This document shows positions 1 through 64,000 of a DNA stretch of 64,000 nucleotides, piece after piece (within the stretch, counting starts at the first letter, position 1; every line of letters starts with the position of its first letter). Location of the stretch: assembly GCA_030154045.1 (NCBI GenBank), contig JASKKU010000001.1:1025-65024 (forward strand), read 5' to 3'. This stretch comes from Candidatus Woesearchaeota archaeon. Lineage in GTDB: Archaea > Nanobdellota > Nanobdellia > Woesearchaeales > JASKKU01. Under the pieces are notes generated by a model, which had not been told where the DNA came from, ran no database searches, and was given only the letters and a program-made list of their open reading frames with translations. The position numbers and the translations under genes are program-made.

Positions 1-186
1 GAATCATTCAAGGAAATCTGTGACAACATGAACGAAAAAGCGCAGCTCAAACTTGGAAGCACTCCTATCAAATGCCATCAAAAAAGCGAAGACAAGTTTG
101 TATTTGTATGGGCGAGTTATAATGCAAACTACTCAGAGAAATCTAAAGACATATTTGATAAACTCGTTAAAGGCGTCAAGATTTAA
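1..186 (+). CDS. 3' end of a CDS running in from upstream (C-terminal ~61 aa ...KDIFDKLVKGVKI*)
   Basis: Open frame 1 from the window edge to a TAA at 184-186; no homology recognised. Confidence 0.3.
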   Translation, partial: ESFKEICDNMNEKAQLKLGSTPIKCHQKSEDKFVFVWASYNANYSEKSKDIFDKLVKGVKI

Positions 187-986
187 GATTTAAAAACAAA
201 ATAAAAGATTTCATTTTTTTCTTTTTTATAATAGAATTCTAAACCCAACCTAGCCAGCATTTTCTCCAGCCAGGTTCTTCTAGTGAAGCGCATTGGCTTC
301 CCTGAAAGAGTTCTCAAAGGAAAAGAGACAATTAAGTATTTCGCCTTCAATTTCTTAACAATCGTCTCAGCAAGTTTATGCCCTTTGTCTTCAATTAAAT
401 CTAAAACCTTAAACAGAAATACAACATCAGTCTCAGGCAAATCATCTAGATATTTCATAAAATCCTTTTGTTCTGCTACCCCATTATACTTTTTTTCCTT
501 AAAAAAAAGATTAACCCTTTCTACAACCTGCTTGTTTAAATCAAAAGCAAGATAACTCTCAATATTAATCTCATCAAAAGGAAATATTAACGGCGTTAGC
601 CCACAACCTAAATCAAGAACTTTTCTAACATTGTGCTCTTTGAGAAAATCAACTACGGTTTGAGGAAACATCTGCCGTTCAGTAATAGATAAATGTGTTT
701 CTCCTCTAAAATACATCGCAGATTTTTTGTAAAGTTTTGTCTTTATCAATGAAAGGAACTGCTTAAAATACTTTGACCTTTCAAGATTTTTTGCTTGCAT
801 AACTTTATTGAACAGAATCTCGTTTTTAGATACTACTTCTTCAAACACAGACCCAATAACTTCCTCATCAAAAACATTGTACCTCGGTTTATTACTTAAA
901 CTCTGCAAAACCTGTTTAAAAATAGTTTCCCTATCAAAATCCATAGCAAATATAAATAAACAAAAGATATTTAAAAACTGTTCCAT
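183..986 (-). CDS. class I SAM-dependent methyltransferase (possibly RNA methyltransferase)
   Basis: Rossmann motif I VLDLGCGLTPL followed by an acidic residue (LAFDLN); 267 aa. Confidence 0.55.
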   Translation of the reverse strand: MEQFLNIFCLFIFAMDFDRETIFKQVLQSLSNKPRYNVFDEEVIGSVFEEVVSKNEILFNKVMQAKNLERSKYFKQFLSLIKTKLYKKSAMYFRGETHLSITERQMFPQTVVDFLKEHNVRKVLDLGCGLTPLIFPFDEINIESYLAFDLNKQVVERVNLFFKEKKYNGVAEQKDFMKYLDDLPETDVVFLFKVLDLIEDKGHKLAETIVKKLKAKYLIVSFPLRTLSGKPMRFTRRTWLEKMLARLGLEFYYKKEKNEIFYFVFKS

Positions 987-1020
987 TCAAAATAAATTAA
1001 CTCAAAAAAGGGTGTGAAAT

Positions 1021-2769
1021 ATGGATAAAAAAGCAGCTCCTGAAAAAATAAATAAAGAACTGGAAGAATTACATAAGAAATTAAATTCTTTTAAGGATAA
1101 AATCCTGGAAAAATTCAGCGACTATGTTCTGGGCATAGCGTTATTGCCTCCTAAGAAGAATGAAAAAGGAGAAAAAGTCGATGACAAAATAAATGTAATG
1201 GTCTTAGTCAACGACCAGGATACTAAAAAACTAACACCAGCCGAGTTGGAAGATAAACTAAATGCTATCTTCCAAAGCATCGCAAAAGAAATTGATAAAA
1301 GATTGAATCCTTCTACTTTATTAATTAGTGAACTCTGGCAAAACTGCTACGAAGGTAAGTATGAATATCTAAAATTAATTGCAACAAGTGCTGCAATTTA
1401 TGACAAAGGAATGTTGGCGGCAATAAAACTTGCAGAAGTGCATAAGACTATGGTTCTAAACAAATTTGAAAGGTATATTGTTTCTTATGTGCTTTCAGGT
1501 TCTCTCACACAAGGAAAAGCTACTGAAAACTCTGATGTTGATGTATTCGTAGTAGTAGATGACACCGATGTAAGAAAGATGACTCGTGGAGAACTAAAAG
1601 AAAAGTTGAGAGCAATCATTATTGGAATGGGTATGGAAGCTGGAGAAGCTACAGGAATCCTTAACAAACTAAACATTCAGGTTTATATCCTTACTGAGTT
1701 CTGGGAGTCTTTAAGAGACGCAAATCCTGTAATCTTTACCCTATTAAGATACGGTGTTCCATTCTATGATAGAGGCATTTTCATGCCCTGGAAACAACTA
1801 CTCTCAATGGGCAAGATTAAGCCTAGCAGGGAAGCCATTGATATGTTTATGAATAGTGGTGAAAGAATCATTAGGAACGTAAAATCAAAAATAACAGAAA
1901 TCGGCATGGAAGACATATATTATGCATTATTAACACCTTCACAGGCAGCACTAATGCATTATGGTCTTGCTCCTCCAACTCCAAGAGAAACACCTAAACT
2001 TATGAAGGAAATTTTTGTGGATAAGGAAAAATTGCTTAATGAAGACGAAATTTCGGTATTAGAAGAAGTAATCTCCTTAAGAAAAGCCATAGAACACAAA
2101 CAAAAAGCTCGAATCTCAGGAAAAGAAATTGATGAACTGTTAGAAAAAGGAGAAGTATATCTAAAAAACATATCAAAGTTGTTTACGAAAATAGATAACA
2201 TCAAAAGCAAAGAATCTTTATCAAACCTAACAAGCACCATTAAGCAGATTATGCGCAAGATTCTAGTATACTTTGGATTCAAAAAAGTTGATGACGAATC
2301 TCTATTAGATACGTTTAAAAAAGAACTTGTTGATTCTGGGGAATTAGAAGAGAAGTATTTTAAAACAATTAAAGAGATTCTGAATTCAGAGAGCCGCAAA
2401 AAACTAAGCAAACAGGAAATCGAAAAGCTAGTGAAAAAAGGCGATTCTGTAATTAGGGCATTGCAGGACTACTTTGAAAAGAAAAGATTCTTTGATATTG
2501 AAAGAGCAAAATTAAGGATTACTTACGGAAAAGATAAATTAGCAGAGGCATTATTCACAAAGAACAAAGTTTTCGTAATAAAGGACCTTAAAACAAAAGA
2601 ATGTCTTGTTGCAAACACAAAAAGCTGGGATTTCAAAAAGATTGAGTATGACGAGCTTGATTCAGAGATCAGAAATGAAAAGACAGAATTCAAAACAGAG
2701 ATTAGTTTGAAGGAATTTAATAAAATAAAAGAGCTGTTTGGAGATAACTGCAAGATTCTGTTGAAATAA
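1021..2769 (+). CDS. nucleotidyltransferase-domain protein with two NTase-like modules
   Basis: Pol-beta-type motif GSLTQGKATENSDVDVFVVVDD, plus an earlier degenerate copy VMVLVNDQD; long Lys/Glu-rich helical C-terminus. Confidence 0.45.
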   Translation: MDKKAAPEKINKELEELHKKLNSFKDKILEKFSDYVLGIALLPPKKNEKGEKVDDKINVMVLVNDQDTKKLTPAELEDKLNAIFQSIAKEIDKRLNPSTLLISELWQNCYEGKYEYLKLIATSAAIYDKGMLAAIKLAEVHKTMVLNKFERYIVSYVLSGSLTQGKATENSDVDVFVVVDDTDVRKMTRGELKEKLRAIIIGMGMEAGEATGILNKLNIQVYILTEFWESLRDANPVIFTLLRYGVPFYDRGIFMPWKQLLSMGKIKPSREAIDMFMNSGERIIRNVKSKITEIGMEDIYYALLTPSQAALMHYGLAPPTPRETPKLMKEIFVDKEKLLNEDEISVLEEVISLRKAIEHKQKARISGKEIDELLEKGEVYLKNISKLFTKIDNIKSKESLSNLTSTIKQIMRKILVYFGFKKVDDESLLDTFKKELVDSGELEEKYFKTIKEILNSESRKKLSKQEIEKLVKKGDSVIRALQDYFEKKRFFDIERAKLRITYGKDKLAEALFTKNKVFVIKDLKTKECLVANTKSWDFKKIEYDELDSEIRNEKTEFKTEISLKEFNKIKELFGDNCKILLK

Positions 2770-2805
2770 ATTTTTTATTTCTTTTTCCAATTTTCTTTTT
2801 CTAAA

Positions 2806-3888
2806 TTAGATCAATGCTGAGAAGAATTTGCTCAATACTTTGACTAATATCGTGAATAAAATTAGAGAGGAAGCTAAAAAAGCAGGCACATACTTTATGC
2901 CAGATTTCAAGTTTCCATCTTTTATCTGAGAGATTATAAAAGATGAGAAAAGTGAAACTAAAGACAGAACTGCATAAGATAAATTAACAAACTGCTCAGG
3001 AGTCATAGTAGGCTCTTTAGCTTCAGTCAATCCTTTAAATAGTTGGAAAATACCCGAGCTCTGTGTTGAACTCAAAGAAGATAAATTCGCGCTGGACATT
3101 TTCTGTAAAAAAGATTGCAGTATAATTAAAAACTGAGTAGATAATGCAAACAAGAAAGGCGCCACAAAAACAACAATAACAACAATAAAAATCACATAAC
3201 TCAAGTTTGTGGTTGCAATGTCTTTTTTAAGTTGGAAAGTGTCTACCAACTCTTCTGCAATCATATCTATAATCGGCGTTAAATTTGAACCACTCTCTAA
3301 AGATTCAGCAATAATTGAAAAAGTTCTCTTAATCTCTGCAGAATCATATTTGTTTGCGAAACTCATTAATGCTGAGGAAGTATCCTCCCCCAAAGATATT
3401 CTTTTAACAACCAACTGCATCTCTTTTGCCAAATCACCAAACTCAGGTTTTATAGAGTTCCACAACGCCTGTTCAAGGGTGGTTCCTCCTTTCAAGTTTT
3501 CAGATAAAGATTTTAAAAAATCTGGCAACAACGCCTCCATCCTTCTAGTTCGTTGAAATGCCGAATAATCAAAATAGAGCATAATTGCTGAAAGAACTAT
3601 AAAGAAATAAACTGCCAAATAAGAGAAAGTTATCACAAAAATAGAAAATGGTTGAAGCAATAAGGATGCTTTATAACTTAAACCCAAAACTGAAGATAAA
3701 TCCACATTGGAAACAAACCAGAGGTCAACAAAGATTACTGAAATAAAACCTGCCAAAAATAGAATTCCAAACAAAAGATAAGGCGGTCTATCTAAGCCTG
3801 CTTTCAGAGAATTTTCTGCTAAACCTTTCTTAAGCCTGCTTGGAAACAAAGATTCTCCAATAATCCTAAAAAGAGCATCGAAACCCAT
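2806..3888 (-). CDS. TadC/FlaJ-like type II secretion system F-domain membrane protein
   Basis: Polytopic membrane protein with a T2SS-F-like cytoplasmic domain; immediately downstream of the TadB-like gene and the secretion ATPase. Confidence 0.5.
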   Translation of the reverse strand: MGFDALFRIIGESLFPSRLKKGLAENSLKAGLDRPPYLLFGILFLAGFISVIFVDLWFVSNVDLSSVLGLSYKASLLLQPFSIFVITFSYLAVYFFIVLSAIMLYFDYSAFQRTRRMEALLPDFLKSLSENLKGGTTLEQALWNSIKPEFGDLAKEMQLVVKRISLGEDTSSALMSFANKYDSAEIKRTFSIIAESLESGSNLTPIIDMIAEELVDTFQLKKDIATTNLSYVIFIVVIVVFVAPFLFALSTQFLIILQSFLQKMSSANLSSLSSTQSSGIFQLFKGLTEAKEPTMTPEQFVNLSYAVLSLVSLFSSFIISQIKDGNLKSGIKYVPAFLASSLILFTILVKVLSKFFSALI

Positions 3889-3889
3889 T

Positions 3890-4684
3890 TTACAAATTAA
3901 CCGTCGGTCTATTAACCCTTATAAGCACAATGAAAAAGTACTGAATGAAAGCCAAAAAAAACAAAATCAAACCAAAAAAGAAAAGATTAAGCTTAATTCC
4001 CAAAAAAGTCAAAAATATCGAAGATAAGCCTAAACCCAGTGAAGGAAAAACCACTGCTAAAATCAGATACATCAAAACAATTGTGTTGAGTTTTTTTCCA
4101 TAAGCCTTGATTTCTAATGAGAGTTCTTCTTTTATTGAATCTAATGTGTCTTTCAAAGTTTTACTTATCTCTGCACCGGTTTTAAAAGAAACAACAATAG
4201 GATACAACACTTTCTTAAACTTTTCAGAAGGCGTAACTTCTCTAGCCAATTCCAAAGCTTCTTCCACAGGCGTCCCTGAATTTATTGACATAACCAACCC
4301 TTTAAAGAAATCTCCAGAAACACCATAACTATTAGCTGCGTCATAAAGCACATTTAAAAGAGGTTCTCCAGCACTAACTTTCAACAAGATATATCTGCCA
4401 GCAAACAGAACTTCTTTATCTAATTCTCTGCGAAGTCTATATATTCGTTGGTCAAGCGCTTTTAAGTTATAATTAAAGAAGAAAAGATAAACTGCAAAAA
4501 ACACAACAGGATAAAACAGAATAAACTTAAACCTTAAAAATAAAGCCAAAGCCACAATTAGCATTGCAGAAAACATTAAAGAACTCTTCTTTAATTTGTT
4601 AAGATACTGTTTTGGTGTTAGATTTATCTTAGCAAGAATTAATTTTCTCCTCAAATCCGCTAAAGAAAGCTTGCTCTTAACCAT
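3890..4684 (-). CDS. TadB/FlaJ-like type II secretion system F-domain membrane protein
   Basis: N- and C-terminal TM bundles around a soluble domain; 1-nt spacing to its neighbours suggests an operon. Confidence 0.5.
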   Translation of the reverse strand: MVKSKLSLADLRRKLILAKINLTPKQYLNKLKKSSLMFSAMLIVALALFLRFKFILFYPVVFFAVYLFFFNYNLKALDQRIYRLRRELDKEVLFAGRYILLKVSAGEPLLNVLYDAANSYGVSGDFFKGLVMSINSGTPVEEALELAREVTPSEKFKKVLYPIVVSFKTGAEISKTLKDTLDSIKEELSLEIKAYGKKLNTIVLMYLILAVVFPSLGLGLSSIFLTFLGIKLNLFFFGLILFFLAFIQYFFIVLIRVNRPTVNL

Positions 4685-4685
4685 T

Positions 4686-6131
4686 TTATTTTTTAGACCT
4701 ATAATATTTTGATATCAACAAACCAACCTTGTTAACATCATTAATGTTGTTCTGAACTAGCCAATCCAAGAATTTCTTCTTCTCCTTAATTTCATTCTCA
4801 ACTTCCTCTTGGTTAAGTCCTGCATACAATGAAATTGCTGAAAGCAACCTATCAGGTGTATTCAATTGTACATACTTATTATTCTTTAAGTCATACTGGA
4901 AAATAACCTTCGCATCTCCAGTTTCGGTTATCTCTGCGACCTGTAAAGTAACTCTTTTTCCAGTCCTCCTGTTTCTATACTGAACAACCAATAATCCCAA
5001 AGATGAAAGCATTAATTTAGGAATATCAATCGGAGGGTTTGTTAATCTGGAAATCGCTTCGCTAGCATTATTGGCGTGCAAAGTAGCATAAACTGAATGT
5101 CCTGTGTGCATTGCTTCAAACAAAACTTCAGCTTCGCGTTTTCTTCTAATCTCTCCAACAAGAATCCTATCAGGCCTCATTCTCAAAGAGTTTACAACTA
5201 AGTCTAACATAGTTACTTCGCCCTTGCCCTCGGGATTTGGCAACCTGGTTTCCATAGGCACCCAATGTAAATGCTCTGGCAACGCAAGTTCTCGTGTATC
5301 TTCTATGCTAATTATCCTCTGGTTTGCAGGAAAGAAATTGCTTAAAGCATTTAACATAGATGTCTTACCTGAACCTGTCCCACCAACAATCAAAGTTGAA
5401 AGTTCAAACTCTATAGCCAACCAGATCCAAGCAGCAACTTCCGAAGTAATAGTTCCATTAAGAATCATATCAGTGATTGTCCAAGGTTTGTCCGCGAATT
5501 TTCTAATGGTTAAAGTATTGCCTTTAGTAGAAATTGGATGCAAAGTAGCATTAACTCTATCGCCTGTTCTTAAAGAAGCATCCATCAAAGGTTCTAAAAC
5601 TGTAATATCCTTACCAACATCTCTTCCAATTAAGGTTGCGTAATGCCTTATTTTCTTCTCATTTTCAATATATATGTTTGTCTTAACCCAACCAAATTTT
5701 CTATGATATGCCCAGACTGGTTCTTTTGAATTATTAACAACAATCTCTTCTAGGTTTTTATCGTGTAACAAAATCTCAATTTTGCCTAAACCTAAGCTTT
5801 CTTGAATCAAATGACTTACTAAGAAATCTGATGTGGGTTTATCAATATGCGGGAAATACTTTTTGATTAACAACTTAAGTTCTGCAATAAAGTTTTCTTC
5901 CAGAGACTTATAACCGCCTTCAAAAGAAAAACTAATTGCGCCAGTATTAACTTTTGAAACAAAGTCCTCTTTAATCTTTTCAAGAATACCTTCGGTAACT
6001 TTACTTAAGTTCAAAATAGAAACTAGATAAAATGGTACGAACTCATCCTCATAATCAACAATTCGAATATTAACTATTAACTTATTGAATCGTATTTCAT
6101 ACTCGTCCAAAATTTTCTCATGAGCGCTCAT
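4686..6131 (-). CDS. FlaI/CpaF/VirB11-family type II/IV secretion ATPase
   Basis: Walker A GGTGSGKTS, Walker B/Asp box RILVGEIR, His box ATLHANNASEAI; 481 aa. Confidence 0.8.
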   Translation of the reverse strand: MSAHEKILDEYEIRFNKLIVNIRIVDYEDEFVPFYLVSILNLSKVTEGILEKIKEDFVSKVNTGAISFSFEGGYKSLEENFIAELKLLIKKYFPHIDKPTSDFLVSHLIQESLGLGKIEILLHDKNLEEIVVNNSKEPVWAYHRKFGWVKTNIYIENEKKIRHYATLIGRDVGKDITVLEPLMDASLRTGDRVNATLHPISTKGNTLTIRKFADKPWTITDMILNGTITSEVAAWIWLAIEFELSTLIVGGTGSGKTSMLNALSNFFPANQRIISIEDTRELALPEHLHWVPMETRLPNPEGKGEVTMLDLVVNSLRMRPDRILVGEIRRKREAEVLFEAMHTGHSVYATLHANNASEAISRLTNPPIDIPKLMLSSLGLLVVQYRNRRTGKRVTLQVAEITETGDAKVIFQYDLKNNKYVQLNTPDRLLSAISLYAGLNQEEVENEIKEKKKFLDWLVQNNINDVNKVGLLISKYYRSKK

Positions 6132-6132
6132 T

Positions 6133-8241
6133 TTATGATTCCGTTGTTGGGGCTAAACTCTGTTTTATTTTTTCCATCTCAGAAACAAGTTTTTGATAAG
6201 TTTCCATAACTTTCTGCCTCAACTTTGCATTTTCCTCAAAGAAGCCTGGAGGAGATTTTTTAATCAATAGCAGTGCTTTATGATAGTATTCTCTTGCCGA
6301 ATCAAAACGTTTTTTATCAATCTCTTCATTAGTTTTTTGAAGCAATATGTCTACTAAACTTCTAAATTTATCATATTTTTCCAATCTTTCTTTTTCAATT
6401 AAATCCAATAGTCTTAGATACAATCTATCCAAGTCTGTAAGCAGTGTATATTTAAACTGAGAATCTTCTAATGAAAGGATTAGTTTCTGCATTTTCGAAT
6501 AAATCAGCATCATTCTAAGAGTATCTTTCTTATGTTCGGCAGCTTCAAAAAGATTTCTCAACTTAAAAAATTCTGATTTAACCTTTGAAAATTGTTCATC
6601 AATATTCTGATATCTTAGTACTTGTGCTTGAACGAGTTCTTTTAACAACATTATTTGTAAATGGTTTTTTTCAATACTAAACTGCTCAGGTATCTGAGAA
6701 ACAAGCTCTTTCAACTTCGAATAAAGTTCTGTAAATGACTTAAAGTCCTTTTGTTTGATGTATATATCTAATTGCTTAATTTTCTCGGAGATTTGTGAAA
6801 AAAGGTTATTAATACGCTCTTTGTTTTCTGCAACAAAGTTCTCTATAAGCTTAGATTCAAGAGAATATATTTCTTTTCCCAATTCAATTTTTTTCAAAAG
6901 ATAAAATCTATTAGAAATTTTAGCCAAGCTAGCTTTTGCCAAAGAAATTGTCTTTAGCGCCTCTTGAAGATTTTTCTCTTCAAAAAACCTCTTAGTTTTG
7001 ACAAGTAAAACCTGAACCTTTTTCAAATTCTCCAAGTCTTCACTAGAACCTTGTTCCTTTAAAACACTTTTTGGTTCAGTTATTTTCTTTTCAGTTTGTT
7101 CCTGCGAAGTTTCTTTTTGATTCTTGGAAAAAACCTGTTTCGAAAAGTTCTGTGAAGAATCTGGATTATTTAACACTTCATTTACTTGTTTAAAAAAAGC
7201 ATCTTTTACTTTCTTAAGCTCTTCAACATCTTTCGTATTTGTATCCTCCTGGGATTCAGATAACTCTTTTTCAACTTCTGAATTGAGATCAATTTCGTCT
7301 AAAGTAATGTTCTTAATAACTTGCTCTATAAGACTAACAAAGTTTTTAAAATACTCTTTCAAAGACTTAAGATCAGTTGAAACTGATGATACTATTGAAA
7401 GAGCTTTGCTCAACCCGAGTTTTTGTTCCTGATTTAATTCGGAGAGGTCATAAAAATTTTGTTCATTCAATAACTGAATGATTTTCTTACTATTTTCCTC
7501 TGCAACATTCAAATCTTGTTTGCGTAGCGCATCTAAAGTAGCGTAAAGTAACGAAAAGATCTCCTCCTTTTTTGAATTAAAAAGAACATATTTCTTAACA
7601 ACCTGTAAAACTTTTGAAACAGGTGTTGATAAAAAGTTGAGATGTTTTTCATCAAGAATCCTGTAAACTTGTCCCAGCAAAAGATAAAGTTCCTTAATGC
7701 GCTCAAAATAAGAACTAACATTTTTATCAATCAAACTTCTTTTTGCAGAATCTAAAGCTGATAAAACTTGCGCCATTACCTCATTCAATCGCTCAACAGT
7801 AATTGGGTCAAAGTAATTTATTGATGCAGTAATCAATGATAAAACCTTTTTAGTCAACACAAATAATTTTTTCCACTGAAACAACTCAACACTTAAATCA
7901 AGAAAAAGTAATTTCTCAAGAACAATTCTAATCTTTGATGCAGGTTTCTCAATTTCATCAGAACTTAAAGATGCAAAATGATACTCAAAATTGTCATCCT
8001 CTGCGGGTTTTTGCAGTTTTACCTTTGCTCCAGAGTTTTCAACAGCCTTAACAAAAGTGTTAGTAAGCTTGTACTCTAATTTCAAATATCCTTGCTCTTC
8101 AAGAAAATGCAATATTTCTTCAAGAATATCCCTATTAATATTGGTCTGTTTAGATAATTCATCTATGCTAATCTCTTTCTTTTTTTTAACAATATCTACA
8201 ATATTGTCTATTTCAGTCTTGACTTCGACAGGCATACTCAC
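6133..8241 (-). CDS. large coiled-coil protein with an N-terminal winged-helix-like domain, first gene of the pilus/secretion operon
   Basis: 702 aa, strongly heptad-like Lys/Glu/Leu-rich sequence; N-terminal IDELSKQTNINRDILEEILHFLEEQGYL resembles a wHTH. Confidence 0.35.
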   Translation of the reverse strand: MSMPVEVKTEIDNIVDIVKKKKEISIDELSKQTNINRDILEEILHFLEEQGYLKLEYKLTNTFVKAVENSGAKVKLQKPAEDDNFEYHFASLSSDEIEKPASKIRIVLEKLLFLDLSVELFQWKKLFVLTKKVLSLITASINYFDPITVERLNEVMAQVLSALDSAKRSLIDKNVSSYFERIKELYLLLGQVYRILDEKHLNFLSTPVSKVLQVVKKYVLFNSKKEEIFSLLYATLDALRKQDLNVAEENSKKIIQLLNEQNFYDLSELNQEQKLGLSKALSIVSSVSTDLKSLKEYFKNFVSLIEQVIKNITLDEIDLNSEVEKELSESQEDTNTKDVEELKKVKDAFFKQVNEVLNNPDSSQNFSKQVFSKNQKETSQEQTEKKITEPKSVLKEQGSSEDLENLKKVQVLLVKTKRFFEEKNLQEALKTISLAKASLAKISNRFYLLKKIELGKEIYSLESKLIENFVAENKERINNLFSQISEKIKQLDIYIKQKDFKSFTELYSKLKELVSQIPEQFSIEKNHLQIMLLKELVQAQVLRYQNIDEQFSKVKSEFFKLRNLFEAAEHKKDTLRMMLIYSKMQKLILSLEDSQFKYTLLTDLDRLYLRLLDLIEKERLEKYDKFRSLVDILLQKTNEEIDKKRFDSAREYYHKALLLIKKSPPGFFEENAKLRQKVMETYQKLVSEMEKIKQSLAPTTES

Positions 8242-8336
8242 TCAGAAATAGGCATATATACTTTAAAAGGATTTATATTCACTTGATTGTAGAGTCAAAA
8301 AGAAGTAAAAAAGTAGTTTTAATTTATTCTACAAAA

Positions 8337-9005
8337 CTACTCTTCTTTCTTTGCTTCTTTAGTTGACTTTAATTCAATAGTTTTGTTTTCTAATTCAGGC
8401 AGATATTTTTTAATCTGTTCTATTAGATACTTCTTTAATTTATCGTTTAAATCCAAATCTAATTCTGCACTAACCACATCGTCTTTAACAGTTATGTTCT
8501 TTGCGGTTTGATTTAAAATCATCTCAAAGACAACATTAAGCTTATCTTCTAATTTGTCAAAGATTTTTTGAATCTTGAACTTATACTTCACTTTCCTTCC
8601 AGCAAGAGGATGATTAAAATCAACCAAAACTCTACCACCAGTAACTGATTTAACGACACCAACCTGACCGTTTATTTCAACCTGTAAACCAACCACAGGA
8701 TTTAATTGATTCTCATAGAACTTTGTTAATGGAATTAACCTAATCAAATCCTTGGACCTCTTCCCAAAAGCCTGCTCAGGTTCAAGTTCTACTTCGTATT
8801 CTTTATCAACTTCTTTATCAATGATCGCTTCATCGAGTCCTTTAACAACGAAACCAGAACCTTGTTTAAACCTAAGAGGTTTCAGGTTTGAAGAATCCAA
8901 TCCTTGTGTTTTAGCGACAGCCTCATCATTCGTATCGAAAATCGTGCCATCCAATAAATAACCTGTATATATTATTTCTACAAAATCTTCTTTTTTAGCT
9001 TTCAT
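8337..9005 (-). CDS. FKBP-type peptidyl-prolyl cis-trans isomerase (long archaeal type with IF insert)
   Basis: YTGYLLDGTIFDTN ... GLDEAIIDKEVDKEYEVELEPEQAFG are FKBP signature segments. Confidence 0.8.
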   Translation of the reverse strand: MKAKKEDFVEIIYTGYLLDGTIFDTNDEAVAKTQGLDSSNLKPLRFKQGSGFVVKGLDEAIIDKEVDKEYEVELEPEQAFGKRSKDLIRLIPLTKFYENQLNPVVGLQVEINGQVGVVKSVTGGRVLVDFNHPLAGRKVKYKFKIQKIFDKLEDKLNVVFEMILNQTAKNITVKDDVVSAELDLDLNDKLKKYLIEQIKKYLPELENKTIELKSTKEAKKEE

Positions 9006-9080
9006 AACTTATGGATATAACGAGTTCTTTTAAAAATTTTTTTAAGAATCATTCAAAATAAAGATTCAAATCGTAAATAA

Positions 9081-9088
9081 TATAAATA
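9081..9088 (+). promoter_or_regulatory. archaeal TATA box (TATAAATA) about 25 nt upstream of tRNA-Thr
   Basis: AT-rich TATA-like octamer at the canonical -26 spacing from the tRNA 5' end. Confidence 0.4.
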
Positions 9089-9112
9089 AAACATTAAAAC
9101 TTTTTTTGATAC

Positions 9113-9185
<73 letters not shown>

Positions 9186-9241
9186 GTCTTCTATTAGAAT
9201 TCCAAAAGATAAATAAAGCCTAAAAAATCAATTAAATCAAA

Positions 9242-10000
9242 ATGCTAGTTGACTGTCACGCACATCTCGATTTTTACAAGGACAAGGATATTGAGGAAAT
9301 TATATCAAAAAGCAAAGAAAAAAATGTCAAATATATAATTCATGCAGGACTTGAAAAAGAGAGCAATACTTTTGGATTAATGTTAAATAAAAAATATCCT
9401 TTCATATTACCGGCTTTAGGTTTATATCCTGAGGAAGTTGTTAAAAAAAGCGAGTCTGAGATTAAAGAAGAATTAGATTTTATAACCACAAATTTGAACA
9501 AAGCTGTTGCAATAAGCGAAGTTGGCTTAGATGGAACTTACGGAAACTTAGACAAACAAAAAAAGATTCTAAAAGAGATTGTAAAGATCGCTATCAGAAA
9601 TAACAAACCTTTGATATTGCATACAAGAAAAGCCGAAGAAGAAACCATCAAACTTCTAGACGAGATTATTCCAAATGAAAACCTGCTTTACAGAAAAATC
9701 GTATTCCATTGTTTTACAGGTAAAAAGAAATTGATTCTCGAAATCCTAAAACGAGGCTGGTTCTTTTCTATCCCGCCAATCATTGCTAGAAACGAGCAGT
9801 TTAAACAGCTTGTAAAAGAAGTGCCTTTAAACAGGTTGCTCACAGAAACAGATTCTCCATTCTTGGCTCCTGTAAAGAATGAGACAAACTATCCGTGGAA
9901 TGTTTCATACAGCATAGAAGAAATATCTAAAATAAAAAAAGTAACTTATGAAGAAGCAGCAAACAACATCTTCATGAACTTTACTTATTTATTTTTATGA
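9242..10000 (+). CDS. TatD-family metal-dependent hydrolase/DNase
   Basis: N-terminal DCHAHLD motif, internal EVGLD, 252 aa. Confidence 0.8.
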   Translation: MLVDCHAHLDFYKDKDIEEIISKSKEKNVKYIIHAGLEKESNTFGLMLNKKYPFILPALGLYPEEVVKKSESEIKEELDFITTNLNKAVAISEVGLDGTYGNLDKQKKILKEIVKIAIRNNKPLILHTRKAEEETIKLLDEIIPNENLLYRKIVFHCFTGKKKLILEILKRGWFFSIPPIIARNEQFKQLVKEVPLNRLLTETDSPFLAPVKNETNYPWNVSYSIEEISKIKKVTYEEAANNIFMNFTYLFL

Positions 10001-10014
10001 TTCTCTTGTTAGAC

Positions 10015-11103
10015 TTATTTCTTAGGAAAGAACTTTTCATTCTTTTTCACGAAATCAAGATAGGGGTCAGAAACTTTATCAGAAATGCTTTTCAACGCTT
10101 TCTCAGTTGCTTTATCTAATTTGTACGAGCCTATTACTTTAACATAAAGGTCTCCACCATTGATGCCTTCGCCTTTGATTCTAAATAAAGTGTGCGTCTC
10201 TGTGCTTTTTGGAATATTTAGGATAATCCTTTGATTAGACAAGTTAGGAACCTCTATTTTAGTTCCTAAGGCTAATTTGACAAAAGAAACCGGAACCTCT
10301 ACATAAAGATCATTACCTTTCCGCTTGAAAACAGGATGCTCCCTCACATAAACCCTAATGTACAGATTGCCTTTAACTCCTGAATTAAGCCCTGCGCTAC
10401 CTTCTCCGCGAACCCTAAGAATCTCTCCGTTGTTTATTCCCTTAGGTATTTTCACAACTAATTGCTTCTTAGTTAGAAGTCTTCCAGTTCCTTTACATTT
10501 CTTACAAGGGTTAATGATTATCTTACCTTCGCCAGCGCACTTCTTACAAACAGTGGTTGTTGAAAACACTCCGAAGATTGTTCTTTTTACATTCTTTACA
10601 TAACCGTGACCTTTGCAAACATCGCAGATTTGAACATCATTATCATTAACAAAACCTCTACCATTGCAAACATCACAGACATCATATGCTGTATAACTCA
10701 CCTTTTTCTCGGAACCATGAACAACATCTTCTAAGTCAACTTCTAAATCTAAATAGATATCTTCACCGCGTTTTGTTGAAGAGCTTCTTCTTCTGGAAGA
10801 ATCCCCAAAGAACATATCAAAAATGTCATCAAAATCAAAATTAAATCCAAAGTCTGAACCGAAATTGCTTCCCGAGAAATCAAAATTAGCATCTGAGCCA
10901 TACAAATCGTACTGCCTTCGTTTCTCATCATCTAACAAAACAGCTGCTGCCTCATTAATCTCCTTAAACTTCTCAGCAGCAGAAGGGTCATCTTTATTCA
11001 AATCAGGGTGATACTTTTTAGCGAGCTTTCTATAAGCTTTCTTAATCTCTTCTTTAGTTGCATTCCTACTCACTCCCAAAATCTCATAATAATCTTTAGC
11101 CAT
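10015..11103 (-). CDS. dnaJ: chaperone DnaJ (Hsp40)
   Basis: J-domain DYYEILGV...HPD, G/F-rich linker, four CxxCxGxG zinc-finger repeats. Confidence 0.92.
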
Positions 11104-11162
11104 TTTAATGCACTTAAAAAATTATAAAACAAAACAGTTAAAAAATAATCAAAGAGTAAAAC

Positions 11163-13043
11163 TTACTCCTTTTTAAAATCAGCGTCTCTAACATTATCTT
11201 TATTTTCATCACTGTTTGCACTATCGGTGTTGTTTGCATTATTTGTGTTGGCTTGCGCTCCTTGTTGAGCTGCCGCATTATACATCTCTGTTGCCAAATC
11301 AGACACCATCTTGTTAACCTCATTACTTAACTTTTCTAGTTCATCAACTTCTGAATCGCTCACTTGAGACAATTCTTTCTTAATCAAAACATCAACCTTA
11401 GATTTTAACTCGTTAAGTTTATCTTCAATTTGTTTAATCTTGTCATCCTTTCCCTTACCTTTTAAATCATTTAGAGTTTTCTGCAAAGAGTAAACTAAAG
11501 CATCTGCATTATTGATAACCTCAGCTTTATGCTTTTTCTTTTCATCCTCTTTCCTATGCTCTTCAGCCTCTTTCCGCATTCTTTCTATTTCTTCTTCGCT
11601 TAAATTAGTAGTTGCTGTTATCTTAATCTGCTGTTCTTTTCCTGTTGCTTTGTCCTTTGCTGAAACATGCGTAATACCGTTAGCATCTATATCAAAAGTA
11701 ACTTCTATTTGTGGAACGCCTCTTGGTGCGGGAGGAATTCCAACTAAATCAAACTGACCCAACAGCTTATTATCTTCAGCCATAGGTCTTTCCCCCTGGA
11801 ATACTCTAATAGTTACCGCTGTCTGATTATCAGTTGCGGTTGTGAAAATCTTGCTTTTTCTTGTTGGAATCGTTGTATTCTTTGGTATTATTACAGTCAT
11901 GACTCCGCCAAGGGTTTCTATACCTAAACTAAGAGGTGTAACATCTAACAACAATAAGTCTTTGATCTCGCCAGAAAGCACACCGCCTTGAATTGCAGCA
12001 CCCAACGCAACAGCTTCATCAGGATTAACACTCTTATCCGGTTCTTTGCCTAAAACATCTTTAATCATTCTTTGCACTGCAGGAATCCTAGTGCTTCCAC
12101 CTACCAAAATAACCCTATCAATATCTTCCTTCTTAAAACCGCCATCCCTCAAAGCCTCTTCCAAAGGACCTTTCAACCTTTCAAGAATATCTTCAATCAA
12201 CTTTTCAAACAAAGCTCTGCTTAATTTCCTATTCAAATGCAAAGGCCCATTTTCTGTAGCCGTAATAAAAGGAAGATTAATTTCAGTTTCTGTTTTGCTT
12301 GACAACTCCTTTTTAGCCTGTTCCGCTGCTTCTTTCAATCTTTGCAAAGCTACTTTATCATTGCTTAAATCAATACCTGTTTCTTTCTTAAACTCATCAA
12401 TCAACCAATCCATAATAACTCTATCAACATCATCTCCTCCTAAGTGATTATCTCCTGAAGTAGATTTAACCTCAAAGACGCCGTCTCCTAATTCTAAAAT
12501 CGAAACATCAAAAGTACCGCCGCCAAAATCAAATACCAAAATCCTATGGTCCTCACTCTTATCTAAGCCATAAGCTAACGCTGCCGCAGTAGGTTCGTTA
12601 ATGATTCTAAGAACTTCTAAACCAGCAATCTTTCCAGCATCCTTGGTTGCCTGCCTTTGCGCATCAGTAAAATATGCTGGACAAGTGATTATTGCTTTCG
12701 TTATCTTTTCACCAAGGTACTCTTCAGCATCTCGTTTCAATTTTTGAAGAATGAATGCTGAAATCTGTTGCGGCGTGTACTCTTTACCATCTATGTTAAC
12801 TTTATAATCTTCACCCATTCTCCTCTTAATACTCATAACAGTATGCGCGGGGTCAACAATGGCTTGCCTTCTTGCAGGAGTTCCAACAACGATTTCGCCA
12901 TTCTTTATATGAACAACGCTCGGAGTTGTCCTCTCACCTTCAGCATTTGGAATAATCACAGGCTTTCCTCCTTGCAGAATAGCCATAGCTGAAAAGGTTG
13001 TTCCCAAATCAATACCTAAGATTTTCTCACTCATCTTTCTCAC
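11163..13043 (-). CDS. dnaK: chaperone DnaK (Hsp70)
   Basis: [26 protein letters not shown] signatures; 626 aa with a low-complexity N/Q/A-rich tail. Confidence 0.95.
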
Positions 13044-13638
13044 CTCGTTTTACCACGACAACTTTTGCCGGCCTAATCAAAACATCATTTAGAAAATATC
13101 CTTTTTGAATAACATCAACAATCTTCATATCTTCTTCTTTATCGTCAGTCTTTACTAGTAAAATCTCACAGGTTTTTGGGTCAAACTTCTCGCCCAAAGG
13201 ATTGTAAGGTTTCAATCCCTCTTGTTCTAAAAGAGACAACAATTGAGAGTAGATTAATTCAACACCTTTGACAAAAGGATCGTCCTTAAGTTTAGGATCC
13301 TTCAAAGCCAATTCAAAATTATCCAAAACAGGAAGTATTTTTTCAATAATCCTTCTGCTGGAGTTTTTTATCAGAAGGTCTTTTTCTCGCTCAACAGTTT
13401 TACGATAATTATCAAAATCTGCAGCAACTCTCTTGACTAATTTTTCCAATTCCTTTTTCTCATCTTCTAATTGTTGAATCCTATTAGAAAGTTCTTGTTC
13501 TATGTTTTCACCTTTCTTCATAGATTCAGATTTTTCCTTAGAATCTTTTTCATCAAGCTTCTCTTGTTTTTCGTGTTTTTCATTCATTTCATTCTTTTCG
13601 TTCTTCTTTTGTTTTTCTGAATCAGTCATTTTAACCAA
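13027..13638 (-). CDS. grpE: nucleotide exchange factor GrpE
   Basis: Coiled-coil N-terminus and GrpE C-terminal beta domain; overlaps the dnaK start; grpE-dnaK-dnaJ order. Confidence 0.85.
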
Positions 13639-13822
13639 ACCTCTGTCAACCTTAAATCAACAAAGTCAACTTTAAATAAACGAAATGGAAACTAATATTT
13701 AAAGCTTTCCTTAGATTATGCTTTAACAAAATTGGCACTCTTAAGAAAAACTTTATAAATGAACTTCTATCACTCTGAATTGGATGGTCTGGTAAAAAGC
13801 TGGGCCATGCCGGGTGAAAACA

Positions 13823-14278
13823 ATGGCACGAATGTACTCAAGAAAAAAAGGTAAATCTAGTTCAAAAAAGCCGTTAAAAAAAGAAGCCAAACATTGGCAA
13901 AGATACTCTGCTAAAGAAATTGAAAGGCTTGTTGTAAAGTTAGCCAAGGAAGGCAATACTGCTTCCAAAATCGGCTTAATCTTAAGAGATTCCTATGGAA
14001 TCCCTGATGTAAAAGAAGCTTGTGGAAAGAAGATCACTCAAATTCTAGAAGAAAAAGGAATGAAGCAAGAGATTCCCGAAGACTTATTAAACCTTATGAG
14101 AAAAGCTAACAGCATTAGAAAACATCTTGAAGCAAATCATAAAGATATGACCGCGAAGAGAGGTTTGCAACTAACAGAATCAAAGATTAGAAGACTTGTT
14201 AAATACTACATAAAAATTGGCAAACTGCCAAAGAACTGGAAGTATACTCCAGAACTTGCAGAATTAGTTTCTGCATAA
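13823..14278 (+). CDS. rps15: 30S ribosomal protein S15 (uS15/eS13 type)
   Basis: Starts MARMYSRKKGKS, typical of archaeal S15; the track ORF begins 9 nt upstream at a GTG, so the ATG at 13823 is the more likely start. Confidence 0.85.
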   Translation: MARMYSRKKGKSSSKKPLKKEAKHWQRYSAKEIERLVVKLAKEGNTASKIGLILRDSYGIPDVKEACGKKITQILEEKGMKQEIPEDLLNLMRKANSIRKHLEANHKDMTAKRGLQLTESKIRRLVKYYIKIGKLPKNWKYTPELAELVSA

Positions 14279-14336
14279 ATTTTTTTATTTCTCACTTTGT
14301 TTTTTTTATTTATTATTCTTGTTTTATTATTCTCAT

Positions 14337-14903
14337 TTACTTGTTTAGGATGTTCTTCTTCAAAACATCTGATTTTGTAATTATGCCTTCAATCTTGCCA
14401 TTATGGGAAACTATAATAACCATAGGATATTGTTCAAGCACTTCATAAATAATATCCAGACTTATATCCTCATCAAAAGTAGGCATAGGCCTTTCCATAA
14501 TTTCTTTAATCAATGTGTCCTCTTTGATTAAATTCTGTTTCTTTAATAGAATTTGTTCAGAGATATATCCTACAATAGAATTCTGCCTAGATAATACAGG
14601 CATCTGGGAAAAACCTTTTTCCAGCATTTTAGAAACAGCATCTTTAACAAGAGAATCTTCATAACAAAAAACTACTTTCTTATTCATTACATCCTTAGCC
14701 TTAATTTGGTTCTTTTTCCTAAGAGACTCTAATGTCAAAAATATCTTAACAACAATCTCATAAGAAGGAGAAACCTTGCCCTTTTCTATCTTGGCAATAA
14801 TTGATTGAGAAACACCCGCTAGCTCAGCCAACCTTTTTTGGCTAAGGTTCAATTGTAATCTTAAATGTCTAATTTCTTCAAGTTTAGGAAAGTACATTTT
14901 CAA
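14337..14903 (-). CDS. transcriptional regulator, XRE-type HTH fused to a CBS pair
   Basis: LSQKRLAELAGVSQSIIAKIEKG HTH followed by two CBS-like repeats. Confidence 0.55.
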   Translation of the reverse strand: MKMYFPKLEEIRHLRLQLNLSQKRLAELAGVSQSIIAKIEKGKVSPSYEIVVKIFLTLESLRKKNQIKAKDVMNKKVVFCYEDSLVKDAVSKMLEKGFSQMPVLSRQNSIVGYISEQILLKKQNLIKEDTLIKEIMERPMPTFDEDISLDIIYEVLEQYPMVIIVSHNGKIEGIITKSDVLKKNILNK

Positions 14904-14934
14904 ACCTAGCTAAAAAGTTAATAAAAATTAAAAA

Positions 14935-16365
14935 TTAAATCTGAGTTATTACAGAATTTGATTTTGTGATCCTCTCCTTATTTCCGACCTTATACTTTAC
15001 CAAAGTACTCTTCAAAAGCAACTCTCCGATAATACTTAACTTGGTTGTACTCCTGTAGATTATAATCCTCTCTTCTAAAGGCTCAAGCACATCAATCTTC
15101 CATTCTAATAATGTTCCTTTCTTTTCATGTTGGATAACTTTTGACGGCTCCAAGATGCCAATCTGTTTAATTAACTTAACACTCAAAATTGGAGGAACCA
15201 ATTCCTTAATAACTAAATCCTTTATCTGTTTATTTGACCTGTTCTTGACAATAATCTTTGTTTTGATCTTTGTTTCTGATTCAGTCTTTTCAATCTGAAC
15301 CTTTTTCTCACACACAATAGGGCTCCTAAATAGAAAATAACCTAAAACGATTAGTGCTATTAAAACAAGGATTATCACTAGACTCAAATAATTTTCTACA
15401 ATAACAATTTTTGTATTCTCTTTAGGAGCTAAAGCAACATCCCACGCTAAGTATAGATTACCATCCTCCTTTAAAGTGTAAGCGTCAGGGCTCGTTTTGA
15501 TAAACAGATTTCTAAAATAATTCGTTTTGACTTTGTATCTAAAATTAAGCTGTTGATTCCCATTATTAAGTATCGTAATCTCTTTTCTGATTATCAAATG
15601 TTTTTGGGTTTTATTAACATTGATTTGAGTATCATTATAAGGCAAAACATCAATAACTAAATCATCGTCTGTCGCTATAATCTTTCCATCTTTATCTAAA
15701 GCAACAGTAATATCTTTTTTTCCAGGAGATGTATGAGGGTCAATCTGTGCATCTATGTAATAATTCTTGCGGGTTTCTAAAGGACCAAGAGATATGCTCT
15801 TTTCGATATTAAGGCCTGCTCCAAAGATGATAACCCTCAAATCGCTTAAGTTCAAAACATTATAATTGTTTAAAATGAGTTTAAATCTAAAAGGCTCTCT
15901 GGGATCAATAGAATAACTAGGTTCTACTGTAACGAACATCTTAACAGTTGGTTTATACGCTTGCTCAGATTCTGGTATGTCACCATAAGTAATATAGAGA
16001 GTTTCAGAGATTTTCTCATCATCTGATTCAACTGTAAAAGGAATAACATAGTGATCAGAAGGCATCTCGCTCTTAGCTTTGACATATACATGAAAACTTC
16101 CACTTTCGCCAGGACCTAGTTCTAAGGTGTAAAGTGGTTGCGTAATAATACTCCACTGAGGCCTAATTCCAAAGTCAAGAGAATATTCCTTAGTAAAATT
16201 GTCCGTGTTTTCAATCTTTACCAGAAACTCGGCAAAACTGTTTCCTGAAATCTTGTTGTTAAGATTTTCAACAGTAACATTTGAGGCTACAGCAGTTTGC
16301 ACAGTAATCAAAAGCAGTACTAAAGATAAACAAAAGAGTATACTGATTCTATCTTTGAGTTTCAT
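14935..16365 (-). CDS. secreted/cell-surface protein with an N-terminal signal peptide and a C-proximal TM segment
   Basis: Signal-like LSLVLLLITVQTAVASN, beta-rich body, hydrophobic LSLVIILVLIALIVLGYFLF near the C-terminus. Confidence 0.35.
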   Translation of the reverse strand: MKLKDRISILFCLSLVLLLITVQTAVASNVTVENLNNKISGNSFAEFLVKIENTDNFTKEYSLDFGIRPQWSIITQPLYTLELGPGESGSFHVYVKAKSEMPSDHYVIPFTVESDDEKISETLYITYGDIPESEQAYKPTVKMFVTVEPSYSIDPREPFRFKLILNNYNVLNLSDLRVIIFGAGLNIEKSISLGPLETRKNYYIDAQIDPHTSPGKKDITVALDKDGKIIATDDDLVIDVLPYNDTQINVNKTQKHLIIRKEITILNNGNQQLNFRYKVKTNYFRNLFIKTSPDAYTLKEDGNLYLAWDVALAPKENTKIVIVENYLSLVIILVLIALIVLGYFLFRSPIVCEKKVQIEKTESETKIKTKIIVKNRSNKQIKDLVIKELVPPILSVKLIKQIGILEPSKVIQHEKKGTLLEWKIDVLEPLEERIIIYRSTTKLSIIGELLLKSTLVKYKVGNKERITKSNSVITQI

Positions 16366-16416
16366 GGTTGATAAAAGAGAGAGTGTTATATTTAAATTTT
16401 CTTCTTTTTAGTAGGA

Positions 16417-17772
16417 ATGTTTAAAAACGCGCTTTTCTTTCATCAATTTATGACTATAGAACTCTACACTTTAGGTGGTTTCCAGGAAATCGGGAGAAAC
16501 ATGACTCTAATCAAGTATAAAAACGAATCAATAGTGTTAGATTTAGGACTACACTTAGACAACTACATCCCTTTAATCAATGAAACGCAGGAAAGCAAGT
16601 TTATCAGTATAGATGAATTGTTAAATTCGGGTTCGGTGCCAGATATAAGAAGGGTCCAAAACCTATTAGATACAGTAAAGGCAATAATTCCTTCGCACGC
16701 TCACTTAGATCACGTTGGCGCTATTCCTTTCTTAGGCAAATTGTTTAAGAACGCAACAATCATCGCTACTCCTTATACAATTGCAGTATTAAAAGAACTT
16801 AAACGAGACATCTCTCCTGATACGAAGTTTAGAATAAAGGTTTCCAAACCAAACTCTAAAATCATTGTTTCTAAAAATTTCAAGGTGCATTTCATTGCAA
16901 GTTCTCATTCTGTGCCCCATACGGTTTTCATTGTTGTAGAAACACCTGAGGGAAACATAGTCTATGCAAATGATTATAAGATTGATTTTTCACCAATCGT
17001 TGGAGATAAACCCAACTTAAAAAGGCTTGCTAAATTTAGGAACCCTGAATTATTAATCATAGATTCATTATATGCTAACAGATTAGGAAAAACTCCTTCG
17101 GAATCTGTTGCAAGAGCTATGTTAAAAGATGTATTAACGGAAAGCAATGCATTAAGTTCAGCAATTTTCGTTACAACCTTTTCCTCTCACATTGCAAGAC
17201 TCAAAAGCCTTGTTGAATTATCAAAGAAAATCAGAAGACAGCCCATATTCATTGGTCGAAGTCTGTTTAAATACATTAAAGCTGCTGAATCTATTAATTT
17301 GGTAAAGTTCTCTTCAAAGTACAAACTAATCAGATTTAACAGACAACTTGTTAGAATTTTAAAAAGAGTTGAGAAAAACAAAAAACACTACCTAATCATC
17401 TGCACAGGCCACCAAGGTGAACCAAACTCAATACTTTCAAGAATTGTTTTCAACGATATGTTCAATTTCACGAGAAAAGACACAGTTATCTTTTCTAGTA
17501 ATATCATCCCAAACGAAGAGAACATGAGAAACCGTGAGAGATTAAGAGTTTCCCTAGAAAACAAAAATGTTAACATCTATGAAGATGTGCATGTTTCAGG
17601 ACACGCTTCAAGACAAGACCATCGCGAACTATTAGAACTGCTTTTGCCAAAGAGAGTTATTCCTGCTCACAGCACTCCTGAAAACAGCATTGTTTTCAAA
17701 GATTTTGTCGAAAAGAATTTTAAAAAAATCAAAGTAATTACTGCATCTGAAGGAGATGCTTATCAAATTTAG
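16417..17772 (+). CDS. beta-CASP metallo-beta-lactamase ribonuclease (archaeal RNase J-like)
   Basis: HAHLDHVGA motif and beta-CASP C-terminal His motifs; 451 aa; the true start may be the internal M at about 16450 (MTIELYTLGG). Confidence 0.75.
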   Translation: MFKNALFFHQFMTIELYTLGGFQEIGRNMTLIKYKNESIVLDLGLHLDNYIPLINETQESKFISIDELLNSGSVPDIRRVQNLLDTVKAIIPSHAHLDHVGAIPFLGKLFKNATIIATPYTIAVLKELKRDISPDTKFRIKVSKPNSKIIVSKNFKVHFIASSHSVPHTVFIVVETPEGNIVYANDYKIDFSPIVGDKPNLKRLAKFRNPELLIIDSLYANRLGKTPSESVARAMLKDVLTESNALSSAIFVTTFSSHIARLKSLVELSKKIRRQPIFIGRSLFKYIKAAESINLVKFSSKYKLIRFNRQLVRILKRVEKNKKHYLIICTGHQGEPNSILSRIVFNDMFNFTRKDTVIFSSNIIPNEENMRNRERLRVSLENKNVNIYEDVHVSGHASRQDHRELLELLLPKRVIPAHSTPENSIVFKDFVEKNFKKIKVITASEGDAYQI

Positions 17773-17790
17773 AAAAAGCAAACTAACAAA

Positions 17791-18117
17791 ATGAAAAAAA
17801 GCTCAGAATTATCAAAAATTTATAACGAATGGTTCAAAACAGCTAAGAAAGTTTTCTTTAAAAATCCGGAATTATCAAAAAAAATGGTTGAAGACATCCT
17901 ATACTTTTCAAGAAAAACAAAAACAAGCATTCCAAAAGAAGTTAAAAGGTTTATATGTAAAAAGTGCCACAGCGTTTTAATTCCTGGAATTAATCTAAGG
18001 GTAAGGTTACAAAAGAATCATGTAGTTTACTTATGTAAAGAATGCAAGACACTATATAGATATCCCTTCATAAAAGAGAAGAAACAAACAAGACAAACTA
18101 GAAAAAGTAAGGAATAA
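17791..18117 (+). CDS. rpp21: RNase P protein component 4 (Rpp21/Rpr2)
   Basis: RFICKKCHSVLIPGINLRVRLQ...CKECKTLYRYPFIKE closely matches the archaeal Rpp21 zinc-ribbon consensus. Confidence 0.8.
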   Translation: MKKSSELSKIYNEWFKTAKKVFFKNPELSKKMVEDILYFSRKTKTSIPKEVKRFICKKCHSVLIPGINLRVRLQKNHVVYLCKECKTLYRYPFIKEKKQTRQTRKSKE

Positions 18118-18498
18118 AGCCCAGATTACTCTCCGGATATCATTAATCAACCCGGCTTAAGGATCTGGGCTTAAAGGTTGTAGATTCACAGAAGTTTTTA
18201 AATTTAACCCTACACTTTTTTTAAACCTTTGAAAAAGTTCTATTGAAAATATATATTTTTTAGTAACATTTAAATACTAGTATTACTTACATTATAACAG
18301 AATCGCACTTTTATCTAACATTTTTGCGAAGGGGGTAAACAAATTGGGTAGACACTCGAAATCAGATTCCAAATATTTCCAAGAAATTCCAAAGGGTGAA
18401 GACGGAAAGACTTGGAAAAAAACAAATAAATGGAAGCCAGGTTATATGTACTTCTAAATTAGATAATTTTTTATTTTAGTTTTTTTTATTCTATACCA

Positions 18499-18753
18499 AT
18501 GCTATCTTTAAATCTAGATTTGAAATCTGTAGAAGAAGAATTAAGAACTGCTAACTACAAAAAAGTTTGTTTACAGTTTCCTGACGGCTTGAAGCCAAAA
18601 TCAAAAGATGTCGTAGATTCTTTAAGAAAAAAATTCCCTTCGATCACTTTCTTCTTATGGGCTGGCTCGAACTTTGGTGGGTGTGATATCCCTATACAAG
18701 TAAGAGATTTTGATTTAATAATCAACTTTGGCCATGCTGAATTCAAGAAGTAA
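18499..18753 (+). pseudogene. dph2: N-terminal ~84-aa remnant of diphthamide synthesis protein Dph2
   Basis: VCLQFPDGLKP...GGCDIPIQVRDFDLIINFGHA aligns with the Dph2 N-terminus (LIQSPEGL...YGACDP...GCDALIHLGHS); the frame stops ~260 aa early with no continuation in any frame. Confidence 0.5.
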
Positions 18754-18788
18754 AATTAATCAAAATAAAGTTATTTCAAAAGAAACAT

Positions 18789-19154
18789 CTATTTTAGGTT
18801 TTTATACTTTCTCCCTATAATCATCGAATATAATATCAAAAGAGGAAACAGCAAAAGATAATCTTCTTGAGATGAACTTGTCAGAACTATAATAAAACTT
18901 GCTATGAACCATAACAAAAAGTTTTGTTTCTTAAGCAGTAAAATTAAAAACGAGATTATCACCAAATCAAAAATAACCCTGAAAGTTTGAAAGCTAAAAA
19001 GAAGCTCAAACAACAACATCAAAATAATTGCAAACAAAATCAATTTCTCGATTACATCCAGACCAGAGTTCAATGCAGGAAACTCTTCCTTGCTTTCCTT
19101 GTAAACTACAAAACCTACAAAAAAAGCAAACATAATAATAACAAATTCAATCAT
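18789..19154 (-). CDS. small integral membrane protein
   Basis: 121 aa, three hydrophobic helices. Confidence 0.3.
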   Translation of the reverse strand: MIEFVIIMFAFFVGFVVYKESKEEFPALNSGLDVIEKLILFAIILMLLFELLFSFQTFRVIFDLVIISFLILLLKKQNFLLWFIASFIIVLTSSSQEDYLLLFPLLILYSMIIGRKYKNLK

Positions 19155-20643
19155 TTTCTACCAGCCATTTTTCCAAATCAGTCATCACTTCATCTCTTAC
19201 AGCTTTTATAAACCTTATTGAAGCGGCATGCATATGTCCGCCACCTTCAATTTCAGTATATGGCTTAACTTTTTGCTCCAAAGCAATAAAATCATTTATA
19301 TCCTTGTCAATTCCGTAAGTTCTAACAACCATGGAATCATCTCCATGAGCAATAACTGCAACCCTATCATACTTTTGTTTAAGCTCGTCAATTACTAAAC
19401 CTGCACTCTTCCCGCTAGAAGGGTAATCTCCGCGTTTAATCAGGTTCTCAAAATTAAACTTTGCAATGACAATGTTGTTCTTCTCAGATTTTTCCAAAAA
19501 CTTAAACAAAGTGTTTATCCTCTTTTTTTCAAGTTCAACCAACTCAGGATAAATCAAGTTTACGGTTTTCTGCTGGATTTTGTTCTTAAAATCGAAAAGG
19601 TTTTCAATGAACGTTTTAGATTCTTTCCTCCTAATAGAAGTAGTTAAATAATCTACCACTTTCGCTAATTTCTTAAGGAACTCTTCATCACAACCTTTGC
19701 TCTTCGCAAGTTCTAAGTAAGAGGTTAACTCCTCCGCATTAGACCTGTCAGCAATTCCAGACAGTGCTGCTAAACAATCCAAATCTTTCAAACTTGGATT
19801 AATCATATAAGCAATCTCTGAACCCAGCATGCCTGCAGTTATGTTTGAATCCGAACCAACCTTATATGGATTAATATGCACTTTTGTTAAAGAATCCACT
19901 TCAAAACTCCCATCTTCGTTAATCAACGGAACATGATGGTCAATAACAATAACATCAAAGTTGTATATTGCTAACTTTCTCAAACCTAAAACATCTTCGC
20001 TAGTTGAACCATTATCTATAAGAATAAGCAAAGGTTCTTTATCTAAAGACGAATCCAAGAAACTGCTGATATCAGAAACAGCCTCATCAAGGTCATAAAA
20101 AGGCAAGGTGCATGGAATTCTTTTCAGCAAATTGCGATTGTTTTGCATATCCCTGTTAATCTTCAAAGCTAAAGAAGTTATTGCCTTTTCAATAGCTATT
20201 GCGCCAGAGTACCCATCAGTATCAAAATGGTGTCTTATCAGGATTGGTCGCCTATCAATAACTGCTTGATTTATCAAATTGATTGCTTTAATAAATAAAG
20301 GTTTCAGCTTCTCGTAAGCTGTACTTTTAACAATATTGTCTTGAGTAACCGGGGCAACAAAGCTTTTGCTGAGATCCTCAAATTTATTCACAAAGTTATG
20401 GTCCAAATGAAGTTTTTCTATTCTAAGCAATCTCAACCTTTCAGAATTTCTATCTTTTACCACAACAACTCTAACAAAATCACCTACATCAATCTTATTA
20501 GATAATTGCTTTACATCAGCAATCTCTATTTCGTTATTCCCATCAAAAACAACAACAATATTTAAGGTTTTGAGCCTAATTAATCCTGAAACCTTTCCAT
20601 AGATTTCTCTTTCAAAATTCTGATTATTTCTCATTTTTATCAA
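19147..20643 (-). CDS. DHH/DHHA1 phosphoesterase, RecJ-like nuclease (GAN/Cdc45-like) with an N-terminal OB-like region
   Basis: DHH motifs IRHHFDTDGYSGA, VIVIDHHVP and DHHA1 GGGHMHAAS. Confidence 0.65.
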   Translation of the reverse strand: MIKMRNNQNFEREIYGKVSGLIRLKTLNIVVVFDGNNEIEIADVKQLSNKIDVGDFVRVVVVKDRNSERLRLLRIEKLHLDHNFVNKFEDLSKSFVAPVTQDNIVKSTAYEKLKPLFIKAINLINQAVIDRRPILIRHHFDTDGYSGAIAIEKAITSLALKINRDMQNNRNLLKRIPCTLPFYDLDEAVSDISSFLDSSLDKEPLLILIDNGSTSEDVLGLRKLAIYNFDVIVIDHHVPLINEDGSFEVDSLTKVHINPYKVGSDSNITAGMLGSEIAYMINPSLKDLDCLAALSGIADRSNAEELTSYLELAKSKGCDEEFLKKLAKVVDYLTTSIRRKESKTFIENLFDFKNKIQQKTVNLIYPELVELEKKRINTLFKFLEKSEKNNIVIAKFNFENLIKRGDYPSSGKSAGLVIDELKQKYDRVAVIAHGDDSMVVRTYGIDKDINDFIALEQKVKPYTEIEGGGHMHAASIRFIKAVRDEVMTDLEKWLVEND

Positions 20644-20823
20644 AAGCTAGTTTTAGACAAAATTTAAAAAGATTAGCATTATTTCTCTAATTAAAGTTTT
20701 CACAAAACTTAAAGCTTTCATTTTTTTTGAAAAGATTTATAAAGAAGCACAAACTCCAATATGTATAGCTTAAAGGTAATGTTTTAAAAGTTATTTTAAA
20801 AAGATACTTTTTTAAAAGAATTT

Positions 20824-21126
20824 TTGGAGGGGATACTTTTGAAGAAAAACGAGTTGTTCAATGTTCTGTTTCGGGAGAAGCCTGTAAATATGTTAATAAC
20901 ACTTTATAATTCAAAATCAAAGATCTATGCATCAGTAATTGCCAAAGAGATTGATTGCACTTATTCTCATGTTGTCAAGTTGCTTAAAACTTTAGAGGAG
21001 CACAAAATTGTTGAGTTCGTAAAAGACGGCAGACTAAAATACTTGTCTCTGACGCCTAAAGGGAAGAAACTAGCAGAAGCTTTGTACTCTGCAAAACAGA
21101 TAATCACTTCTGAAGACCTTGAATAA
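20824..21126 (+). CDS. small winged-helix DNA-binding protein (ArsR/MarR-like)
   Basis: 100 aa; YASVIAKEIDCTYSHVVKLLKTLEEHKIVEF is a typical wHTH recognition-helix segment. Confidence 0.45.
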   Translation: MEGILLKKNELFNVLFREKPVNMLITLYNSKSKIYASVIAKEIDCTYSHVVKLLKTLEEHKIVEFVKDGRLKYLSLTPKGKKLAEALYSAKQIITSEDLE

Positions 21127-21130
21127 CTTT

Positions 21131-22591
21131 TTAATCTATTTTTTCTTCTATCGCCATTAAAGATAAAACCCTTTGTGCATGTTCTAAGAACTGTTCCTCT
21201 TTCTCTATAGGTACAAAAGCTCCGGCAGCATTCTTATGCCCGCCGAATTCGTTTATTCCTAAACGCTCGCTTATCTGTTGTATAATCTCTTTTAAGTTAG
21301 AGTTTTCTTTTGTACTTCTCAAACTAGCCTTGATCAAGTTTTCCTCAGGAATTTGCGCTAAAGTGAGGATCATCAAATCATCTTCTGTATTCAAAGATTT
21401 TGATAAAATAGATGCAAAAGTTCCAATCATTGTATGTCTTATATTCTCTTTCCCATTCACTATCAAATAATTATTCCCTCTAATCACATATTCTGGATTA
21501 TCTTGATTTGCCCTGAACCAGCGCATCATTCTGATGATCTCTTTTTTATAATCTAATAACACCTGGTTAGAACGCTTCTTCAACCTTTCGTTATTTAAAC
21601 AAACTGCAATACCAATAGAAGCCTTGCCAAGTCTACCGCAGGCATTTAAAAAAGTTGCAAACTCCCTTGCATCTCTTAATTGTGAGCTTAAAGGTTCCTC
21701 AGTGATCTCATAAACAGGACCAATTATTTGCTCGGGATCATCTCGAGTATTTGCTAAAAGCATAACTAAGCCTGAAATCAACCTTTTCTTTTCGTCTTCA
21801 GAGAGGTCAACAAATTTCTTCCAGGAACCGTCTTTGTTCTGTAAAGGAATATTCAACCTCTTAAGAAACTGAATGGCATTACTTTCAGAACCACTCACTC
21901 CAGGAATATAAGGATCAGTAGAATACTCTAAAAGTTTATGTAACGGCCTAGAATGCGAACCATAGATCTTCAATCCAGGCTTTTCTATTAATTTACCGCT
22001 TTGAATCGCATGTTGTTTTATAATCTCGTTCAAACCAATAAAACCATTATTCTCTTGAATATCCCCTATCGCGCCAATAATTGCAAGATACGCTAATTCT
22101 TTATTAGAGTCATTCACAAAATAAGAAAACCAGTAGGAAACACCGCTCCCAGAGATCTCGCTGTTACCATCAATACCTTGCTTATGCGGATTCACTAAAA
22201 AAATATTTGAAGGCAACTCTAAGTTGTCAAGTTCAATCTCGTGGTGGTCCAAAATGAAAACTGCTTTCTTATCTTTAAGTGTTTCTTTTATCTCTTCAAG
22301 ATTTCCCGAACCTAAATCTGAGAATATAACAACCTCTGATGAATCTTTTTTAACCACATTAAGCAAAGTAGTATTAATTTTTTGAACAATAGACAAATTA
22401 TAAAGAATGCCCTCTTTATTCAACATCTTTACCAAGATAGCAGAAGATGAAATGCCATCAGCATCCAGATGAGATACAAGTCTAACTCTGTGCGGTTTTA
22501 AACTCTTAAAAGTTAGCGCTGCATTCTCAGCATCTTTCAAGAAAGTTTCAAAATTATTGCTTAAGTTAACCATCGCATTAAGAAAATTCAT
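21131..22591 (-). CDS. DHH/DHHA1 phosphoesterase, second RecJ-like paralog
   Basis: HLDADGISS, FILDHHE, GGHKNAAGA motifs. Confidence 0.65.
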   Translation of the reverse strand: MNFLNAMVNLSNNFETFLKDAENAALTFKSLKPHRVRLVSHLDADGISSSAILVKMLNKEGILYNLSIVQKINTTLLNVVKKDSSEVVIFSDLGSGNLEEIKETLKDKKAVFILDHHEIELDNLELPSNIFLVNPHKQGIDGNSEISGSGVSYWFSYFVNDSNKELAYLAIIGAIGDIQENNGFIGLNEIIKQHAIQSGKLIEKPGLKIYGSHSRPLHKLLEYSTDPYIPGVSGSESNAIQFLKRLNIPLQNKDGSWKKFVDLSEDEKKRLISGLVMLLANTRDDPEQIIGPVYEITEEPLSSQLRDAREFATFLNACGRLGKASIGIAVCLNNERLKKRSNQVLLDYKKEIIRMMRWFRANQDNPEYVIRGNNYLIVNGKENIRHTMIGTFASILSKSLNTEDDLMILTLAQIPEENLIKASLRSTKENSNLKEIIQQISERLGINEFGGHKNAAGAFVPIEKEEQFLEHAQRVLSLMAIEEKID

Positions 22592-22727
22592 TCAGCACTT
22601 TAAAAGGTTTGTTATACTTTTGTAATACTATTTTAATATAGATTTTAAGAAAGAAAATTTATAACGCTGCGTAAAAAACAAACACAAAACAAATCAAAAA
22701 ATTATAAAAGAAAAAGAAAAGCTAGGC

Positions 22728-23165
22728 TTACTTCCTAGCCTTCTCAATCTTGCCTTTTCTTAAGGCTTCCAAAGACTGGTCATTAACTTTAATAACTTTA
22801 AACCTAACTCCAGGAATATCTCCCATTGACCTGCCCATCTTACCGCCAATACGCTCGATTACAACTTCATCGTGTTCATCAACAAATTTAGTCGCACCAT
22901 CTCCTGGCAAGAATGCGGTCACGATTCTACCATTCTTTGTGAGTTGAACTTTAACACATTTTCTCATAGCTGAGTTAGGCTGTTTAGCTTCTAATTGAAC
23001 CTTTTCAACAACCAAACCTCTAGCCTGATGAGCTTTACCTAAAGGATCGAATTTCTCTTTAAGATTTAAAACTCTCTTAACATACTCTGAACTAGACCAT
23101 TTAAACTTCTTCCTCTTGTTTACAATTTTCTTAGCAGCAAATAAGCCGTTTGTTTTTTTTGCCAT
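22728..23165 (-). CDS. rps12: 30S ribosomal protein S12 (uS12)
   Basis: [23 protein letters not shown] and [10 protein letters not shown] signatures; probable start MAKKTNGLF, preceded by AGGTGA. Confidence 0.9.
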
Positions 23166-23174
23166 AATCTTCAC

Positions 23175-23597
23175 CTATATGACTTTTATCTCATTAACTT
23201 GTGGAAAGTATTTCTTTACGATTGATTCCAAGAACCTTAGGTTCTTAGCATTTCTTCCGATAAGCATTGACTTTTTCTGCCTATCGTTATCTTTTATAAT
23301 CACTAAACCATCATTAAACTCTACAGAGTTTACTTTTAGCGGATAAATGAGATTAGTTATAAATTTTTCTACATCTGGATTAAACTCCACAACCTTAATT
23401 TTTTTATTAATCAAAGAGGATGTTTTGTTAATATTGACCCCTCTCTTACCTATCGCTTTACTAGCTTCTCCAGGATACACTATGAAGATAAGATTCCCCA
23501 TTAGGTCTTCAAAGCAATCCTTAACTCTTGCTTGGGAAATTGATTCAAATAAATTAATATACCTTAAAAGATTTAAGTCAAGTTTTGTACGCGCCAT
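23175..23597 (-). CDS. nusA: archaeal NusA-like KH-domain transcription termination factor
   Basis: Two KH motifs (IGKRGVNINK, IGRNAKNLRFL); conserved position between L30e and S12. Confidence 0.85.
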   Translation of the reverse strand: MARTKLDLNLLRYINLFESISQARVKDCFEDLMGNLIFIVYPGEASKAIGKRGVNINKTSSLINKKIKVVEFNPDVEKFITNLIYPLKVNSVEFNDGLVIIKDNDRQKKSMLIGRNAKNLRFLESIVKKYFPQVNEIKVI

Positions 23598-23609
23598 TTG
23601 TTTCTCAGA

Positions 23610-23894
23610 TTATTTAGTTATTACTACTGTAGCTACATTGTGCTGCCTTCTGCACAAAATACCTAACTCCTTGCTATTTAGATTACTCTCTATAAAATCA
23701 ATTTTAGCCAAATCGCATAACTGCTTTAAAACATTCTTTCTGCTTTCTTCGCAAGTTGAAGATACAATAACTGCAGTTGCATTGCCTCCAACAACCGCCT
23801 CATGCACTTTATTAAACCCAAATATTAACTTGTTTTTATCTAAAGCTTCTCGAATACTTTTCTCCATATCTTTACTCTTCATTTGCATCACCAC
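23610..23894 (-). CDS. rpl30e: 50S ribosomal protein L30e
   Basis: [21 protein letters not shown] resembles the L30e/L7Ae fold signature; position after rpoA''. Confidence 0.85.
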
Positions 23895-25074
23895 CTTGAT
23901 TTAGTTTAGTTAAATCCATAGAAATCTCAACCAAACCTGTACCAACGGGCAAGATTCCATTAACCATTACTCTATCATTTACGCTCTTGAACTCATCAAC
24001 CTCTCCAGATAATGCGGCCTCAGTAAGATGCCTAATTGGGGTTTCAAACGCAGCTCTAGAGAGTGCGCTACTTTTACTTTTAATAATCCCATATCTTGTA
24101 ATTCCTGAAATTTTGCCACTAACGCACATTGCATCAGAAATCAGTTGAATATGTCTTCCATCAACATTCAAACCTTGCTGTTCGATAAGTGAATAAATCT
24201 CATTAAATATGGCTTGCCTCGCAGCTTCGATTCCTAACACATCATAGATCTCAAAGATGTTGTTCGTAATTGTTCTGGAAGGGTCAACAAAATCCAAAGC
24301 AAGCACGGCTTTTAGATTTGAGCCTGCAGTCTTAATAACATACTCTCCATTTTCTAAAACAGGCAATACTTGAGTTATATTATGGATGCCGCCAACAACA
24401 ACATCTTTTATCTTCTCTTTGATTTTAAAAATAGGGTCAACCTCTTGTTCCTTTGAGAGGGATTCAGGAATCTTCAACACAATTTTGTCCTTCTCGAACA
24501 CAATATCTTTCTCACTAAGCCCCCGAATCTGTTTCTTTATTGCTTTCTTTATAACTGTTTGTTTAAGCTCCAACGCTTTTATTTTATCCATATCCAAAGT
24601 AATTTCCACCTTTTGGTCTGCCAAGTCAACATCAATCTGTGTAGCAATTTCGTTAAGATGAGTCTCCTTAATTCTGTTTGCAAAGTTCTTAACTTCTTCC
24701 TTGCTAGCCTTATCGTAAGGTGGTTTAAGGTAAATATTCATTGAGGGAGTTGACAGAGTTTTTCTAGCATCAACAACCTCAATAATTCTTGGCAAACCTA
24801 AAGTAACGTTCATTTCTGCAACTCCTGAGAAGTGCTTTGTATTCAGAGTCATCTGCGTTGCAGGTTCGCCAATAGATTGTGCTGCAATTAGACCAACAGC
24901 TTCGCCTGGCTCAACCAAACTTTGTTCGTACTCCTCTACAGCTAAATCTAAAATTTTCTTTAATTTGTCTTTTGATATCCTCTTAGGAACCTTTAATTTA
25001 ATCTCTTCTAAAAGATTCTCGGGAAGTTTTCCCGAATATTCCTCAAAAATTTGAGCATTAGTCATGTGTTTCAC
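23872..25074 (-). CDS. rpoA2: DNA-directed RNA polymerase subunit A''
   Basis: Homology to the Rpb1 C-terminal region ([16 protein letters not shown], trigger-loop region); 400 aa. Confidence 0.9.
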
Positions 25075-27664
25075 CTTCCAAAACAGATGTTATAATTCCA
25101 TCAACATCAATGCTTCCTGCAAAAGATTTCGCAACATCAATTCCGTCACCGCCGTAAGAGAATTGAACAATTGTTCCAGAAGCGTTTCTTATTGAACCGT
25201 CAGGCCTTACAATAAGGTCAGTCAATGCATTGGATAGTCTTCTATACAAGTAACCAGACTTAGGCGTTCTCAACGCAGTATCCATCAAAGAGTCTCTTCC
25301 AGTCATAGCTGCATAGAAGAACTCATGAGGTTTCAGTCCTTGTTTAAAACCATTCTTAATAAAACCTCTTGCTTCAGGACTTAAGTCTCCTTTCTCAAAA
25401 CATGAAAGAGATCTTCCATGATATCCTCTGTCTATTCTCTTACCTCTCAAAGCCTGCTGTCCTACAAAAGATGAAATCTGAATCAAGTTTAACAAGCTAC
25501 CTCTTGCTCCGCTAAGAGCAAGCAATAAAGTGTTATTCTTCTCAAGAGATATTGTTTCTTTCACAACATCCTCTGCATCGTTCCTTACTTGATTAAGTCT
25601 ATTAAGCAATAACAATTCTAAAGTTTCTTCAACAGTTCTTCCAGGATATGGTTCAAGTTCGCCCTTCCTGTATTTCTCTATAAGTTCTTCACTGTCTTTC
25701 TTTGCTTCTTCCAAGAGTGCTTTAATCTTGTTTTTGGCTTCTTCTGGCAGATCAGTATCTGAAACATAAATAGAAAAGCCGTACTTCATCAGCACAGCGA
25801 TACCTAACCTAATAACTCTTCCCATAAACCTTAAAGTTTCTTCTGCACCGTATTTCTTGCTGAAAGCTCTCAACAACAAACCAGCACCTTGACCAAGGTT
25901 GGCCTTATCCATAACACCTTTGATTATTTTACCTTTCTTTATAACCAACTCAGGTTCGTCTTTATCTTTGGTTTTACCAACATAATCAAAATCTTTGGGT
26001 AAGAGTACACTAAACACTTCCTTACCACTTACATACTCTTTCTTAAGAACATCTTTAATATCAAACACTTCAGCATTAACTAATAAATCAACTGCATCTT
26101 TTTTTGGAATCTTTGTCAATCTCTTTGTCAAAAGATAACAACCGCTAATAGCATCTTGAATAGCTCCAATAATAGTTAAACCATCTCTTGGCGAAATCAT
26201 CTGATGAGGAATCAACATCAGAGTTTCTGCCTCTAATCTAGCCTCTTCAGTTTGCGGCACATGCAGATTCATTTCATCCCCATCAAAATCAGCATTGTAA
26301 GGCCTACAAACTGCAGGATTTAATCTAAAAGTTAAACCGTCAAGAACTCTAACCCTGTGAGCCATCATACTTAATCTATGCAAAGATGGCTGTCTGTTAA
26401 ATAAAACAACATCTCCATCTAAGAGATGTCTTTCTACAATATATCCTGGTTGAATCTCTTCAAGCAATGCTTCTTTAGTTTCTTCAGTAATCTTCTTTTT
26501 CTTACCGTCAGGCCTTATTAAATAATTAGCCCCTGGATATTTCTTTGGACCTCGCTTAATAAACTCTTTTAGATATTCAATATTCCATTCTGTTACTCTT
26601 TGAGGCACAGTAAGTTTCATAGCGACTTCGTAAGGTACGCCAACCTCATCAGGTTCTATTAATGGGTCGGGGGAAATCACTGTTCTTGCTGAGAAATTAG
26701 TTCTTTTACCTAAAAGGTTATGCCTAATCCTTCCTTCTTTAGAAGAGATTCTATCAACAAGTGTTTTCAAAGGAACACCACTTCTATGTCTTGCAATAGG
26801 TAATTTCGGAAGATTATTATTATAGAAAGTAGCAATATGATACTGTAACAAATCCCAAAGGTCTTCCACAATAATTTCAGGAGCTCCGGCATTTATGTTT
26901 TCAAACAATCTCTGATTAATTCTTACCACATCAACGAGCTTGTGTGTTAAATCATCCTCACTCTTTTCTCCGTTTTCTAAAGTAATCGAAGGCCTAACGG
27001 TTACAGGAGGTATTGGGAAAATTGTAAGCACTAACCATTCAGGTCTTGATGTTTCAGGATTTAGACCAAAGAATTTCAAGTCTGAATCAGGAATTCTCTC
27101 CAACCAACTCCTGATTTCGACACTATTCATCCTTCTGCCGTTGATCAAGAAGGTATATGGCTTCTCTAACTTTATCTTATCCTGCTTAGTACCACAGTGA
27201 GGACATTTAGATATGTGCTTTATCTCTGAAATAATCTTTGACAAGGTTGCTAACCTCTCCTCAATACCGCCCTCTTCCTCTACGCGTTTTAATTCCGCCT
27301 CATACTTCTTTAAAGATTCGTTATCTAACAAAATTCTTCCACAGTTCCTACAAGTTGACCTCAACAAAGAATAAATCTCATTTACAAAAAGAACATTAAT
27401 AACAGGCCTTGCCAGAGGCATATAACCAAAGTGTCCTGGACACTCATTCATCCTGCCGCCACAAGTTTTACACCTCAACCCTGGATCAACAACACCCATC
27501 CGAGTATCCATTAAACCGCCATCAACAGGATAACCTTCTTTATCATAAAGCTCTGGAGTAACAACTTTAACAGCAGCCATCTGTTTTATCTGAGCTGGGT
27601 TCCAGACCCCAAAATTTATCCTTGAAATATAAAACTCTCTAAGCTCGTTTTTCATAAAAATCAC
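25058..27664 (-). CDS. rpoA1: DNA-directed RNA polymerase subunit A'
   Basis: Zn-binding N-terminus and catalytic NADFDGDEM motif; 868 aa. Confidence 0.95.
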
Positions 27665-27670
27665 CTGGGT

Positions 27671-29482
27671 TTAAACTTTTTTATCCAAGCCCAATCTTGG
27701 CAAAATTTGCATAGACTTCAATTCGTCTAAAAACAATTTAAAAGCATAACTTGTTTGTACGAAAACAACATTTGACTTATCTCCACAAACAGGACAATAC
27801 GCTCTGTCTTTAATAACGTCATAAACTGCAATATTACCACAATTCTCACACACCGGAATAGTTGTATTATCTGAACTAAATCTCTCCTTTAAAACCATTG
27901 CAGCACCATGCGCGACAAAAGCATCCTTCTCCATTTCTCCTAATCTTAAACCACCCTCTCTCGAACGTCCTTCAGTAGGCTGTCTTGTAAGAATTTGTAC
28001 TGGACCTCTTGCTCTCGCCTGAATCTTGTTAGAAACAAGGTGTTTCAATCTTAGATAATACATTGAACCTATGAAGATTGTAACTTTATACATCTCTCCG
28101 GTTACTGGATTATACATAGTCTCAACACCATTCTCTCTAAAACCTAATTCTTGCAATTCCTTCCTCAAATCAAACTCAGATTCTGATTCAAAAGGCGTAC
28201 CATCAACGAATCTTCCATTCAAAGCTCCAACCTTGCCAGCAATCATCTCAATCATATGAGAGAAAGTCATTCTTGACGGCAAACTGTTGTGTGAGAAGAT
28301 AATATCAGGAACGATGCCAGATTCTGTAAAAGGCATATCTTCAGGGTCAACAATTAAACCGACAACACCTTTCTGACCATGCCTTGAAATAAACTTATCG
28401 CCAATTTCTGGAATCTTTAGGTCTCTAATCTTAATCTTAACCATTTTATTTCCTTCACTGCTTTCAGTAATAATTACAGAATCAACAATACCTTTTTCGC
28501 CGTGTTTCAAATAAACAGAAGATTCTCTGTCACCTTCAGATAGAAGTTCATACTCTTCTCCTGCTGAAAGAAATCGTGGAGGACTAACCTTACCAACCAA
28601 AACATCGTTCTCCGCAACATGAACTTCTGGACTAATAATACCATCTTCCTCGAGGTATCTATAATCATACTCAGACCTGTATCCTAAAACATCTTTGTCT
28701 GGAATTGTAATAGTATCATGTAAACCCCCAGGATACTTCAACTCTTCTGTAGATTCAACCCTATAATAATGGCTCCTGCCAAAACCCCTATCAATAGACC
28801 CTCTGTTAATAACGATAGCATCTTCCATATTATAACCCAAATAAGTCCCAACAGCAACAACCACATTTTGTCCTACGGGATGGTAATCTATGCCCGAAAC
28901 ATCTTCAGTTGCAGTCTTAAAAATAGGTTTTTGAGGATAATGCAAAGTATGTACATCCATGTCGAAACGGATATTATAATTCAGAGCATAGACGCCTACT
29001 GCCTGCTTTTGATTTTTAGCACCCACAGACATCCTTGCTCCTGGAGAATGGTTTATATCAGGAACTAATGAACCAGCCCATCCAAAAATGCCGAACGGTG
29101 CAATCTCCAAATGAGTATGCTTCTCAGTCAAATCTTCAGGTGTAATAGCAACCAAAGCATTTTCCTCCTCAGAGGCATCCAAGTATTCAATAATACCTTG
29201 CTTAATCAAATCATCCCATGAAATTTCGCCTTTTTCTAATTTTTTAATATGTTCGTCGGTAAGCAAAGGCTTACCATCTTTAACCACTATCAAAGGTCTC
29301 ATCACTCTGCCACTATCAGCTTCAATAAACACAGAATCATGAACTTCATCGTAAGAAATACTTACTGTAGCATCGACCTTTCCACTTCTTCTTAAAGACC
29401 TAAATTTCTCAACAAAACATTGAGCATCATCTGTTGAGCCTACAAACTTTCCATTTAGATAAACATCAACCATATTATTCAC
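27671..29482 (-). CDS. rpoB1: DNA-directed RNA polymerase subunit B' (C-terminal part of the split B)
   Basis: GDKFSSRHGQKGVVG and C-terminal CxxC...CxxC zinc motif. Confidence 0.95.
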   Translation of the reverse strand: MNNMVDVYLNGKFVGSTDDAQCFVEKFRSLRRSGKVDATVSISYDEVHDSVFIEADSGRVMRPLIVVKDGKPLLTDEHIKKLEKGEISWDDLIKQGIIEYLDASEEENALVAITPEDLTEKHTHLEIAPFGIFGWAGSLVPDINHSPGARMSVGAKNQKQAVGVYALNYNIRFDMDVHTLHYPQKPIFKTATEDVSGIDYHPVGQNVVVAVGTYLGYNMEDAIVINRGSIDRGFGRSHYYRVESTEELKYPGGLHDTITIPDKDVLGYRSEYDYRYLEEDGIISPEVHVAENDVLVGKVSPPRFLSAGEEYELLSEGDRESSVYLKHGEKGIVDSVIITESSEGNKMVKIKIRDLKIPEIGDKFISRHGQKGVVGLIVDPEDMPFTESGIVPDIIFSHNSLPSRMTFSHMIEMIAGKVGALNGRFVDGTPFESESEFDLRKELQELGFRENGVETMYNPVTGEMYKVTIFIGSMYYLRLKHLVSNKIQARARGPVQILTRQPTEGRSREGGLRLGEMEKDAFVAHGAAMVLKERFSSDNTTIPVCENCGNIAVYDVIKDRAYCPVCGDKSNVVFVQTSYAFKLFLDELKSMQILPRLGLDKKV

Positions 29483-31035
29483 CCATCAATCCTCTTTAAA
29501 CCAATATTTGATAAAGATGACAAAACAGAAGCCTCATCTGAAGATTCGGAAATCTTAGCAAAGATTGCTAAGTTTTTCTTAAGACCGATATTTGTACCTT
29601 CAGGAGTTTCCACAGGGCAAAGCCTGCCAAAATGCGTTCCGTGCAGTTCTCTGGCTGCAAAATTTTCTTCTGAAGAAGATAAAGGACTCACAACCCTTTG
29701 TAGATGGCTTAAAGACTCAAGATAATTTAACCTCATCATTCTCTGACTGATTCCCGTCCTTCCACCGACCCAGTTACCTGTAGCCATCGCACTATAAATT
29801 CTAGAAGTCAATAACTGGTTCCTTACCACTACGCTAAAAGAAGGGAACTTTCCTCTCTTAACAATCCTCTGGAAATTATACAAAACATCATTAATCAGAG
29901 TTGTCAAAGAAGATTGGAACAGGTCTGCCAAAAGCTCTCCTGCCAATTTTAGCCTCTTGTTTTTATAATGGTCTTTATCATCTTCGGGCAGATAGCCGTG
30001 AGAAACCAACAAAAACGACCTAACTAACCTGCATAAATTATGGGCTTTCATCAACCTATATTTCTCATCCCTACCAACATGAGGCAAGAACAAATTGTCA
30101 ATCAAGTTTGCTGTTCTTTCTAATCTCACTTCACGGGATTGGTTAATGCCGATAAGTTTTGAGATTTTGTCCATCGCCTCTTCTGAATCCTTAACTTCTA
30201 CAGCTTCATAAAGATTAGCAACAAGTTCTGGAAAATCATAACCTCTTGAAATAGATTCCATAATCTCTTGATCATTTGTCATACCCAAAGCTTTAAGCAA
30301 CAGCACAAAAGGAATCCTGTTTGCCCTAGAGAACGAAACATAAACAATTCCATCATTTAATTGTTCAAGGGTTGTAGGTATCCTGTATGAACCAAAAGTT
30401 GAAAATATTTTGCCTACGTATTTACTAGGTCCAGTTGATGTTGATTGTACTGTAAAATGGTTTGGAGCTAAGTCTTCAACAGCTACAAGAACCCTCTCAG
30501 TTCCATTAATGATAAAATAACCTCCTGGATCATAAGGATCCTCGCCTTTCTCGATTAACTCATCCTTGCTTAAACCTCTTAACAAACAATACTTTGACCT
30601 CAACATTATAGGAAGCATACCTATGTTTCGCTCAACAGTTTCTGTTAGCTTGCCGTCAACATATGTTTTAAAAGTAAGAAAAATTGGTGCTGCATAAGTC
30701 AAATTCCTAATTCTTGCTTCAGAAGGATAAAGCAATCTCTCTGAACCTTCGGCTTCAATGGTGATAGGCTTCCCAATTCTAACCTCCCCCAAAACAACCT
30801 TTAACTCTTCTACATTTGGCGGAATAATTGTTGGTTCAATCGTACCTACTTGGTCAACTATCTGCTGCATTCCCTCGTCAACAAACCATTCAAAAGACTT
30901 TATTGAGGAATCCACCAAACCTTTATCTTTAAAAATCGATTTTAATAAAATTCTAGAAGCTTTATTCACGGACAACCACCCTGTAATATATTGATGGCCC
31001 TCTGTAAGGGCATTTTCGGTAGATTTTAACAACAT
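29479..31035 (-). CDS. rpoB2: DNA-directed RNA polymerase subunit B'' (N-terminal part of the split B)
   Basis: Rpb2 N-terminal lobe/protrusion homology; the annotated start overlaps rpoH by 74 nt, so the real start may be an internal or non-ATG codon. Confidence 0.88.
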   Translation of the reverse strand: MLLKSTENALTEGHQYITGWLSVNKASRILLKSIFKDKGLVDSSIKSFEWFVDEGMQQIVDQVGTIEPTIIPPNVEELKVVLGEVRIGKPITIEAEGSERLLYPSEARIRNLTYAAPIFLTFKTYVDGKLTETVERNIGMLPIMLRSKYCLLRGLSKDELIEKGEDPYDPGGYFIINGTERVLVAVEDLAPNHFTVQSTSTGPSKYVGKIFSTFGSYRIPTTLEQLNDGIVYVSFSRANRIPFVLLLKALGMTNDQEIMESISRGYDFPELVANLYEAVEVKDSEEAMDKISKLIGINQSREVRLERTANLIDNLFLPHVGRDEKYRLMKAHNLCRLVRSFLLVSHGYLPEDDKDHYKNKRLKLAGELLADLFQSSLTTLINDVLYNFQRIVKRGKFPSFSVVVRNQLLTSRIYSAMATGNWVGGRTGISQRMMRLNYLESLSHLQRVVSPLSSSEENFAARELHGTHFGRLCPVETPEGTNIGLKKNLAIFAKISESSDEASVLSSLSNIGLKRIDG

Positions 31036-31210
31036 CCCCTGGTTTAAGACCCATGTCCTTTATAGCAGGGTCTGTTATAAGGATCTTTGGAAGGTCCCAC
31101 ACAGAAATATCATACTTCTTGATAAGAGCATCTAATTCTTTTTTACCTACTTTTTCATGCTTAAAAGATAGAAAATGTTTGCTAACATCTAAATTTGCCA
31201 TATTTTTCAC
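30962..31210 (-). CDS. rpoH: DNA-directed RNA polymerase subunit H (Rpb5-like)
   Basis: 82 aa; KILITDPAIKDMGLKPGDVVKIYRKCPYRGPSIYYRVVV is the RpoH signature. Confidence 0.8.
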   Translation of the reverse strand: MKNMANLDVSKHFLSFKHEKVGKKELDALIKKYDISVWDLPKILITDPAIKDMGLKPGDVVKIYRKCPYRGPSIYYRVVVRE

Positions 31211-31226
31211 CAGCAGAGTGTATGAG

Positions 31227-31300
31227 TGAGCTGGACGGGATTTGAACCCGCGACCCCCAGGTTAAAAGCCTGGTGCTCTTCCAAGCTAAGCTACCAGCTC
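31227..31300 (-). tRNA. tRNA-Lys (anticodon TTT)
   Basis: Reverse complement folds: acceptor GAGCTGG/CCAGCTC, anticodon stem CCAGG/CCTGG with loop CTTTTAA, T-arm GCGGGTTCAAATCCCGT. Confidence 0.8.
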
Positions 31301-31306
31301 ATAAGA

Positions 31307-31379
31307 CGCCTTGGCCGGGATTCGAACCCGGGTCTCAGCCTCGACAGGGCTGAATGCTAGGCCTCTACACTACCAAGGC
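31307..31379 (-). tRNA. tRNA-Asp (anticodon GTC)
   Basis: Acceptor GCCTTGG/CCAAGGC, anticodon stem CAGCC/GGCTG with loop CTGTCGA, T-arm CCGGGTTCGAATCCCGG. Confidence 0.8.
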
Positions 31380-31489
31380 TTCTTATGTGTGGGAAAACCC
31401 AAGCCATTTATAAAACTTATCTTTTAAAAAACAAGCTTTAGCATAAAACTTTCGAATCACAATCAACAATGCATAAAAATAACAAAAAG

Positions 31490-31609
31490 TCCCCGCCCCC
31501 GGACTTGAACCGGGAACCTTTCGGTTTCGGCTGTCTTCACGTCATCCAATTCCAAAGAACCGTCTTGAAGAATCTACAGCCGAACGCTCTACCATTGAGC
31601 TAGGCGGGG
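31490..31609 (-). tRNA. tRNA-Tyr (anticodon GTA) with a ~48-nt intron at the canonical 37/38 position
   Basis: Acceptor CCCCGCC/GGCGGGG (C1:G72, the archaeal/eukaryal Tyr identity pair), D-arm GCTCAATGGTAGAGC, anticodon stem TTCGG...CCGAA with loop CTGTAG|intron|A, T-arm CCCGGTTCAAGTCCGGG. Confidence 0.75.
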
Positions 31610-31865
31610 CATAACAAGCTCATATGGAAAAAAGGGCTATTTATAAAATTTTTTATTATAAATCCAACTGATAAAAAACAGAAAAGCAGCTCTCTGGAAA
31701 TAATAACTTAACCAAACTTAAACAAAAAATATAAAAAACGTCTAAAACAGAAAACCAAAAACAGAAGGAAAATAACAAAACAGAATATAAAGCCAAGGCT
31801 ATAAATTAAAGCTATAAAAAGTTTTAAATAATTTGAATATTGTGTTATCTTTAAGTGTCTAGAAA

Positions 31866-33092
31866 ATGAAATACGCAAATAAAAATCTTGAGAAAAAGTT
31901 TGAAGTGCTTTTTAGAAGTTTGTTGATGTGTCTGTTTTTGATAATCCTTGTAAGCAAAAATGTTTATTCTCTAGGGATAACGCCTTCAGAACAATTTTTT
32001 GAATATGTTCCAGGCAGTGTTGAAAAAGCTCGTATAACAGTCATCAATACTCTACCTTATCCAATTGAGGTTGAACTAAGCGCAACAGATGTCTTAAGTA
32101 ACGAAGTGAGTTTTCCAGAAGGCACCAAAATTTCTGTTGGAGCAAACCAAAAAGCAAGTGCCCCTATTACAGTAACTCTTCCTGAAGAGAATACTGTTTA
32201 TGGAAAAGTTTGTGCAATAGTCTGGGCTCGGAGGGTGCCCCCAAAAAGTTCTACAATTAGTGCTACTGAAAAAGTTGGTGCCAAATTCTGTACGGAAATT
32301 CCATACCCTGGAAAATATCTAGAATTACAGGTTTCTCCAAAGAGCGTAAACGTAGGAAGTCCAACAACGATTGTGCTAATAAAGTACAGTTCTAAGGGTA
32401 AAGAAATCATAAATTCGATTGTAAGCACTGTTTCAATTCTAGACAAGAACGGAACTTTACTAAAACAATACCAAACAAAGGAAGTAAAAAATTTATTTAC
32501 AGGAGCTGAGGAAACTGTTGCTCTTGAAGTTGATACTTCAGACTTGTTAGGTGGAGAATACATTGTAAAAGTAGACACTAATTATGATGGTAATCTTATC
32601 TCAAAGAATGCTACTTTGACAATAGGTTATCCGGACATTGAAATTAAAGATTATAGTAAAAACATCGCGGTAAACTTTGCAGATGAATTTACAATCTCAT
32701 TAAAAAACAAGTATCTTGAGAATTTTAAATATGTGTATGCTGAAATCATTATTCAAACACCAGATGGCAAAGAATTAACTTATTCTACAGCACCAATAAC
32801 CCTTAACGCAAATTCTTATGGAACGATTAAAACAGTAATACCTACTCAAAACTTAAACATTGGAGAGTATCCTGTCAAAATTATTCTTCATTTTGATGGG
32901 AAGACTAAAGAAATTAATGGAAAAGTCCTTGTTACTGAAAAAACGAAACCAAAATCCGAAACACAAACGCCTGCAAGCCAATTCAATCTTAGCATAATAA
33001 TTACCTTAGTTGTGTTATCGAACGGATTAATCCTAATCCTCTTGTTGGTTTTGATAAACAGAAATCATAAAATCAAAGAAGACGAACTTTAA
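31866..33092 (+). CDS. secreted cell-surface protein (signal peptide, beta-rich body, C-terminal TM anchor)
   Basis: N-terminal LLMCLFLIILVSKNVYS signal, C-terminal LSIIITLVVLSNGLILILLLVLI anchor followed by basic residues. Confidence 0.4.
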   Translation: MKYANKNLEKKFEVLFRSLLMCLFLIILVSKNVYSLGITPSEQFFEYVPGSVEKARITVINTLPYPIEVELSATDVLSNEVSFPEGTKISVGANQKASAPITVTLPEENTVYGKVCAIVWARRVPPKSSTISATEKVGAKFCTEIPYPGKYLELQVSPKSVNVGSPTTIVLIKYSSKGKEIINSIVSTVSILDKNGTLLKQYQTKEVKNLFTGAEETVALEVDTSDLLGGEYIVKVDTNYDGNLISKNATLTIGYPDIEIKDYSKNIAVNFADEFTISLKNKYLENFKYVYAEIIIQTPDGKELTYSTAPITLNANSYGTIKTVIPTQNLNIGEYPVKIILHFDGKTKEINGKVLVTEKTKPKSETQTPASQFNLSIIITLVVLSNGLILILLLVLINRNHKIKEDEL

Positions 33093-33111
33093 ACAGAAAC
33101 TTCAGAGTAAA

Positions 33112-33588
33112 ATGGAACGCAGAAAAAAATCAAGATACTCTCGCATTATCTTGTTATTAACTATTCTTTTAGTAGTTATTTTAACAATATCCTTGACTTT
33201 GTTGTATTATCTCAACCAATTCAAAAAGCCTGTAAAAACTCTAGTTCTCAAAACTAATGTAACAATTAGTGAACATAAAATAGCTTTCGACTTAGGTCAT
33301 AATGATTCTATAAATTTTGGTACTATAAAACGAGGAAGCGAATCAAAAAGGAGTTTAATCCTATACAACACCTTCAACTTCCCGGTTAAAGCCGAGATTA
33401 GTTGCAATGGTTCAATTTGCAACCTTTTGCTATTTGATAACGAAGTTTATCTTCAACCCAAAAGCCAGAAAGACCTTGAGTTCTTAGCCAAAGCTAACCC
33501 TTTTGAAGTTTTAGGTTACAAAGAAGGCAACATAACAATCGAAATTTATAGAGCCGTAGTTCCTAAGAATTATTCAACAAAACCATAA
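33112..33588 (+). CDS. small N-terminally anchored membrane protein
   Basis: Basic N-terminus then TM IILLLTILLVVILTISLTLLYYL; 158 aa. Confidence 0.3.
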   Translation: MERRKKSRYSRIILLLTILLVVILTISLTLLYYLNQFKKPVKTLVLKTNVTISEHKIAFDLGHNDSINFGTIKRGSESKRSLILYNTFNFPVKAEISCNGSICNLLLFDNEVYLQPKSQKDLEFLAKANPFEVLGYKEGNITIEIYRAVVPKNYSTKP

Positions 33589-33718
33589 AAAACAACTTAA
33601 AACCGAAAACTCATTCTGAAAAACATATCCGTTTATAAAAAGATCTTTAAATTCAACTTAAATTAAGTGCTCAAAAAAATCAAAAAGAATTTAAGTTAAT
33701 CCCAAATAAACCAAGAAA

Positions 33719-34900
33719 ATGTTTGATTTTCACAAAGACCCATACAAAGATTGTGGAGAATACCTTGTCGTTAAAACTGAAACGAACCCTGAAAACAAGA
33801 ATCTTTTAGACCTTTACTTCACAAACAATATTTTCTATCCTGGAGGTGCAGGCCAACCTGCTGACAAAGGGTGGCTTGAATTTAACAATTCTAAAATCGA
33901 AATCGTTGCCGCAAGAAAAAGTAACGATTATATTATTCTAAGCATTGAAAAAAACAAAGTTAAATACGAACTTCCAAAGATAGTTAAAGTGAAGATTAAT
34001 ATAAATCGAAGAAAAAAGTTAACAATCGCTCATTCTTCTGAGCATATCCTCTTTAAAACAATATTAAACAAATTTCCAAATGCAAAAAACCTTAAAGTAA
34101 AACTTGGCGAAGAGATAAGCGAAGTCTTTTTCGAATGCAAAGATTTTGATGAATCTGTGATAAGCGAAATTGAAGCAGATGCAAATGAAATCATTAAAAG
34201 AGAACTTGAAGTAAAAAGCGAACTCTTTGAAAAAAACGAATCAGAAAACATTAAAGAATTAAGAATAAAAAAAGACAGAATAAAAGACAATAAAGTAAGA
34301 GTTGTTAAAATTGGCGATTTTGACATATCAGCATGCGCAGGCACGCATGTCAAGAACACAAAGGAAATCCCTTTTATATTCATAGTTGGAATCAACAGAA
34401 AAAACAACGAAATCAAATTAAAGTTTACAAACAGCAGTGATGTATTATTTAACTTTGCCACGTTATCCAGAGATTTAATGCAAACTTACAAAAAAGAAAA
34501 CCTCAAAGAATTCTTAAGAAACACAATACACCAACAAAGTTATCTAAAACGGGATTTACGCTGGTTAATTAAAAATATAGAGAATCTAAAATCGACTCAT
34601 GAAAACAACATAATCAGAATAATTAACCTAGAAGGAATTACTAATGACTTACAAAACTTCATAATAAAAAATCTCAATAAAATAATCATCATTTCAAGAA
34701 TCCCTGGAACTGAAAAAACAAAAATACTTATCAAAGGTTTAGAAGGTTATACTATAAATTCATTAATAAGATCTTTTGAACTTAAAGGAAATCTCAACAA
34801 GGAAAAAGCAGTATTCCAAGGCGTTAGTGAAAAAGCTAATCCTGAAAAAATAATTGAGTTCCTCAAGAAACAGAATCTTATATTCATTGAATTAAAGTAA
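33719..34900 (+). CDS. alaX: AlaX-like tRNA editing protein (AlaRS/ThrRS second-additional-domain family)
   Basis: Zinc-binding HxxxH (HSSEHIL) and CxxxH (CAGTHV) motifs characteristic of AlaX/editing domains. Confidence 0.6.
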   Translation: MFDFHKDPYKDCGEYLVVKTETNPENKNLLDLYFTNNIFYPGGAGQPADKGWLEFNNSKIEIVAARKSNDYIILSIEKNKVKYELPKIVKVKININRRKKLTIAHSSEHILFKTILNKFPNAKNLKVKLGEEISEVFFECKDFDESVISEIEADANEIIKRELEVKSELFEKNESENIKELRIKKDRIKDNKVRVVKIGDFDISACAGTHVKNTKEIPFIFIVGINRKNNEIKLKFTNSSDVLFNFATLSRDLMQTYKKENLKEFLRNTIHQQSYLKRDLRWLIKNIENLKSTHENNIIRIINLEGITNDLQNFIIKNLNKIIIISRIPGTEKTKILIKGLEGYTINSLIRSFELKGNLNKEKAVFQGVSEKANPEKIIEFLKKQNLIFIELK

Positions 34901-35054
34901 ACCACAATTGAACTAAACTTTTTAATCTCTGAGCATAAAATATTTTCCAAATTTCTAAACTCTGAAAAAGATCTAATTTATGCAAGCTCCTTTTGAAAAG
35001 TTTTTGATTTTTTTCTAAGAATGCTATTAAAAACAAATAGCAAAAGAATGCTTT

Positions 35055-36335
35055 ATGAAAATAGACAAGATCGTTGAACGCGAGTTTGAATCTAAAAAAG
35101 CAAAAATAAACACATCAGACCTGCAAGCGTTCAGGCGCAACATTATAAAAAAAGTTATTCAAGAATACAAATCAGAGTTTGATCTTTTGGTCAGAACAAG
35201 AAAAGTAAACAGGCCTTTAATTAAGTTCCTAAATAAAATTGGCGAAGTAAAATACAAATACAAACACATACCTTACATAGCACTAACCACCTCAGAAAGA
35301 GAAGGAAAGGAATTATTAAAGTACTTTTATGAAGAAAGGGATTCAACTTTAATTCGTGAATACAGAAATCAAATAAACCTTTTAACATCAATAGACCTTG
35401 CCTCTAGCATTACAATCGAGCCACCAAAAAGGTCTAAAGTCGTCAAATCAGTTCTTGAAGAAGAGCTATGGAATTTATCGTTAATTGGCGCGTATTACGC
35501 ACAAAGAATCTCACTTGGAGATGATGTTACAATTGCTATAATAGATACAGGTGTAGATTATGAACATAAAGAATTAAAAGGCAACTTTGGCATGAAAAAA
35601 GGTTATGATTTCATAAGAGACAAAAATGATCCTTTTGATTATAACGGGCATGGCACTCACGTTGCTGGAATAATTGCTGGAAAAAATACTGGAATATCTC
35701 ACAATTCTAGGTTAATAGCCTTGCGTATTCTTGACGAAGACGGCTCAGGTACTGAATTTGACTTGATAAGAGCTTTAGAATATTGCTACGATAACAACAT
35801 TGATTTGATCAATATGAGTTTAGGTAGTCCCTATGCTTCAGAGGCACTTGAAGAGATTTGTTACAAAACTTCAACTAAAAGTATACTTATTGCCGCTGCA
35901 GGAAACGATGGAAATTATTTGCCAAATTATCCTGCTGCATTTGGCGAAGCAGTAATTTCTGTTGCTTCAATAAATCAGTATAAACAACATTCTTACTTTA
36001 GCAACCTCCATGAAACTGTTGATATTTGCGCACCTGGAGAGAATATTTACTCCAGCATTCCAAATGACAAGTATGATGTTTTTAGTGGAACATCTATGGC
36101 TACACCACACGTAACAGGTTCTCTTGCTTTAGCACTCTCGTTAGCAAAGAATTCAAGTTTCTTAGAAGAGTTAATGAAGAGTTCTGCAGAAAAACTCAAT
36201 CAAGAATTTGAATTCCCAAAAGAATACGCTTTTGGTTTCGGTTTAGTTAGAGTTGATAAAATGGTTAGCAAACTGAATAACGAAAATTCCCGAAGAATCA
36301 GAAAATTATTCAAAAAGATATATTCACGAAGGTGA
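35055..36335 (+). CDS. subtilisin-like serine protease (peptidase S8), no obvious signal peptide
   Basis: Catalytic triad motifs IAIIDTGVD (Asp), HGTHVAGIIAG (His), GTSMATPHVTG (Ser). Confidence 0.85.
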   Translation: MKIDKIVEREFESKKAKINTSDLQAFRRNIIKKVIQEYKSEFDLLVRTRKVNRPLIKFLNKIGEVKYKYKHIPYIALTTSEREGKELLKYFYEERDSTLIREYRNQINLLTSIDLASSITIEPPKRSKVVKSVLEEELWNLSLIGAYYAQRISLGDDVTIAIIDTGVDYEHKELKGNFGMKKGYDFIRDKNDPFDYNGHGTHVAGIIAGKNTGISHNSRLIALRILDEDGSGTEFDLIRALEYCYDNNIDLINMSLGSPYASEALEEICYKTSTKSILIAAAGNDGNYLPNYPAAFGEAVISVASINQYKQHSYFSNLHETVDICAPGENIYSSIPNDKYDVFSGTSMATPHVTGSLALALSLAKNSSFLEELMKSSAEKLNQEFEFPKEYAFGFGLVRVDKMVSKLNNENSRRIRKLFKKIYSRR

Positions 36336-36341
36336 TACAAA

Positions 36342-36749
36342 ATGCCAAACCTTGAGGATAAAGAAAACATAGCTAAAAAAGTGGATGATGCATACAAAGA
36401 TAAAGTATACAAATTAGATGATGACAAAGATATCGTAAATGAAAATCCCAAAGAAGGAACAGATACAATTGATGAAATAATCAAAAACCACGAACAAATT
36501 TACTTGAGAGTAAAACCCAAAGCTGAACTAAAAATTGCGACAATTTATGACAAAATCATTAATGATCTATCAAACAGATATGATTCAATGTTAAAACTTT
36601 ACAGACTAAAGATGATTGATGGATTGTTAATTGATTATTCTAAATTAAGCGATATTGAAAAAGAAACCTTTAAACAATACCTAACTGAGATTTATAACGA
36701 CGAAAACACAGAACTGTTTGTAGAAGGGTTAAACAAAGTTTCTTTTTAA
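36342..36749 (+). CDS. hypothetical acidic protein
   Basis: 135-aa ORF 6 nt after the protease stop; no recognisable motif. Confidence 0.3.
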   Translation: MPNLEDKENIAKKVDDAYKDKVYKLDDDKDIVNENPKEGTDTIDEIIKNHEQIYLRVKPKAELKIATIYDKIINDLSNRYDSMLKLYRLKMIDGLLIDYSKLSDIEKETFKQYLTEIYNDENTELFVEGLNKVSF

Positions 36750-36799
36750 TTAAACATTTTTTATGAATAAATTTTATTTTAAATATACTCTAAACTTTA

Positions 36800-38038
36800 T
36801 TAAAATTTCAACAAAGTCTTCAGCTCAGACTTTAAACGTTGCTCAAAACTTTTTTCTGTTTCGCCATCCTTCTTTTCTTCAGACAGAATCTTAAAGAGAG
36901 ATAAAATAAACTCCTTTTCCTGTTCTTTGTTTTCGTAAAGTTTTCCAAGGTTCTCGTTAATAACATCCTGTTCGATTTCTTTCGGAGTCCTGACTTCTAC
37001 AAAAACATCTTCGTAATCTGAACCAACAAGTTTGCTAGTATTCCTCATCACAAAGTACGCTGATTTACCCTTAATAAGTTCAGTAATCTTGTTAAAATCC
37101 ACTTCTGTTAAACTTGAGGTTAGTTTGCCTTCAAACCTCAACAAAACAATTGTATCAAAAAACTCTTCATGGGACAACTCAGTTAAGACCCTTTCTGTAA
37201 GTTCTTTTCCTGATAAACCGTTTGCATTAAACTTAAAGCATCTCACATTTTTCATCACTAAATCCTGTTTCTGTGTTTTAATTTGAGAATCTTCAACATC
37301 TACTATAAAGAAACTGCCTTTAAGTAACCTTTCAAGCTCTTCAAAGTTTGTTGGAAAAGTAGGCCCGGGAAAAACTATGCGACCATAACCTTCAACATCT
37401 TGGTCAAAAACATAATGGATATGGCCTCCAGCATAATAGTTAAAACCCTTTGGTAAAAGAGATAAAGGAATTCCTTTAATATTGGAAAACTGTTTTGAAG
37501 TCAACTCATCAATCGCGTTGTGGAACATAAAAATCTTGAAACCTTGCTCATCCTCTAATTCTTTCCTATTCAACAGCCTATATAACTCCAAATCCAAAGC
37601 GTTCCTCTTTCCAAGAATACCCGCAATCTTAACTTTTGTTTTCTCATCCTCAACAAAAGACAATTTTAACTCTTGCTCATTCAACTCACTAATTCTTGTC
37701 GCGTTCCTAATCAAACCAACGCTTGAAAGTATTCTTAAGAAAGTTTTATTGCTTGCCGAAAAATCATGACTGCCAGCAATAACATAAACAGGAATATCTT
37801 TTGTTCTCAACTTCTTAAGTGCTGCAATAACTCTTTCAAAAACATCGACACCAGGCAAAGGCGTATCAAAAAGGTCTCCAGAAATCAGAACAAAATCACA
37901 GTTTAAATCAACAATTTTCTCTAAAGCTGTTTCAAAAGCTTTTACAGACAACTCTTTCATTAAGGGATGATTCCAAGAACCTACATGACAATCAGCAAGA
38001 TGTGCAAACCTAAATTTCATAACCTTCACCAGATTCAA
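36800..38038 (-). CDS. mre11: DNA double-strand-break repair nuclease Mre11
   Basis: Phosphoesterase motifs [22 protein letters not shown]; 412 aa. Confidence 0.75.
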
Positions 38039-39648
38039 AATAATTCAAACTCTTTCTTATTCAAAGGAGTTTTTTCACTATCTCTTTTTTGAAGGAAATT
38101 TTCTTTATTAAACAAAGGCACTTTCACAGGGATTGCAAAACCGAAAAAGCTTGAAGACAAAATCGCTTCTCCAACATTAAGTGAAGCAATGCTTCTTTCA
38201 TCAGATGAAAGGTCATTTGGACACGATTCAATAATAGCTTGCCTCTCTGGTTTCATTTCAATTCCTAAAATAATTTTAGTATTCATATTTGCAAGAATCT
38301 CTCTAGGAATAAGAGAAGGCAACTGCGTTATTGCATACAATCCAATCTTAAACTTCCTTCCTTCTCGGGCAATTGTTGAAAATATATTTGAACCTGATTT
38401 AAGAACATCTTTGCCTAAAACTCTTGGCGCCTCTTCTAAAAGAATAACTATTTGAGCAGCATTATCTAAGGTGCCTTCTTTTTTGTAATGCATATACTTA
38501 TTAAAAAGTTTTGAAGCTATTGCTGAACCGATTAAAATCTCCTGAGAACTAGAAATATTTGAAGTATCTACAATTACTGTCTTTCCTTGTTCAAGAAGTT
38601 TGCAAATCCTATCAATAGCGCCCTCGCCAGCATTGTTGTTGTCGTTAAAGATTCCATTAAAAATTAACTGACCATTAGGACCGTCTTCAACATCCAATAG
38701 ATTAGCCAGCCTTCTCTTTAGAACCATTAAACTAGGTAATTGAACTGAGATAATTGACGGCTCCTCATCATTGAAAATTTGGAGTATCCAGGAATCTTTA
38801 TATTTCGCTTGGTATGCTAGCATCGCTTCTTTTTGTGCAGTGCTCCAATCAGCAACCGCAAAGAAATGAGTTGGTTTAAGTGTCCTTATATTTATTTTCA
38901 AACTCTGCGCTCCAGGAGGAACATTGTAGTTAGTAAAGTAAACAACATTTTCCTTATTGGGGTAATCCTTCAAACCAAAATGGCTCCGACCATAATACTC
39001 ATCATGAGGATCGAGTACAAGAAAACCTATCTTGTAATTTTCAACAAGATTCCATAATAAAACAGAGGTCAAATTAGACTTACCCCTACCAGTTGTAGCC
39101 GCAACAAGAACATGATGTCTAAAAACCTTCTCAGCATCAATATAAACAGGTACATTAACTTCATTAGAACCTGACCTTAAAAAACCAACAAAGGTAGCAT
39201 TCTCAGGTTTAGTTATTATCTCCAGATCTTTTGAATATAGTCTTCTAAACTTAGAGAATAAAGGTGGCAAAGACTTTGTCACACTTAAAGCCTTGTTTTT
39301 CTTATCAAAAAACAACAGGTTCTTGCAGAATGCAACAGAATAAAGTTGAAGCTCTTCGTCAAAAAAATCCGCATTGAAATCATGCTCTAGATCCATCCCT
39401 GAAATCATCTCTAAATTTGACAAAGAAATTTGACTGCTATAAGTTAAATCAAAAACCTGAATAAAAAACTTCGAATCATCATTCTCAAAAACTAAGATTT
39501 CGCCTAGTTGAACAAAAGAATCCTTCTTTAATCTAAGAATCAAAGAATCGAAACTGCCTCCAATCAGTTGGCCAACATATTCCATACATATAAAAGAGAA
39601 ATGCGTTTTATATAAAGATTTTGAAAAGAAAGATTTGAATCTAAACAC
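38035..39648 (-). CDS. herA: HerA-like (DUF87/FtsK-type) P-loop ATPase, translationally coupled upstream of mre11
   Basis: Walker [10 protein letters not shown] about 190 aa in, Walker-B-like VIVDTS; 4-nt overlap with mre11. Confidence 0.5.
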
Positions 39649-39725
39649 AACAGTTTCGTTAAAAATAAGTTGTCCTCAAAACAAACACAACTTTTTTATT
39701 TAACAATATTTGTCCTTAAATATGT

Positions 39726-39799
39726 GCCCCGTTAGTTTAGTTTGGAGAGAATGCGAGCCTGCGGAGCTTGTGGCCCGGGTTCAAATCCCGGACGGGGCG
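39726..39799 (+). tRNA. tRNA-Arg (anticodon GCG)
   Basis: Acceptor GCCCCGT/ACGGGGC, anticodon stem CGAGC/GCTTG with loop CTGCGGA, T-arm CCGGGTTCAAATCCCGG. Confidence 0.8.
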
Positions 39800-39848
39800 T
39801 ATAATATAAAAAAATTTAAAAAGAATCCAACATTAACGAGAGTAAATC

Positions 39849-40547
39849 ATGAACCTGCCGTTTATAGAGAACACAACCCAAAGAAATATTGGAATTATCT
39901 ACTTTCATCACATTAAGAATGTTCTTGCCATTGAAGTAGAATATCCTGAATTAAATGTAGACACTTTAATTCTTTCAAAACCAGATGTTACTGATTTCAA
40001 ACAAATCATTAAAGAATTTTTAGAGCACAATAACTTAACAAATTCAAGGAAAATTGAGTTCTTTAAAGAAGAATTCGAGATTCTATCAAATAAAGATATA
40101 AGAAATTATCATTTTAAACTAACAAATATTGGAGAACTATATCCCAAAGAGGTATTTTCAAATTTTCCAAAAAATGTGCTGGAGTATTTAATTACTTTAA
40201 ATTTTAATTTCAACTATTCGTTTGAAGTAGATTATCTAAAACATTCGGTTTCTGTTTATGGAGGTGTATATGAAAAAAATGATGATGTACAAACAAAAAA
40301 ACATTTTTTCATATTGGATTTCTGCGAATGTGATATTCTCTTACCTGAAGACTTAGAAAAAGAAACCGTTAAAATGTTAACTATTTGGTCAAAAAAATTA
40401 AAAAAAGATTTCGACTTTTTAAACAAGAGAAGAACATATCTTATTTTTGAGAAGGACCTAAACAGACAGGAAATCATAGAAAAATTTTCGAAACTTTTTA
40501 ATAGTCTTTCTGAACTTAAGAATAAAATAAGAATATTCACAAAATAA
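39849..40547 (+). CDS. hypothetical protein, first gene of the accessory region
   Basis: 232-aa ORF with no recognisable motif. Confidence 0.3.
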   Translation: MNLPFIENTTQRNIGIIYFHHIKNVLAIEVEYPELNVDTLILSKPDVTDFKQIIKEFLEHNNLTNSRKIEFFKEEFEILSNKDIRNYHFKLTNIGELYPKEVFSNFPKNVLEYLITLNFNFNYSFEVDYLKHSVSVYGGVYEKNDDVQTKKHFFILDFCECDILLPEDLEKETVKMLTIWSKKLKKDFDFLNKRRTYLIFEKDLNRQEIIEKFSKLFNSLSELKNKIRIFTK

Positions 40548-40559
40548 TTAAAGGCAAAA

Positions 40560-41357
40560 ATGAAAAGTTTCAAGAAAATTAAGCCTTTTAAGTTAGTCCT
40601 TTCATCATTCTTGATTTTATTGATCGGATTTTTAATCTGGACATCTTTGAATCATAATTTGAATTTTAAAAGGGAAAATATTGTAACCTTTGTACCAGTT
40701 ATTTCTAAATATATTTCAACTGCAAGCACATCTTACAAAAACCTTTCGTGCAAGGATTTCATAAACTTAAGCAATAAAAAGCTCATTAAAGAACATGCGT
40801 ACAATCGAACAGTGAAAGATTCAAAAACAGGTTCACTTTATAAGAACTACATTTTAACTAAAGTTCAAAAAGAGTATTTCAACGCCACCCCTTTTACAGT
40901 TTATACTTCTACACAATATGAGTATTTAAACAACAAAACAATATTTTGTGGAATTAAAAAGAAATATGTAATTAATAGCTCTGATAGAGAATCTTTAAAG
41001 AGATTATATCAGCTTTTCTTAAATAACTTCTCAAAGAAATTTGAACCTATTGAAAAGTTTCAATGTGAAAATTCAGATATTGAATTTATCCTTGGAAAAA
41101 GAGGAGAAATTTATGGGATTTTAGGCGTTTTTACAATAGATCCTGATGTGAAGGTATCTTATAACATAAATGATCCTAACGCGAGAATAGTTACTGCGAG
41201 CGAATGGTTCAAAGGAGAATTTGATGAGTATGTTCTTTTTACTGAATTTAAGGATATCTCGCCCTTGGATAGGTTCAGGGTTACACTAGAATACATCTTA
41301 GACCATGTTTGTTACCCCAAAGAACGGCAAAAGTTTTTTTATTCAAAGATAATTTAA
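40560..41357 (+). CDS. N-terminally anchored membrane/secreted hypothetical protein
   Basis: TM LVLSSFLILLIGFLIW; convergent with, and 4 nt overlapping, the stop of HXS-repeat gene 1. Confidence 0.3.
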   Translation: MKSFKKIKPFKLVLSSFLILLIGFLIWTSLNHNLNFKRENIVTFVPVISKYISTASTSYKNLSCKDFINLSNKKLIKEHAYNRTVKDSKTGSLYKNYILTKVQKEYFNATPFTVYTSTQYEYLNNKTIFCGIKKKYVINSSDRESLKRLYQLFLNNFSKKFEPIEKFQCENSDIEFILGKRGEIYGILGVFTIDPDVKVSYNINDPNARIVTASEWFKGEFDEYVLFTEFKDISPLDRFRVTLEYILDHVCYPKERQKFFYSKII

Positions 41358-41983
41358 TTAACACAACAAATAGGATAACTTGGATTAGAACAATCTTTTG
41401 CACCTACAGAAGTACCACCATAGCCACGACATATTGATACTGATTCAACGCACGCACCATTTTCTGACAAACAATTTGCGTGAGTACTATGGCTAGCATG
41501 ACTAGAATGACTACCATGACTTGAGTGACTGCCGTGACTTGAGTGACTGCCATGACTGCCGTGACTTGAGTGACTGCCATGACTGCCGTGACTTGAGTGA
41601 CTGCCATGACTACCATGAGTTGTATGACTAGCATGAGTAGCATGAGCGATATGACTTGAATGACTGCCGTGAGTTGCATGACTACTGTGACTTGAGTGAG
41701 TGCCGTGAGTGCCATGAGTGGCGTGACTGCTGTGACTACCATGACTACCATGAGTACCATGAGTAGCATGGCTGCTGTGACTCGCATGAGTGCCATGAGT
41801 ACCATGGGTAGCATGATGTGCGTGTTTTGCCGTAGCTGAATTAACTAAAACAGGGGCATTAAAAAAATTAAAGAACGCAGCTGCTGATAGAAAAACACCC
41901 GTACTTACCAAAGAATGCTTATTTGTCAAACCGTCTTCACTTTTAATAAAATACCTTATCCTTTTTTTAAATTTAGGAAACAT
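41354..41983 (-). CDS. His-Xaa-Ser/Thr tripeptide-repeat protein 1: conserved signal/leader-like N-terminus, 40 consecutive H-x-x repeats, C-terminal 6-Cys domain
   Basis: aa 54-173 are strictly periodic HAT/HGT/HGS/HSS... tripeptides; N-terminus MFPKFKKRIRYFIKSEDGLTNKHSL plus a hydrophobic stretch ending VNSATA; C-terminus CLSENGACVESVSICRGYGGTSVGAKDCSNPSYPICCVN. Confidence 0.8.
   Translation of the reverse strand: MFPKFKKRIRYFIKSEDGLTNKHSLVSTGVFLSAAAFFNFFNAPVLVNSATAKHAHHATHGTHGTHASHSSHATHGTHGSHGSHSSHATHGTHGTHSSHSSHATHGSHSSHIAHATHASHTTHGSHGSHSSHGSHGSHSSHGSHGSHSSHGSHSSHGSHSSHASHSTHANCLSENGACVESVSICRGYGGTSVGAKDCSNPSYPICCVN
41465..41824. repeat. tandem 9/27-bp DNA repeats encoding the HxS/T tripeptide array of gene 1
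   Basis: Near-perfect 27-mer gtgacttgagtgactgccatgactgcc repeated 3x around 41527-41610; the antisense ORF 41404..41814 in the track is an artefact of this repeat. Confidence 0.85.
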
Positions 41984-41985
41984 TT

Positions 41986-42420
41986 TTAGGTTATATTGGG
42001 CAGAGATGAACAGTGAGTGGCATGATTGCTGTGACTCGCATGGGTAGCGTGAGTGCCATGGGTAGCATGAGTACTATGACTACCATGACTGCCATGAGTA
42101 GCATGAGTAGCGTGGCTGCTGTGGCTTGAGTGAGTACCGTGAGTAGCATGACTGCTGTGGCTACCGTGAGCAAGATGGCTGGCATGACTAGAATGACTGC
42201 CGTGAGTTTGATGAGAAAAATGACTAGAATGACTAGAATGACTAGAATGACTACTATGACTACTATGACTACCATGCGCCACTGCTAATTTTGAAGTTAT
42301 AATAGAACTTACAGCAAAAGAAGTAAAGAATACTCCAGCACTAATTAAAGAATGCTTATTACTCAACCCTTCTTCACTTTTTATGAAATACATTATCCTC
42401 TTTTTAAACTTTGGAAACAT
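41986..42420 (-). CDS. His-Xaa-Ser/Thr tripeptide-repeat protein 2 (paralog): same conserved N-terminus, 30 repeats, short SLPNIT tail
   Basis: N-terminus MFPKFKKRIMYFIKSEEGLSNKHSL is nearly identical to gene 1 at both protein and DNA level; aa 49-138 are HGS/HSS/HAT... tripeptides; 2-nt spacing to gene 1 and 9 nt to the upstream radical-SAM gene. Confidence 0.8.
   Translation of the reverse strand: MFPKFKKRIMYFIKSEEGLSNKHSLISAGVFFTSFAVSSIITSKLAVAHGSHSSHSSHSSHSSHSSHFSHQTHGSHSSHASHLAHGSHSSHATHGTHSSHSSHATHATHGSHGSHSTHATHGTHATHASHSNHATHCSSLPNIT
42007..42276. repeat. tandem 9-bp-unit DNA repeats encoding the tripeptide array of gene 2
   Basis: catgac/tagtcat-type 9-mers repeated; the antisense ORF 41991..42275 is an artefact. 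Confidence 0.8.
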
Positions 42421-42428
42421 GCAAACAC

Positions 42429-43931
42429 CTATTTTACAGGCTTAAGTTCATCATCACCAAAAATCTTAAGATATTCTCTATGCACGCCTTCACAAATATC
42501 AAAATACTTACATTCTCTACATTTTAAAGTTTTTGCTTTTAAATTATTCTTGCGAGTTGTGTTATACTCCTTATCCAATCCATCAGGATTGGCCATAAAT
42601 CTTTTTTCAGCCATATGTAATTCAACCACATGATTTTCATAACCCTGCATATAACACAAAGGAATTGCTTCAACATTTAACATATAATTATTCTCAATTG
42701 CTAAATCCAGAGCTTGATGAACATATGGAACAACATCTCTAATTCTTGGAATTAAAAGGTCAACATGTTTCAACGCATTACCTTCTGGACTAATAAACAT
42801 AAATTCAGAAAACATTCTCGGTAAATCTTTGTTTAAATTAATAAGGAACCTTACAATATCTGTAAGATGCTTATAATTAAGCTTGTTAATAACAGTAATT
42901 GTAGTATAAAGCACCTCAGGATACTTTTTCGCGTTTTCAAAAGCTTTCATTAATTGCTTGTAGTTGCCTTTAACGCTGGAAAGAGTATCTACAATCTTTT
43001 CATCAACATCGTCAAATGAAAAAGCTATATGATTCGCTCCGGATTCAACAAGTTTATCAAAAAAAGGTTGATAAGACAGCATGCGACCATTTGTAATAAC
43101 CTGCACTTCATAATAACCCATATCTCTAGCTGCCCTCGTTATGAAAAAGATATCCTTTCTTATCGTTGGCTCGCCACCTGTAAAGCTTACTTTCATTGCT
43201 CCAGCCTTCCTTCCGATAAACAAATCATTTAATATATCTTTTGTTGATTTTAATTTCTCTCCAAGATGACCTACGCAACAATACAAACAATTGTTGTTGC
43301 ATAAATAACCAGTTCTTATATCTATCCTAGGCATCTCTTTTCCAGAATTAGGAATCTTCTTCAAATCATAATACTTCTTATAATAAATGTAAAACCCTTT
43401 ACAAAATTTCTTTAGTTCACAACCATTGCATTTTTCTAAGTAAATGTGTTCTTTACCAGGATCATTATCAGAATCAAATTGTCCCTCCCTATTAATGAAC
43501 TTCTGATCAAATTCGTAGTTTCTCGCTTTTAAATCTGAGACATACTTAAAGAATTTCTTATCAATAAAACAGAGAGGAACCCCATCAACTCTAACCTCAA
43601 AACCCTTAGAATCACAAAACTCTAAAGTCTTATTCAAAACGTCTTGAAAAAGTTCAAGAGGAGTAGCTAACGGAACAACCTCATCAATATTTTGTGAGAA
43701 GCGAACAAGATTTGTTATCTGTAAATAAAAGTTATCAGATATTGAAAAAACTCTTCTAGCAACATCAAACAGTTCAGAATAATTCAAACTGTTCACAACA
43801 AAAACAACCCCGGTTTTAATTTTGGTCTTAGCGAGAGCCTCCAAAGCATCAAACTTCTTCTCTAACAATTCAACAGAGGATTTTGATAAAAACGAAAACA
43901 GGAACTTATCCCGGGTAGGAACATGAACCAA
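42429..43931 (-). CDS. two-module radical-SAM protein: N-terminal degenerate half-domain fused to a complete radical-SAM/twitch-like module
   Basis: Module 1 has PLCFID and CNGCELKKFCKG but no CxxxCxxC. Module 2 has CNNNCLYCC, GGEPT, IPLCYMQGY, CRECKYFDICEG and the tail LKIFGDDELKPVK. Confidence 0.8.
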   Translation of the reverse strand: MVHVPTRDKFLFSFLSKSSVELLEKKFDALEALAKTKIKTGVVFVVNSLNYSELFDVARRVFSISDNFYLQITNLVRFSQNIDEVVPLATPLELFQDVLNKTLEFCDSKGFEVRVDGVPLCFIDKKFFKYVSDLKARNYEFDQKFINREGQFDSDNDPGKEHIYLEKCNGCELKKFCKGFYIYYKKYYDLKKIPNSGKEMPRIDIRTGYLCNNNCLYCCVGHLGEKLKSTKDILNDLFIGRKAGAMKVSFTGGEPTIRKDIFFITRAARDMGYYEVQVITNGRMLSYQPFFDKLVESGANHIAFSFDDVDEKIVDTLSSVKGNYKQLMKAFENAKKYPEVLYTTITVINKLNYKHLTDIVRFLINLNKDLPRMFSEFMFISPEGNALKHVDLLIPRIRDVVPYVHQALDLAIENNYMLNVEAIPLCYMQGYENHVVELHMAEKRFMANPDGLDKEYNTTRKNNLKAKTLKCRECKYFDICEGVHREYLKIFGDDELKPVK

Positions 43932-44212
43932 AAGAGAGTCTAAGCCTGCAGATTCCAGTTTTTTCGCAACCTCTTCCGTAATTAAAGTGCCGTTTGTTTG
44001 AAGATGAACCTTAGCTTTTTTCTTGGCTTCTTTAATAACTTCAAAGATATCTGGCCTAAGCAGAGGTTCTCCCCCTGTAATTATAATCTGTTCAACTGAA
44101 TCGAAAGAATTTATTTTTTCAACTAAGTCTTCAAAAGAAGGTTCTCTTAACCCCCTCTTACGAGTACAATAAATACAATTTTGGTTGCAATCACTCGTTA
44201 CCTGTAATAAAC

Positions 44213-45232
44213 CTATTTTAATTCTCTCACCTCTGAATAAACTTCAAGATATTGTTTCCAAAAACCAGGGCATTTGTTCTTAAAAGGACAAACTTTGCAT
44301 TTTTTAACCCTTTCCCTAAACTGATTTAAGGTATAAAGCATATTCTTCTCAGGCTTTGAAAGATAGCATAAGGGAATGTTCTTTGTAAAAACCTTGTTCT
44401 GCTTATCAAACTCAAAACACTTATAAAAGTACTCCTTTAAATCTTCAAACTTTGGTGCAAGTATAGAATATCTTAATTGAGCATCACCGCCAGGCTCAAC
44501 ATAACTTAACTGAATCTCATCCACAAGATTATAAAAAAGTTTTACCATCTCAAAGATTTCTTCAAAATTCTGTTTTAAGATCACAAAGTTTATTTTAAGA
44601 ATTAAATCATCGTATTTTAAATCGTAGAGGTTCTTTAAACCTTGTACGGCTTGTTTAAAACTCCGAGGAGTTCGAGTAATTGCATCATGAGTTCTTTCAT
44701 TAGAACCAAGAATAGTAAAAGCGATCATCAAAGGCAACTTCAATTCAACAAGCCTTTTAGCAAACTCTTTGTAAGCAAACATACGACCGTTTGTTGGGAA
44801 GAAGATAGGAAAGTTGTACTTTTTAAGATGTTCAAGAATTTGAAAAATATCTCTACGCAAAGTAGGCTCTGCACCGTGTAAAACTATTAGTTTTTCTTTT
44901 CCAGTTAACAAAGAATCAAAGCTTGAAATAATCTCTTCAAAACTCGGGTCATCAACTTTGTTCCTAGATGATTCAAAACACATAATGCAATTATTATTGC
45001 ATTTTTTTGTTATAAAGAACTTCTTTATACCTGAAAGATTCAAATTAATTGCGCCAGGTTCACAAACATTAACGCACTTCATACAGCCTAAACAAATGTC
45101 TGCATCAGGAGCAAACACCTTGCCGTTTTCAAATTTAAACAGTTGTTGTGGGCAGACATCAATACATTTTAAACATGAATTACACTTTTTTTCGTCCACT
45201 TCAATCCGTGAAAGAGAATTTATTGCTTTCAT
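44213..45232 (-). CDS. 2x[4Fe-4S] ferredoxin domain fused to a radical-SAM/twitch-like enzyme
   Basis: N-terminal CNSCLKCIDVCP and CLGCMKCVNVCEP; radical-SAM CNNNCIMC, GAEPT, IPLCYLS, C-terminal CKVCPFKNKCPGFW. Confidence 0.8.
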   Translation of the reverse strand: MKAINSLSRIEVDEKKCNSCLKCIDVCPQQLFKFENGKVFAPDADICLGCMKCVNVCEPGAINLNLSGIKKFFITKKCNNNCIMCFESSRNKVDDPSFEEIISSFDSLLTGKEKLIVLHGAEPTLRRDIFQILEHLKKYNFPIFFPTNGRMFAYKEFAKRLVELKLPLMIAFTILGSNERTHDAITRTPRSFKQAVQGLKNLYDLKYDDLILKINFVILKQNFEEIFEMVKLFYNLVDEIQLSYVEPGGDAQLRYSILAPKFEDLKEYFYKCFEFDKQNKVFTKNIPLCYLSKPEKNMLYTLNQFRERVKKCKVCPFKNKCPGFWKQYLEVYSEVRELK

Positions 45233-46098
45233 TTTTTAACATCTTTAACAGGTTTAAAGTCTGAATAATTTTTGAATATCAAAAGATTTTGTTTATAGTA
45301 ACCATTACAATTCTGCTTTAAAACACAGGAATTGCATTCTGACAACGGGAAAACATACCTATCATCATGAATAAAGTCTTCTCCAATAACGTGCTTTCTA
45401 AATTCATCTTCAAAAATACACGGGGGTATATTAAAAACAAAAACACGATCATCAACTAAAGCATCTTCTATATGGGGTTTAATTTGTGAGAGAGAAACAT
45501 AAATCAGATCTTTATTATTAAGACTTCTATTCAAGTAGAGAGGATAATCTAAATAAACATTTTTCGTGGGAAAAAAATTCCTAAGAAACAATACTGTTTC
45601 CTTGAGTTGTTTATAATTTTGCTTAAGAATAACAATCATAAAATAAATATTCAAATCAGCTTCTTTTATAAATTCTAAAGCCTTAACAACTTGATAAAAA
45701 CTACCTTTAACCTTTGTGATTTCATCAAACGTTTCAGGATCTTTTGAATGAAAAGTTGTTCTGATTATATCAATATGTTCTTTGACTTTTTCAAAAAACG
45801 GCTTAACCGAAAGCATTCTGATATTTGACTGCAAACTAATTCGTGTATTCGGATAATTTCTTCGTAAAAATTTCAGGAAATCCAAGAAATAAGGCACTAT
45901 TGTTGGTTCTCCACCGGTTATTTGTATCTCCACAGCAGATTTTGGAATTTGTTTTAAAACCTCTTTTTTTACAAAGGAATATTCAAAAAAAGGTTCATAA
46001 TTTGTTTCAGTATGACAATAAACGCAATGATTATTGCATTTTGTTGTTAAGATAATTGCAAACTTGTTTCCAATAGACTTATGGATCTCAAAAGGCAT
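45229..46098 (-). CDS. radical-SAM/twitch-like enzyme (paralog)
   Basis: CNNHCVYC, GGEPT, IPPCIFED, C-terminal CNSCVLKQNCNGYY; 4-nt overlap with the downstream gene. Confidence 0.8.
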   Translation of the reverse strand: MPFEIHKSIGNKFAIILTTKCNNHCVYCHTETNYEPFFEYSFVKKEVLKQIPKSAVEIQITGGEPTIVPYFLDFLKFLRRNYPNTRISLQSNIRMLSVKPFFEKVKEHIDIIRTTFHSKDPETFDEITKVKGSFYQVVKALEFIKEADLNIYFMIVILKQNYKQLKETVLFLRNFFPTKNVYLDYPLYLNRSLNNKDLIYVSLSQIKPHIEDALVDDRVFVFNIPPCIFEDEFRKHVIGEDFIHDDRYVFPLSECNSCVLKQNCNGYYKQNLLIFKNYSDFKPVKDVKK

Positions 46099-46219
46099 GC
46101 TTTTAATAAAAGAAAGTTGTTTTTATATATCTTATTATTTTTGTGAAATCACTAATTTAACATCAAAGCATTAAAATAAAAAAAGCTTATAAAAACCTAA
46201 GTGTTATCTAATAGCTAGA

Positions 46220-46783
46220 GTGAACAAACTTTTATTTCAACTAATCTTGTATTTTATAATTTACTTATGTGGATCTTTTCCATCAGCTTATGTTGTAACA
46301 AAAATTTTTGCAAAAAAAGACATTCTAAAAATTGGTTCTGGTAATGTCGGGGCGCGAAATGTTTACGAGAATGTTAGTAAAAAATTAGGAATTATCACCT
46401 TTGCCTTAGACTTCAGCAAAGCAGTTGTAGCTTTTATTATATACTCAAAATACAATCTGTTTTTCACCTTGTCTCTATTAATGCTGGTCTTGGGACATAA
46501 TTTCTCGATCTATTTGAAATTTAAAGGAGGCAAAGGACTCGCGAGTACACTTACGTTCTTATTACTAAAAAATCCACTTCTCGCTATTTTTTCTATAATA
46601 ATCTATCTCATCACAAACAAAACTATCAAAAATATGGCTCTAAGCGTAATGTTGACAATTGCTCTATTATTAATTTTAACCAACATTTTTATTGAAAGAG
46701 ATATATTTATAAGCCTACTCCTTTGGATGGCTCTAACAATAAAATGGCTCCCGAACAAGAGGAACTTAGCAAACAAGAACTAA
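46220..46783 (+). CDS. plsY: PlsY-family acyl-phosphate:glycerol-3-phosphate acyltransferase
   Basis: YLCGSFPSA, GSGNVGARNV and LGHNFSIYLKFKGGKGLAS match the PlsY signatures YLxGSIxSA, GSGNPGATNV, LGHxxPxFxxFKGGKGVAT. Confidence 0.75.
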   Translation: MNKLLFQLILYFIIYLCGSFPSAYVVTKIFAKKDILKIGSGNVGARNVYENVSKKLGIITFALDFSKAVVAFIIYSKYNLFFTLSLLMLVLGHNFSIYLKFKGGKGLASTLTFLLLKNPLLAIFSIIIYLITNKTIKNMALSVMLTIALLLILTNIFIERDIFISLLLWMALTIKWLPNKRNLANKN

Positions 46784-47925
46784 TTAATAAGATCAAAGCA
46801 ATTATACCTGAATTCAAAGAGTATGTTAACTTAATAAATAGTATTAATGTATTTCCAATAGCTGACAAAGATACAGGCACGAACATTTATCTCACTCTCA
46901 AAAAATTTCTAGAATTAAATCGCTTTGAAGGTTTCGGAAATTCAGGCAATATTCTTGAGATCTTTGGGAACTCTCTCTTAAACAATCTTGGAGAAAAATT
47001 TACAATAAAACAGTTAACATCCGCAATTAAATCAGCTATATCTGAAGTTGAAAAATCTATTTTAAACCTTAAAGAGGGAACAATCTATACTGCTATGAAA
47101 AGACTATACGCTTCTTTAATTCAAAACAAAAACTTAAACGAAATAATCATAGGCTTATATCAACAAGTATTAGAAAGTAAAGAATATATGAAAGATTACA
47201 CTAACCAAGATGTTGTTGATTCTGGTGCTTTAGGATTTCTTATTTTTCTATGGTTGTTTAACAACAAAAAACCAGAGATAAACTTTAAAGATTTACAAAA
47301 ACCAATTGACAAAAAAGATTTCGAAGTTTATTGTATAAACATAACTTGTACTGATTATGAAGAAGAAAAGATAAAGACTCTTGATTCGGTAATTATTCAC
47401 AAGACACATAATGAGTATAAAATTCACTTTCATTCTCCCGATCTAAAATCAGCTCTTGAATTTAATAATCCAAAAATATTAAAAATAACTTTGCCAGAGA
47501 GTAATCAAAAAAAGACAAAAATATGTTATTTTTGTGAAAATGAAGAGGAAAAAGAGTTCTTTAGTAATTTGGGCTTAGAAACCGTAAGTTCAATTGAAGA
47601 AATAATTCTAAAAACAAACCCTTTACAAACCTTATATATAATCCCTGAAAGAAAAAAAGAGATTTTAGACTTGATCAATTTAGATGCAATAATTATTCAA
47701 AAAAGTGAAGAAGTATTAGCCTTATTAGAGGTTATCAGTTTAAAAACAGAATTTGACAAAGATGAGATAAATAACAAATTAAAAAAATATGCTTTAGTTG
47801 AAAATCCAAGTGAAGAACATGAAGTTATTTTCAAAATAAGTCGAAAAGTTAAAGAGGATTCTGTTTATTTCCCTTTCTTACATTGCAAAGAAAAGTTTTT
47901 GGTCAAAAAGAAAGATGTCTCATAG
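46723..47925 (+). CDS. DAK2-domain protein (fatty-acid kinase FakA-like / DhaL-like)
   Basis: INVFPIADKDTGTNIYLTL and FGNSGNILEIFGNS match the DAK2 signatures NVYPVPDGDTGTNM and RGNSGVILSQ; the start may be the second Met (MAPEQ, ~46744). Confidence 0.6.
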   Translation: MDGSNNKMAPEQEELSKQELINKIKAIIPEFKEYVNLINSINVFPIADKDTGTNIYLTLKKFLELNRFEGFGNSGNILEIFGNSLLNNLGEKFTIKQLTSAIKSAISEVEKSILNLKEGTIYTAMKRLYASLIQNKNLNEIIIGLYQQVLESKEYMKDYTNQDVVDSGALGFLIFLWLFNNKKPEINFKDLQKPIDKKDFEVYCINITCTDYEEEKIKTLDSVIIHKTHNEYKIHFHSPDLKSALEFNNPKILKITLPESNQKKTKICYFCENEEEKEFFSNLGLETVSSIEEIILKTNPLQTLYIIPERKKEILDLINLDAIIIQKSEEVLALLEVISLKTEFDKDEINNKLKKYALVENPSEEHEVIFKISRKVKEDSVYFPFLHCKEKFLVKKKDVS

Positions 47926-48988
47926 ATTTAAAAAATAAATAAAGAATAAAAAACAAGAAAGTAAAGATTAAAAAAGATTTTACATATTTAAGAATATAAG
48001 ACACCAGAGAAACATCTTCAAAAGCCTTAGAAAAAATATAAGCCTTAGAAAAATTTCCACCAGGATACTGAGAATATATCCTTTCGGCATATATATAGAA
48101 AAGTTGCCTTTTGGAAAACAGATCACTAAAAAAAATTTTAGAGATCTTTATTAAAGGCAAGATTCTGAAATCTTTAGAATAAATATAAAGCCAGCGAATA
48201 TTTAATTTAGCTTTTTCATAACAGTTATCTTTAAGTTGTTTGGGTACTTTAATCCCTAAAAGATTTTCTAAACGATAAATCTTAAAAGAGCAATCATAAA
48301 AATCATCATGAACCAAAAAGAATTCTAAATGTGAAGAAATATTTTTAAGAAGTGAATCTTTAAAGCTACAGTTAATCAAACTACAATAATAGGCAAAGTG
48401 TACATTTGAAACGAAATCAAAATTATGGGGTGTAGAAATATTCTTTTCAAAAACTTCAAAAAGACCGTATGTTTTATTTAAATTAAAAGAATCAATAAAA
48501 TTTGCATTAAAATTAAAGTCAGAAAAATTGTGTTTGAGATCCTGAAAAATAAAAGTATATGTTAAAGCTGTGTCATCTAAATCAGCGCCATATAATGAAT
48601 AAAGAGGAGTATAAGTGAAAGCAATTGGAATATTATCTTGCTTTAGATTGATTCTTAATTTTAAATAATTAAAAAGCGCTTCTTTAAAAGACTGAGGCAT
48701 AATGTTTTTAAATTCTCCGATAGAGCAGATTAAAGGAAAGAAAATATTCTCATCGAGATATTTATATGAATCCGTAAACTCTGATCTAGAAAGATAAGCA
48801 TTCTCAAGTTTTGAAATTGATAATGTTGATTGCTTTGAAGCATACGTTCTCAAAAAGAATCCATCAATAACCTCAGATTTAAACTCTTGATAAAAATAAA
48901 AAAACTGAACTAAGAAAAAAAGAGTGAGAACTAAAAAGAAAACGAACAAAAAACAAGAGCTCCTTTCTAATAACTTTAGTTTATTCAT
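47903..48988 (-). CDS. N-terminally anchored membrane protein of unknown function
   Basis: TM FLFVFFLVLTLFFLVQFFYF then an Asn/Phe/Tyr-rich domain. Confidence 0.3.
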   Translation of the reverse strand: MNKLKLLERSSCFLFVFFLVLTLFFLVQFFYFYQEFKSEVIDGFFLRTYASKQSTLSISKLENAYLSRSEFTDSYKYLDENIFFPLICSIGEFKNIMPQSFKEALFNYLKLRINLKQDNIPIAFTYTPLYSLYGADLDDTALTYTFIFQDLKHNFSDFNFNANFIDSFNLNKTYGLFEVFEKNISTPHNFDFVSNVHFAYYCSLINCSFKDSLLKNISSHLEFFLVHDDFYDCSFKIYRLENLLGIKVPKQLKDNCYEKAKLNIRWLYIYSKDFRILPLIKISKIFFSDLFSKRQLFYIYAERIYSQYPGGNFSKAYIFSKAFEDVSLVSYILKYVKSFLIFTFLFFILYLFFKSMRHLSF

Positions 48989-49844
48989 CTTTATGAACTA
49001 CAATCCCAAAAACATCGGGTCCAAAATGAGATGTAGGCACAAGATTTGTCTTAAAATGATATAAGAAATTTGACTTTGAACCAAAATACGCAAAAATCTG
49101 CTGGTTCAAATTGTTTGCAAGACTCTCACTTTCCACAGAACCCGACAGAAGACCATATGTAAAAGATGAATCTAAGACAAAATTTTTAATATGCTTCTTT
49201 AATTTAAGATAAACGTTTCTTAAACCTACTGCTTTATCAACAACTACAGGTACACCATTTTCTTGAGAACCTATCGGATAAACATTTAACAGTTTTCCAA
49301 ATAATCCTTGAACAGGTTTTAGCCTTCCACCTCTAACCAAGTATGAAAGATCATATACAACATAGTAAAATTTCAAATTTTTCTTTACTTTTAACAAAAA
49401 ATGGTTTATTTGATCAAAAGACCAAGAATTAAAATCTTGTTTTGATAAAAGCAAAGCTTGAATTCCTAACTCTGCAGATGTTGAACCAGAATCAAATAAT
49501 AATGATTTTGAAGATAGAAGATTATCAGATTCAATTAAAGTTTTACAAAGATTATAAATTCCGCTTATTTTCTGACTACTCGTTATAAATATAAACCTAT
49601 CAAATCCTTTTGAAATCACATCAAAAACAGTTTTTTTAACTTCATTTAATGTGGGTACCGAAGTCTTTGGAAAATCCTTTGAACTTTTTACTAAGGAGAT
49701 ATATTCTTCTCTAGTAATATTTTGATTAAGAACAAAGTCTCTGCCATCGATCATCGCATGAAACTTTATTAAGAAAATATCTCGTTTATTAGCATACTGC
49801 TCATCAATATCACTTGCGGAATCTACAAAAATTGCTGTTTTCAT
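48981..49844 (-). CDS. DegV-family fatty-acid-binding protein (FakB-like)
   Basis: MKTAIFVDSASD, PKTSVPTLNEV, SSQKISGIYN match DegV/FakB signatures (MKIAVMTDSTS, PTTSQPAIGE, SSGISGSY). Confidence 0.65.
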   Translation of the reverse strand: MKTAIFVDSASDIDEQYANKRDIFLIKFHAMIDGRDFVLNQNITREEYISLVKSSKDFPKTSVPTLNEVKKTVFDVISKGFDRFIFITSSQKISGIYNLCKTLIESDNLLSSKSLLFDSGSTSAELGIQALLLSKQDFNSWSFDQINHFLLKVKKNLKFYYVVYDLSYLVRGGRLKPVQGLFGKLLNVYPIGSQENGVPVVVDKAVGLRNVYLKLKKHIKNFVLDSSFTYGLLSGSVESESLANNLNQQIFAYFGSKSNFLYHFKTNLVPTSHFGPDVFGIVVHKDE

Positions 49845-49881
49845 AATAAAAACAAAGTAATATTTAAAAAGTATTTAATCT

Positions 49882-51105
49882 TTGTGGTTTCCAATGAAAG
49901 TAAAGACTCTTACATTGTTAATAATCTCAGTATATAGTGTAGCACTACTGAGTCAAACTTTGGAACTGTTACCATTTACAATCTTTTTTCTTTCACTCAT
50001 TGCAATAAAAAGAAAAGCCAACCTCGATAAGCTTATAGTGTCTCTAACATTACCTCTAATATATTTCTTCCCATTCAATCTCTGGGTTGATATGAAATTA
50101 AGTTGGTATCTAATTCCTGTACTATTAAGCGCATTAATTTTAGTCCTATTCTTTAAAATTTCTGAGAAAATAATTTATATTTTTAAAAATTATAAGAAGG
50201 ATCCTCTGTTTCTATCAATAATCCTTTCCTTGACTTGGGTTGGCCTTTTATATTTAACTTATAAGATTTTAGGAACCGAACCAACTTGGATGTTTTTCTC
50301 ATATCGATGGTTTAAATCAAATTTAGCGCAGCTAAATATATACTCTTTTGAATCAATCGTCTTTTTCACAATATCCTATTTCTCAATTTCGTTAACCGAA
50401 AAAACAAATTCTGAAAAAAAGAGATGGGTACACATAAGTCTCTCTACTATCTTAATAATCATACTTTTACTCAGTTTTCTCAAACCAATAAAAATAGAGC
50501 ATCCGCAAAAAGCATTGTTGATAAACTTAAATCTAGATTTTTCTTATACACATAGAGTTGAAAACCAAAAAGAGATCTTGTATAAATATATCGAAGCAAT
50601 CAAAAATTCTACTTCAAAAGTTGATTTCATAATCTTACCAGAGTATGTAATCGTCACAGATTGGCGAAAAGAACCAAAAATCATTGAGTTATTCAAAAAC
50701 ACCTCTTCTGAATTAAACACACCCATTCTCGTAGGTTCAAAAGAAGATATAAACACAACGCATTTTTATAATGTGGCTGTGATCTTTGACAAGAATAAAA
50801 GTTATTCTGTAAGAGATGTATTCCCTATGAGTTTGTCTAAAAACACTGTTAAAGGTAACAGGCTTCCGACAATTGATTTAAAAAATAACTCTTATGCCAT
50901 TTTACTTTGTTTTTCAACAACACAGTCTAGATTTTGGAAAGAAATTAAAGAAAACCCTAAAATAGACGGAGTGTTGATTTTAGCAAATGAACAAGCATTA
51001 CATTGGTTCCTAAAAAAAGACGTATATTATCTAATCAGATATTTTGAAATATATTCTAAAAAGCCAATTTATAAAGCAGTAAACAACGGGATCACTTATC
51101 CATAA
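49882..51105 (+). CDS. polytopic membrane protein with a C-terminal CN-hydrolase-like domain (apolipoprotein N-acyltransferase Lnt-like?)
   Basis: About 6 TM helices, then IILPEY (Glu), KNKSYSVRDVFP (Lys), AILLCFS (Cys) in Lnt-like order. Confidence 0.35.
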   Translation: MWFPMKVKTLTLLIISVYSVALLSQTLELLPFTIFFLSLIAIKRKANLDKLIVSLTLPLIYFFPFNLWVDMKLSWYLIPVLLSALILVLFFKISEKIIYIFKNYKKDPLFLSIILSLTWVGLLYLTYKILGTEPTWMFFSYRWFKSNLAQLNIYSFESIVFFTISYFSISLTEKTNSEKKRWVHISLSTILIIILLLSFLKPIKIEHPQKALLINLNLDFSYTHRVENQKEILYKYIEAIKNSTSKVDFIILPEYVIVTDWRKEPKIIELFKNTSSELNTPILVGSKEDINTTHFYNVAVIFDKNKSYSVRDVFPMSLSKNTVKGNRLPTIDLKNNSYAILLCFSTTQSRFWKEIKENPKIDGVLILANEQALHWFLKKDVYYLIRYFEIYSKKPIYKAVNNGITYP

Positions 51106-51610
51106 AAAGTTCGTTAAAAATTCTTAAAAACTGTTCAAAATCAATTTGTGATTCCTTTTTAAAGTTACCTTTTTTGGCGTCATCAAAGAATTCTTTGTTA
51201 GAGATTATTTTTCTTAAATCTTGAGAAACTTTGAAACAAGTATTCCCATAAACCAAAATGTTAACACATTTCAAATCCTGAAGAATTTTTGTGTATGGGA
51301 ACGGATTACAAGTTAAACCCACAAACAAAGAGAAATTTTCTTTTTGTTCATTAATTGTTTTTTCTAGATGCTCATAAGAAGTTATCTGAAAAAATTTTAT
51401 TCTTTGTTCTTGCAAAAACCTTGTGATCTTTCCATAAACACAAGTCTTTCTTGTACACGTAGAGTCACAAAAATTCTTTTTCCTATACTTGCAATCCAAT
51501 GGCTTTAAACAGTAAGGCAGTAAGAAAACAATTTTCGGTCTCGACGTTTTTTTAACTTCTTGTAAAGAGCAATCCTTCAATTGAAAACCATCAAAAGGCA
51601 CCCATATCAT
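51092..51610 (-). CDS. small Cys-rich protein (8 Cys), unknown function
   Basis: Cys-rich segment LPYCLKPLDCKYRKKNFCDSTCTRKTCVYG. Confidence 0.3.
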   Translation of the reverse strand: MIWVPFDGFQLKDCSLQEVKKTSRPKIVFLLPYCLKPLDCKYRKKNFCDSTCTRKTCVYGKITRFLQEQRIKFFQITSYEHLEKTINEQKENFSLFVGLTCNPFPYTKILQDLKCVNILVYGNTCFKVSQDLRKIISNKEFFDDAKKGNFKKESQIDFEQFLRIFNELFMDK

Positions 51611-51613
51611 GTT

Positions 51614-52525
51614 TTATCTCCTATTTTGAATAACAGGCTCATGCTCTCCAAATCCATAAAACTGAACATAACTCTTTAACAAATGAGGACATTCATTATA
51701 ATAAATACATCTCTTGCATTCCGGTCCATTATCCATAAAAGCCCCACCAACACAACCCGACTTAACAACAAATTGTCTAAATCTTGGAGAAAAAAGAGCT
51801 TTTGGTAACAAATGAATTTGTATTTTTTCTGAAGAAAATCCTGCATTAATCAAGTTGGCTATTGCTTTTTCTATTTCAGGAGCAATCTCTAAATGAGAAA
51901 CTAACATTCTGTCTTTATTCTGCAAAGCCATCCCAATAACATCCATTCCTATAAAAGTAAACGAAGAAATTCTATACAAATTCTCTTTACGAATCATATC
52001 GCCATAAAACTTTAAAGTTTTATAGTTCATTTTGCTAACTACCGTTCTAATACCTACATCAAACCCCCTAGAGAGCAGATTTTTTAACCCAATCAAACTT
52101 TTATCCCAAGAGCCTTTAACTTGTGTAATTTGGTCATGGACAATTGAAAAAGGACTATAAAAACCAAATTCAATATGAAAATCAAATCCTCTTTCTTTCA
52201 AAAATAGAAACTTATCACAGAACGCTTGATAATAAAACATCATTCCATTTGAATTGATATGTATTCTTAAGTCTCTCTTCTTTTTTAAAACATGGAAAAG
52301 AATATCAAACAAAAAAGGACTGATTGTCGGCTCACCACCAATAAAAGAAACTATACGAATATCATCGCCCCAATTTTCATCAATAAACTTAAGAACCTCA
52401 TCTTTTGTAAGATTATAAGCCCTAAAATTATCATCGTTAGGGCAGTTTAAACACATCTGATTACATTTAGTTGTGGCATTAACCACTAATTCTCCAGGAT
52501 TCCTAAATCCATAAATTGAACCCAT
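51614..52525 (-). CDS. radical-SAM/twitch-like enzyme (paralog)
   Basis: CNQMCLNC, GGEPT, C-terminal CKRCIYYNECPH. Confidence 0.8.
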   Translation of the reverse strand: MGSIYGFRNPGELVVNATTKCNQMCLNCPNDDNFRAYNLTKDEVLKFIDENWGDDIRIVSFIGGEPTISPFLFDILFHVLKKKRDLRIHINSNGMMFYYQAFCDKFLFLKERGFDFHIEFGFYSPFSIVHDQITQVKGSWDKSLIGLKNLLSRGFDVGIRTVVSKMNYKTLKFYGDMIRKENLYRISSFTFIGMDVIGMALQNKDRMLVSHLEIAPEIEKAIANLINAGFSSEKIQIHLLPKALFSPRFRQFVVKSGCVGGAFMDNGPECKRCIYYNECPHLLKSYVQFYGFGEHEPVIQNRR

Positions 52526-52567
52526 GTTTTTAGATACCAGAAATTAACATAAAAATCTTTCCAAAAA

Positions 52568-54448
52568 TTACAACGGCTTAAGCTCATCAGTTCCATAAAG
52601 GTCAAAATACTCTTTTAAAACACCTTGACAAACATTGTTATACTTGCACATTTTACATTCTTCAGATTTATAACCAAACAAATCTCGTTCATTATTCCTC
52701 AATCTATCATCCATCCATTTGTCAAATCCACCTACAGATTTAATCTCATTAAACTCTACACTAAAAGTTCTAAATTCTTCAGGAACTTGACAAAGAGGAA
52801 AGTTCTCTAAGCCAATGGAAATGTTTTTAGTTTTGAGTTTATTCAGACCTTTAACAAGATAAGGCAATACTTTAGAATATTTTGGCGTGAGTTCTTGATT
52901 TAATTTTGTAGAGAATCTATTCGGTTTCACCATACTTACACTCAAACCAAGATGTATCCCTTTTTCTAAAGCTTCTGGATAAAATTCCTGCAACATAAAA
53001 TCAACAAAATCTGGAAAATATATGTAATTTCCTTTGTACAAAACATGAACAAGCATAACATCTATACTTAAAGCAATAGCATTATGTATGCCTTTAACAG
53101 TTTTATCAAAGTTTCCTTTGACTCTTGAAACTTTCTCAGAAATTTCGGTAGTATGTCCGTGCAACGAAATCATAAAACTATCTAACCCCGCTCGTTTCAA
53201 TCTTTCAACAAAAGCATAAGAACTTAAAAGAACACCATTTGTGTTTACAATAACTTGATTTGCATATCTCTTAGCAAGTTTAATAAGATAATCTAAATCC
53301 TTGTTTAAAGTTGGTTCACCACCCATAAAAACAATTTTATCAAACTCGTTCAGGATAATCTTCTTAACAATATCAATTAAAGGCAAAGACGAATCCAACG
53401 ATGGTTTTTCAAAAAAGGGTTTTTCTGCTGCAGGGTCCTGAGTGTCAATTCTAAGGAATTTATCATAAGTACAAAAAATACACCTTTGATTACACGAACC
53501 TGACGCGTTTATGATATTCAATCCTGACTTAAGTTGTTTATCTTTAAGAAAGAAAGGTACATAGTCCTGACTTTTAGATTTGATAGAATTAAACTCAAAA
53601 GTCCCGACAAAGTGAGTATAACTCCTCCAAGGTTTAGCGCATGAATCTTGTAGAGCACAATCCTTGCATGAATCCAAAAGGTCCAACCTTTTCTCAACAA
53701 CCGAAACTCCGCTTGCATATCTCCAATATTTCGATGGCAAAACACATTTAGGCATATGTAATAGAATAACCTCCAAATTCTTTTGTTTACAATATTCTAT
53801 CGCTTCAATAACGTATGGAATGAATTCCGCATAAGTAATCATAAGTTCTCTCCGATTCTTAGCAGCATTTCCAATAATATCTATAGGAAAAATAACAAAC
53901 CTATTGATTCCTAAACTTTCACCAATCTTGACTATATCCAAGATCTTTTCAAAATTTAATCTATGAATTACTAACCTTTGCTCAATAAACCAACCCAAAA
54001 TCTTTTTGATATTTTTAATACCTTCAATTGTCTGTTTAAAACTACCTTTAACCCCTGTAATCTTGTCGTGCAAGTCTTCACGTCCATGAATTTCTGTAAT
54101 TAAAAGAACTCTTTTTGGATCAATATCTTTAAAGGATTTGCAAAAATCAGAATAATAAAAAAGACGGGCATTGGTAACAAGCTTGATTTCTGCTTTTGAG
54201 TTATCCTGAATAAATCGCATAACTTCGTGTAATTGTTTTGGATAAAGTGTAGGTTCACCGCCCGTAATCACAAAAAAAGAAGCGTTTGGGTCTTTAGCCA
54301 ACGTACTTTTTATTTTGTTTATCTGTTCACGTAATGGCTGAGACTTCTGTTTTGAAGGCATCACATTGGTACACATAATGCAATTGTTATTACATACTTG
54401 ACCAAAATAAACTTCATAATCCAACATATTCATTTTGAATTCCACCAA
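52568..54448 (-). CDS. tandem double radical-SAM protein (two complete modules)
   Basis: Module 1 CNNNCIMC...GGEPT...CKDCALQDSCAKPW; module 2 CNQRCIFC...GGEPT...FPLCQV...CKMCKYNNVCQG and tail YGTDELKPL. Confidence 0.8.
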   Translation of the reverse strand: MVEFKMNMLDYEVYFGQVCNNNCIMCTNVMPSKQKSQPLREQINKIKSTLAKDPNASFFVITGGEPTLYPKQLHEVMRFIQDNSKAEIKLVTNARLFYYSDFCKSFKDIDPKRVLLITEIHGREDLHDKITGVKGSFKQTIEGIKNIKKILGWFIEQRLVIHRLNFEKILDIVKIGESLGINRFVIFPIDIIGNAAKNRRELMITYAEFIPYVIEAIEYCKQKNLEVILLHMPKCVLPSKYWRYASGVSVVEKRLDLLDSCKDCALQDSCAKPWRSYTHFVGTFEFNSIKSKSQDYVPFFLKDKQLKSGLNIINASGSCNQRCIFCTYDKFLRIDTQDPAAEKPFFEKPSLDSSLPLIDIVKKIILNEFDKIVFMGGEPTLNKDLDYLIKLAKRYANQVIVNTNGVLLSSYAFVERLKRAGLDSFMISLHGHTTEISEKVSRVKGNFDKTVKGIHNAIALSIDVMLVHVLYKGNYIYFPDFVDFMLQEFYPEALEKGIHLGLSVSMVKPNRFSTKLNQELTPKYSKVLPYLVKGLNKLKTKNISIGLENFPLCQVPEEFRTFSVEFNEIKSVGGFDKWMDDRLRNNERDLFGYKSEECKMCKYNNVCQGVLKEYFDLYGTDELKPL

Positions 54449-55368
54449 AAAACTTTATTCCTTTTTTTAGGTTCTTCAAATATTGGATAGAGTTCTTCTA
54501 ACCCAAACATCTCAGCATACTCTTTCCAAACACCAGGACAAACATTATTAAGAACACACAACTCGCAATCTTTTGATTTTTTCTTCAGTTCGGAAAACTG
54601 TTTTTTGAGAAGGTTATATTTGCCTGTTTGAGAATTGATATATTCTTGCTGATGATATCTTTCAGTATTTAACCGAATATACTCTGAAGAATATTCCTTA
54701 AATTCAAGCATATAACATAAAGGCACACCTTCAACCTCATAGATAATGTCCTCTTGTTTATCCAGAAAAGTTAAAACTTTATACAAATGGTATTGAACTT
54801 TATAAAGTCGTGGAACCAATTCAGGATGTTGTTGTGTTCTACCGTTTGGCCTGATAAATCCAAAATAAAATTTCACCTTACCAACATTTGATAGAATAAA
54901 TTTTACGAAATTAAGCAAATCTTTATAATTCAACTCGTTGATAACATGAGAAATTGCAACAAAAAGTCTTGCATCAACTAATCGTTTAAGATTTTTGATA
55001 ATAGTATCAAAATTATCAACGCCTGAGAGATATTTATGAACTTCTCGTTTGTGAGAATGCAATGAAGCCATAATCTGTGTAACATTCGTTGAAATCAAAG
55101 TTTCAAAGATCTCATCAGTTATGTTTGAAACATTTGTTTGTAGTTCAATATTCTTTCCTAAAGAATGAGCGAATTTAACTAATTCAATAAAATCTTTTCT
55201 TATCGTTGGTTCGCCACCTGTAAATACAACTGTGTGTGCATCTGTTTCTCTGATGATTTTTTTAACATGTTCAGTTGAGAGCGTTGCCTCGTTAGTGCCA
55301 TAAACAGTACAAAATTTGCACAGGTGGTTGCATTCGTGTCCTAAGCGAATATTCAACACTGAAGTCAT
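54430..55368 (-). CDS. radical-SAM/twitch-like enzyme (paralog)
   Basis: CNHLCKFC, GGEPT, VPLCYML, CELCVLNNVCPGVW, tail FGLEELYP. Confidence 0.8.
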   Translation of the reverse strand: MTSVLNIRLGHECNHLCKFCTVYGTNEATLSTEHVKKIIRETDAHTVVFTGGEPTIRKDFIELVKFAHSLGKNIELQTNVSNITDEIFETLISTNVTQIMASLHSHKREVHKYLSGVDNFDTIIKNLKRLVDARLFVAISHVINELNYKDLLNFVKFILSNVGKVKFYFGFIRPNGRTQQHPELVPRLYKVQYHLYKVLTFLDKQEDIIYEVEGVPLCYMLEFKEYSSEYIRLNTERYHQQEYINSQTGKYNLLKKQFSELKKKSKDCELCVLNNVCPGVWKEYAEMFGLEELYPIFEEPKKRNKVFWWNSK

Positions 55369-55392
55369 TTATGATGTAGATAAAATATATCT

Positions 55393-57045
55393 TTAAATGT
55401 TTTTTTGAAAATTTGGCGATTTGGTTAATTTAATCGCACCGTAAGGACAAACTTCGTGACAAGTATAGCAATGAATACACTTATCCTCAATAACTTTTAA
55501 TCGCTTGCCAATTTCGTCAAAAACAATAGCGCCAACAGGACATGAATTAAAACAAGTTTTACAAAGAGTACATTTGTGTTGGTCGATTGAAACTTTATAT
55601 ATATAGGCCTTCCCAAACTCTGCTTCATTTTTAATAGGATTCAGAAGATTAAATAGAGAATGTTTTTTAAAATTGGGATGAATAATCTCAACTACATCTT
55701 TGAAATCGCCAACAATTTGTATATTATCAGTATAACCTTCGCCCAGATACTTCTCTGTTGCAAACTTTACAGTAGGTAAATGCTCAGGCTCATAACCCAT
55801 AACCTTACTAACAACAGTATCAACAGCAACCCCGTCTTTTCCAAAGAATAACAATCCAACATTTACTGGGTCGCCATAAGAAGGTCCTTCGTCTCCTTCC
55901 ATTCCAATAATGCCATCAACAACATGCAAAGCAAACTTATCTTTTAGTCTTGAATAAACATCTACAACACCTTTAGCAAAATTAAATCTATCAACAAAAG
56001 AATGAATATATTTTCTTTCGTCTGGATGAATTAAACCAAAACAGGATTTTACACAACAGGTGAAAAAAGTAAGTCCGTGTGTTTTCATCTTAGGAACATT
56101 AATGATTAAATCAACCTTGTCCAAAAAAGAAAGAAAATCTGTTTTCTCAACTAAATAATAGTTTGGAATCCTCTTAACAGTATAACCATCTTTGCTCATA
56201 TCAACAATCTTAACATTTTCACTCAAAGCAACATCCTTCATTCCTGTAACTGTCATAAGTCTATCAAACGCCTGATAATTTGTACCTGCTGCCAAATCTG
56301 AGATGTAAATTTCATTTGTAACTTGCTTTAAAACTCTAACAATTGCTTTGATAACAACAGGGTGTGTTGTTGCAACTTTTTCCGGTGGCAAAGGCTCAGC
56401 AAGGTTTGGTTTTATCAATACCTTTGAACCTTTTGGAACTAATTTTTCAACACCGCCAAAAGAATCAAACCCTTTCTTCACTGCTTTAAGAATTGATTCA
56501 AAATCATTATAATCCTTAAATTTTCCAAAGACAGCAACTTTTTCTTTTAGACCAAATCCTCTCTTAGCCTTGATCAAAATCTCGTCTTTCGGTTTAAAAA
56601 TAGGATACACCTGATTCTCAAATCTTAAATCTGCACCTGGACAGAAAGATCTTACTGCACAGCTATCGCATGCAAGGAACTTTTTCTTAATAATTCTTTC
56701 AGGATTTTTTAGTTTGATTAACCCTTCTTCAAACAACAACTTAAGTTTAAGATCATAACTCAACCACGGAAAATCTTGAAGATAACATAAAGGTACATCC
56801 TTTACTTGAAGAACAACATCATTTTTCTTAGCCCACCTAATTAACCTGTTCAATTTAAGCTCGTTTGTATAAATTTCTCCAGAACATGAAACCAAAACAA
56901 ACTTCTTTTGCAAAGTTTTAATCTTAGAAGTGATTTCCTCAAAAGTTTCCTTACATATGTCAACCTCAATAAAATCTTGATTAGGGAGCGCTTCAACACT
57001 GCTATTTGTTTGTAAATTCCCTGATTCAAAGACAAACAGTTTCAT
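55393..57045 (-). CDS. fusion protein: degenerate radical-SAM C-terminal half-domain + DUF362 + 2x[4Fe-4S] ferredoxin
   Basis: N-terminus VPLCYLQDF...CDSCAVRSFCPG; middle HGLTFFTCCVKSCFGLIHPDERKY (DUF362-like); C-terminus CTLCKTCFNSCP and CIHCYTCHEVCP. Confidence 0.6.
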   Translation of the reverse strand: MKLFVFESGNLQTNSSVEALPNQDFIEVDICKETFEEITSKIKTLQKKFVLVSCSGEIYTNELKLNRLIRWAKKNDVVLQVKDVPLCYLQDFPWLSYDLKLKLLFEEGLIKLKNPERIIKKKFLACDSCAVRSFCPGADLRFENQVYPIFKPKDEILIKAKRGFGLKEKVAVFGKFKDYNDFESILKAVKKGFDSFGGVEKLVPKGSKVLIKPNLAEPLPPEKVATTHPVVIKAIVRVLKQVTNEIYISDLAAGTNYQAFDRLMTVTGMKDVALSENVKIVDMSKDGYTVKRIPNYYLVEKTDFLSFLDKVDLIINVPKMKTHGLTFFTCCVKSCFGLIHPDERKYIHSFVDRFNFAKGVVDVYSRLKDKFALHVVDGIIGMEGDEGPSYGDPVNVGLLFFGKDGVAVDTVVSKVMGYEPEHLPTVKFATEKYLGEGYTDNIQIVGDFKDVVEIIHPNFKKHSLFNLLNPIKNEAEFGKAYIYKVSIDQHKCTLCKTCFNSCPVGAIVFDEIGKRLKVIEDKCIHCYTCHEVCPYGAIKLTKSPNFQKNI

Positions 57046-57075
57046 TTTTAATACCTAAAAAATGAGAAAATAAGC

Positions 57076-58125
57076 TCAACTTAGTGTTGAAATATAAGTC
57101 TTTACAGATTTTCCATCATTCACCATAAGAACTGCTTTATCTATGTTTTTACATAAAGCACGTGAAGAATTATACCCAAAATGCACCTTGAAACTATTAT
57201 CAACAAAAGAATCTGTATTAACAATCCCTGGTTTAACACAATCTCCACTTAACGTTGGTGTATTGGATTCAAAATCAAGGGTATAATCAAATAACTTTTC
57301 ATCATTAAAATAGAGGGACAAGCCCAAAGTCTTAATATCTTCTTGTTTTATAGGAGAAAAAGAAATTACATACTCATCTGTTCCCTGTTGTGACAAACTA
57401 ATTGAACTAATCGGACTCTCGTTTATAAAAGAAAAGACAATCTTATTGTCAAGAACACTCGCAGATCCTTGATTAAGCTCTGAGCCTTGTAATTGGTTCG
57501 GTTTTAAAGCTAAGGAACCTTGGAATGAAATAAAAAAAAGCGAGATAACCAGGACTAAAATAATAACATTAAAAATCCAAAGCAGAGTAACTTGTTTATA
57601 TAACCTTTTTATATCATGGTTTTGTTTTTCGCGTTCAATTTTGCTTTCACCCATAATTTTTAAATTTCGTAAGGAAGAATTATCAACTTGTCCTTTGAAA
57701 TATTTTTCTAAAAGTTTAATATTTGACAAATAAAGACCACTTATGCTAAACTCATCCTCTTCATCCTCTTCGTCTAGAAAAGAAATTTTTATCGAAAAAG
57801 TATCAAAGAATTTATCAAAAAAAGTCTGATAAACCTTTATTGATTTGATTTTATTTTTAGGAATAATTGCCCTAAAAACATGTAACGTCTCAACAACAAA
57901 TTCATTTTTATTGTTAAGATAAATTCTTTGAAAGAAATAAAAACCGTTAAAAATCCACAAGATAAGCAAAACGGAAAATGACCACAAGATTGTATTAAAT
58001 AAAACATCAGTAGGGTGCCTCAAATTCATTAAAAGGAAAGGTAGAACTAGTAAAATTGCCAGTTTAAATGAAAAACTAAAAACCGAACCCAAAGTCGCAG
58101 GCCAATATTTTCTTTTTAATTCCAT
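57076..58125 (-). CDS. membrane protein (2-3 TM) with an acidic DEEDEEDE patch and a C-terminal extracytoplasmic domain
   Basis: TM helices LAILLVLPFLL, ILWSFSVLLILWIF, LLWIFNVIILVLVISLFFI. Confidence 0.3.
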   Translation of the reverse strand: MELKRKYWPATLGSVFSFSFKLAILLVLPFLLMNLRHPTDVLFNTILWSFSVLLILWIFNGFYFFQRIYLNNKNEFVVETLHVFRAIIPKNKIKSIKVYQTFFDKFFDTFSIKISFLDEEDEEDEFSISGLYLSNIKLLEKYFKGQVDNSSLRNLKIMGESKIEREKQNHDIKRLYKQVTLLWIFNVIILVLVISLFFISFQGSLALKPNQLQGSELNQGSASVLDNKIVFSFINESPISSISLSQQGTDEYVISFSPIKQEDIKTLGLSLYFNDEKLFDYTLDFESNTPTLSGDCVKPGIVNTDSFVDNSFKVHFGYNSSRALCKNIDKAVLMVNDGKSVKTYISTLS

Positions 58126-58172
58126 TCAAACCACCGTTGATCTTTATTTGCAAAAATATAAAAATATCTATT

Positions 58173-59138
58173 TTAATCTTTCGGTATTATTGGAAACTCC
58201 TTCTCATTATTCAAGATTTCCTGCTTTGATTTGATGATTTCTCCTGGAACAGGTTTGAACTCCTCAATACCCATTTTTTCAGGGTATTCTTTCCAAGGAC
58301 CTTCACAAACAAACCTAAATCTACAAGTCTTGCATTGAGGAAACAATTTTTTTCCTTCTCTTTTTCGAACTTCTTCAAAATTATCTATCCAAAAATTAGG
58401 CTCTTTAATCATCGTGTCAGGCATATAAAGTTCAGCAGCATACCTTTCGTAACCTTTAAGCATACAAAAAGGTACGGCTTCCACCATTACACCGATACCA
58501 TTTAAGATTCCAATCTTCAAACCTCTCTTAATATAAGGCATAGCTAAAGACATCACCGGCATCATTTTCTCATAGTATTTTGCGGCATTGCCTAAAGCAT
58601 GCACAAACGCAAACTGAAACTGGTCTACATGCAATTTAACGAACAATTTTGCAAGTTGAGGAGTATATCTATAATTTGGTTTAACAACCACAGAATTCAC
58701 AACAACTCTTAAACCTAGTTTTTTAGCGTTTATAATTCCTTTAACAGTCTGAGACCAAGAACCCGGAGCCCTTGTTAGATATTCGTGAATTTCTGGTTTA
58801 TAACCATGCAATGAGGGACCAAACTCATTTGCACCTGCAGCAACCATCCTCTTAGCAAAATCCATGTTTGCAAACATTCGTCCATTTGTCTGAAGCTGAA
58901 TACTCTCAAAACCAAGTTCTTTAGCAAATGCAACCAACTCAACAGCATCCTTTCTAATAGTAAATTCACCACCTGTAAAAACAACACCATTTGCACCCTT
59001 TTTTTTCGCTGTAATCAACGCATCTTTTATTTCCTGTGTGGTCCGATTCCCATAATGCCTATTCTGTGCCTGAACGCAGAAATAACAATTATTGTTGCAA
59101 AGGTATCCAGTTTTTATATCAACCCGATATAAATTCAT
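58173..59138 (-). CDS. radical-SAM/twitch-like enzyme (paralog)
   Basis: CNNNCYFC, GGEFT, VPFCMLKGY, CKTCRFRFVCEGPW, tail MGIEEFKPV. Confidence 0.8.
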   Translation of the reverse strand: MNLYRVDIKTGYLCNNNCYFCVQAQNRHYGNRTTQEIKDALITAKKKGANGVVFTGGEFTIRKDAVELVAFAKELGFESIQLQTNGRMFANMDFAKRMVAAGANEFGPSLHGYKPEIHEYLTRAPGSWSQTVKGIINAKKLGLRVVVNSVVVKPNYRYTPQLAKLFVKLHVDQFQFAFVHALGNAAKYYEKMMPVMSLAMPYIKRGLKIGILNGIGVMVEAVPFCMLKGYERYAAELYMPDTMIKEPNFWIDNFEEVRKREGKKLFPQCKTCRFRFVCEGPWKEYPEKMGIEEFKPVPGEIIKSKQEILNNEKEFPIIPKD

Positions 59139-60671
59139 CTACTCACCATATTTTGATTCGAACTCTTTAACCAAAGCATCAAACTCCTCCTCTGAAGGAA
59201 TCTTCTCAGGAATCTTATTATCTAAAGAATCTCCCCATTTTCTTAGATAAGGGGCATCCTCAGGAGAATGTAACAACAAATCAAAGAGATAATCAATCAT
59301 TGCTTTATGGATCTTGCACCTGTGCGTTGAAGGAAGGTTTACAACTAGAGAACCATGCATTTTATAATTTTCCACAGGACAAATACCACAATACGGATAC
59401 CATGGACAATTATCGCAGTTAAAAGATAACAAAGATGAGTTTGAAACCATTGTTTTACATAGCTTATTTCTCGTTAGATCATAGAAAGTGTCTTCATATA
59501 CGTTTCCAATCTTAAACTCTTCATCCATTGTCCTTGCTTCATCACAAGTATAAATAGAACCATCGTAATCATAAAGTGCTTGACCTATGAAAGCGCCACA
59601 AGGTCTTTCCAATTCAGCAAAACCCGGGTCTCTGTTATTTACAATCTTCATAAGAATGTACGACGCCAAGTTTTCCTGGGCACGAATACCCTTCTTGTTC
59701 AAAAACAATAAAAATCGAATCACTCTTTTCCAAGCTTCTATAAATTCCTCTGGCTCATAAAACAGAGATTCCCAACCCTTAACAGCGAATCCAAAGTAAG
59801 TGACATATTTGAATCTAAAAATTGGCAAACCATGAAGCACATACTCTTTTATGATATCTTTATATCTATTCAAAGAATACTTTGTAATAACCGGAATCGC
59901 AAATGTTCGATTATAACCTTTTTCCAAACGATAAAACTTGATCTTTCGAGAAACATCTTCGTAAGAAGACTTTTTTGGATCGTGAGTAAATTTTCTGTGA
60001 AAATCATGCAAATCTTTTGGGCCATCCAAAGAAAAACACAATCCAATCTTGTTTTTTCTTATAAACTCAAACTTTTCATCATCTAGCAAATTTCCATTAG
60101 TTACTATTGCAAAATCTAAAATCTTTTTATGCTTTTTATTCAACTCTTTAGCATACTCAACAACAAATTTAATGATATCGAACTTTAATAATGGTTCTCC
60201 GCCAGTAAATTCAATAACCATGCTTTTAGCTGGTGATTGAAAGATGAAATCAACAGTTTTTTTTGCAGTCTCTTCAGTCATATCAAAGCCCTGCTCATCA
60301 ACGTTTCTTCTTAAAGCATAACAATACTTGCAAGTAAAATTGCATCTCAAGGTTGGAACCAATATCTGCAAACTTGTACCATTACCTACATTCCAGTTGT
60401 AATTCCTAAAGCTCTCAAGAATATCCCTGGCATTCTCTGGGGTCCTGATAATGTGATTTTCTTCTAACTTTTTAAACAAAACTTCATCCATATCGTCAAA
60501 AAGATATTTTTTATATTCCTCTTCCTTTAAAAGAACCCATTTGCCATAATCATTAATTAATAATTTCTCTTTTCTTTCAGGATAATTCTTAATACGAACA
60601 TTTAACCTTGTATAATCCCTATTTAATTTGAACTTACTCATTTTAAAACCTTTTAAAATAAAAACAAACAA
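59139..60671 (-). CDS. radical-SAM enzyme with a full SPASM domain and a ~95-aa N-terminal extension (candidate RRE/peptide-binding domain)
   Basis: CNFTCKYC, GGEPL, SPASM cysteines CGAF...TCDE...LCKT...CDNCPWYPYCGIC; N-terminal extension precedes the radical-SAM core. Confidence 0.75.
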   Translation of the reverse strand: MFVFILKGFKMSKFKLNRDYTRLNVRIKNYPERKEKLLINDYGKWVLLKEEEYKKYLFDDMDEVLFKKLEENHIIRTPENARDILESFRNYNWNVGNGTSLQILVPTLRCNFTCKYCYALRRNVDEQGFDMTEETAKKTVDFIFQSPAKSMVIEFTGGEPLLKFDIIKFVVEYAKELNKKHKKILDFAIVTNGNLLDDEKFEFIRKNKIGLCFSLDGPKDLHDFHRKFTHDPKKSSYEDVSRKIKFYRLEKGYNRTFAIPVITKYSLNRYKDIIKEYVLHGLPIFRFKYVTYFGFAVKGWESLFYEPEEFIEAWKRVIRFLLFLNKKGIRAQENLASYILMKIVNNRDPGFAELERPCGAFIGQALYDYDGSIYTCDEARTMDEEFKIGNVYEDTFYDLTRNKLCKTMVSNSSLLSFNCDNCPWYPYCGICPVENYKMHGSLVVNLPSTHRCKIHKAMIDYLFDLLLHSPEDAPYLRKWGDSLDNKIPEKIPSEEEFDALVKEFESKYGE

Positions 60672-60699
60672 TGAAATTTTCTAAGTATTAACTAAAAAA

Positions 60700-60954
60700 T
60701 CATTTAATATCAGCTGCACGCATCAACCCTAAAAGATAATTAAAAAACTCACCGTAAGCAATCTCAACATTTGCTGAAGAATCTTTCGGCTCAATATATA
60801 CTTTGAAATTAGTTTGATCTTCCCCATATATTGCGACCCAACAGCTCTCTTTAAACTCATTTAAAACTTCAACAACTAACTCAAAAGGATAAACAGAATC
60901 TTTAAAGGTTACAACAACCGTATTGTCTTTAAAAGTTCTATGCAACATAATCAC
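60700..60954 (-). CDS. small (84 aa) hypothetical protein, candidate accessory/chaperone of the cluster
   Basis: ORF with 4-nt overlap to its upstream neighbour; no motif recognised. Confidence 0.3.
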   Translation of the reverse strand: MIMLHRTFKDNTVVVTFKDSVYPFELVVEVLNEFKESCWVAIYGEDQTNFKVYIEPKDSSANVEIAYGEFFNYLLGLMRAADIK

Positions 60955-61496
60955 TCACCAGAGCTTTTCCCATACTTTTCATCCCAAGGTATCGCTATAC
61001 CTTCAGGATCATCAAAATCAAAACTATCAACAATCTCATCAACGTCAATACCATCATTTATAGTGGATGACTCACAATTGTCTCCATTCTCAGTAGTATC
61101 ACAAACTTCACAAGAACTTCTATTATCTGTATCAAAAGATTCTGCCATCTCTACATCTTCAGGTTGACCAAACAATGCTGCCCTCGTGATTACCTCCCGA
61201 ACACCTTTTGTCCTCGCAGACTGTATCTCGTAAAAAGCATAATTAATAAGTTGATTATTAAATTCCTTTGCAAGCTCCAAGAGAGATGTTTGCGAATTGC
61301 TGTCTTGTAATCTAACTTCCACAATCATTTCTTTTTCAGGATCACCATCTATCACAAAATATCCCTTATCCATTAAATCATACGCTGCAGATACAACTAT
61401 CGATAAAGGAAATATTTTAGAGTTTACCTTAACCAAGGCAAAATCAGCAAATAAATCAATATTTGCAAAAGATTGTAGAGGTTTCTCATCACTCAT
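60951..61496 (-). CDS. acidic 181-aa protein, first gene of the radical-SAM array
   Basis: Globular N-terminal half, then a highly acidic Asp/Glu/Ser tail containing CEVCDTTENGDNC. Confidence 0.35.
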   Translation of the reverse strand: MSDEKPLQSFANIDLFADFALVKVNSKIFPLSIVVSAAYDLMDKGYFVIDGDPEKEMIVEVRLQDSNSQTSLLELAKEFNNQLINYAFYEIQSARTKGVREVITRAALFGQPEDVEMAESFDTDNRSSCEVCDTTENGDNCESSTINDGIDVDEIVDSFDFDDPEGIAIPWDEKYGKSSGE

Positions 61497-61607
61497 GATA
61501 ACACCTAAAAATTAAAAAACAGATTTTCTTATTAAATATTTCGTTATAAAGAAACCCCTTAACTGAAAAAACAAAACATCAGAAGTTTCATAAAAATATT
61601 CGTTAGA

Positions 61608-61615
61608 TTTAAATA
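61608..61615 (+). promoter_or_regulatory. archaeal TATA box (TTTAAATA) about 23-25 nt upstream of the SRP RNA 5' end
   Basis: Canonical archaeal TATA octamer at the expected distance from the GC-rich RNA start. Confidence 0.45.
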
Positions 61616-61637
61616 CAATTCAAACAAACACAACTAA

Positions 61638-61901
61638 GGGCTAGACCGGGCAGCTAGCCCCTGCCTGTACCGCAAACGGGCTTATGGCGGGGTCGAAAAG
61701 GGATGGGGCGGCCCGAGCCTTGCTTGCCCTGCCCAGATTCACAATGAATTTCTGCCCTCCAGGATCGATTTTAGAGGGAACCTGGTCAGGTCCGGAAGGA
61801 AGCAGCCATAACCTCTAAAATTGATGCTTGGAGAACGTGGAAAGGATGTGGAGCTGGGAGAAACAGGGCAGGTGGGTTAAGGTCCACCCATCCCAGCCCA
61901 C
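61638..61901 (+). ncRNA. signal recognition particle RNA (7S/SRP RNA)
   Basis: GC-rich island in AT-rich DNA carrying the invariant SRP domain-IV motif GGTCAGGTCCGGAAGGAAGCAGCC (identical to the E. coli 4.5S core); TATA box upstream, T5 stretch downstream at ~61904. Confidence 0.8.
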
Positions 61902-62014
61902 ACTTTTTAAATTATTAAACTAAAAATAGAAACAAATTCTAGGACATATTTAAAACCAGAGATTTATAGAATGAACTGAAAATAGAAAAATGGTGCAAAA
62001 TAAGATAAACAAAT

Positions 62015-62218
62015 TTAGAACTTAAGAGCTATCTTTTTATTCTTCATCAACCTGGTGATGTAGCCAGCGATAGAGTTTCTAATCTTTTTGGAATCATTAA
62101 CCAAAAGTCTTGATAATACTTTTTTGTTCTCCTCAAAGTTCTCAGTAAAAACATCCTTATGCTTTTTTATAAGCTCAAAAGTAATCCTTTTGATTTGTGT
62201 AGTTTTAATTCGACCCAT
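62015..62218 (-). CDS. rps17e: 30S ribosomal protein S17e
   Basis: MGRIKTTQIKRITFELIKKH...KIRNSIAGYITRLMK matches eS17 (MGRVRTKTVK...KLRNKIAGYVTHLMK); the track ORF is over-extended upstream from a TTG; start coordinate +/-1. Confidence 0.8.
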   Translation of the reverse strand: MGRIKTTQIKRITFELIKKHKDVFTENFEENKKVLSRLLVNDSKKIRNSIAGYITRLMKNKKIALKF

Positions 62219-62365
62219 GGTGTAAAAAGGTAAAAGAGTTTCTTTAAAAAGCTTTCTATAAACAAAAGGCCAAGACTTGATTAGATATAAGGAGTATAAG
62301 TAAGTATATACTGTATAAAAAATATTGTGAAAAAAATATAAGGACTTTTCCACAAAGAAAGATGT

Positions 62366-62875
62366 ATGAAAATCGCAAAAAAAGATCAAAAAATCATAGC
62401 ATACCTAAGGCAAGATTCAAGGATACAACTAACAAAATTAAGCAGAAAAACAGGAATTCCGGTATCAACACTTTTTGAAAGGATAAAAAGTTTAACAAAC
62501 ACAGTCATCAGAAAACCAACAATTACTTTGAGATTCTCTGAGATTGGGTACCAACTCCAAGTATTTGTAATGATAAAAAGCCAAGGCAAAAATCGCTCTG
62601 ATATAATAGAATTTCTCGCAAAAAACAAGAACGTTAATAGCGTATGGAGGATAAACAACCACTTTGATATCTTGGCAGAAATGGTCTTTAGAAACTTAGC
62701 TGACTTCGACGAATTTATTCAAAATTTGGAAGAAAGATTTATCCTAAGAGACATTGAATTTGAGTTTGTTGTGAATGAAGTTGAAAGAGAAAAATTCTTC
62801 GCAGATCCGAATCTCATCGAACTTTTAAACAATGAAATAAAAACAAAAACTCTTCAGAAAAGTGAGCTTTTTTGA
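62366..62875 (+). CDS. Lrp/AsnC-family transcriptional regulator
   Basis: N-terminal HTH (KIIAYLRQDSRIQLTKLSRKTGIPVSTLFERIKSL) and C-terminal RAM-like domain. Confidence 0.7.
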   Translation: MKIAKKDQKIIAYLRQDSRIQLTKLSRKTGIPVSTLFERIKSLTNTVIRKPTITLRFSEIGYQLQVFVMIKSQGKNRSDIIEFLAKNKNVNSVWRINNHFDILAEMVFRNLADFDEFIQNLEERFILRDIEFEFVVNEVEREKFFADPNLIELLNNEIKTKTLQKSELF

Positions 62876-62897
62876 GCCTAGAATAATAAAAAATGAG

Positions 62898-62970
62898 CGC
62901 CCCGGGGAGGATTTGAACCCCCGACCTCACGGTTAACAGCCGTGCGCTCCAACCACTGAGCTACCAGGGC
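62898..62970 (-). tRNA. tRNA-Asn (anticodon GTT)
   Basis: Acceptor GCCCTGG/CCGGGGC (one G-U), anticodon stem CACGG/CCGTG with loop CTGTTAA, T-arm GGGGGTTCAAATCCTCC. Confidence 0.8.
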
Positions 62971-63106
62971 TTATATGTGTTGGAGAAGCATTCATTTTAA
63001 AAAAGTTTTCTTTTTTATGTTTAAACGCGGCACTAATGAAATTAAAAACATGCTTACTTCAAAAGTTAAAAAAATTTTTAAATCAGCGAAAAAATCCTTA
63101 CAGAAA

Positions 63107-63298
63107 ATGGGCTTCAAAATAGTGTTCCACGAGGAAAAATGTATTGGTTGTGGCGCATGTAGTGCAGTTTGTCCAGACAACTGGGAGCTTAATGGAGACA
63201 AAGCTCAGCCTAAAGTGACAGAACTCACTGAAAAAGGATGTAATGCTGATGCACAAGACATTTGCCCAACAGGTGCAATAGAAATCGTTGAAGAGTAG
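63107..63298 (+). CDS. small single-cluster [4Fe-4S] ferredoxin
   Basis: MGFKIVFHEEKCIGCGACSAVCPDNWELNGDKAQPKVTELTEKGCNADAQDICPTGAIEIVEE closely resembles Thermococcales ferredoxin (…[30 protein letters not shown]…); the track ORF is over-extended upstream. Confidence 0.75.
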   Translation: MGFKIVFHEEKCIGCGACSAVCPDNWELNGDKAQPKVTELTEKGCNADAQDICPTGAIEIVEE

Positions 63299-63381
63299 AA
63301 TAATAATTTTTTATCTGCTGCCTTTAAACACCTATTGAGTTTTGAAATAAATTTAAAAACTTCTCATTTAGTTAAGTATAT

Positions 63382-64000
63382 ATGGAAAAATCCAGATTAA
63401 ATCTATCATTCTTGAAAGCAGTCTTTCTTTTACTCTTTGTTGTAGCAGTTTCCTCGAACATTACCTATTCGCTTAAACTAGAAACAAAAACCAGTGGAGA
63501 CTTTTTAATTGTAGAAGCGGTTACACAAAAAGCTACAAACTGCGAACTAAAAATAGGAAGAAAAACATTACAATTCTCTTCACAAAATAACCAGTTGCAT
63601 GAACTTAAACTAAACCTAACACTTTTCAAAGATATTGATGAGGCTGAGGTTTTTTGTTATAATCAACAGAATTTACTGGATTTTGAGAGAACAACTTTAA
63701 AAATCCCCAACCCACCAAGGAATAAAGAAAATGTTGTAAACAACACTGATGCAAACGAAAAGGCTGAAGTGGTTTTAGAAGCATCTGCGAAATCTAATGA
63801 AATAGATTCAGAACTAAATCAACTAATCTTAATTATCGTATTGGTCAGTTTTGCAACAATCTTTATTCTATTTTTAATTATTTTTAGAGTTCACAGTTCA
63901 AATCTAAAAATTAAGTTTGAGAAGAATTCACCTATACTAACAACAAATATGGATCCAGTCCAAAAAAATGAAGTTAATGAAAATAAAGAACACTTTGACG
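63382..64000 (+). CDS. 5' part of a secreted protein (signal peptide), running off the window end
   Basis: MEKSRLNLSFLKAVFLLLFVVAVSSNITYS signal; a hydrophobic LILIIVLVSFATIFILFLIIF segment near aa 150; open to the window end. Confidence 0.4.
   Translation, partial: MEKSRLNLSFLKAVFLLLFVVAVSSNITYSLKLETKTSGDFLIVEAVTQKATNCELKIGRKTLQFSSQNNQLHELKLNLTLFKDIDEAEVFCYNQQNLLDFERTTLKIPNPPRNKENVVNNTDANEKAEVVLEASAKSNEIDSELNQLILIIVLVSFATIFILFLIIFRVHSSNLKIKFEKNSPILTTNMDPVQKNEVNENKEHFD

Follow-up and report, generated by a model that had tools for sequence, protein, structure and literature searches.

A probable expanded HXS-type radical-SAM protein-maturation system in a Woesearchaeota-type DPANN archaeon

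The minus strand of the 64,000-nucleotide stretch of DNA analysed here (the window) carries a locus in which ten radical-SAM domains, nine HxsC-like and one belonging to HxsB, adjoin two genes encoding H-x-(S/T) repeat proteins. We consider this locus an archaeal, expanded HXS radical-SAM protein-maturation system, and place the probability of this whole account, including the mechanism proposed below, at roughly 0.8. On the coding strand, the genes follow the order HxsD, HxsD-like, HxsB, R7, a membrane protein, a DUF362-ferredoxin protein, R6, R5 (two domains) and R4, followed 3' of R4 by an inserted block, R3, R2 (ferredoxin-fused), R1 (two domains), HxsA1 and HxsA2 (Table 1). Component order is retained as D, D-like, B, C-type ... 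A, A, but approximately 11 further genes and a 5.5-kb insertion separate the C-type gene from the A genes, so that these do not form a four-gene unit. The host is a Woesearchaeota-type DPANN archaeon, as is apparent from the archaeal SRP RNA, RpoA' and split RpoB and from the closest relatives, which are found in Woesearchaeota/Nanoarchaeota; the archaeal origin claimed from the sequence alone is thereby upheld. The HXS locus is surrounded by housekeeping genes (S17e, SRP RNA, tRNAs, MCM and TBP) and is not located in a defence island; two species share it in synteny and by vertical inheritance.

Table 1. Coordinates of the HXS-related features and of the inserted block within the window.
Feature	Coordinates	Strand	Characteristics
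HxsD	60951..61496	-	181 aa; HxsD domain aa 25-108 and 72-aa acidic tail with 23 D/E
Small HxsD-like protein	60700..60954	-	about 82-84 aa; NF038315
HxsB, radical-SAM/SPASM maturase	59139..60641	-	500 aa from ATG; TIGR03978
R7, HxsC-type directly after HxsB (positional HxsC)	58173..59138	-	HxsC4 158.5, HxsC 101.2 bits
Membrane protein	57076..58125	-	349 aa; 3 TM-like segments
DUF362 with C-terminal 2x[4Fe-4S] ferredoxin and N-terminal HxsC-like remnant	55393..57045	-	PF04015 150 bits; Fer4
R6, HxsC-like	54430..55368	-	best NCBIfam match HxsC4, 81.6 bits
R5, two fused HxsC-like domains	52568..54433	-	621 aa; HxsC 229.6 bits, two stretches
R4, HxsC-like	51614..52525	-	HxsC 121.7 bits, best single-domain score
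Inserted block, outside HXS system	46099..51613	both	six unrelated genes; NCBIfam and Pfam matches
R3, HxsC-like	45229..46098	-	HxsC 115.1 bits
R2, N-terminal 2x[4Fe-4S] ferredoxin and HxsC-like	44213..45232	-	HxsC 112.2 bits; Pfam Fer4 and Radical_SAM
R1, two HxsC-like domains	42429..44216	-	two Radical_SAM stretches, 162.7 bits
HxsA1 precursor	41986..42420	-	144 aa; 30 H-x-S/T triplets
HxsA2 precursor	41354..41983	-	209 aa; 39 triplets; C-terminal 40-aa domain with 6 Cys

The putative substrates are encoded by two tandem genes, HxsA1 starting 8 nt after the last radical-SAM stop codon and HxsA2 starting 2 nt after HxsA1. Their H-x-x triplets are consecutive and in phase (aa 49-138 in HxsA1 and aa 54-170 in HxsA2); the sequence-only reading had located both genes and counted 30 and 40 repeats, of which the first number stands and the second is corrected to 39. 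The third triplet position is S or T in 28/30 triplets of HxsA1 and 36/39 of HxsA2, the second is mostly G, S or A, and at the DNA level the tracts consist of imperfect 9/27/45-nt tandem repeats. Such H-x-(S/T) runs cannot have originated by chance. HxsA1 is composed of a conserved leader (aa 1-24), a hydrophobic segment (aa 24-42) and an A-V-A|H site that precedes the repeats; its Lys-rich leader, MFPKFKKRIxYFIKSExGLxNKHSL, is common to HxsA2 and aligns end to end with HxsA3, and the design of leader, hydrophobic segment and A-x-A|H is common to the NCBI-named HxsA3 proteins. HxsA2 passes the cutoff of the HxsA4 model NF038313 (73.3 bits, cutoff 55), while HxsA1 scores below both cutoffs (HxsA3 51.8 bits, cutoff 65; HxsA4 41.3 bits, cutoff 55), and in the profile search neither repeat protein matched the canonical HxsA model. 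The mature HxsA1 tract contains 0 K/R/D/E, and the mature HxsA proteins, with 0-3 K/R, have a charge of about +2 at pH 7. No peptidoglycan-binding domain was found in HxsA1 or HxsA2 by Pfam or NCBIfam.

At the opposite end of the locus, HxsB matches TIGR03978 over its full length (414.9 bits, E 4e-124, cutoff 370), shows Radical_SAM and SPASM domains in Pfam, contains a CxxxCxxC motif and a CxxCx5CxxxC SPASM motif, and is 31.5% identical over 444 aa to the annotated Aeromonas HxsB; the next-best families (PapB, SCIFF and anSME) are all far below cutoff. The ATG start is preferred here to the TTG at 60671 given by the ORF tool. HxsD scores 48.0 bits (E 1.2e-12) with TIGR03976, 2 bits under the cutoff of 50, Pfam PF27806 (HxsD) is recorded, unmarked, for a protein identical to it, and its homologs form 233 representative clusters (E<=1e-10). 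The small HxsD-like protein, which reaches 32.3 bits with NF038315 (HxsD_rel; below the cutoff of 41), is also found directly 3' of HxsD in L007, L010, L013, L014, L020, L029, L099 and L101. With the HxsB and HxsA4 cutoffs passed, matches to HxsD and HxsD-like, and HxsC or HxsC4 as best model elsewhere, the early proposal of an expanded HXS system in an archaeon is borne out.

The nine HxsC-like domains are distributed over R7, R6, R5 (two, with two CxxxCxxC motifs), R4, R3, R2 and R1 (two), and 9/9 have an intact CxxxCxxC, GGEP(T/L) and four C-terminal Cys (one upstream Cys plus CxxCx5C), a site that is twitch-like, none of the nine giving a Pfam SPASM match. The at least nine radical-SAM domains announced from the sequence alone are therefore present (ten were found); they do not form a single paralogous family, since HxsB belongs to a different SPASM family, and the F-G-x-x-E-L-K-P tail ascribed to that family is recognisable in 5/9 HxsC-like domains and not in the other four. 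The ninth domain, the first of R1, is located at ~43932-44207, upstream of the TTG start that the ORF tool gave R1. It has no ATG/GTG/TTG start, and its frame, -1 relative to that of R2, is open to 44243; it carries CNQNCIYC and GGEPL, the stretch is 78% identical to that of L010, and three assemblies agree exactly in the sequence of the junction.

The best NCBIfam model is HxsC or HxsC4 for every radical-SAM domain except that of HxsB, with HxsC homology down to E 1e-35. None of the nine domains reaches the HxsC cutoff of 267.9 bits (TIGR03977, equivalog), and against the HxsC4 cutoff of 500 the best scores are 164.8 bits (R5, three stretches) and, for a single-domain protein, the 158.5 bits of R7. 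By their profile scores, the domains are HxsC homologs rather than equivalogs, because the best single domain has 121.7 bits versus 267.9. Models for MoaA, QueE, AhbD/NirJ, anSME and Tes gave 20-103 bits versus cutoffs of 231-650, and ranked below HxsC/HxsC4 for every domain. The sequence-only reading had named membership of the radical-SAM ORFs in families such as MoaA, QueE, AhbD or anSME as refuting it; neither this nor any other of its refuting outcomes was seen. R7 is the most conserved component, with >1300 homologs in DPANN MAGs (53-89% identity among the best 120), and its seven Cys (C14/18/21 and C225/269/272/278) are invariant across 48 homologs. R7 combines a radical-SAM core with a single four-Cys site at the C-terminus; for its AF2 model (pLDDT 95.8) the nearest folds are BlsE, GDGT-MAS (second) and SkfB, the core alone aligns with solved folds (TM 0.55-0.65, 14-25% identity), and no solved close homolog was found by structure comparison.

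The DUF362-ferredoxin fusion, membrane proteins and small acidic proteins (HxsD, pI 4.05; HxsD-like, pI 4.67) noticed at the outset were all confirmed. The N-terminal remnant of the DUF362 protein has kept PLCY and CxxCx5CxG and lacks CxxxCxxC; a complete rSAM-DUF362 fusion is encoded in L008 at 4814-6622. The membrane protein, which has no family match in Pfam or NCBIfam, evolves fast (dN 0.64 versus L010) and has orthologs at the equivalent position in L001, L007 and L010.

The ~19-kb array first described is not continuous: the radical-SAM genes are split by the inserted block, which encodes a PlsY-like protein, a Dak2/FakA-like protein, a membrane protein, DegV, a 6-TM protein and DUF116, and displays the lowest GC content in the window (0.27-0.28). 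The L010 array, otherwise collinear gene for gene, lacks the block, R3 following R4 directly. Since no interruption is present in the array of this sister species, comparison identifies the 5.5-kb block, made up of lipid genes of bacterial type, as a lineage-specific, late insertion. The window orthologs in L010 show identities of 76% (R6), 73% (R5), 81% (R4), 69% (R3) and 73% (R2), with dN of 0.164 for R6 and 0.154 for R1; overall, orthologs are 69-90% identical with dN of 0.07-0.21 and saturated synonymous sites, and the HxsC-like paralogs share 22-33% identity among themselves. Judged by these sequence comparisons, the paralogs are ancient, and purifying selection acts on each of them.

Nor does the locus stand alone: HXS clusters with multiple radical-SAM genes are found repeatedly among DPANN archaea and in some bacteria. 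The gene-neighbourhood comparison suggested in the sequence-only reading showed that HXS-repeat genes with a matching leader adjoin HxsB, HxsD and more than one HxsC-like gene in L008, L013, L025/L032, L100, L101, L027 and L015, the last being a Polyangiaceae MAG whose HxsA passes the HxsA4 cutoff; L105 and L106, found from the substrate side, each have HxsD and at least four radical-SAM genes. The association is thus seen in >8 independent loci of archaea and bacteria, whether enzyme- or substrate-anchored. At some loci (L009, L100) an R7-like gene is present while neither HxsB nor HxsD is visible, and no HXS gene was seen within 10 kb of HxsB at L007, L020, L029 and L099.

The canonical bacterial HXS system was reportedly predicted by Haft and Basu in 2011. 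The sequence-only reading held its chemistry to be unknown and its existence in silico only, which is outdated: the HXS system of E. coli is an antiphage system that blocks DNA entry, in which HxsB, HxsC and HxsD, all three required, process HxsA and modify it by +8 Da, with HxsC and HxsD forming a complex (PMC13128918, Nat Commun 2026).

The mechanism that we propose for the archaeal locus begins with HxsA1 and HxsA2, whose sequences show them to be precursors: the leader is followed by a hydrophobic segment for export, with A-x-A at its end, and then by the repeats. By analogy with the E. coli HxsC-HxsD complex, and with the need for HxsB, HxsC and HxsD in that system, the leader would be recognised in the cytoplasm by HxsB and R7 with HxsD and the HxsD-like protein, and the His-rich tract may be held by the acidic HxsD tail. 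The His/Ser/Thr units would then undergo radical chemistry by HxsB and the nine twitch-type, HxsC-like domains, eight of which lie outside the core pair and presumably add further or different steps. The domain fusions suggest that electrons could reach the radical-SAM clusters from the DUF362-2x[4Fe-4S] protein and from the R2 ferredoxin domain, although for DUF362 a role as electron donor is conjectural. Modified HxsA would be exported and cut after the A-x-A site. The resulting poly(His-x-Ser/Thr) polymer, heavily modified and located at the surface or outside the cell, would probably carry almost no charge at pH 7 and become polycationic below about pH 6; it could keep viruses from entering, as HXS does in E. 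coli, or it could bind metals or have a function in the envelope.

These last options represent two readings of the same machinery. An antiviral role, with exported, modified HxsA in the cell envelope blocking viral DNA entry, is a tentative possibility, to which the homology of HxsB, HxsD and HxsA4 and the export-type N-terminus of HxsA point. The proposed electrostatic DNA binding would be weaker with archaeal repeats that lack Arg/Lys; HxsA has no peptidoglycan-binding domain and, to our knowledge, archaea have no peptidoglycan; and the housekeeping, syntenic and vertically inherited setting is not that of a defence island. PADLOC showed only generic radical-SAM similarity to viperins. The E. 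coli system is the only experimentally characterised HXS system; 99.7% of the systems surveyed belong to Pseudomonadota and have four genes (PMC13128918).

The other reading, also rather doubtful as it stands, is that of a structural or metal-binding surface polymer (envelope, host contact, or Ni/Zn/Cu/Fe scavenging) that is not an immune effector. It is consistent with 30 and 40 His at a strict period of 3 among small neighbours and no charged residues, with the Cys-rich C-terminal module of HxsA2, with the housekeeping-like, syntenic position, and with components that are widespread and conserved in DPANN (R7 and HxsD, see above). The lineage has genomes near 1 Mb, of which ~14.6 kb are taken up by the HXS system, and HXS clusters in other DPANN loci recurrently adjoin genes for giant surface proteins, prepilin peptidase, PMT_2 and glycosyltransferases. 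However, metal binding and surface location of HxsA are predictions, some related genomes have a minimal four genes (L099) or lack a nearby HXS gene, and a His-rich composition alone leaves the need for radical-SAM modification unexplained.

It is improbable that some or all accessory HxsC-like paralogs act on lipids, glycans or cofactors, as Tes and GDGT-MAS do, rather than on HxsA, so that the cluster would be mixed. Secondary matches to the Tes, MoaA, NirJ and AhbD models (40-100 bits), the rank of GDGT-MAS among the structural neighbours of R7, the L009 R7-like genes that adjoin glycosyltransferases in the absence of Hxs genes, and the lipid-gene block inside the array would fit such targets; against them, HxsC or HxsC4 is the top model for every domain with other families far below their cutoffs, the HxsC-specific C-terminal motif architecture is present in 9/9, the lipid block is a late insertion missing from L010, and in many lineages the paralogs are found together with HxsA, HxsB and HxsD. 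A chance juxtaposition of a low-complexity His/Ser-rich ORF with unrelated radical-SAM genes, for which nothing speaks beyond the general abundance of such genes in anaerobic archaea, is effectively refuted by the comparative data, that is, by the curated HxsA4, HxsB and HxsD matches, the recurrent association from either anchor and the leader conserved in named HxsA3 proteins.

The preferred reading, an expanded archaeal HXS maturation system, offers a rich new test-bed for HXS protein modification, and rests on extensive likeness to the canonical system (TIGR03976-03979). Both have HxsB above the curated cutoff, an HxsD-family protein, an HxsC-homologous radical-SAM gene directly after HxsB in the same D-B-C...A order (canonically HxsD-HxsB-HxsC-HxsA; PMC13128918), although in the window further genes precede A, and an HxsA whose N-terminus is of export type and whose H-x-S repeats are in phase; Aeromonas HxsC shares with the HxsC-like domains the succession CxxxCxxC, P[LH]C and CxxCx5C. 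In contrast to the canonical system, the window belongs to a DPANN archaeon instead of Pseudomonadota, has nine HxsC-like domains instead of one, all without the ~110-aa N-terminal extension of bacterial HxsC, encodes a pair of HxsD-family proteins, of which one ends in a long acidic tail, adds the DUF362-ferredoxin and membrane proteins, and lies in a housekeeping, syntenic context instead of on plasmids or islands. Its two putative substrates have 30 and 39 uncharged repeats versus about 5-6 Arg-rich ones, Aeromonas HxsA reading HRSHRSHSS where the window repeats have no Arg or Lys. Because archaeal HxsA lacks both the Arg-rich repeats and the peptidoglycan-binding domain of the characterised bacterial HxsA, its downstream role may differ from that of the bacterial effector.

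NCBIfam already contains HxsA3 (NF038309), HxsA4 (NF038313), HxsC4 (NF038332) and HxsD-like (NF038315), and no account of these variants or of their multi-enzyme clusters was found in the literature searched. HXS-named matches come from Clostridia, whose proteins P0143 and P0156, NCBI-named HxsA3, have the leader-plus-repeat design of the window proteins. Among enzymes, the twitch-domain BlsE and SkfB and the SPASM peptide maturases PapB, SCIFF maturase, anSME and SuiB come close, with all their family models far below cutoff. The multi-radical-SAM HXS clusters found here in other DPANN archaea and in bacteria (L008/L011, L010, L013, L014, L100, L101, L105; L015; L025/L032; L027) have in common with the window HxsD, a small HxsD-like protein, HxsB, an R7-type enzyme, extra HxsC-like enzymes and an HxsA with the same leader. 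The lipid-gene insertion is restricted to the window lineage among the loci compared, B12-binding radical-SAM enzymes, methyltransferases, PMT_2 or glycosyltransferases occur as additions at other loci and are missing from that of the window, and the substrate of L101, with 64 triplets, is longer than those of the window; among the loci found here, the window and L010 carry the most HxsC-like domains per cluster.

Upstream of the two repeat genes HxsA1 (A1) and HxsA2 (A2), the minus strand carries genes that, judged by their profile matches, are components of the His-Xaa-Ser (HXS) system proper, and more than merely HXS-like. HxsB scores 414.9 bits against TIGR03978 (cutoff 370), A2 exceeds the cutoff of the HxsA4 model (73.3 bits against 55), and the HxsD gene comes to 48.0 bits for a cutoff of 50, with Pfam PF27806 on record for the identical protein, and another small protein has a match to an HxsD-like model. 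The expanded HXS radical-SAM system in an archaeon, proposed in the sequence-only reading, was thus borne out. Seven further genes (R1 to R7, R7 directly following HxsB) contain HxsC-like radical-SAM domains, two each in R5 and R1, so that with HxsB the total is ten, nine of them HxsC-like, where at least nine had been announced. For each of the seven the best NCBIfam model is HxsC or HxsC4, ahead of MoaA, NirJ/AhbD, anSME, Tes and others, all of these scores lying far under cutoffs; membership in a characterised family such as MoaA, AhbD or anSME, named beforehand as evidence against the system, was not found. The DUF362-ferredoxin fusion reported in the array is present, its N-terminus being the C-terminal remnant of a tenth HxsC-like piece, and the comparison locus L008 encodes a complete fusion of a radical-SAM domain with DUF362, a family that has no assigned function.

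Three cluster cysteines and four C-terminal cysteines are kept in all nine HxsC-like domains. The AlphaFold model of R7 (48 homologs; pLDDT 95.8) has BlsE, GDGT-MAS and SkfB as its nearest solved folds, which overlap in the core only; "twitch-type" is therefore a reasonable label, and there is no known close structure. A SPASM domain, part of the earlier description of one paralogous SPASM/twitch-type family, is recognised by Pfam only in HxsB.

Features of the HXS locus, of its surroundings and of comparison loci
Feature	Sequence	Coordinates	Strand	Description
DnaK	window	11163-13043	minus	bacterial-type, full length
tRNA match	window	31490-31609	minus	120 nt
Subtilase	window	35055-36335
A2	window	41354-41983	minus	209 aa; 39 consecutive in-phase H-x-x triplets
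A2 C-terminal module	window	41354-41476		40 aa, six Cys
A1	window	41986-42420	minus	144 aa; 30 consecutive in-phase H-x-x triplets
R2/R1 junction	window	44205-44243	minus	counterpart L010 21080-21105
Insertion	window	46099-51613	both	six genes: PlsY-like, Dak2/FakA-like, DegV, DUF116, two membrane-protein genes
HxsB	window	59139-60641
HxsD	window	60951-61496
R7-type genes	L100, Aenigmarchaeota GCA_011773405.1	1-18924
R7-type gene	L009, CP070801	10001-10930
Giant predicted surface protein	L106	10544-18136		2530 aa
Giant predicted surface protein	L008	13546-20163		2205 aa
Giant predicted surface protein	L105	1803-5441		1212 aa
Neighbour genes (PMT_2, Peptidase_A24, glycosyltransferase, B12 radical-SAM, methyltransferase)	L008	20199-21014
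Same	L099	6103-7254
Same	L100	600-2285, 12700-13794
Same	L101	4443-5633, 18505-20121
Same	L105	13753-14670, 16824-17633, 19975-20465

Both substrate genes lie exactly where they had been placed; the count of 30 repeats held for A1, and that of 40 for A2 was one too high. The third triplet position is Ser or Thr in 28 of 30 triplets (A1) and 36 of 39 (A2), the second mostly Gly, Ser or Ala, and the tracts are imperfect tandem repeats of 9, 27 and 45 nt at the DNA level; the window holds no further H-x-S/T tract. The repeats contain neither Arg nor Lys, and the computed charge is about +2 at pH 7 and +22 to +30 at pH 5.5. A precursor design of FPxxKKxIxxFLxSEEG, a hydrophobic segment and A-x-A directly followed by H is common to A1, A2 and the NCBI-named HxsA3 of Clostridia. 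Matches of A2 to collagen-like models (NCBIfam Scl, Pfam Collagen) are far under cutoff and due to the period-3 Gly pattern. A2 ends in a Cys-rich module (NCLSENGACVESVSICRGYGGTSVGAKDCSNPSYPICCVN) that A1 lacks, and short Cys-containing tails also end the related archaeal HxsA proteins P0121, P0122 and P0127; the module may serve as an anchoring knot or offer the SPASM enzyme one more position for thioether-type chemistry. Some 5 kb separate a subtilase gene from the HxsA genes, and no link between it and the HXS system was found.

The array of about 19 kb is one cluster as first described, but not a continuous one, being broken by an insertion with the lowest GC content of the window. This block resembles a fatty-acid salvage and phospholipid module of bacterial type (a PlsY-like gene at 101 bits, under cutoff; DegV/FakB at 173.6 bits, over cutoff), and one of its membrane proteins has six transmembrane segments and a soluble domain whose motifs we take to be Lnt-like. 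In L010, a GTDB MAG of a sister species whose HxsB is 82% identical to that of the window, the array runs unbroken from HxsD, HxsD-like, HxsB, R7, membrane protein and DUF362 through R6-R1 to the contig end, which identifies the lipid block as a lineage-specific insertion; its genes were rejected as system members because they are missing from this collinear array and differ in GC. Since the housekeeping flanks (MCM, TBP, SAMP2, ferredoxin, AsnC regulator, S17e) are collinear as well, the locus was vertically inherited at this depth. It lies outside any defence island. TATA-like elements seen by eye upstream of HxsD and R3 carry no weight in DNA of about 30% GC.

Identity among the HxsC-like domains of the window is 22-33%, against 69-90% to their L010 orthologs; dN is estimated at 0.07-0.21 (the R1 N-terminal extension included), while synonymous sites are saturated, and only the membrane protein evolves fast (dN 0.64). 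By these sequence comparisons the paralogs arose long ago and have been retained.

The first radical-SAM domain of R1 is missed by gene callers. The ORF tool starts R1 at a TTG (43931), and the frame stays open up to 44243, adding a second Pfam Radical_SAM stretch (CNQNCIYC...GGEPL) with 78% identity to the L010 ortholog; this intact, conserved motif in an open frame led us to reject a degenerate domain. The extension has no ATG, GTG or TTG start, the window showing TTA where L010 has TTG. Assembly error was likewise rejected, two independent assemblies being 100% identical and the junction sequence the same in three. In the window species and in L010, R1 reads in the -1 frame with respect to R2 and follows a TTA-AAA/G-TAG at which a -1 slip or re-initiation would be possible. 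These features point to a fusion of R1 with R2 by -1 frameshifting, to re-initiation at some non-canonical codon, or to silencing in the very recent past.

The archaeal host proposed earlier holds as a DPANN assignment: the window contains an archaeal SRP RNA (137.7 bits), RpoA', split RpoB, Mre11/HerA and an intron-containing tRNA, and the closest named RpoA' proteins belong to Candidatus Woesearchaeota and Nanoarchaeota (62-70% identity). A tRNA match of 56.3 bits beside tRNA-Asp and tRNA-Lys, missed by ARAGORN, would fit an archaeal tRNA with an intron. The window also encodes a DnaK (920 bits).

R7 has more than 1300 homologs, the best 120 (53-89% identity) mostly from DPANN MAGs, and HxsD 233 representative clusters at E <= 1e-10. 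Enzyme-anchored loci grade from minimal D-D'-B-C units (L099, L020), through such a unit with a membrane protein and DUF362 (L007), to large arrays that include HXS-repeat genes (L008, L013, L100 and L101, the latter with a substrate of 64 triplets; also L025/L032 and the bacterial L015 and L027); the substrate-anchored L105 (a Diapherotrites MAG) and L106 each hold HxsD and at least four radical-SAM genes. The gene-neighbourhood check proposed at the outset thus shows multi-radical-SAM HXS clusters recurring in DPANN MAGs and in two bacterial loci. A genome-collection scan with very narrow patterns gave only 9 loci, and in a metagenome scan with generic patterns about 20 of 80 loci were true HxsB loci, so that neither count gauges prevalence across DPANN genomes. 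Some HxsB loci have no HXS gene within 10 kb. R7-type genes of 53-55% identity occur in two loci where neither HxsB nor HxsD is visible: in L100 they adjoin HXS-repeat genes and a further six HxsC-like genes, and in L009, with no visible Hxs partner, the gene is accompanied by nothing more than a glycosyltransferase gene and one for a B12 radical-SAM enzyme. Some lineages may do without HxsB and HxsD, or have them encoded at another site.

Peptidase_A24 prepilin-peptidase-like, PMT_2 mannosyltransferase-like and glycosyltransferase genes, as well as genes for methyltransferases and B12-binding radical-SAM enzymes, are recurrent neighbours of other DPANN HXS clusters; none of these is adjacent to the locus in the window. 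Such neighbours hint that the Ser/Thr-rich product might in addition undergo glycosylation or surface processing. Giant predicted surface proteins directly adjoin HXS clusters in three unrelated loci, two of the three with faint fn3 or Big_3_3 matches.

The analysis establishes homology and gene association, and we infer every biochemical step of the following mechanism. HxsB and R7, acting with both proteins of the HxsD family, would recognise the conserved leader of the HxsA precursors, and HxsD could plausibly hold the His tract with its acidic tail; modification of the repeat units would then fall to HxsB and to all nine HxsC-like domains, with electrons from the DUF362-ferredoxin protein and the R2 ferredoxin domain, and the product would be exported and cut at A-x-A. 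Dedication of one paralog to each triplet type (HGS, HSS, HAT and so on) was rejected, as L025/L032 and L027 encode almost only HGS yet have 4-6 radical-SAM genes. We judge an antiviral role and an envelope or metal role of the product about equally likely. In DPANN archaea the system appears conserved and syntenic, and expensive for so small a genome, a hint that its role extends past accessory immunity. We give roughly one chance in four to the fullest reading: a vertically inherited DPANN assembly line whose ten radical-SAM domains would turn an encoded poly(His-x-Ser/Thr) chain of about 70 units, made as two precursors, into an unseen, densely cross-linked or heterocyclised polymer core to the cell envelope or host-cell contact, the paralogs catalysing distinct steps new to enzymology. 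Should the product be an envelope or host-contact polymer, it would bear on surface building in these episymbiotic archaea.

The earlier statement that HXS is known only from in silico prediction is outdated, as the E. coli system blocks phage DNA entry in antiphage defence (PMC13128918, Nat Commun 2026). There, HxsA is N-terminally processed, exported and modified by +8 Da in the final one of its five repeats only if HxsB, HxsC and HxsD are all present, and HxsC binds HxsD (PMC13128918). The chemistry, as had been said, is still unsolved, since one +8 Da change confined to a single repeat out of five is difficult to isolate. The archaeal locus is genuinely interesting for the biology of radical-SAM enzymes and of DPANN archaea, and offers 30-39 near-identical units from which strong mass-spectrometry and NMR signals would be expected if they are modified repeatedly, nine diverged HxsC-type domains as a natural panel for assigning steps, and a built-in candidate electron donor. 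PADLOC returned only generic viperin-type radical-SAM similarity. In the literature searched we came upon no account of HXS in archaea, nor anything relevant on radical-SAM or His-rich systems of DPANN or Woesearchaeota. With 99.7% of HXS systems reported in Pseudomonadota and 99.8% as four-gene systems (PMC13128918), the range now widens to DPANN archaea. The archaeal substrates lack the peptidoglycan-binding domain of bacterial HxsA and differ sharply from it in the absence of Arg and Lys from their repeats; the nine window domains share the Cys architecture of the annotated Aeromonas HxsC but lack its N-terminal extension of about 110 aa. The locus is an expanded archaeal variant of HXS, neither unique nor categorically new.

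What the first reader, a model, noticed from the sequence alone, without database searches (positions are those of the whole stretch)
41354..42420. Paralogous substrate pair: near-identical ~48-aa leader/signal region, hypervariable repeat cores, one with a 6-Cys C-terminal module
Both proteins start MFPKFKKRI(R/M)YFIKSE(D/E)GL(T/S)NKHSL, followed by a hydrophobic stretch. Their DNA is also clearly homologous, indicating a duplication. The cores differ in repeat number and composition. The long basic/conserved region before the hydrophobic segment is atypical for a plain Sec signal. It fits a RiPP-style leader recognised by maturases, possibly also serving as a signal anchor. Gene 1 ends in CLSENGACVESVSICRGYGGTSVGAKDCSNPSYPICCVN, a knottin-like or disulfide/metal-binding module. 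Gene 2 ends in SLPNIT. His-rich secreted arrays also suggest metal (Ni/Zn/Cu) sequestration.
Basis: seen in the sequence. Interest (0 to 1): 0.85.

Follow-up and report, generated by a model that had tools for sequence, protein, structure and literature searches.

The report
Archaeal His-Xaa-Ser repeat precursor pair
These two small genes encode histidine-serine repeat proteins that are the likely substrates of a large radical-SAM "His-Xaa-Ser" (Hxs) maturation gene cluster in a Woesearchaeota archaeon: a new, unusually expanded member of a family that is already catalogued, and whose bacterial version was shown in 2026 to block phage DNA entry.

Summary
Two adjacent minus-strand genes (41986-42420, 144 aa; 41354-41983, 209 aa) share a 31-residue N-terminus (26/31 identical). 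A hydrophobic helix and an AxA motif follow, then strictly period-3 His-x-Ser/Thr arrays of 30 and 39 triplets.

They are not a new class. Both belong to the HxsA3/HxsA4 "His-Xaa-Ser repeat protein" families of NCBIfam. The same leader occurs on more than 100 small His- or Cys-rich proteins. In 37 of 47 testable species-representative genome loci, mostly DPANN archaea with a few CPR and other bacteria, it lies near HxsB, usually in the order HxsD-HxsB-leader gene.

The window also encodes a true HxsB, HxsD and nine HxsC-like radical-SAM domains. In a close relative all of these form one contiguous array, which a 5.5-kb insertion splits here.

The most likely mechanism has three steps: leader-guided radical-SAM modification of the HxS triplets in the cytoplasm, then Sec export, then display of a His-rich modified polymer outside the cell. 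The final function is unproven and could be an antiviral barrier, as for E. coli HXS, or metal binding.

The 6-Cys tail is specific to this lineage. It has no homologue and no confident fold.

Verdict: new member of a known kind, moderate interest.

The parts
41986..42420 (-). HxsA-short: 144-aa precursor. Leader aa 1-31 (42328-42420), hydrophobic helix ending AVA48 (42277-42351), 30 H-x-S/T triplets (42007-42276), conserved C-terminus HCSSLPNIT (41989-42015).
   Evidence: ORF. NCBIfam HxsA3 NF038309 51.8 bits over residues 1-81 (cut-off 65) and HxsA4 41.3 bits (cut-off 55). Triplet count. Orthologues on L061-L063 end HCSSLP[ND]IT.
41354..41983 (-). HxsA-long: 209-aa precursor. Leader aa 1-31 (41891-41983), hydrophobic helix ending ATA52 (41828-41920), 39 H-x-S/T triplets (41474-41824), lineage-specific 6-Cys tail (41357-41473).
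   Evidence: ORF. NCBIfam HxsA4 NF038313 73.3 bits, above the cut-off of 55. AF2 model has helices 3-15 and 22-41 and is otherwise disordered. The tail has no homologue.
42429..44222 (-). Tandem double HxsC-like radical-SAM protein (~597 aa) immediately upstream of HxsA-short, with a probable ATT/ATA start.
   Evidence: A CxxxCxxC motif lies in frame upstream of the listed TTG. There are two rSAM domains. It is 80% identical to a 600-aa ORF in L061, and the SD-ATT junction is conserved.
44213..45232 (-). 2x[4Fe-4S] ferredoxin domain fused to an HxsC-like radical-SAM domain (339 aa).
   Evidence: Pfam Fer4 plus Radical_SAM. Best NCBIfam family is HxsC TIGR03977, 112 bits. 73% identical to its orthologues in L061 and L065.
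45229..46098 (-). HxsC-like radical-SAM protein (289 aa), first gene of the five-gene unit that ends with the two HxsA genes.
   Evidence: HxsC TIGR03977 115 bits is the best family. Orthologues are present in L061 and L065.
46099..51613 (.). Insertion that splits the Hxs cluster and is not part of the system: PlsY, DAK2/FakA-like, DegV, DUF116 and two unknown membrane proteins.
   Evidence: This stretch is absent from the otherwise collinear cluster of the relative L065/L066.
51614..52525 (-). HxsC-like radical-SAM protein (303 aa).
   Evidence: HxsC TIGR03977 121.7 bits is the best family. 80% identical to its L065 orthologue.
52568..54448 (-). Tandem double HxsC-like radical-SAM protein (626 aa).
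   Evidence: HxsC TIGR03977 229.6 bits over two stretches. 73% identical to its L065 orthologue.
54430..55368 (-). HxsC-like radical-SAM protein (312 aa).
   Evidence: HxsC4 NF038332 81.6 bits is the best family. It aligns with the other eight domains.
55393..57045 (-). DUF362 plus 2x[4Fe-4S] ferredoxin protein, a candidate electron donor for the radical-SAM enzymes (inference).
   Evidence: Pfam DUF362 150 bits plus Fer4. Conserved at this position in L065 and L067.
57076..58125 (-). Membrane protein of unknown family (349 aa), conserved inside the cluster.
   Evidence: No Pfam or NCBIfam hit. Positional orthologues of 376 and 348 aa occur in L065 and L067.
58173..59138 (-). HxsC-like radical-SAM protein (321 aa) directly after HxsB.
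   Evidence: HxsC4 158.5 bits and HxsC 101 bits. 20% identity, E 3e-10, collinear with the annotated HxsC of Aeromonas. 90% identical to its L065 orthologue.
59139..60671 (-). HxsB: SPASM radical-SAM maturase with an N-terminal RRE-like domain.
   Evidence: TIGR03978 414.9 bits, above the cut-off of 370. AF2 pLDDT 93.4, with strands at residues 20-49 followed by three helices at 50-91. Best PDB folds are CteB 5why/5wgg.
60700..60948 (-). Small HxsD-like ORF (82 aa) between HxsD and HxsB.
   Evidence: Read from the intergenic translation. 77% identical to an 83-aa gene at the same position in L065.
60951..61496 (-). HxsD-like protein (181 aa).
   Evidence: TIGR03976 48.0 bits against a cut-off of 50. 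The L065 orthologue carries a precomputed Pfam PF27806 HxsD hit. phmmer finds homologues upstream of HxsB in about 40 related loci.

Best explanation
The two genes encode HxsA3/HxsA4-class precursor proteins of an expanded His-Xaa-Ser (Hxs) radical-SAM maturation system in a Candidatus Woesearchaeota (DPANN) archaeon.

Shown here:
- The proteins carry the leader that defines this class.
- That leader is co-conserved with HxsD-HxsB in relatives.
- The pair ends a tightly packed unit of HxsC-like radical-SAM genes.
- In a close relative that unit is contiguous with HxsD, HxsB, a further HxsC-like gene, a DUF362-ferredoxin gene and four more HxsC-like domains.

Inferred mechanism:
1. The basic ~30-residue leader helix is bound in the cytoplasm by the RRE-like N-terminal domain of HxsB and/or by HxsD.
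2. HxsB and the nine HxsC-like domains install radical-SAM modifications on the H-x-S/T triplets. The precedent is the +8 Da modification mapped to an HxS repeat of E. coli HxsA.
3. The hydrophobic helix and the AxA site then direct Sec export and probably cleavage. This releases or displays a 96-aa and a 157-aa His-rich, otherwise uncharged, modified polypeptide outside the cell.

The end function is not established. By analogy with E. coli HXS it may be an envelope-level barrier to incoming viral DNA. The arrays lack basic residues and switch charge with pH (+2 to +4 at pH 7, +22 to +30 at pH 5.5), so metal binding or pH-dependent binding is equally plausible.
For: - NCBIfam: the long gene scores 73.3 bits on HxsA4 (cut-off 55). 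The short gene scores 51.8 bits on HxsA3, aligned over residues 1-81.
- All 23 aligned family members hit HxsA3.
- An exhaustive HMMER search with the leader profile gave 22 hits. Twenty-one are 57-165-aa proteins with the same leader and a His- or Cys-rich core.
- Of 47 GTDB loci with at least 2 kb upstream, 37 hold an HxsB orthologue. In 24 of them the order is HxsD-HxsB-leader gene, directly adjacent on the same strand.
- The window holds HxsB at 414.9 bits (cut-off 370), HxsD at 48 bits (cut-off 50), and nine mutually alignable HxsC-like domains. All nine have intact CxxxCxxC and C-terminal CxxCx5C motifs.
- The relative L065/L066 has the whole set collinear and contiguous at 68-90% identity (34% for the unknown membrane protein). 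It lacks window 46099-51613.
- L061 shows rSAM - Fdx-rSAM - double rSAM - short - long in the same order.
- The genes are packed tightly: 8-nt and 2-nt spacers and 4-nt overlaps.
- The HxsB AlphaFold2 model has pLDDT 93.4 and an N-terminal beta/three-helix domain. Its best PDB matches are the leader-binding RiPP maturase CteB and then anSME.
- The precursor model has helices at 3-15 and 22-41. Kyte-Doolittle hydrophobicity over 19 residues is about 1.67. The motifs read AVA|H and ATA|K.
- Precedent for radical-SAM-dependent maturation and export of an HxS-repeat protein: PMC13128918.
Against: - No biochemical data exist for any HxsA3/A4-type protein.
- The HxsC-like domains all fall well below the curated HxsC and HxsC4 cut-offs.
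- The short gene is below both the HxsA3 and the HxsA4 cut-offs.
- The leader shows no similarity to the canonical HxsA N-terminus (E 13).
- The proteins lack the peptidoglycan-binding domain and the Arg-rich repeats that the E. coli DNA-binding model relies on.
- In this genome the pair lies 17 kb from HxsB/HxsD.
- The signal-peptide assignment rests on inspection, not on a trained predictor.
- No background rate of HxsC-like genes in DPANN genomes was measured.
- The L065 contig ends before the position where the HxsA pair would lie, so the complete contiguous cluster is tiled from two relatives rather than seen on one contig.
Confidence: 0.72

Rival explanations
1. Signal-anchor variant. 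The hydrophobic helix is not cleaved, and the proteins stay tethered in the membrane with the N-terminus inside. They display the modified His array on the cell surface, for example at the interface between the DPANN cell and its host.
For: AlphaFold2 predicts a confident 20-residue helix at 22-41 (pLDDT 86-88). Its hydrophobicity, about 1.67 over 19 residues, is at the transmembrane threshold. The long conserved N-terminal region is atypical for a plain Sec signal.
Against: A small-x-small (AxA-type) motif sits directly before the first His of the core, both in these two proteins and in most relatives read. E. coli HxsA is N-terminally processed.
Confidence: 0.2
2. Multi-core RiPP precursor. 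The array is modified and then cut into many small bioactive peptides, as in a secreted natural product, rather than acting as a polymer.
For: The repeat cores sit behind one shared leader, and the same leader is reused on very different cores, both Cys-rich and His-rich. That pattern is typical of RiPP families. A subtilase with a weak PatA/PatG-type hit lies 5 kb away.
Against: No protease or ABC exporter lies in the cluster, either in the window or in L065. The subtilase is separated from the pair by HerA-Mre11 and was not seen in related loci. The triplets have no recognisable flanking cleavage motifs. E. coli HxsA acts as a protein.
Confidence: 0.08
3. The proteins are unmodified secreted histidine-rich proteins that bind or buffer metals. 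Their adjacency to radical-SAM genes is incidental, and those genes act on something else, for example lipids.
For: The mature regions are 25-31% His with H-x-x-H spacing. The best PDB sequence match of the double rSAM is the tetraether lipid synthase GDGT-MAS 7tol. Lipid genes (PlsY, DegV, FakA-like) lie inside the cluster in this genome.
Against: In the relative L065 the lipid genes are absent from the cluster, so they are an insertion. NCBIfam ranks HxsC or HxsC4 first for every one of the nine domains, far ahead of Tes. The leader genes are linked to HxsD-HxsB across phyla.
Confidence: 0.07
4. The ORFs are non-coding low-complexity repeat DNA or an assembly artefact.
For: The DNA is a tandem repeat, and several frames are open across it.
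Against: The same frame, leader, C-terminal motif and gene order are conserved at 45-83% protein identity on six independent contigs from four sequencing projects. Only this frame matches the curated HxsA models.
Confidence: 0.01

Closest known systems
Canonical HxsABCD (HXS) system of Pseudomonadota. It was predicted by Haft & Basu in 2011 and shown to be an anti-phage system that blocks DNA entry (Li et al., Nat Commun 2026, PMC13128918).
   Same: Both have an HxS-repeat protein with an N-terminal export signal. Both have a true HxsB (TIGR03978 above cut-off), an HxsD-type small protein and HxsC-type radical-SAM enzymes with a C-terminal CxxC cluster motif. The gene order starts D-B-C and ends with A.
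   Different: Canonical HxsA has a short classical signal peptide, five or six Arg-rich repeats (HRSHRSHSSHRSH...) and a C-terminal peptidoglycan-binding domain. Here there is a 31-aa conserved leader, 30 and 39 uncharged triplets, and no such domain. Sequence similarity to Aeromonas HxsA is nil (E 13). There are nine HxsC-like domains instead of one, two substrates, about 14 genes instead of four, and an archaeal host. The published survey places 99.7% of systems in Pseudomonadota.
NCBIfam variant families HxsA3 (NF038309), HxsA4 (NF038313) and HxsC4 (NF038332).
   Same: The same leader and repeat architecture. The long gene passes the HxsA4 cut-off. All relatives found with the leader hit HxsA3. 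Public records already name relatives 'HxsA4' and, in Woesearchaeota, 'HxsB'.
   Different: The short gene and all HxsC-like genes are below the curated cut-offs. This sub-lineage has a distinct leader (MFPKFKKRI.YFIKSE.GL.NKHSL) and lacks the HTN.L..SYSG.TATGTH.HH motif that most HxsA3 proteins have before the array. Its arrays are at the top of the observed length range.
RRE-dependent SPASM radical-SAM RiPP systems such as SCIFF/CteB and SuiB.
   Same: HxsB's best solved relatives by sequence and by fold are CteB (5wgg/5why) and then anSME. HxsB has an N-terminal strand/three-helix domain where CteB has its leader-binding domain. The leader is conserved and the core is variable.
   Different: The substrates are 96-157-aa repeat polymers with an internal export signal rather than short peptides. 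The chemistry is unknown. The cluster holds no dedicated protease or exporter.
Shared-leader RiPP precursor families (Nif11/NHLP type). This comparison is from general knowledge, not tested here.
   Same: One conserved leader is attached to very different cores: HxS arrays, Cys-Gly tails, Cys-Thr repeats, Hint domains.
   Different: The leader sequences are unrelated. Here the leader is followed by a hydrophobic export segment.

Membership tests
Hxs (His-Xaa-Ser) radical-SAM system | Substrate protein with tandem His-Xaa-Ser repeats | tested here: met
   The two genes have 30 and 39 period-3 triplets, of which 28 and 36 are H-x-S/T.
Hxs (His-Xaa-Ser) radical-SAM system | HxsB SPASM radical-SAM maturase (TIGR03978, cut-off 370 bits) in the system | tested here: met
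   Window 59139-60671 scores 414.9 bits. It lies 17 kb from the pair here but is contiguous with the HxsC bank in L065.
Hxs (His-Xaa-Ser) radical-SAM system | HxsC radical-SAM maturase (TIGR03977, cut-off 267.9 bits) | tested here: not met
   HxsC or HxsC4 is the top family for all nine domains. Scores are 60-122 bits per single-domain protein and 229.6 bits for a two-domain protein. They are distant homologues only: 20% identity and E 3e-10 to Aeromonas HxsC.
Hxs (His-Xaa-Ser) radical-SAM system | HxsD small protein (TIGR03976, cut-off 50 bits) | tested here: inconclusive
   The window protein scores 48.0 bits. Its orthologue in L065 has a precomputed Pfam PF27806 HxsD hit.
Hxs (His-Xaa-Ser) radical-SAM system | Four-gene layout hxsD-hxsB-hxsC-hxsA | tested here: not met
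   The layout is D-D'-B-C-membrane protein-DUF362/Fdx-C-CC-C-[insertion]-C-FdxC-CC-A-A. The canonical layout was seen in Aeromonas.
Hxs (His-Xaa-Ser) radical-SAM system | [quoted passage not shown] | tested here: not met
   Neither protein has a Pfam PG_binding hit. The short core has no K or R at all.
Hxs (His-Xaa-Ser) radical-SAM system | [quoted passage not shown] | not testable with these tools
   This needs mass spectrometry and genetics. It is known only for E. coli (PMC13128918).
NCBIfam HxsA4 (NF038313) | Whole-protein score of at least 55 bits | tested here: met
   The long gene scores 73.3 bits, although its best stretch covers only the repeat. The short gene scores 41.3 bits and does not pass. 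The L062 orthologue of the long gene scores 68.6 bits, aligned from residue 2.
NCBIfam HxsA3 (NF038309) | Whole-protein score of at least 65 bits | tested here: not met
   The short gene scores 51.8 bits (aligned 1-81 of 81 positions) and the long gene 36.1 bits. All 23 members of the leader family hit the model, with a best E of 1e-16.
RiPP-type leader-core precursor | Conserved leader on variable cores, plus a maturase with a leader-recognition (RRE-like) domain | tested here: met
   Leader conservation across His-rich and Cys-rich cores is shown. The HxsB model has a strand/three-helix N-terminal domain, and CteB is the best PDB match. Actual binding was not tested.
Sec-type signal peptide | A basic n-region, a hydrophobic h-region and an AxA cleavage motif | tested here: inconclusive
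   The first 25 residues hold 6-7 K+R. The helix at 22-41 is followed by AVA48 or ATA52 directly before the core. No trained predictor was available, and the n-region is unusually long.
   The tail has no Pfam hit and no homologue in the related loci or collected proteins. AF2 gives pLDDT 41-53 with no secondary structure. Orthologues replace it with a ~340-aa domain.
Collagen-like repeat proteins | Gly at every third position, and Pfam Collagen at or above 27.2 bits | tested here: not met
   Pfam Collagen scores 20 bits. The invariant third residue is His, not Gly. The Scl/Lcl hits are period-3 artefacts.

The most novel reading that the evidence does not exclude
The DPANN/CPR type of Hxs system may be a distinct machine. 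In it a bank of up to nine specialised HxsC paralogues would iteratively cross-link or otherwise modify every one of 30-39 H-x-S/T triplets. The product would be a new kind of heavily modified poly-histidine surface polymer, for example a pH- or metal-switchable ladder. Episymbiotic archaea could use it as an antiviral or host-interface barrier. The chemistry and the role would go beyond the single +8 Da modification of the E. coli effector.
Probability: 0.15. Interest if true: 0.8.

Novelty: new member of a known kind. Interest (0 to 1): 0.5.

Why it matters
Only one Hxs system has been studied experimentally, in E. coli in 2026. Its radical-SAM chemistry, the +8 Da modification on an HxS repeat, is still unsolved. 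The published survey of HxsA places 99.7% of systems in Pseudomonadota.

This locus, and the more than 100 relatives recovered here, show a second and very different lineage of the same system. It is widespread in DPANN archaea and occurs in some CPR bacteria. It has its own leader, much longer uncharged arrays, multiple HxsC paralogues and swappable C-terminal modules.

A substrate with 30-39 candidate sites and nine candidate enzymes could be a richer handle on the unknown chemistry. If the function is antiviral, it would extend envelope-level blocking of DNA entry to archaea. As an annotation matter, it explains an entire ~20-kb stretch of radical-SAM genes in this genome.

Tried and rejected
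- The word-indexed homologue search with the 55-aa leader returned nothing. The exhaustive HMMER search replaced it. Its top hit, P0001, is a 1460-aa Cys-rich eukaryote-like repeat protein and is spurious.
- The 23-sequence alignment was too diverse for the locus finder. A 10-leader alignment worked.
- PADLOC 2023 has no model that hits the two proteins. The radical-SAM genes hit only the generic pVip models.
- No leader relatives were found in IMG/VR viral contigs.
- Searches for the 6-Cys tail in all related loci and collected proteins found nothing better than E 0.57.
- The neighbours unk265 and unk232, the S8 protease and the other flanking genes had no phmmer match in loci L001-L060. One weak 32%-identity match to unk232 was seen on L063. 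They are not treated as part of the system.
- The lipid-enzyme reading of the radical-SAM bank (Tes/GDGT-MAS similarity plus adjacent PlsY/DegV) was rejected, because the lipid genes are an insertion absent from L065.
- The collagen and Scl adhesin hits were rejected as period-3 artefacts.
- A by-eye comparison of the number of HxsC domains with array length across loci showed no obvious relation and was not pursued.
Full report
**1. Observation.**
The window carries two adjacent minus-strand ORFs at exactly the reported coordinates: 41986-42420 (144 aa, "short") and 41354-41983 (209 aa, "long").
- They align at 53% identity with E 8e-23. Their 5' DNA is clearly homologous.
- The N-termini are 26/31 identical. 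The hydrophobic segment after residue 31 has diverged and has a 5-residue indel. "Near-identical ~48 aa" therefore overstates the case; about 31 aa is correct.
- Each core is a strict period-3 array with His at every third residue: 39 triplets in the long gene and 30 in the short gene. Position 2 is mostly G, S or A. Position 3 is S or T in 36/39 and 28/30 triplets.
- Tandem Repeats Finder finds 9-, 27- and 45-nt units, including a 27-nt unit repeated four times at 91% identity. The arrays therefore grow by local duplication.
- The leader motif occurs nowhere else in the 64-kb window.
- Other-frame ORFs across the repeats are shadows of the repeat.

**2. Source organism.**
- The window contains an archaeal SRP RNA (137.7 bits) and an intron-containing tRNA. 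G+C is about 33%.
- Its HxsB protein is 100% identical over 91% of its length to a protein of a Candidatus Woesearchaeota MAG.
- A Logan contig from run SRR23823818 carries the same genes.

**3. What the two proteins are.**
- NCBIfam places them in the His-Xaa-Ser repeat protein families. The long gene scores 73.3 bits on HxsA4 (cut-off 55). The short gene scores 51.8 bits on HxsA3 (cut-off 65), aligned over residues 1-81, which includes the leader.
- An exhaustive HMMER search of 1.84 billion representative proteins with a two-sequence leader profile returned 22 hits. Twenty-one are small proteins of 57-165 aa. They share the leader pattern [FLI]PK[IL]KK+I..FL..EEG+ISK.SL...G, then a hydrophobic segment, then a His-rich, HxS-repeat or Cys-rich core. 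The remaining hit is spurious.
- All 23 aligned members hit the HxsA3 model. None hits the canonical HxsA model at E <= 0.01.
- A second search, with the long protein, brought the collected set to 139 proteins. Of these, 113 carry the leader. Arrays reach 30 triplets. C-terminal additions are diverse: aromatic ends, Cys-rich tails, Hint/intein, Peptidase_S74, PG_binding_1. One hit is already named "HxsA4".
- The leader is thus specific to this substrate class.

**4. Co-conservation with radical-SAM genes.**
- A scan of one genome per GTDB species found 58 loci with the leader. Most are in Woesearchaeota, Nanoarchaeota, Pacearchaeota and Aenigmatarchaeota. A few are in CPR bacteria and Desulfobacteraceae.
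- Using the window's own HxsB and HxsD as queries, 37 of the 47 loci with at least 2 kb upstream contain an HxsB orthologue (>= 250 bits). In 24 the order is HxsD-HxsB-leader gene, directly adjacent on one strand.
- 21 of 43 loci of at least 10 kb also hold between one and seven HxsC-like domains scoring at least 100 bits. I did not measure a background rate for that last figure.
- Some genomes have extra "orphan" leader genes away from the maturases.
- The second half of the refutation test therefore also fails to refute.

**5. The system in this window.**
Upstream of the pair, with 8-nt and 2-nt spacers and 4-nt overlaps, lie three radical-SAM genes:
- a 289-aa protein;
- a 339-aa protein with an N-terminal 2x[4Fe-4S] domain;
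- a tandem double protein. The ORF list truncates it to 500 aa, but its first CxxxCxxC lies in frame upstream of the listed TTG. The junction GAGGTGAGAGAATTAAAATAGG is conserved in a relative. This implies a Shine-Dalgarno sequence followed by an ATT or ATA start, and a ~597-aa product.

Further along the same strand are:
- a 303-aa, a 626-aa double and a 312-aa radical-SAM protein;
- a DUF362-ferredoxin protein;
- a conserved membrane protein;
- a 321-aa HxsC-like protein;
- a bona fide HxsB (TIGR03978, 414.9 bits, cut-off 370);
- a small HxsD-like ORF;
- HxsD (48 bits, cut-off 50).

The eight domains outside the 321-aa protein were aligned together and share CxxxCxxC, GGEPT, PxC and a C-terminal CxxCx5C. 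The 321-aa protein carries the same motifs and scored 216 bits against the profile built from that alignment. HxsC or HxsC4 is the top NCBIfam family for all nine, but always far below the curated cut-offs.

**6. One cluster, split here.**
- In a relative with 82% identical HxsB (ENA ERZ27248172; NCBI GCA_964386095.1) every gene from HxsD to the last double radical-SAM gene is collinear and contiguous. Identity is 68-90% (34% for the membrane protein). Window 46099-51613, which holds PlsY, a FakA-like protein, DegV, DUF116 and two unknowns, is absent there.
- A JGI contig (L061) covers the other end: rSAM, Fdx-rSAM, double rSAM (80% identity), short gene, long gene.
- Together these tile a cluster of about 14 genes that ends with the two precursors. 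The separation seen in the window is a secondary insertion.
- A more distant relative (66% identical HxsB) has only HxsD-HxsD'-HxsB-HxsC-membrane protein-DUF362 within 10 kb.

**7. The pair is old, and the Cys tail is not conserved.**
- The short type ends HCSSLP[ND]IT. The long type has ...NAPVLVNSATAKHAHH... before its array. Both recur as a pair on L061-L064 and L002, with differing repeat numbers: 23-30 triplets in the short-type genes and 33-39 in the long-type genes that are complete.
- In L061 and L062 the long paralogue continues into a ~340-aa domain that starts SCPFLAIV...NNLLPESE. That domain is also found in the CPR loci L049 and L053.
- In L062 the long gene is followed by a SPASM radical-SAM gene, then two unknown genes, then HerA-Mre11.
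- In the window the domain and that gene are missing. The long gene ends in the 38-residue 6-Cys tail, and unrelated genes on the opposite strand follow.
- The tail has no homologue in any locus or collected protein and no confident predicted structure (pLDDT 41-53).
- Cys-rich tails of unrelated sequence are common in the family. A role in disulfide or metal chemistry is therefore possible, but "knottin-like module" is not supported.

**8. Mechanism.**

Shown: family membership, linkage to HxsB/HxsD/HxsC-like genes, and operon-like packing.

Supported by modelling:
- HxsB folds with pLDDT 93.4. It has strands at residues 20-49 followed by three helices at 50-91, ahead of the radical-SAM core.
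- Its best solved relatives, by sequence and by fold, are the leader-binding RiPP maturase CteB (5wgg/5why) and then anSME.
- The alignment to CteB extends about 90 columns further than the alignment to anSME (about 470 against about 380).
- From my own knowledge, anSME lacks an N-terminal leader-binding domain. On that basis the extra aligned length fits an RRE-like leader-binding domain in HxsB.
- The precursor model has a basic helix at 3-15, a confident helix at 22-41, and is otherwise disordered.

Shown by sequence:
- There are 6-7 K+R in the first 25 residues.
- Hydrophobicity over 19 residues is about 1.67.
- AVA48 and ATA52 lie directly before the first His or Lys of the core. Comparable small-x-small motifs occur in the relatives.

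Inferred: cytoplasmic recognition of the leader, radical-SAM modification of the triplets, Sec export, and probably cleavage.

The precedent is E. coli HXS. There HxsB, HxsC and HxsD are all needed for N-terminal processing. A +8 Da modification maps to an HxS repeat, every repeat is essential, and the mature protein acts in the periplasm (PMC13128918).

**9. Function.**
- The E. coli model invokes electrostatic capture of incoming DNA by Arg-rich repeats anchored to peptidoglycan.
- An annotated canonical HxsA from Aeromonas reads HRSHRSHSSHRSHSSHRSH and has a PG-binding C-terminus. It shows no similarity to the short gene (E 13).
- The archaeal cores contain no Lys, Arg, Asp or Glu in the short gene. 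Their charge is +2 to +4 at pH 7 and +22 to +30 at pH 5.5.
- An antiviral envelope barrier remains possible. Metal binding or pH-switched binding fits the composition equally well.
- No leader relatives were found in viral contigs, and no defence models hit the proteins.
- I put about 0.3 on an antiviral role, about 0.3 on metal- or pH-dependent binding, and leave the rest open.

**10. Novelty and verdict.**
- The kind is known: Hxs systems, predicted in 2011 and characterised in 2026.
- The sub-type is catalogued in NCBIfam as HxsA3, HxsA4 and HxsC4.
- Woesearchaeota HxsB proteins are already named in public records.
- I found no paper in the searchable library on the archaeal/CPR type, its leader or its HxsC banks.
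- This locus is a new member of a known kind. Its unusual features are two substrates, 30-39 triplets, nine HxsC-like domains, a split cluster and a unique Cys tail.
- Interest is moderate (0.5).

Noticed in passing
window 44213-44222 (minus strand): The double radical-SAM gene has no ATG, GTG or TTG before its first CxxxCxxC motif. A GAGGTGA Shine-Dalgarno-like sequence followed by ATT/ATA overlaps the stop codon of the upstream gene. This junction is conserved base-for-base (apart from one base after the stop codon) in relative L061. That suggests a non-canonical start codon, which gene callers truncate to 479-500 aa.
   Followed up: partly
window 46099-51613: About 5.5 kb is inserted into the Hxs cluster. 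It encodes bacterial-type lipid genes in an archaeon (PlsY, a DAK2/FakA-like protein, DegV), plus DUF116 and two unknown membrane proteins. It is absent from the collinear cluster of relative L065/L066.
   Followed up: partly
window 60700-60948 (minus strand): An unlisted 82-aa ORF between HxsD and HxsB has an HxsD-like ...FFNYLLGL... motif. An 83-87-aa gene sits at the same position in L065 (77% identity) and in L067. It is possibly a second HxsD-type subunit.
   Followed up: partly
window 55393-58125 (minus strand): A DUF362 plus 2x[4Fe-4S] ferredoxin protein and a 349-aa membrane protein of no known family are conserved inside the cluster in relatives at both 82% and 66% HxsB identity. They may be the electron donor and an export or anchoring component.
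   Followed up: no
L061 3679-4656, L062 541-2019, L049, L053, L039: Orthologues of the long gene, and some CPR and Woesearchaeota HxsA3 proteins, carry a ~340-aa C-terminal domain (CPF[LV]..WNG / NN.LPESE...) with no Pfam or NCBIfam hit. Other family members end in Hint/intein-like domains, Peptidase_S74, PG_binding_1 or Cys-rich tails. The C-terminal effector module appears to be swappable.
   Followed up: partly
window 41989-42015 (minus strand): The C-terminus of the short gene, HCSSLPNIT, is conserved (HCSSLP[ND]IT) in three related contigs. It contains an N-x-T sequon and the only Cys of the mature protein. Its significance is unknown.
   Followed up: no
window 35055-36335: An S8 subtilase has weak similarity to mycosin and PatA/PatG-type maturation proteases and to a PADLOC 'subtilase' model. 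It lies 5 kb from the pair, beyond HerA-Mre11. No relative of it was found in related loci L001-L060.
   Followed up: partly
window 36800-39648: A HerA helicase and an Mre11-like phosphoesterase form a pair that is syntenic with the Hxs pair in L062. No Rad50 or NurA was noticed next to them.
   Followed up: no
window 31490-31609 and 61634-61903: A 120-nt tRNA match implies an intron-containing tRNA, which ARAGORN missed. An archaeal SRP RNA lies directly beside HxsD.
   Followed up: no
L062 2023-3270: In a relative, the long HxsA gene is followed by an extra 415-aa RiPP-maturase-like radical-SAM gene (best hits CcpM/PapB, with HxsB at 71 bits; only the radical-SAM core scored in Pfam). This gene is missing from the window.
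   Followed up: partly

Follow-up and report, generated by a model that had tools for sequence, protein, structure and literature searches.

HxsA-like genes with length-variable H-x-(S/T) coding repeats in a putative expanded HXS-like radical SAM cluster of a DPANN archaeon

Introduction

The HXS system of E. coli and Klebsiella, with the gene order HxsD-HxsB-HxsC-HxsA, is an anti-phage system that depends on every one of its HxS repeats (Li et al., Nat Commun 2026, PMC13128918). This function was shown only in 2026, for a five-repeat effector, and almost all described HXS systems (99.7%) are found in Pseudomonadota; for the E. coli system +8 Da was reported on SHRSS (PMC13128918). Repeat-length polymorphism is undescribed in the canonical system. 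Here we analyzed a 64-kb stretch of DNA (the window) that appears to carry a much expanded DPANN relative with two effector-like genes, A1 and A2, whose arrays differ in length between co-occurring populations.

Similar to E. coli and Klebsiella HXS, the locus encodes His-x-Ser repeat proteins with a presumed N-terminal export and processing region, the genes follow the D-B-C-A order with the HxsA-like genes downstream, and HxsB scores above the curated cut-off. In contrast to E. coli HXS, it has 30-39 triplets instead of five, two HxsA paralogs and, in place of a single HxsC domain, about ten HxsC-like ones, among them two fused doubles. Further differences from the E. coli system are a Cys-rich tail on A1, the lack of a peptidoglycan-binding domain in both paralogs, few basic residues in the repeats and an archaeal (DPANN) host. 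The uncharacterized NCBIfam variant families HxsA3 (NF038309), HxsA4 (NF038313) and HxsC4 (NF038332) gave the highest model scores for A2, A1 and several radical SAM proteins, respectively.

Two other groups offer a comparison. Three-residue cyclophane RiPPs (triceptides) with His motifs are represented by HaaB and HtkB (PMC11499958). As with the triceptides, radical SAM/SPASM maturases would act here on repeated aromatic-x-x triplets of a ribosomal precursor, and the HxsB of the window has homology to GrrM, FxsB and YhhB-type cyclophane synthases; unlike A1 and A2, triceptide precursors carry few motifs and are not signal-peptide proteins. Coding minisatellites (VNTRs) are known from surface-exposed and secreted proteins of microbes, such as the collagen-like Scl proteins of streptococci. 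The arrays resemble these in their in-frame perfect tandem repeats, strain-dependent copy number and tendency to break short-read assemblies, but differ from the Scl VNTRs in that the unit is presumably an enzymatic modification motif in an archaeal radical SAM system.

Two HxsA-like genes and their proteins

A1 and A2 are tandem paralogous genes, and the repeats are the coding sequence of their H-x-(S/T) triplet arrays.

41354-41983, minus strand: A1, 209 aa, HxsA-like, with leader, hydrophobic segment, 39 H-x-x triplets and Cys-rich tail
41825-41983, minus strand: A1 N-terminal leader with the sequence MFPKFKKRIRYFIKSEDGLTNKH, followed by a signal-peptide-like hydrophobic segment whose last residues, ATA, directly precede KH
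41474-41824, minus strand: A1 H-x-(S/T) array, 39 triplets, 34% His
41357-41473, minus strand: A1 C-terminal tail with 6 Cys (CLSENGACVESVSICRGYGGTSVGAKDCSNPSYPICC)
41986-42420, minus strand: A2, 144 aa, HxsA-like, with A1-type leader, 30 H-x-x triplets and the short tail HCSSLPNIT
42007-42276, minus strand: A2 H-x-(S/T) array, 30 triplets

Both proteins have a leader followed by a hydrophobic segment; in A1 hydropathy peaks at residues 24-38, and cleavage of this signal-peptide-like region is predicted. The A1 array consists of 24 H-x-S and 12 H-x-T triplets among its 39, the A2 array of 18 and 10 among its 30, and His makes up 33-34% of the residues in the two arrays. A1 matched HxsA4 with 73.3 bits (cut-off 55), a match confined to the low-complexity repeat region, while A2 matched HxsA3 over the full profile (1-81) with 51.8 bits, below the cut-off of 65. 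Neither protein's profile matches included the canonical HxsA model. A Pfam search of A1 and A2, the Cys tail of A1 included, returned no domain, hence no peptidoglycan-binding domain. In their architecture, A1 and A2 resemble HxsA. The leader motif, xP-x-(I/F)KK-x-I-x-x-FL-x-SEEG-x-IxK, is common to 51 of 118 database relatives. Across the family H-x-S arrays range from 6 to 41 units, and the A1 array is the longest among the 53 leader-bearing proteins compared.

We rejected a recent gene conversion event between the two genes, whose longest exact string in common is 18 bases and whose leaders are 75% identical at the DNA level. We also rejected the plus-strand ORFs over the arrays (such as 41521-41631 and 42130-42288) as genes, since they are mirror images of the repeat, and took collagen and Scl profile matches on the arrays as triplet-periodicity artefacts.

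The neighboring HXS-like cluster

A1 and A2 sit at the downstream end of a cluster of HXS-like genes.

42429-44192, minus strand: double radical SAM protein with two HxsC-like domains, directly upstream of A2; Pfam Radical_SAM in two stretches, 159.5 bits
44213-45232, minus strand: HxsC-like radical SAM protein with N-terminal 2x[4Fe-4S] ferredoxin domain; TIGR03977 112 bits (cut-off 268), Pfam Radical_SAM and Fer4
45229-46098, minus strand: HxsC-like radical SAM protein; TIGR03977 115 bits (cut-off 268)
51614-52525, minus strand: HxsC-like radical SAM protein; TIGR03977 121.7 bits
52568-54448, minus strand: double HxsC-like radical SAM protein; TIGR03977 229.6 bits
54430-55368, minus strand: HxsC-like radical SAM protein; TIGR03977 60 bits
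58173-59138, minus strand: HxsC4-like radical SAM protein; NF038332 158.5 bits (cut-off 500), TIGR03977 101 bits
59139-60671, minus strand: HxsB radical SAM/SPASM maturase; TIGR03978 414.9 bits, above the cut-off of 370
60951-61496 and 60709-60948, minus strand: HxsD-like protein and small HxsD-related protein; TIGR03976 48.0 bits (cut-off 50), NF038315 32.5 bits (cut-off 41)

On the minus strand the order runs from D (61496) and B (60671) through the C-like genes to A2 and A1, corresponding to HxsD-HxsB-HxsC-HxsA, and about 5 kb of unrelated genes (46220-51105) divides the cluster. Only 8 bases separate the double radical SAM gene from A2, and 2 bases separate A2 from A1. The cluster contains about ten HxsC-like radical SAM domains, and HxsC (TIGR03977) or HxsC4 (NF038332) was the top profile match for eight genes, with best scores below the respective cut-offs (229.6 vs 267.9 and 164.8 vs 500 bits). 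Sub-threshold scores were likewise obtained for the 42429-44192 product (HxsC4 153 bits, HxsC 113 bits), whose frame is open to 44192 with a first canonical start (TTG) at 43931, and for the three genes at 51614-55368 (HxsC4 82-165 bits). The HxsD-like gene, missed by Pfam, was found via tblastn with HxsD proteins of related loci and via NCBIfam. Its product (60951-61496) shares 39% identity (E=2e-27) with the PF27806 HxsD of comparison locus L015 and partly keeps the LLNDYxLRE motif, as QLINYAFYE. PADLOC 2023, which has no HXS model, reported generic radical SAM (pVip) and HerA matches only. By gene content and order the cluster appears to be an HXS-like, expanded relative of the HXS system in a Woesearchaeota-like DPANN archaeon.

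Perfect repeat tracts within diverged arrays

A first-pass annotation of this DNA had described near-perfect 9/27-bp tandem repeats in both genes. This holds for the following tracts, but elsewhere the arrays show 62-72% matches per 9-bp unit.

41526-41611, minus strand: A1 perfect period-27 tract, 86 bp, 3.2 copies, encoding (GSHGSHSSH)x3; a hot spot of strain differences and contig ends
42219-42253 and 42247-42272, minus strand: A2 perfect period-9 tracts of 35 and 26 bp, encoding (HSS)n; a second hot spot

No other perfect tandem tract with a period of 4-60 exists in the 64-kb window, and those listed cover about 86 bp of the A1 array (351 bp) and about 54 bp of the A2 array (270 bp). For the A1 array as a whole, TRF reported a period of 9 with 36 copies and 67% matches. 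The annotation had also placed a 27-mer three times in a row at about 41527-41610. In the phase that it quoted, gtgacttgagtgactgccatgactgcc, two copies are exact (41534-41560 and 41561-41587) and the third (41588-41614) has one mismatch, while the same unit shifted by 7 bases, GACTGCCGTGACTTGAGTGACTGCCAT, does occur in three exact copies. Searching for the 27-mer in 100 shuffles of the sequence gave no matches.

Outside the perfect blocks, the same triplets are encoded by mixed synonymous codons (CAT/CAC, GGT/GGC, AGT/AGC/TCA/TCT), while within the A1 tract the synonymous codons are identical across three 9-codon units. None of 5000 protein-preserving synonymous-codon shuffles reached the 86 bp of the A1 tract (mean 22, maximum 77), and the DNA identity in A1 is therefore greater than the protein repeat demands. 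For A2 the excess was marginal (p about 0.04), with 210 of 5000 shuffles of the same kind reaching 35 bp. Both arrays are mostly old, with units diverged at synonymous sites, and each holds one young block.

Length variation among sister populations and orthologs

Comparison contigs were taken from sister samples (project SRR238238xx), with the Logan contigs assembled at k=31, and all of them are short-read assemblies. Over 9.8 kb, contig L002 departs from the window only in one 18-SNP patch and in both repeat blocks: the 71 differing alignment columns comprise 18 at 39010-39268, 24 within the A1 block and 29 within that of A2, with none elsewhere. The A1 of L002 is 18 bp longer (215 vs 209 aa) and carries substitutions in addition, while its A2 is 18 bp shorter and has 11 substitutions, at 42219-42272. 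The A1 block of L004 is 18 bp shorter than that of L002, and the one of L005 has two extra 9-bp units; all A1 differences of these three contigs lie within 41493-41613. In these assembly-level data at least four versions of the A1 block were present across five samples, and the A1 and A2 arrays vary independently of each other. The length changes were in frame (+18, -18 and 36 bp), with the exception of an apparent 16-bp insertion in the k=31 contig L005 (8-bp unit CCATAGTA three times), which would shift the frame. Taken together, these contigs support the view that the repeat blocks differ in length between closely related populations with conserved flanks.

More distant sequences point in the same direction. 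The orthologs L012 and L013 (about 80% identity) have perfect tracts of their own, with periods of 36 and 18 bp and in different places; expansion is therefore local and specific to each lineage. P0001 and L013 differ in length by 36 bp. The recent expansion and the variation between strains in 9-bp steps that had been predicted from the window were thus both supported, the former by the A1 tract, which lies beyond codon-shuffle chance, and by the different periods and places of the ortholog tracts, the latter by L002, by the further versions in L004 and L005, and by P0001 and L013. Array indels in frame were also found in four of six other HxS protein clusters (at least 90% identity), all from short-read assemblies in which collapse could mimic deletions. 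The lengths in these clusters were 129/117/102, 180/150, 247/238/232 and 198/195 aa, in steps of 3-30 aa that are each a multiple of 3 aa.

Origin and possible role of the repeat blocks

We consider it highly likely that the repeats are H-x-(S/T) coding arrays with young in-frame duplications and length turnover, and that their products would be exported and HxsA-like. The young block arose by in-frame tandem duplication, of a 27-bp unit (three triplets) in A1 and of a 9-bp unit (one triplet) in A2, and it is at these blocks that closely related populations differ, with whole 9-bp units gained or lost (+18, -18 bp) and unit variants reshuffled. Mutation probably proceeds by slipped-strand mispairing or by unequal recombination of identical units, in which the frame is preserved because the unit is a multiple of 3. 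Array length turns over continuously, since orthologs and the wider family show independent in-frame expansions and deletions. A1 and A2 themselves would be HxsA-like substrates or effectors. Their conserved leader is probably recognized by the HxsB, HxsC and HxsD-like products of the upstream genes on that strand, and export would then be directed by the signal-peptide-like segment, in which A-x-A immediately precedes the first His. The predicted end product is an extracellular repeat protein that is rich in His and modified by radical SAM enzymes. On the model of E. coli HXS the array may act as a multivalent unit, in which case length changes would tune dosage and valency, and function would not be destroyed. 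If repeat number matters, the natural length variants could serve as a ready allelic series for the number of modified H-x-S units needed.

A more speculative proposal, which is compatible with this explanation and to which we give a low probability, is that the A1 and A2 arrays serve as contingency loci in an expanded HXS-type system of archaea, beyond mere neutral turnover of repeats. The triplets would be separate radical SAM modification sites on an exported effector or surface protein, slippage in the perfect blocks would keep altering how many modified units there are, and selection on unit number, in conflict with viruses or the host cell of the archaeon, would maintain the hypermutable blocks; if true, archaea would possess a hypervariable, enzymatically matured defense or surface protein. 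Consistent with this, E. coli HXS is anti-phage and requires each HxS repeat (PMC13128918), A1 block versions abound against almost no flank variation, the two paralogous arrays vary independently, and array size differs widely in the family. A high mutation rate alone, however, accounts for variation concentrated in perfect repeats, and an anti-viral function is established in Pseudomonadota only.

It is improbable that copy numbers and alleles are assembly artefacts, produced by collapse, expansion or mis-threading of what is really one fixed sequence in the population. The first-pass annotation had warned that the arrays collapse in short-read assemblies and that true lengths may differ, and small-k contigs do break in the tract. 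Five Logan (k=31) contigs stop inside the A1 array: L001 ends at 41582, a k=31 de Bruijn branch node predicted from the window sequence, and L003, L004, L005 and L006 end at 41513-41594. L010 ends at 42257, within the A2 perfect tracts, and a 40.7-kb k141 MEGAHIT contig of an orthologous locus also has its end within an array. Array deletions between near-identical database proteins are, moreover, just what collapse would yield. In the de Bruijn graph of the window, however, the sole ambiguity at k=31 and k=55 (41526-41611) is gone at k>=77, and an ordinary 150-base read is longer than the tract with its 86 bp. This confines collapse to small k and makes the copy number in the window plausible. 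A2 of the window is matched 100% by L001, the product of an independent assembler. L002, L004 and L005 carry substitutions besides length changes, and versions vary by sample while 9 kb of flank is identical. The repeat block of L002, with a longest perfect tract of 41 bp at period 18, is unbranched and, because it has no repeated 31-mer, represents a resolvable path and not a collapse. Since assemblies break in the arrays, HxsA-like genes are likely to be truncated, mis-sized or missed in MAGs, and repeat counts from such short-read assemblies are unsafe at face value.

We see little likelihood that A1 and A2 are secreted His-rich metal-binding proteins unconnected with the neighboring radical SAM enzymes. 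Their His content, the lack of Pfam domains and the unrelated genes that split the cluster would fit such a role. Against it, the leader motif is shared with HxsA3/HxsA4-type proteins, A2 starts 8 bases past the double radical SAM gene, the orthologous cluster of L020 runs without interruption, and relatives in a Diapherotrites archaeon and Omnitrophota bacteria adjoin HxsD and radical SAM genes. It is most improbable that protein constraint, with few preferred His/Gly/Ser codons in an AT-rich genome and no recent duplication, explains the tracts, because although the protein is repetitive and shuffles reach up to 77 bp in A1 and at least 35 bp in 4% of cases in A2, none attained the A1 tract, codons are mixed outside the blocks, and it is the perfect blocks, rather than the diverged parts, that differ between strains.

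Further relatives

An exact protein look-up of A1 found no record, and protein-cluster searches for A1, A2 and the A1 version of L002 were likewise negative. An exact look-up of the 500-aa form of the radical SAM gene was negative too, and querying contigs with the 339-aa radical SAM protein added none to those already found. In L022/L023, which represent a 59%-identical ortholog, no HxS gene follows the double radical SAM gene. A GTDB scan with the radical SAM gene revealed only two distant multi-radical-SAM clusters, L007 (labeled Campylobacterales) and L008 (Aenigmatarchaeota), with no HxS genes in the retrieved DNA, and L007 and L008 are for this reason uninformative on repeat counts. Cys-rich tails are also found in relatives. 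An Omnitrophota protein named HxsA4 (P0067) has the same leader and long Ser/Gly/His arrays.

Two adjacent histidine-array genes and their repeat tracts

A1 and A2, the two HxsA-like genes encoding H-x-(S/T) triplet repeat proteins, are immediate neighbours.

41354-41983, minus strand: A1, ORF of 209 aa
41986-42420, minus strand: A2, ORF of 144 aa, adjacent to A1

At the N-terminus both products carry the conserved sequence MFPKFKKRI.YFIKSE(D/E)GL.NKHSL; a hydrophobic segment closed by A-x-A (ATA before KH in A1, AVA before HG in A2) and a His array follow. His occupies every third position of the array without interruption (39 triplets in A1, 30 in A2) and makes up 33-34% of its residues, with Ser or Thr as the usual third residue of the triplets. 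The C-terminal tail of A1 contains six Cys, while A2 ends in HCSSLPNIT. The leader motif was present in 51 of 118 database relatives, which have arrays of 6 to 30 triplets; the A1 array was the longest among the leader-bearing relatives examined.

The first-pass annotation described near-perfect 9/27-bp tandem repeats in both genes. This holds for one block in each gene but not for the arrays as wholes, since the agreement between 9-bp units elsewhere is only 62-72% and identical tripeptides are encoded there with mixed synonymous codons.

41526-41611, minus strand: A1, perfect periodic tract of 86 bp, period 27, 3.2 copies
42219-42253, minus strand: A2, perfect period-9 tract
42247-42272, minus strand: A2, perfect period-9 tract

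Besides these blocks, no perfect tandem tract of period 4-60 was detected in the whole 64 kb. The 27-mer reported as occurring three times consecutively (GGC AGT CAT GGC AGT CAC TCA AGT CAC on the minus strand, translated as GSHGSHSSH) is present in two exact copies (41534-41560 and 41561-41587) and a third with one mismatch (41588-41614); moving the phase by 7 bases yields a 27-bp unit that is exact in all three. Matches to the 27-mer were obtained in 0 of 100 shuffles.

Recent duplication in A1 and, less securely, in A2

Synonymous codons were shuffled among positions with the protein sequence unchanged (5000 trials), and the longest perfect periodic tract was recorded. In the A1 shuffles this tract had a mean length of 22 bp and did not exceed 77 bp; because the observed 86 bp were never attained (0/5000), the A1 block is a young DNA duplication. 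The 35 bp observed in A2 were attained in 210 of 5000 trials; this block is consistent with a young duplication as well, but less securely. With 75% identity in leader DNA and no exact string of more than 18 bases in common, A1 and A2 are old paralogues, so each block originated inside its own gene.

Length variation between populations

All comparisons were made at assembly level; those between populations used Logan contigs (k=31) with the same locus from one sequencing project (SRR238238xx).

L002 (SRR23823802), covering window 32560-42367: 71 differing alignment columns
L004 (SRR23823815), ending at window 41594: another A1 version, 18 bp shorter than L002
L005 (SRR23823825), aligned up to 41557: two extra 9-bp units and an apparent 8-bp unit three times, putative frameshift
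L010 (SRR23823831), ending at window 42257: A2 block with four changes that look synonymous

The differences between L002 and the window were confined to the A1 block (41539-41613; 24 columns, net +18 bp, giving an A1 of 215 aa), the A2 block (42208-42271; 29 columns, net -18 bp) and 18 SNPs at 39010-39268, with none elsewhere in 32560-42367. The diverged array parts were identical and only the perfect blocks varied. At the level of these assemblies the predicted length differences were therefore borne out between populations, with L004 and L005 providing further A1 versions. Collapse during assembly does not account for the L002 block, which contains no repeated 31-mer and thus represents an unbranched graph path.

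Each array is an in-frame coding minisatellite with one young perfect block (less secure in A2), and in the contigs compared these blocks are where populations differ in length and sequence. Whole triplets would be gained or lost when identical units undergo slipped-strand mispairing or recombine unequally.

The final ~100 bases of L005 (~41476-41490 of the window) carry, where the A1 array meets the Cys tail, what appear to be three copies of the 8-bp unit CCATAGTA. The apparent +16 bp, seen in this single 1.8-kb contig, would lead to a premature stop and loss of the Cys-rich tail. The 18 SNPs of L002 are clustered in a 259-bp stretch inside a HerA-like gene (38035-39648) and look like a small imported recombination patch.

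Behaviour of the arrays in short-read assemblies

Collapse of the arrays in short-read assemblies had also been anticipated. In a de Bruijn graph computed from the window's own sequence, branch nodes within 41300-42500 were confined to 41526-41611 and occurred at k=31 and k=55 only, with none at k>=77. Contig L001 (SRR23823818) was 100% identical to 47930-41582, reproduced A2 exactly at full length and ended precisely at the predicted branch node, 41582. Ends within the A1 array were also found for L004, L005 and L006, L010 ended within the A2 block, and two orthologous loci, L020 (a 40.7-kb MEGAHIT contig) and L013 (a JGI contig), had array-internal ends too. Small-k assemblies do break in these arrays, but the 3.2 copies of the window are plausible, given that the 86-bp tract fits inside a normal read and is resolved at k>=77. 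L003, likewise from SRR23823818 and entering the A1 tract from the left, ended at 41545, 10 bases short of the predicted node at 41555, and may reflect a co-existing variant in that sample.

Orthologues and the wider family

As expected from the first-pass annotation, repeat tracts differed among orthologues. The orthologous loci L012 and L013, whose radical SAM gene is ~80% identical, contain an A1/A2-like gene pair with 22-39 triplets, and their perfect tracts (75-78 bp long with a period of 36, and 40 bp long with a period of 18) differ from those of the window in period and position. The database relative P0001 is near-identical to the first HxS gene of L013, yet differs in length by 12 aa (36 bp). 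In other lineages, four of six clusters of HxS proteins with at least 90% identity contained array-internal in-frame indels (lengths of 129/117/102, 180/150, 247/238/232 and 198/195 aa), some of which could be collapse artefacts.

The A1-like gene of L012 (3691-4654) runs past the HxS array into a non-repetitive C-terminal region of >130 aa and off the contig end, placing a long C-terminal region where A1 has its Cys-rich tail; proteins of this type appear to have exchangeable C-terminal modules.

An HXS-like gene cluster

By sequence, the window DNA is archaeal: it carries an archaeal SRP RNA, an intron-containing tRNA and genes for RNA polymerase subunits A', B' and B'', and among named relatives RpoA' is most similar to Woesearchaeota (62-70% identity). 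Upstream of A1 and A2 lie the following genes.

42429-44192, minus strand: double radical SAM gene upstream of A2, frame open to 44192, two Pfam Radical_SAM domains
44213-45232, minus strand: HxsC-like gene upstream of the double radical SAM gene
45229-46098, minus strand: HxsC-like gene, likewise upstream
46220-51105: ~5 kb of unrelated housekeeping-like genes splitting the radical SAM cluster
51092-51610: DUF116 protein gene, inside the cluster
51614-55368, minus strand: three HxsC-like genes beyond the unrelated genes
55393-57045, minus strand: Npun_F2552-like region and 2x[4Fe-4S] ferredoxin domain protein, inside the cluster
57076-58125 (region 55393-58125), minus strand: ORF with zero family matches, inside the cluster
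58173-59138, minus strand: HxsC4-like gene
59139-60671, minus strand: bona fide HxsB (414.9 bits, cut-off 370)
60709-61496, minus strand: small HxsD-related protein and HxsD-like protein

The radical SAM genes are contiguous in the orthologous L020 (626-303-285-339-592 aa), and relatives of A1/A2 in a Diapherotrites archaeon and in Omnitrophota bacteria adjoin HxsD and several radical SAM genes. Like the canonical HXS system, the window combines HxS repeats and HxsB with the gene order D-B-C...A. Its HxsC-like and HxsD-like proteins score under curated cut-offs (48.0 bits on TIGR03976 for the latter, cut-off 50; 39% identity to a PF27806 HxsD), and its HxsA-like proteins lack the peptidoglycan-binding domain. 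A1 exceeded the NCBIfam HxsA4 cut-off via its repeat region (73.3 bits, cut-off 55), while A2 remained under that of HxsA3 (51.8 bits, cut-off 65) in an alignment spanning the whole profile.

In E. coli, N-terminal processing of HxsA requires HxsB, HxsC and HxsD, a +8 Da change is found on an SHRSS motif, all five HxS repeats are individually required, and the protein acts in the periplasm, blocking phage DNA entry (PMC13128918). A chemical parallel comes from radical SAM cyclophane synthases that have His-x-x motifs as their targets (PMC11499958). The locus is probably a divergent relative of the HXS system and would work like it. A1 and A2 would be HxsA-like substrates or effectors, exported after the HxsB, HxsC and HxsD-like machinery has recognised their leader. 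Instability of perfect coding repeats is well known; new is its setting in an expanded archaeal HXS-type cluster, with predicted effector arrays that are long, duplicated and length-polymorphic.

Several further features of the region were observed. No ATG, GTG or TTG start codon was found upstream of TTG 43931 in the double radical SAM frame (to 44192), and the open frame 43931-44192 encodes the first radical SAM motif, CNQNCIYC. The window has TTA where the L020 gene starts at a TTG, and ATT where L022, a 59%-identical orthologous locus without an HxS gene after the double radical SAM gene, has ATG; the start codon may have been lost, a near-cognate start may be used, or reinitiation past the upstream gene's stop may occur. 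Among the genes at 46220-51105, several of which look bacterial, are those for a PlsY-type acyltransferase and for Dak2-like, DegV-like and Lnt-like proteins. Just past A1 (36800-39648), a pair encoding a HerA-like ATPase and an Mre11/SbcD-like phosphoesterase matches PADLOC HerA models (best 94.6 bits), but could equally be ordinary archaeal repair genes. Near-identical multi-radical-SAM clusters occur in L007 (binned as Campylobacterales) and L008 (binned as Aenigmatarchaeota); probably either one bin is wrong or the cluster was transferred between them.
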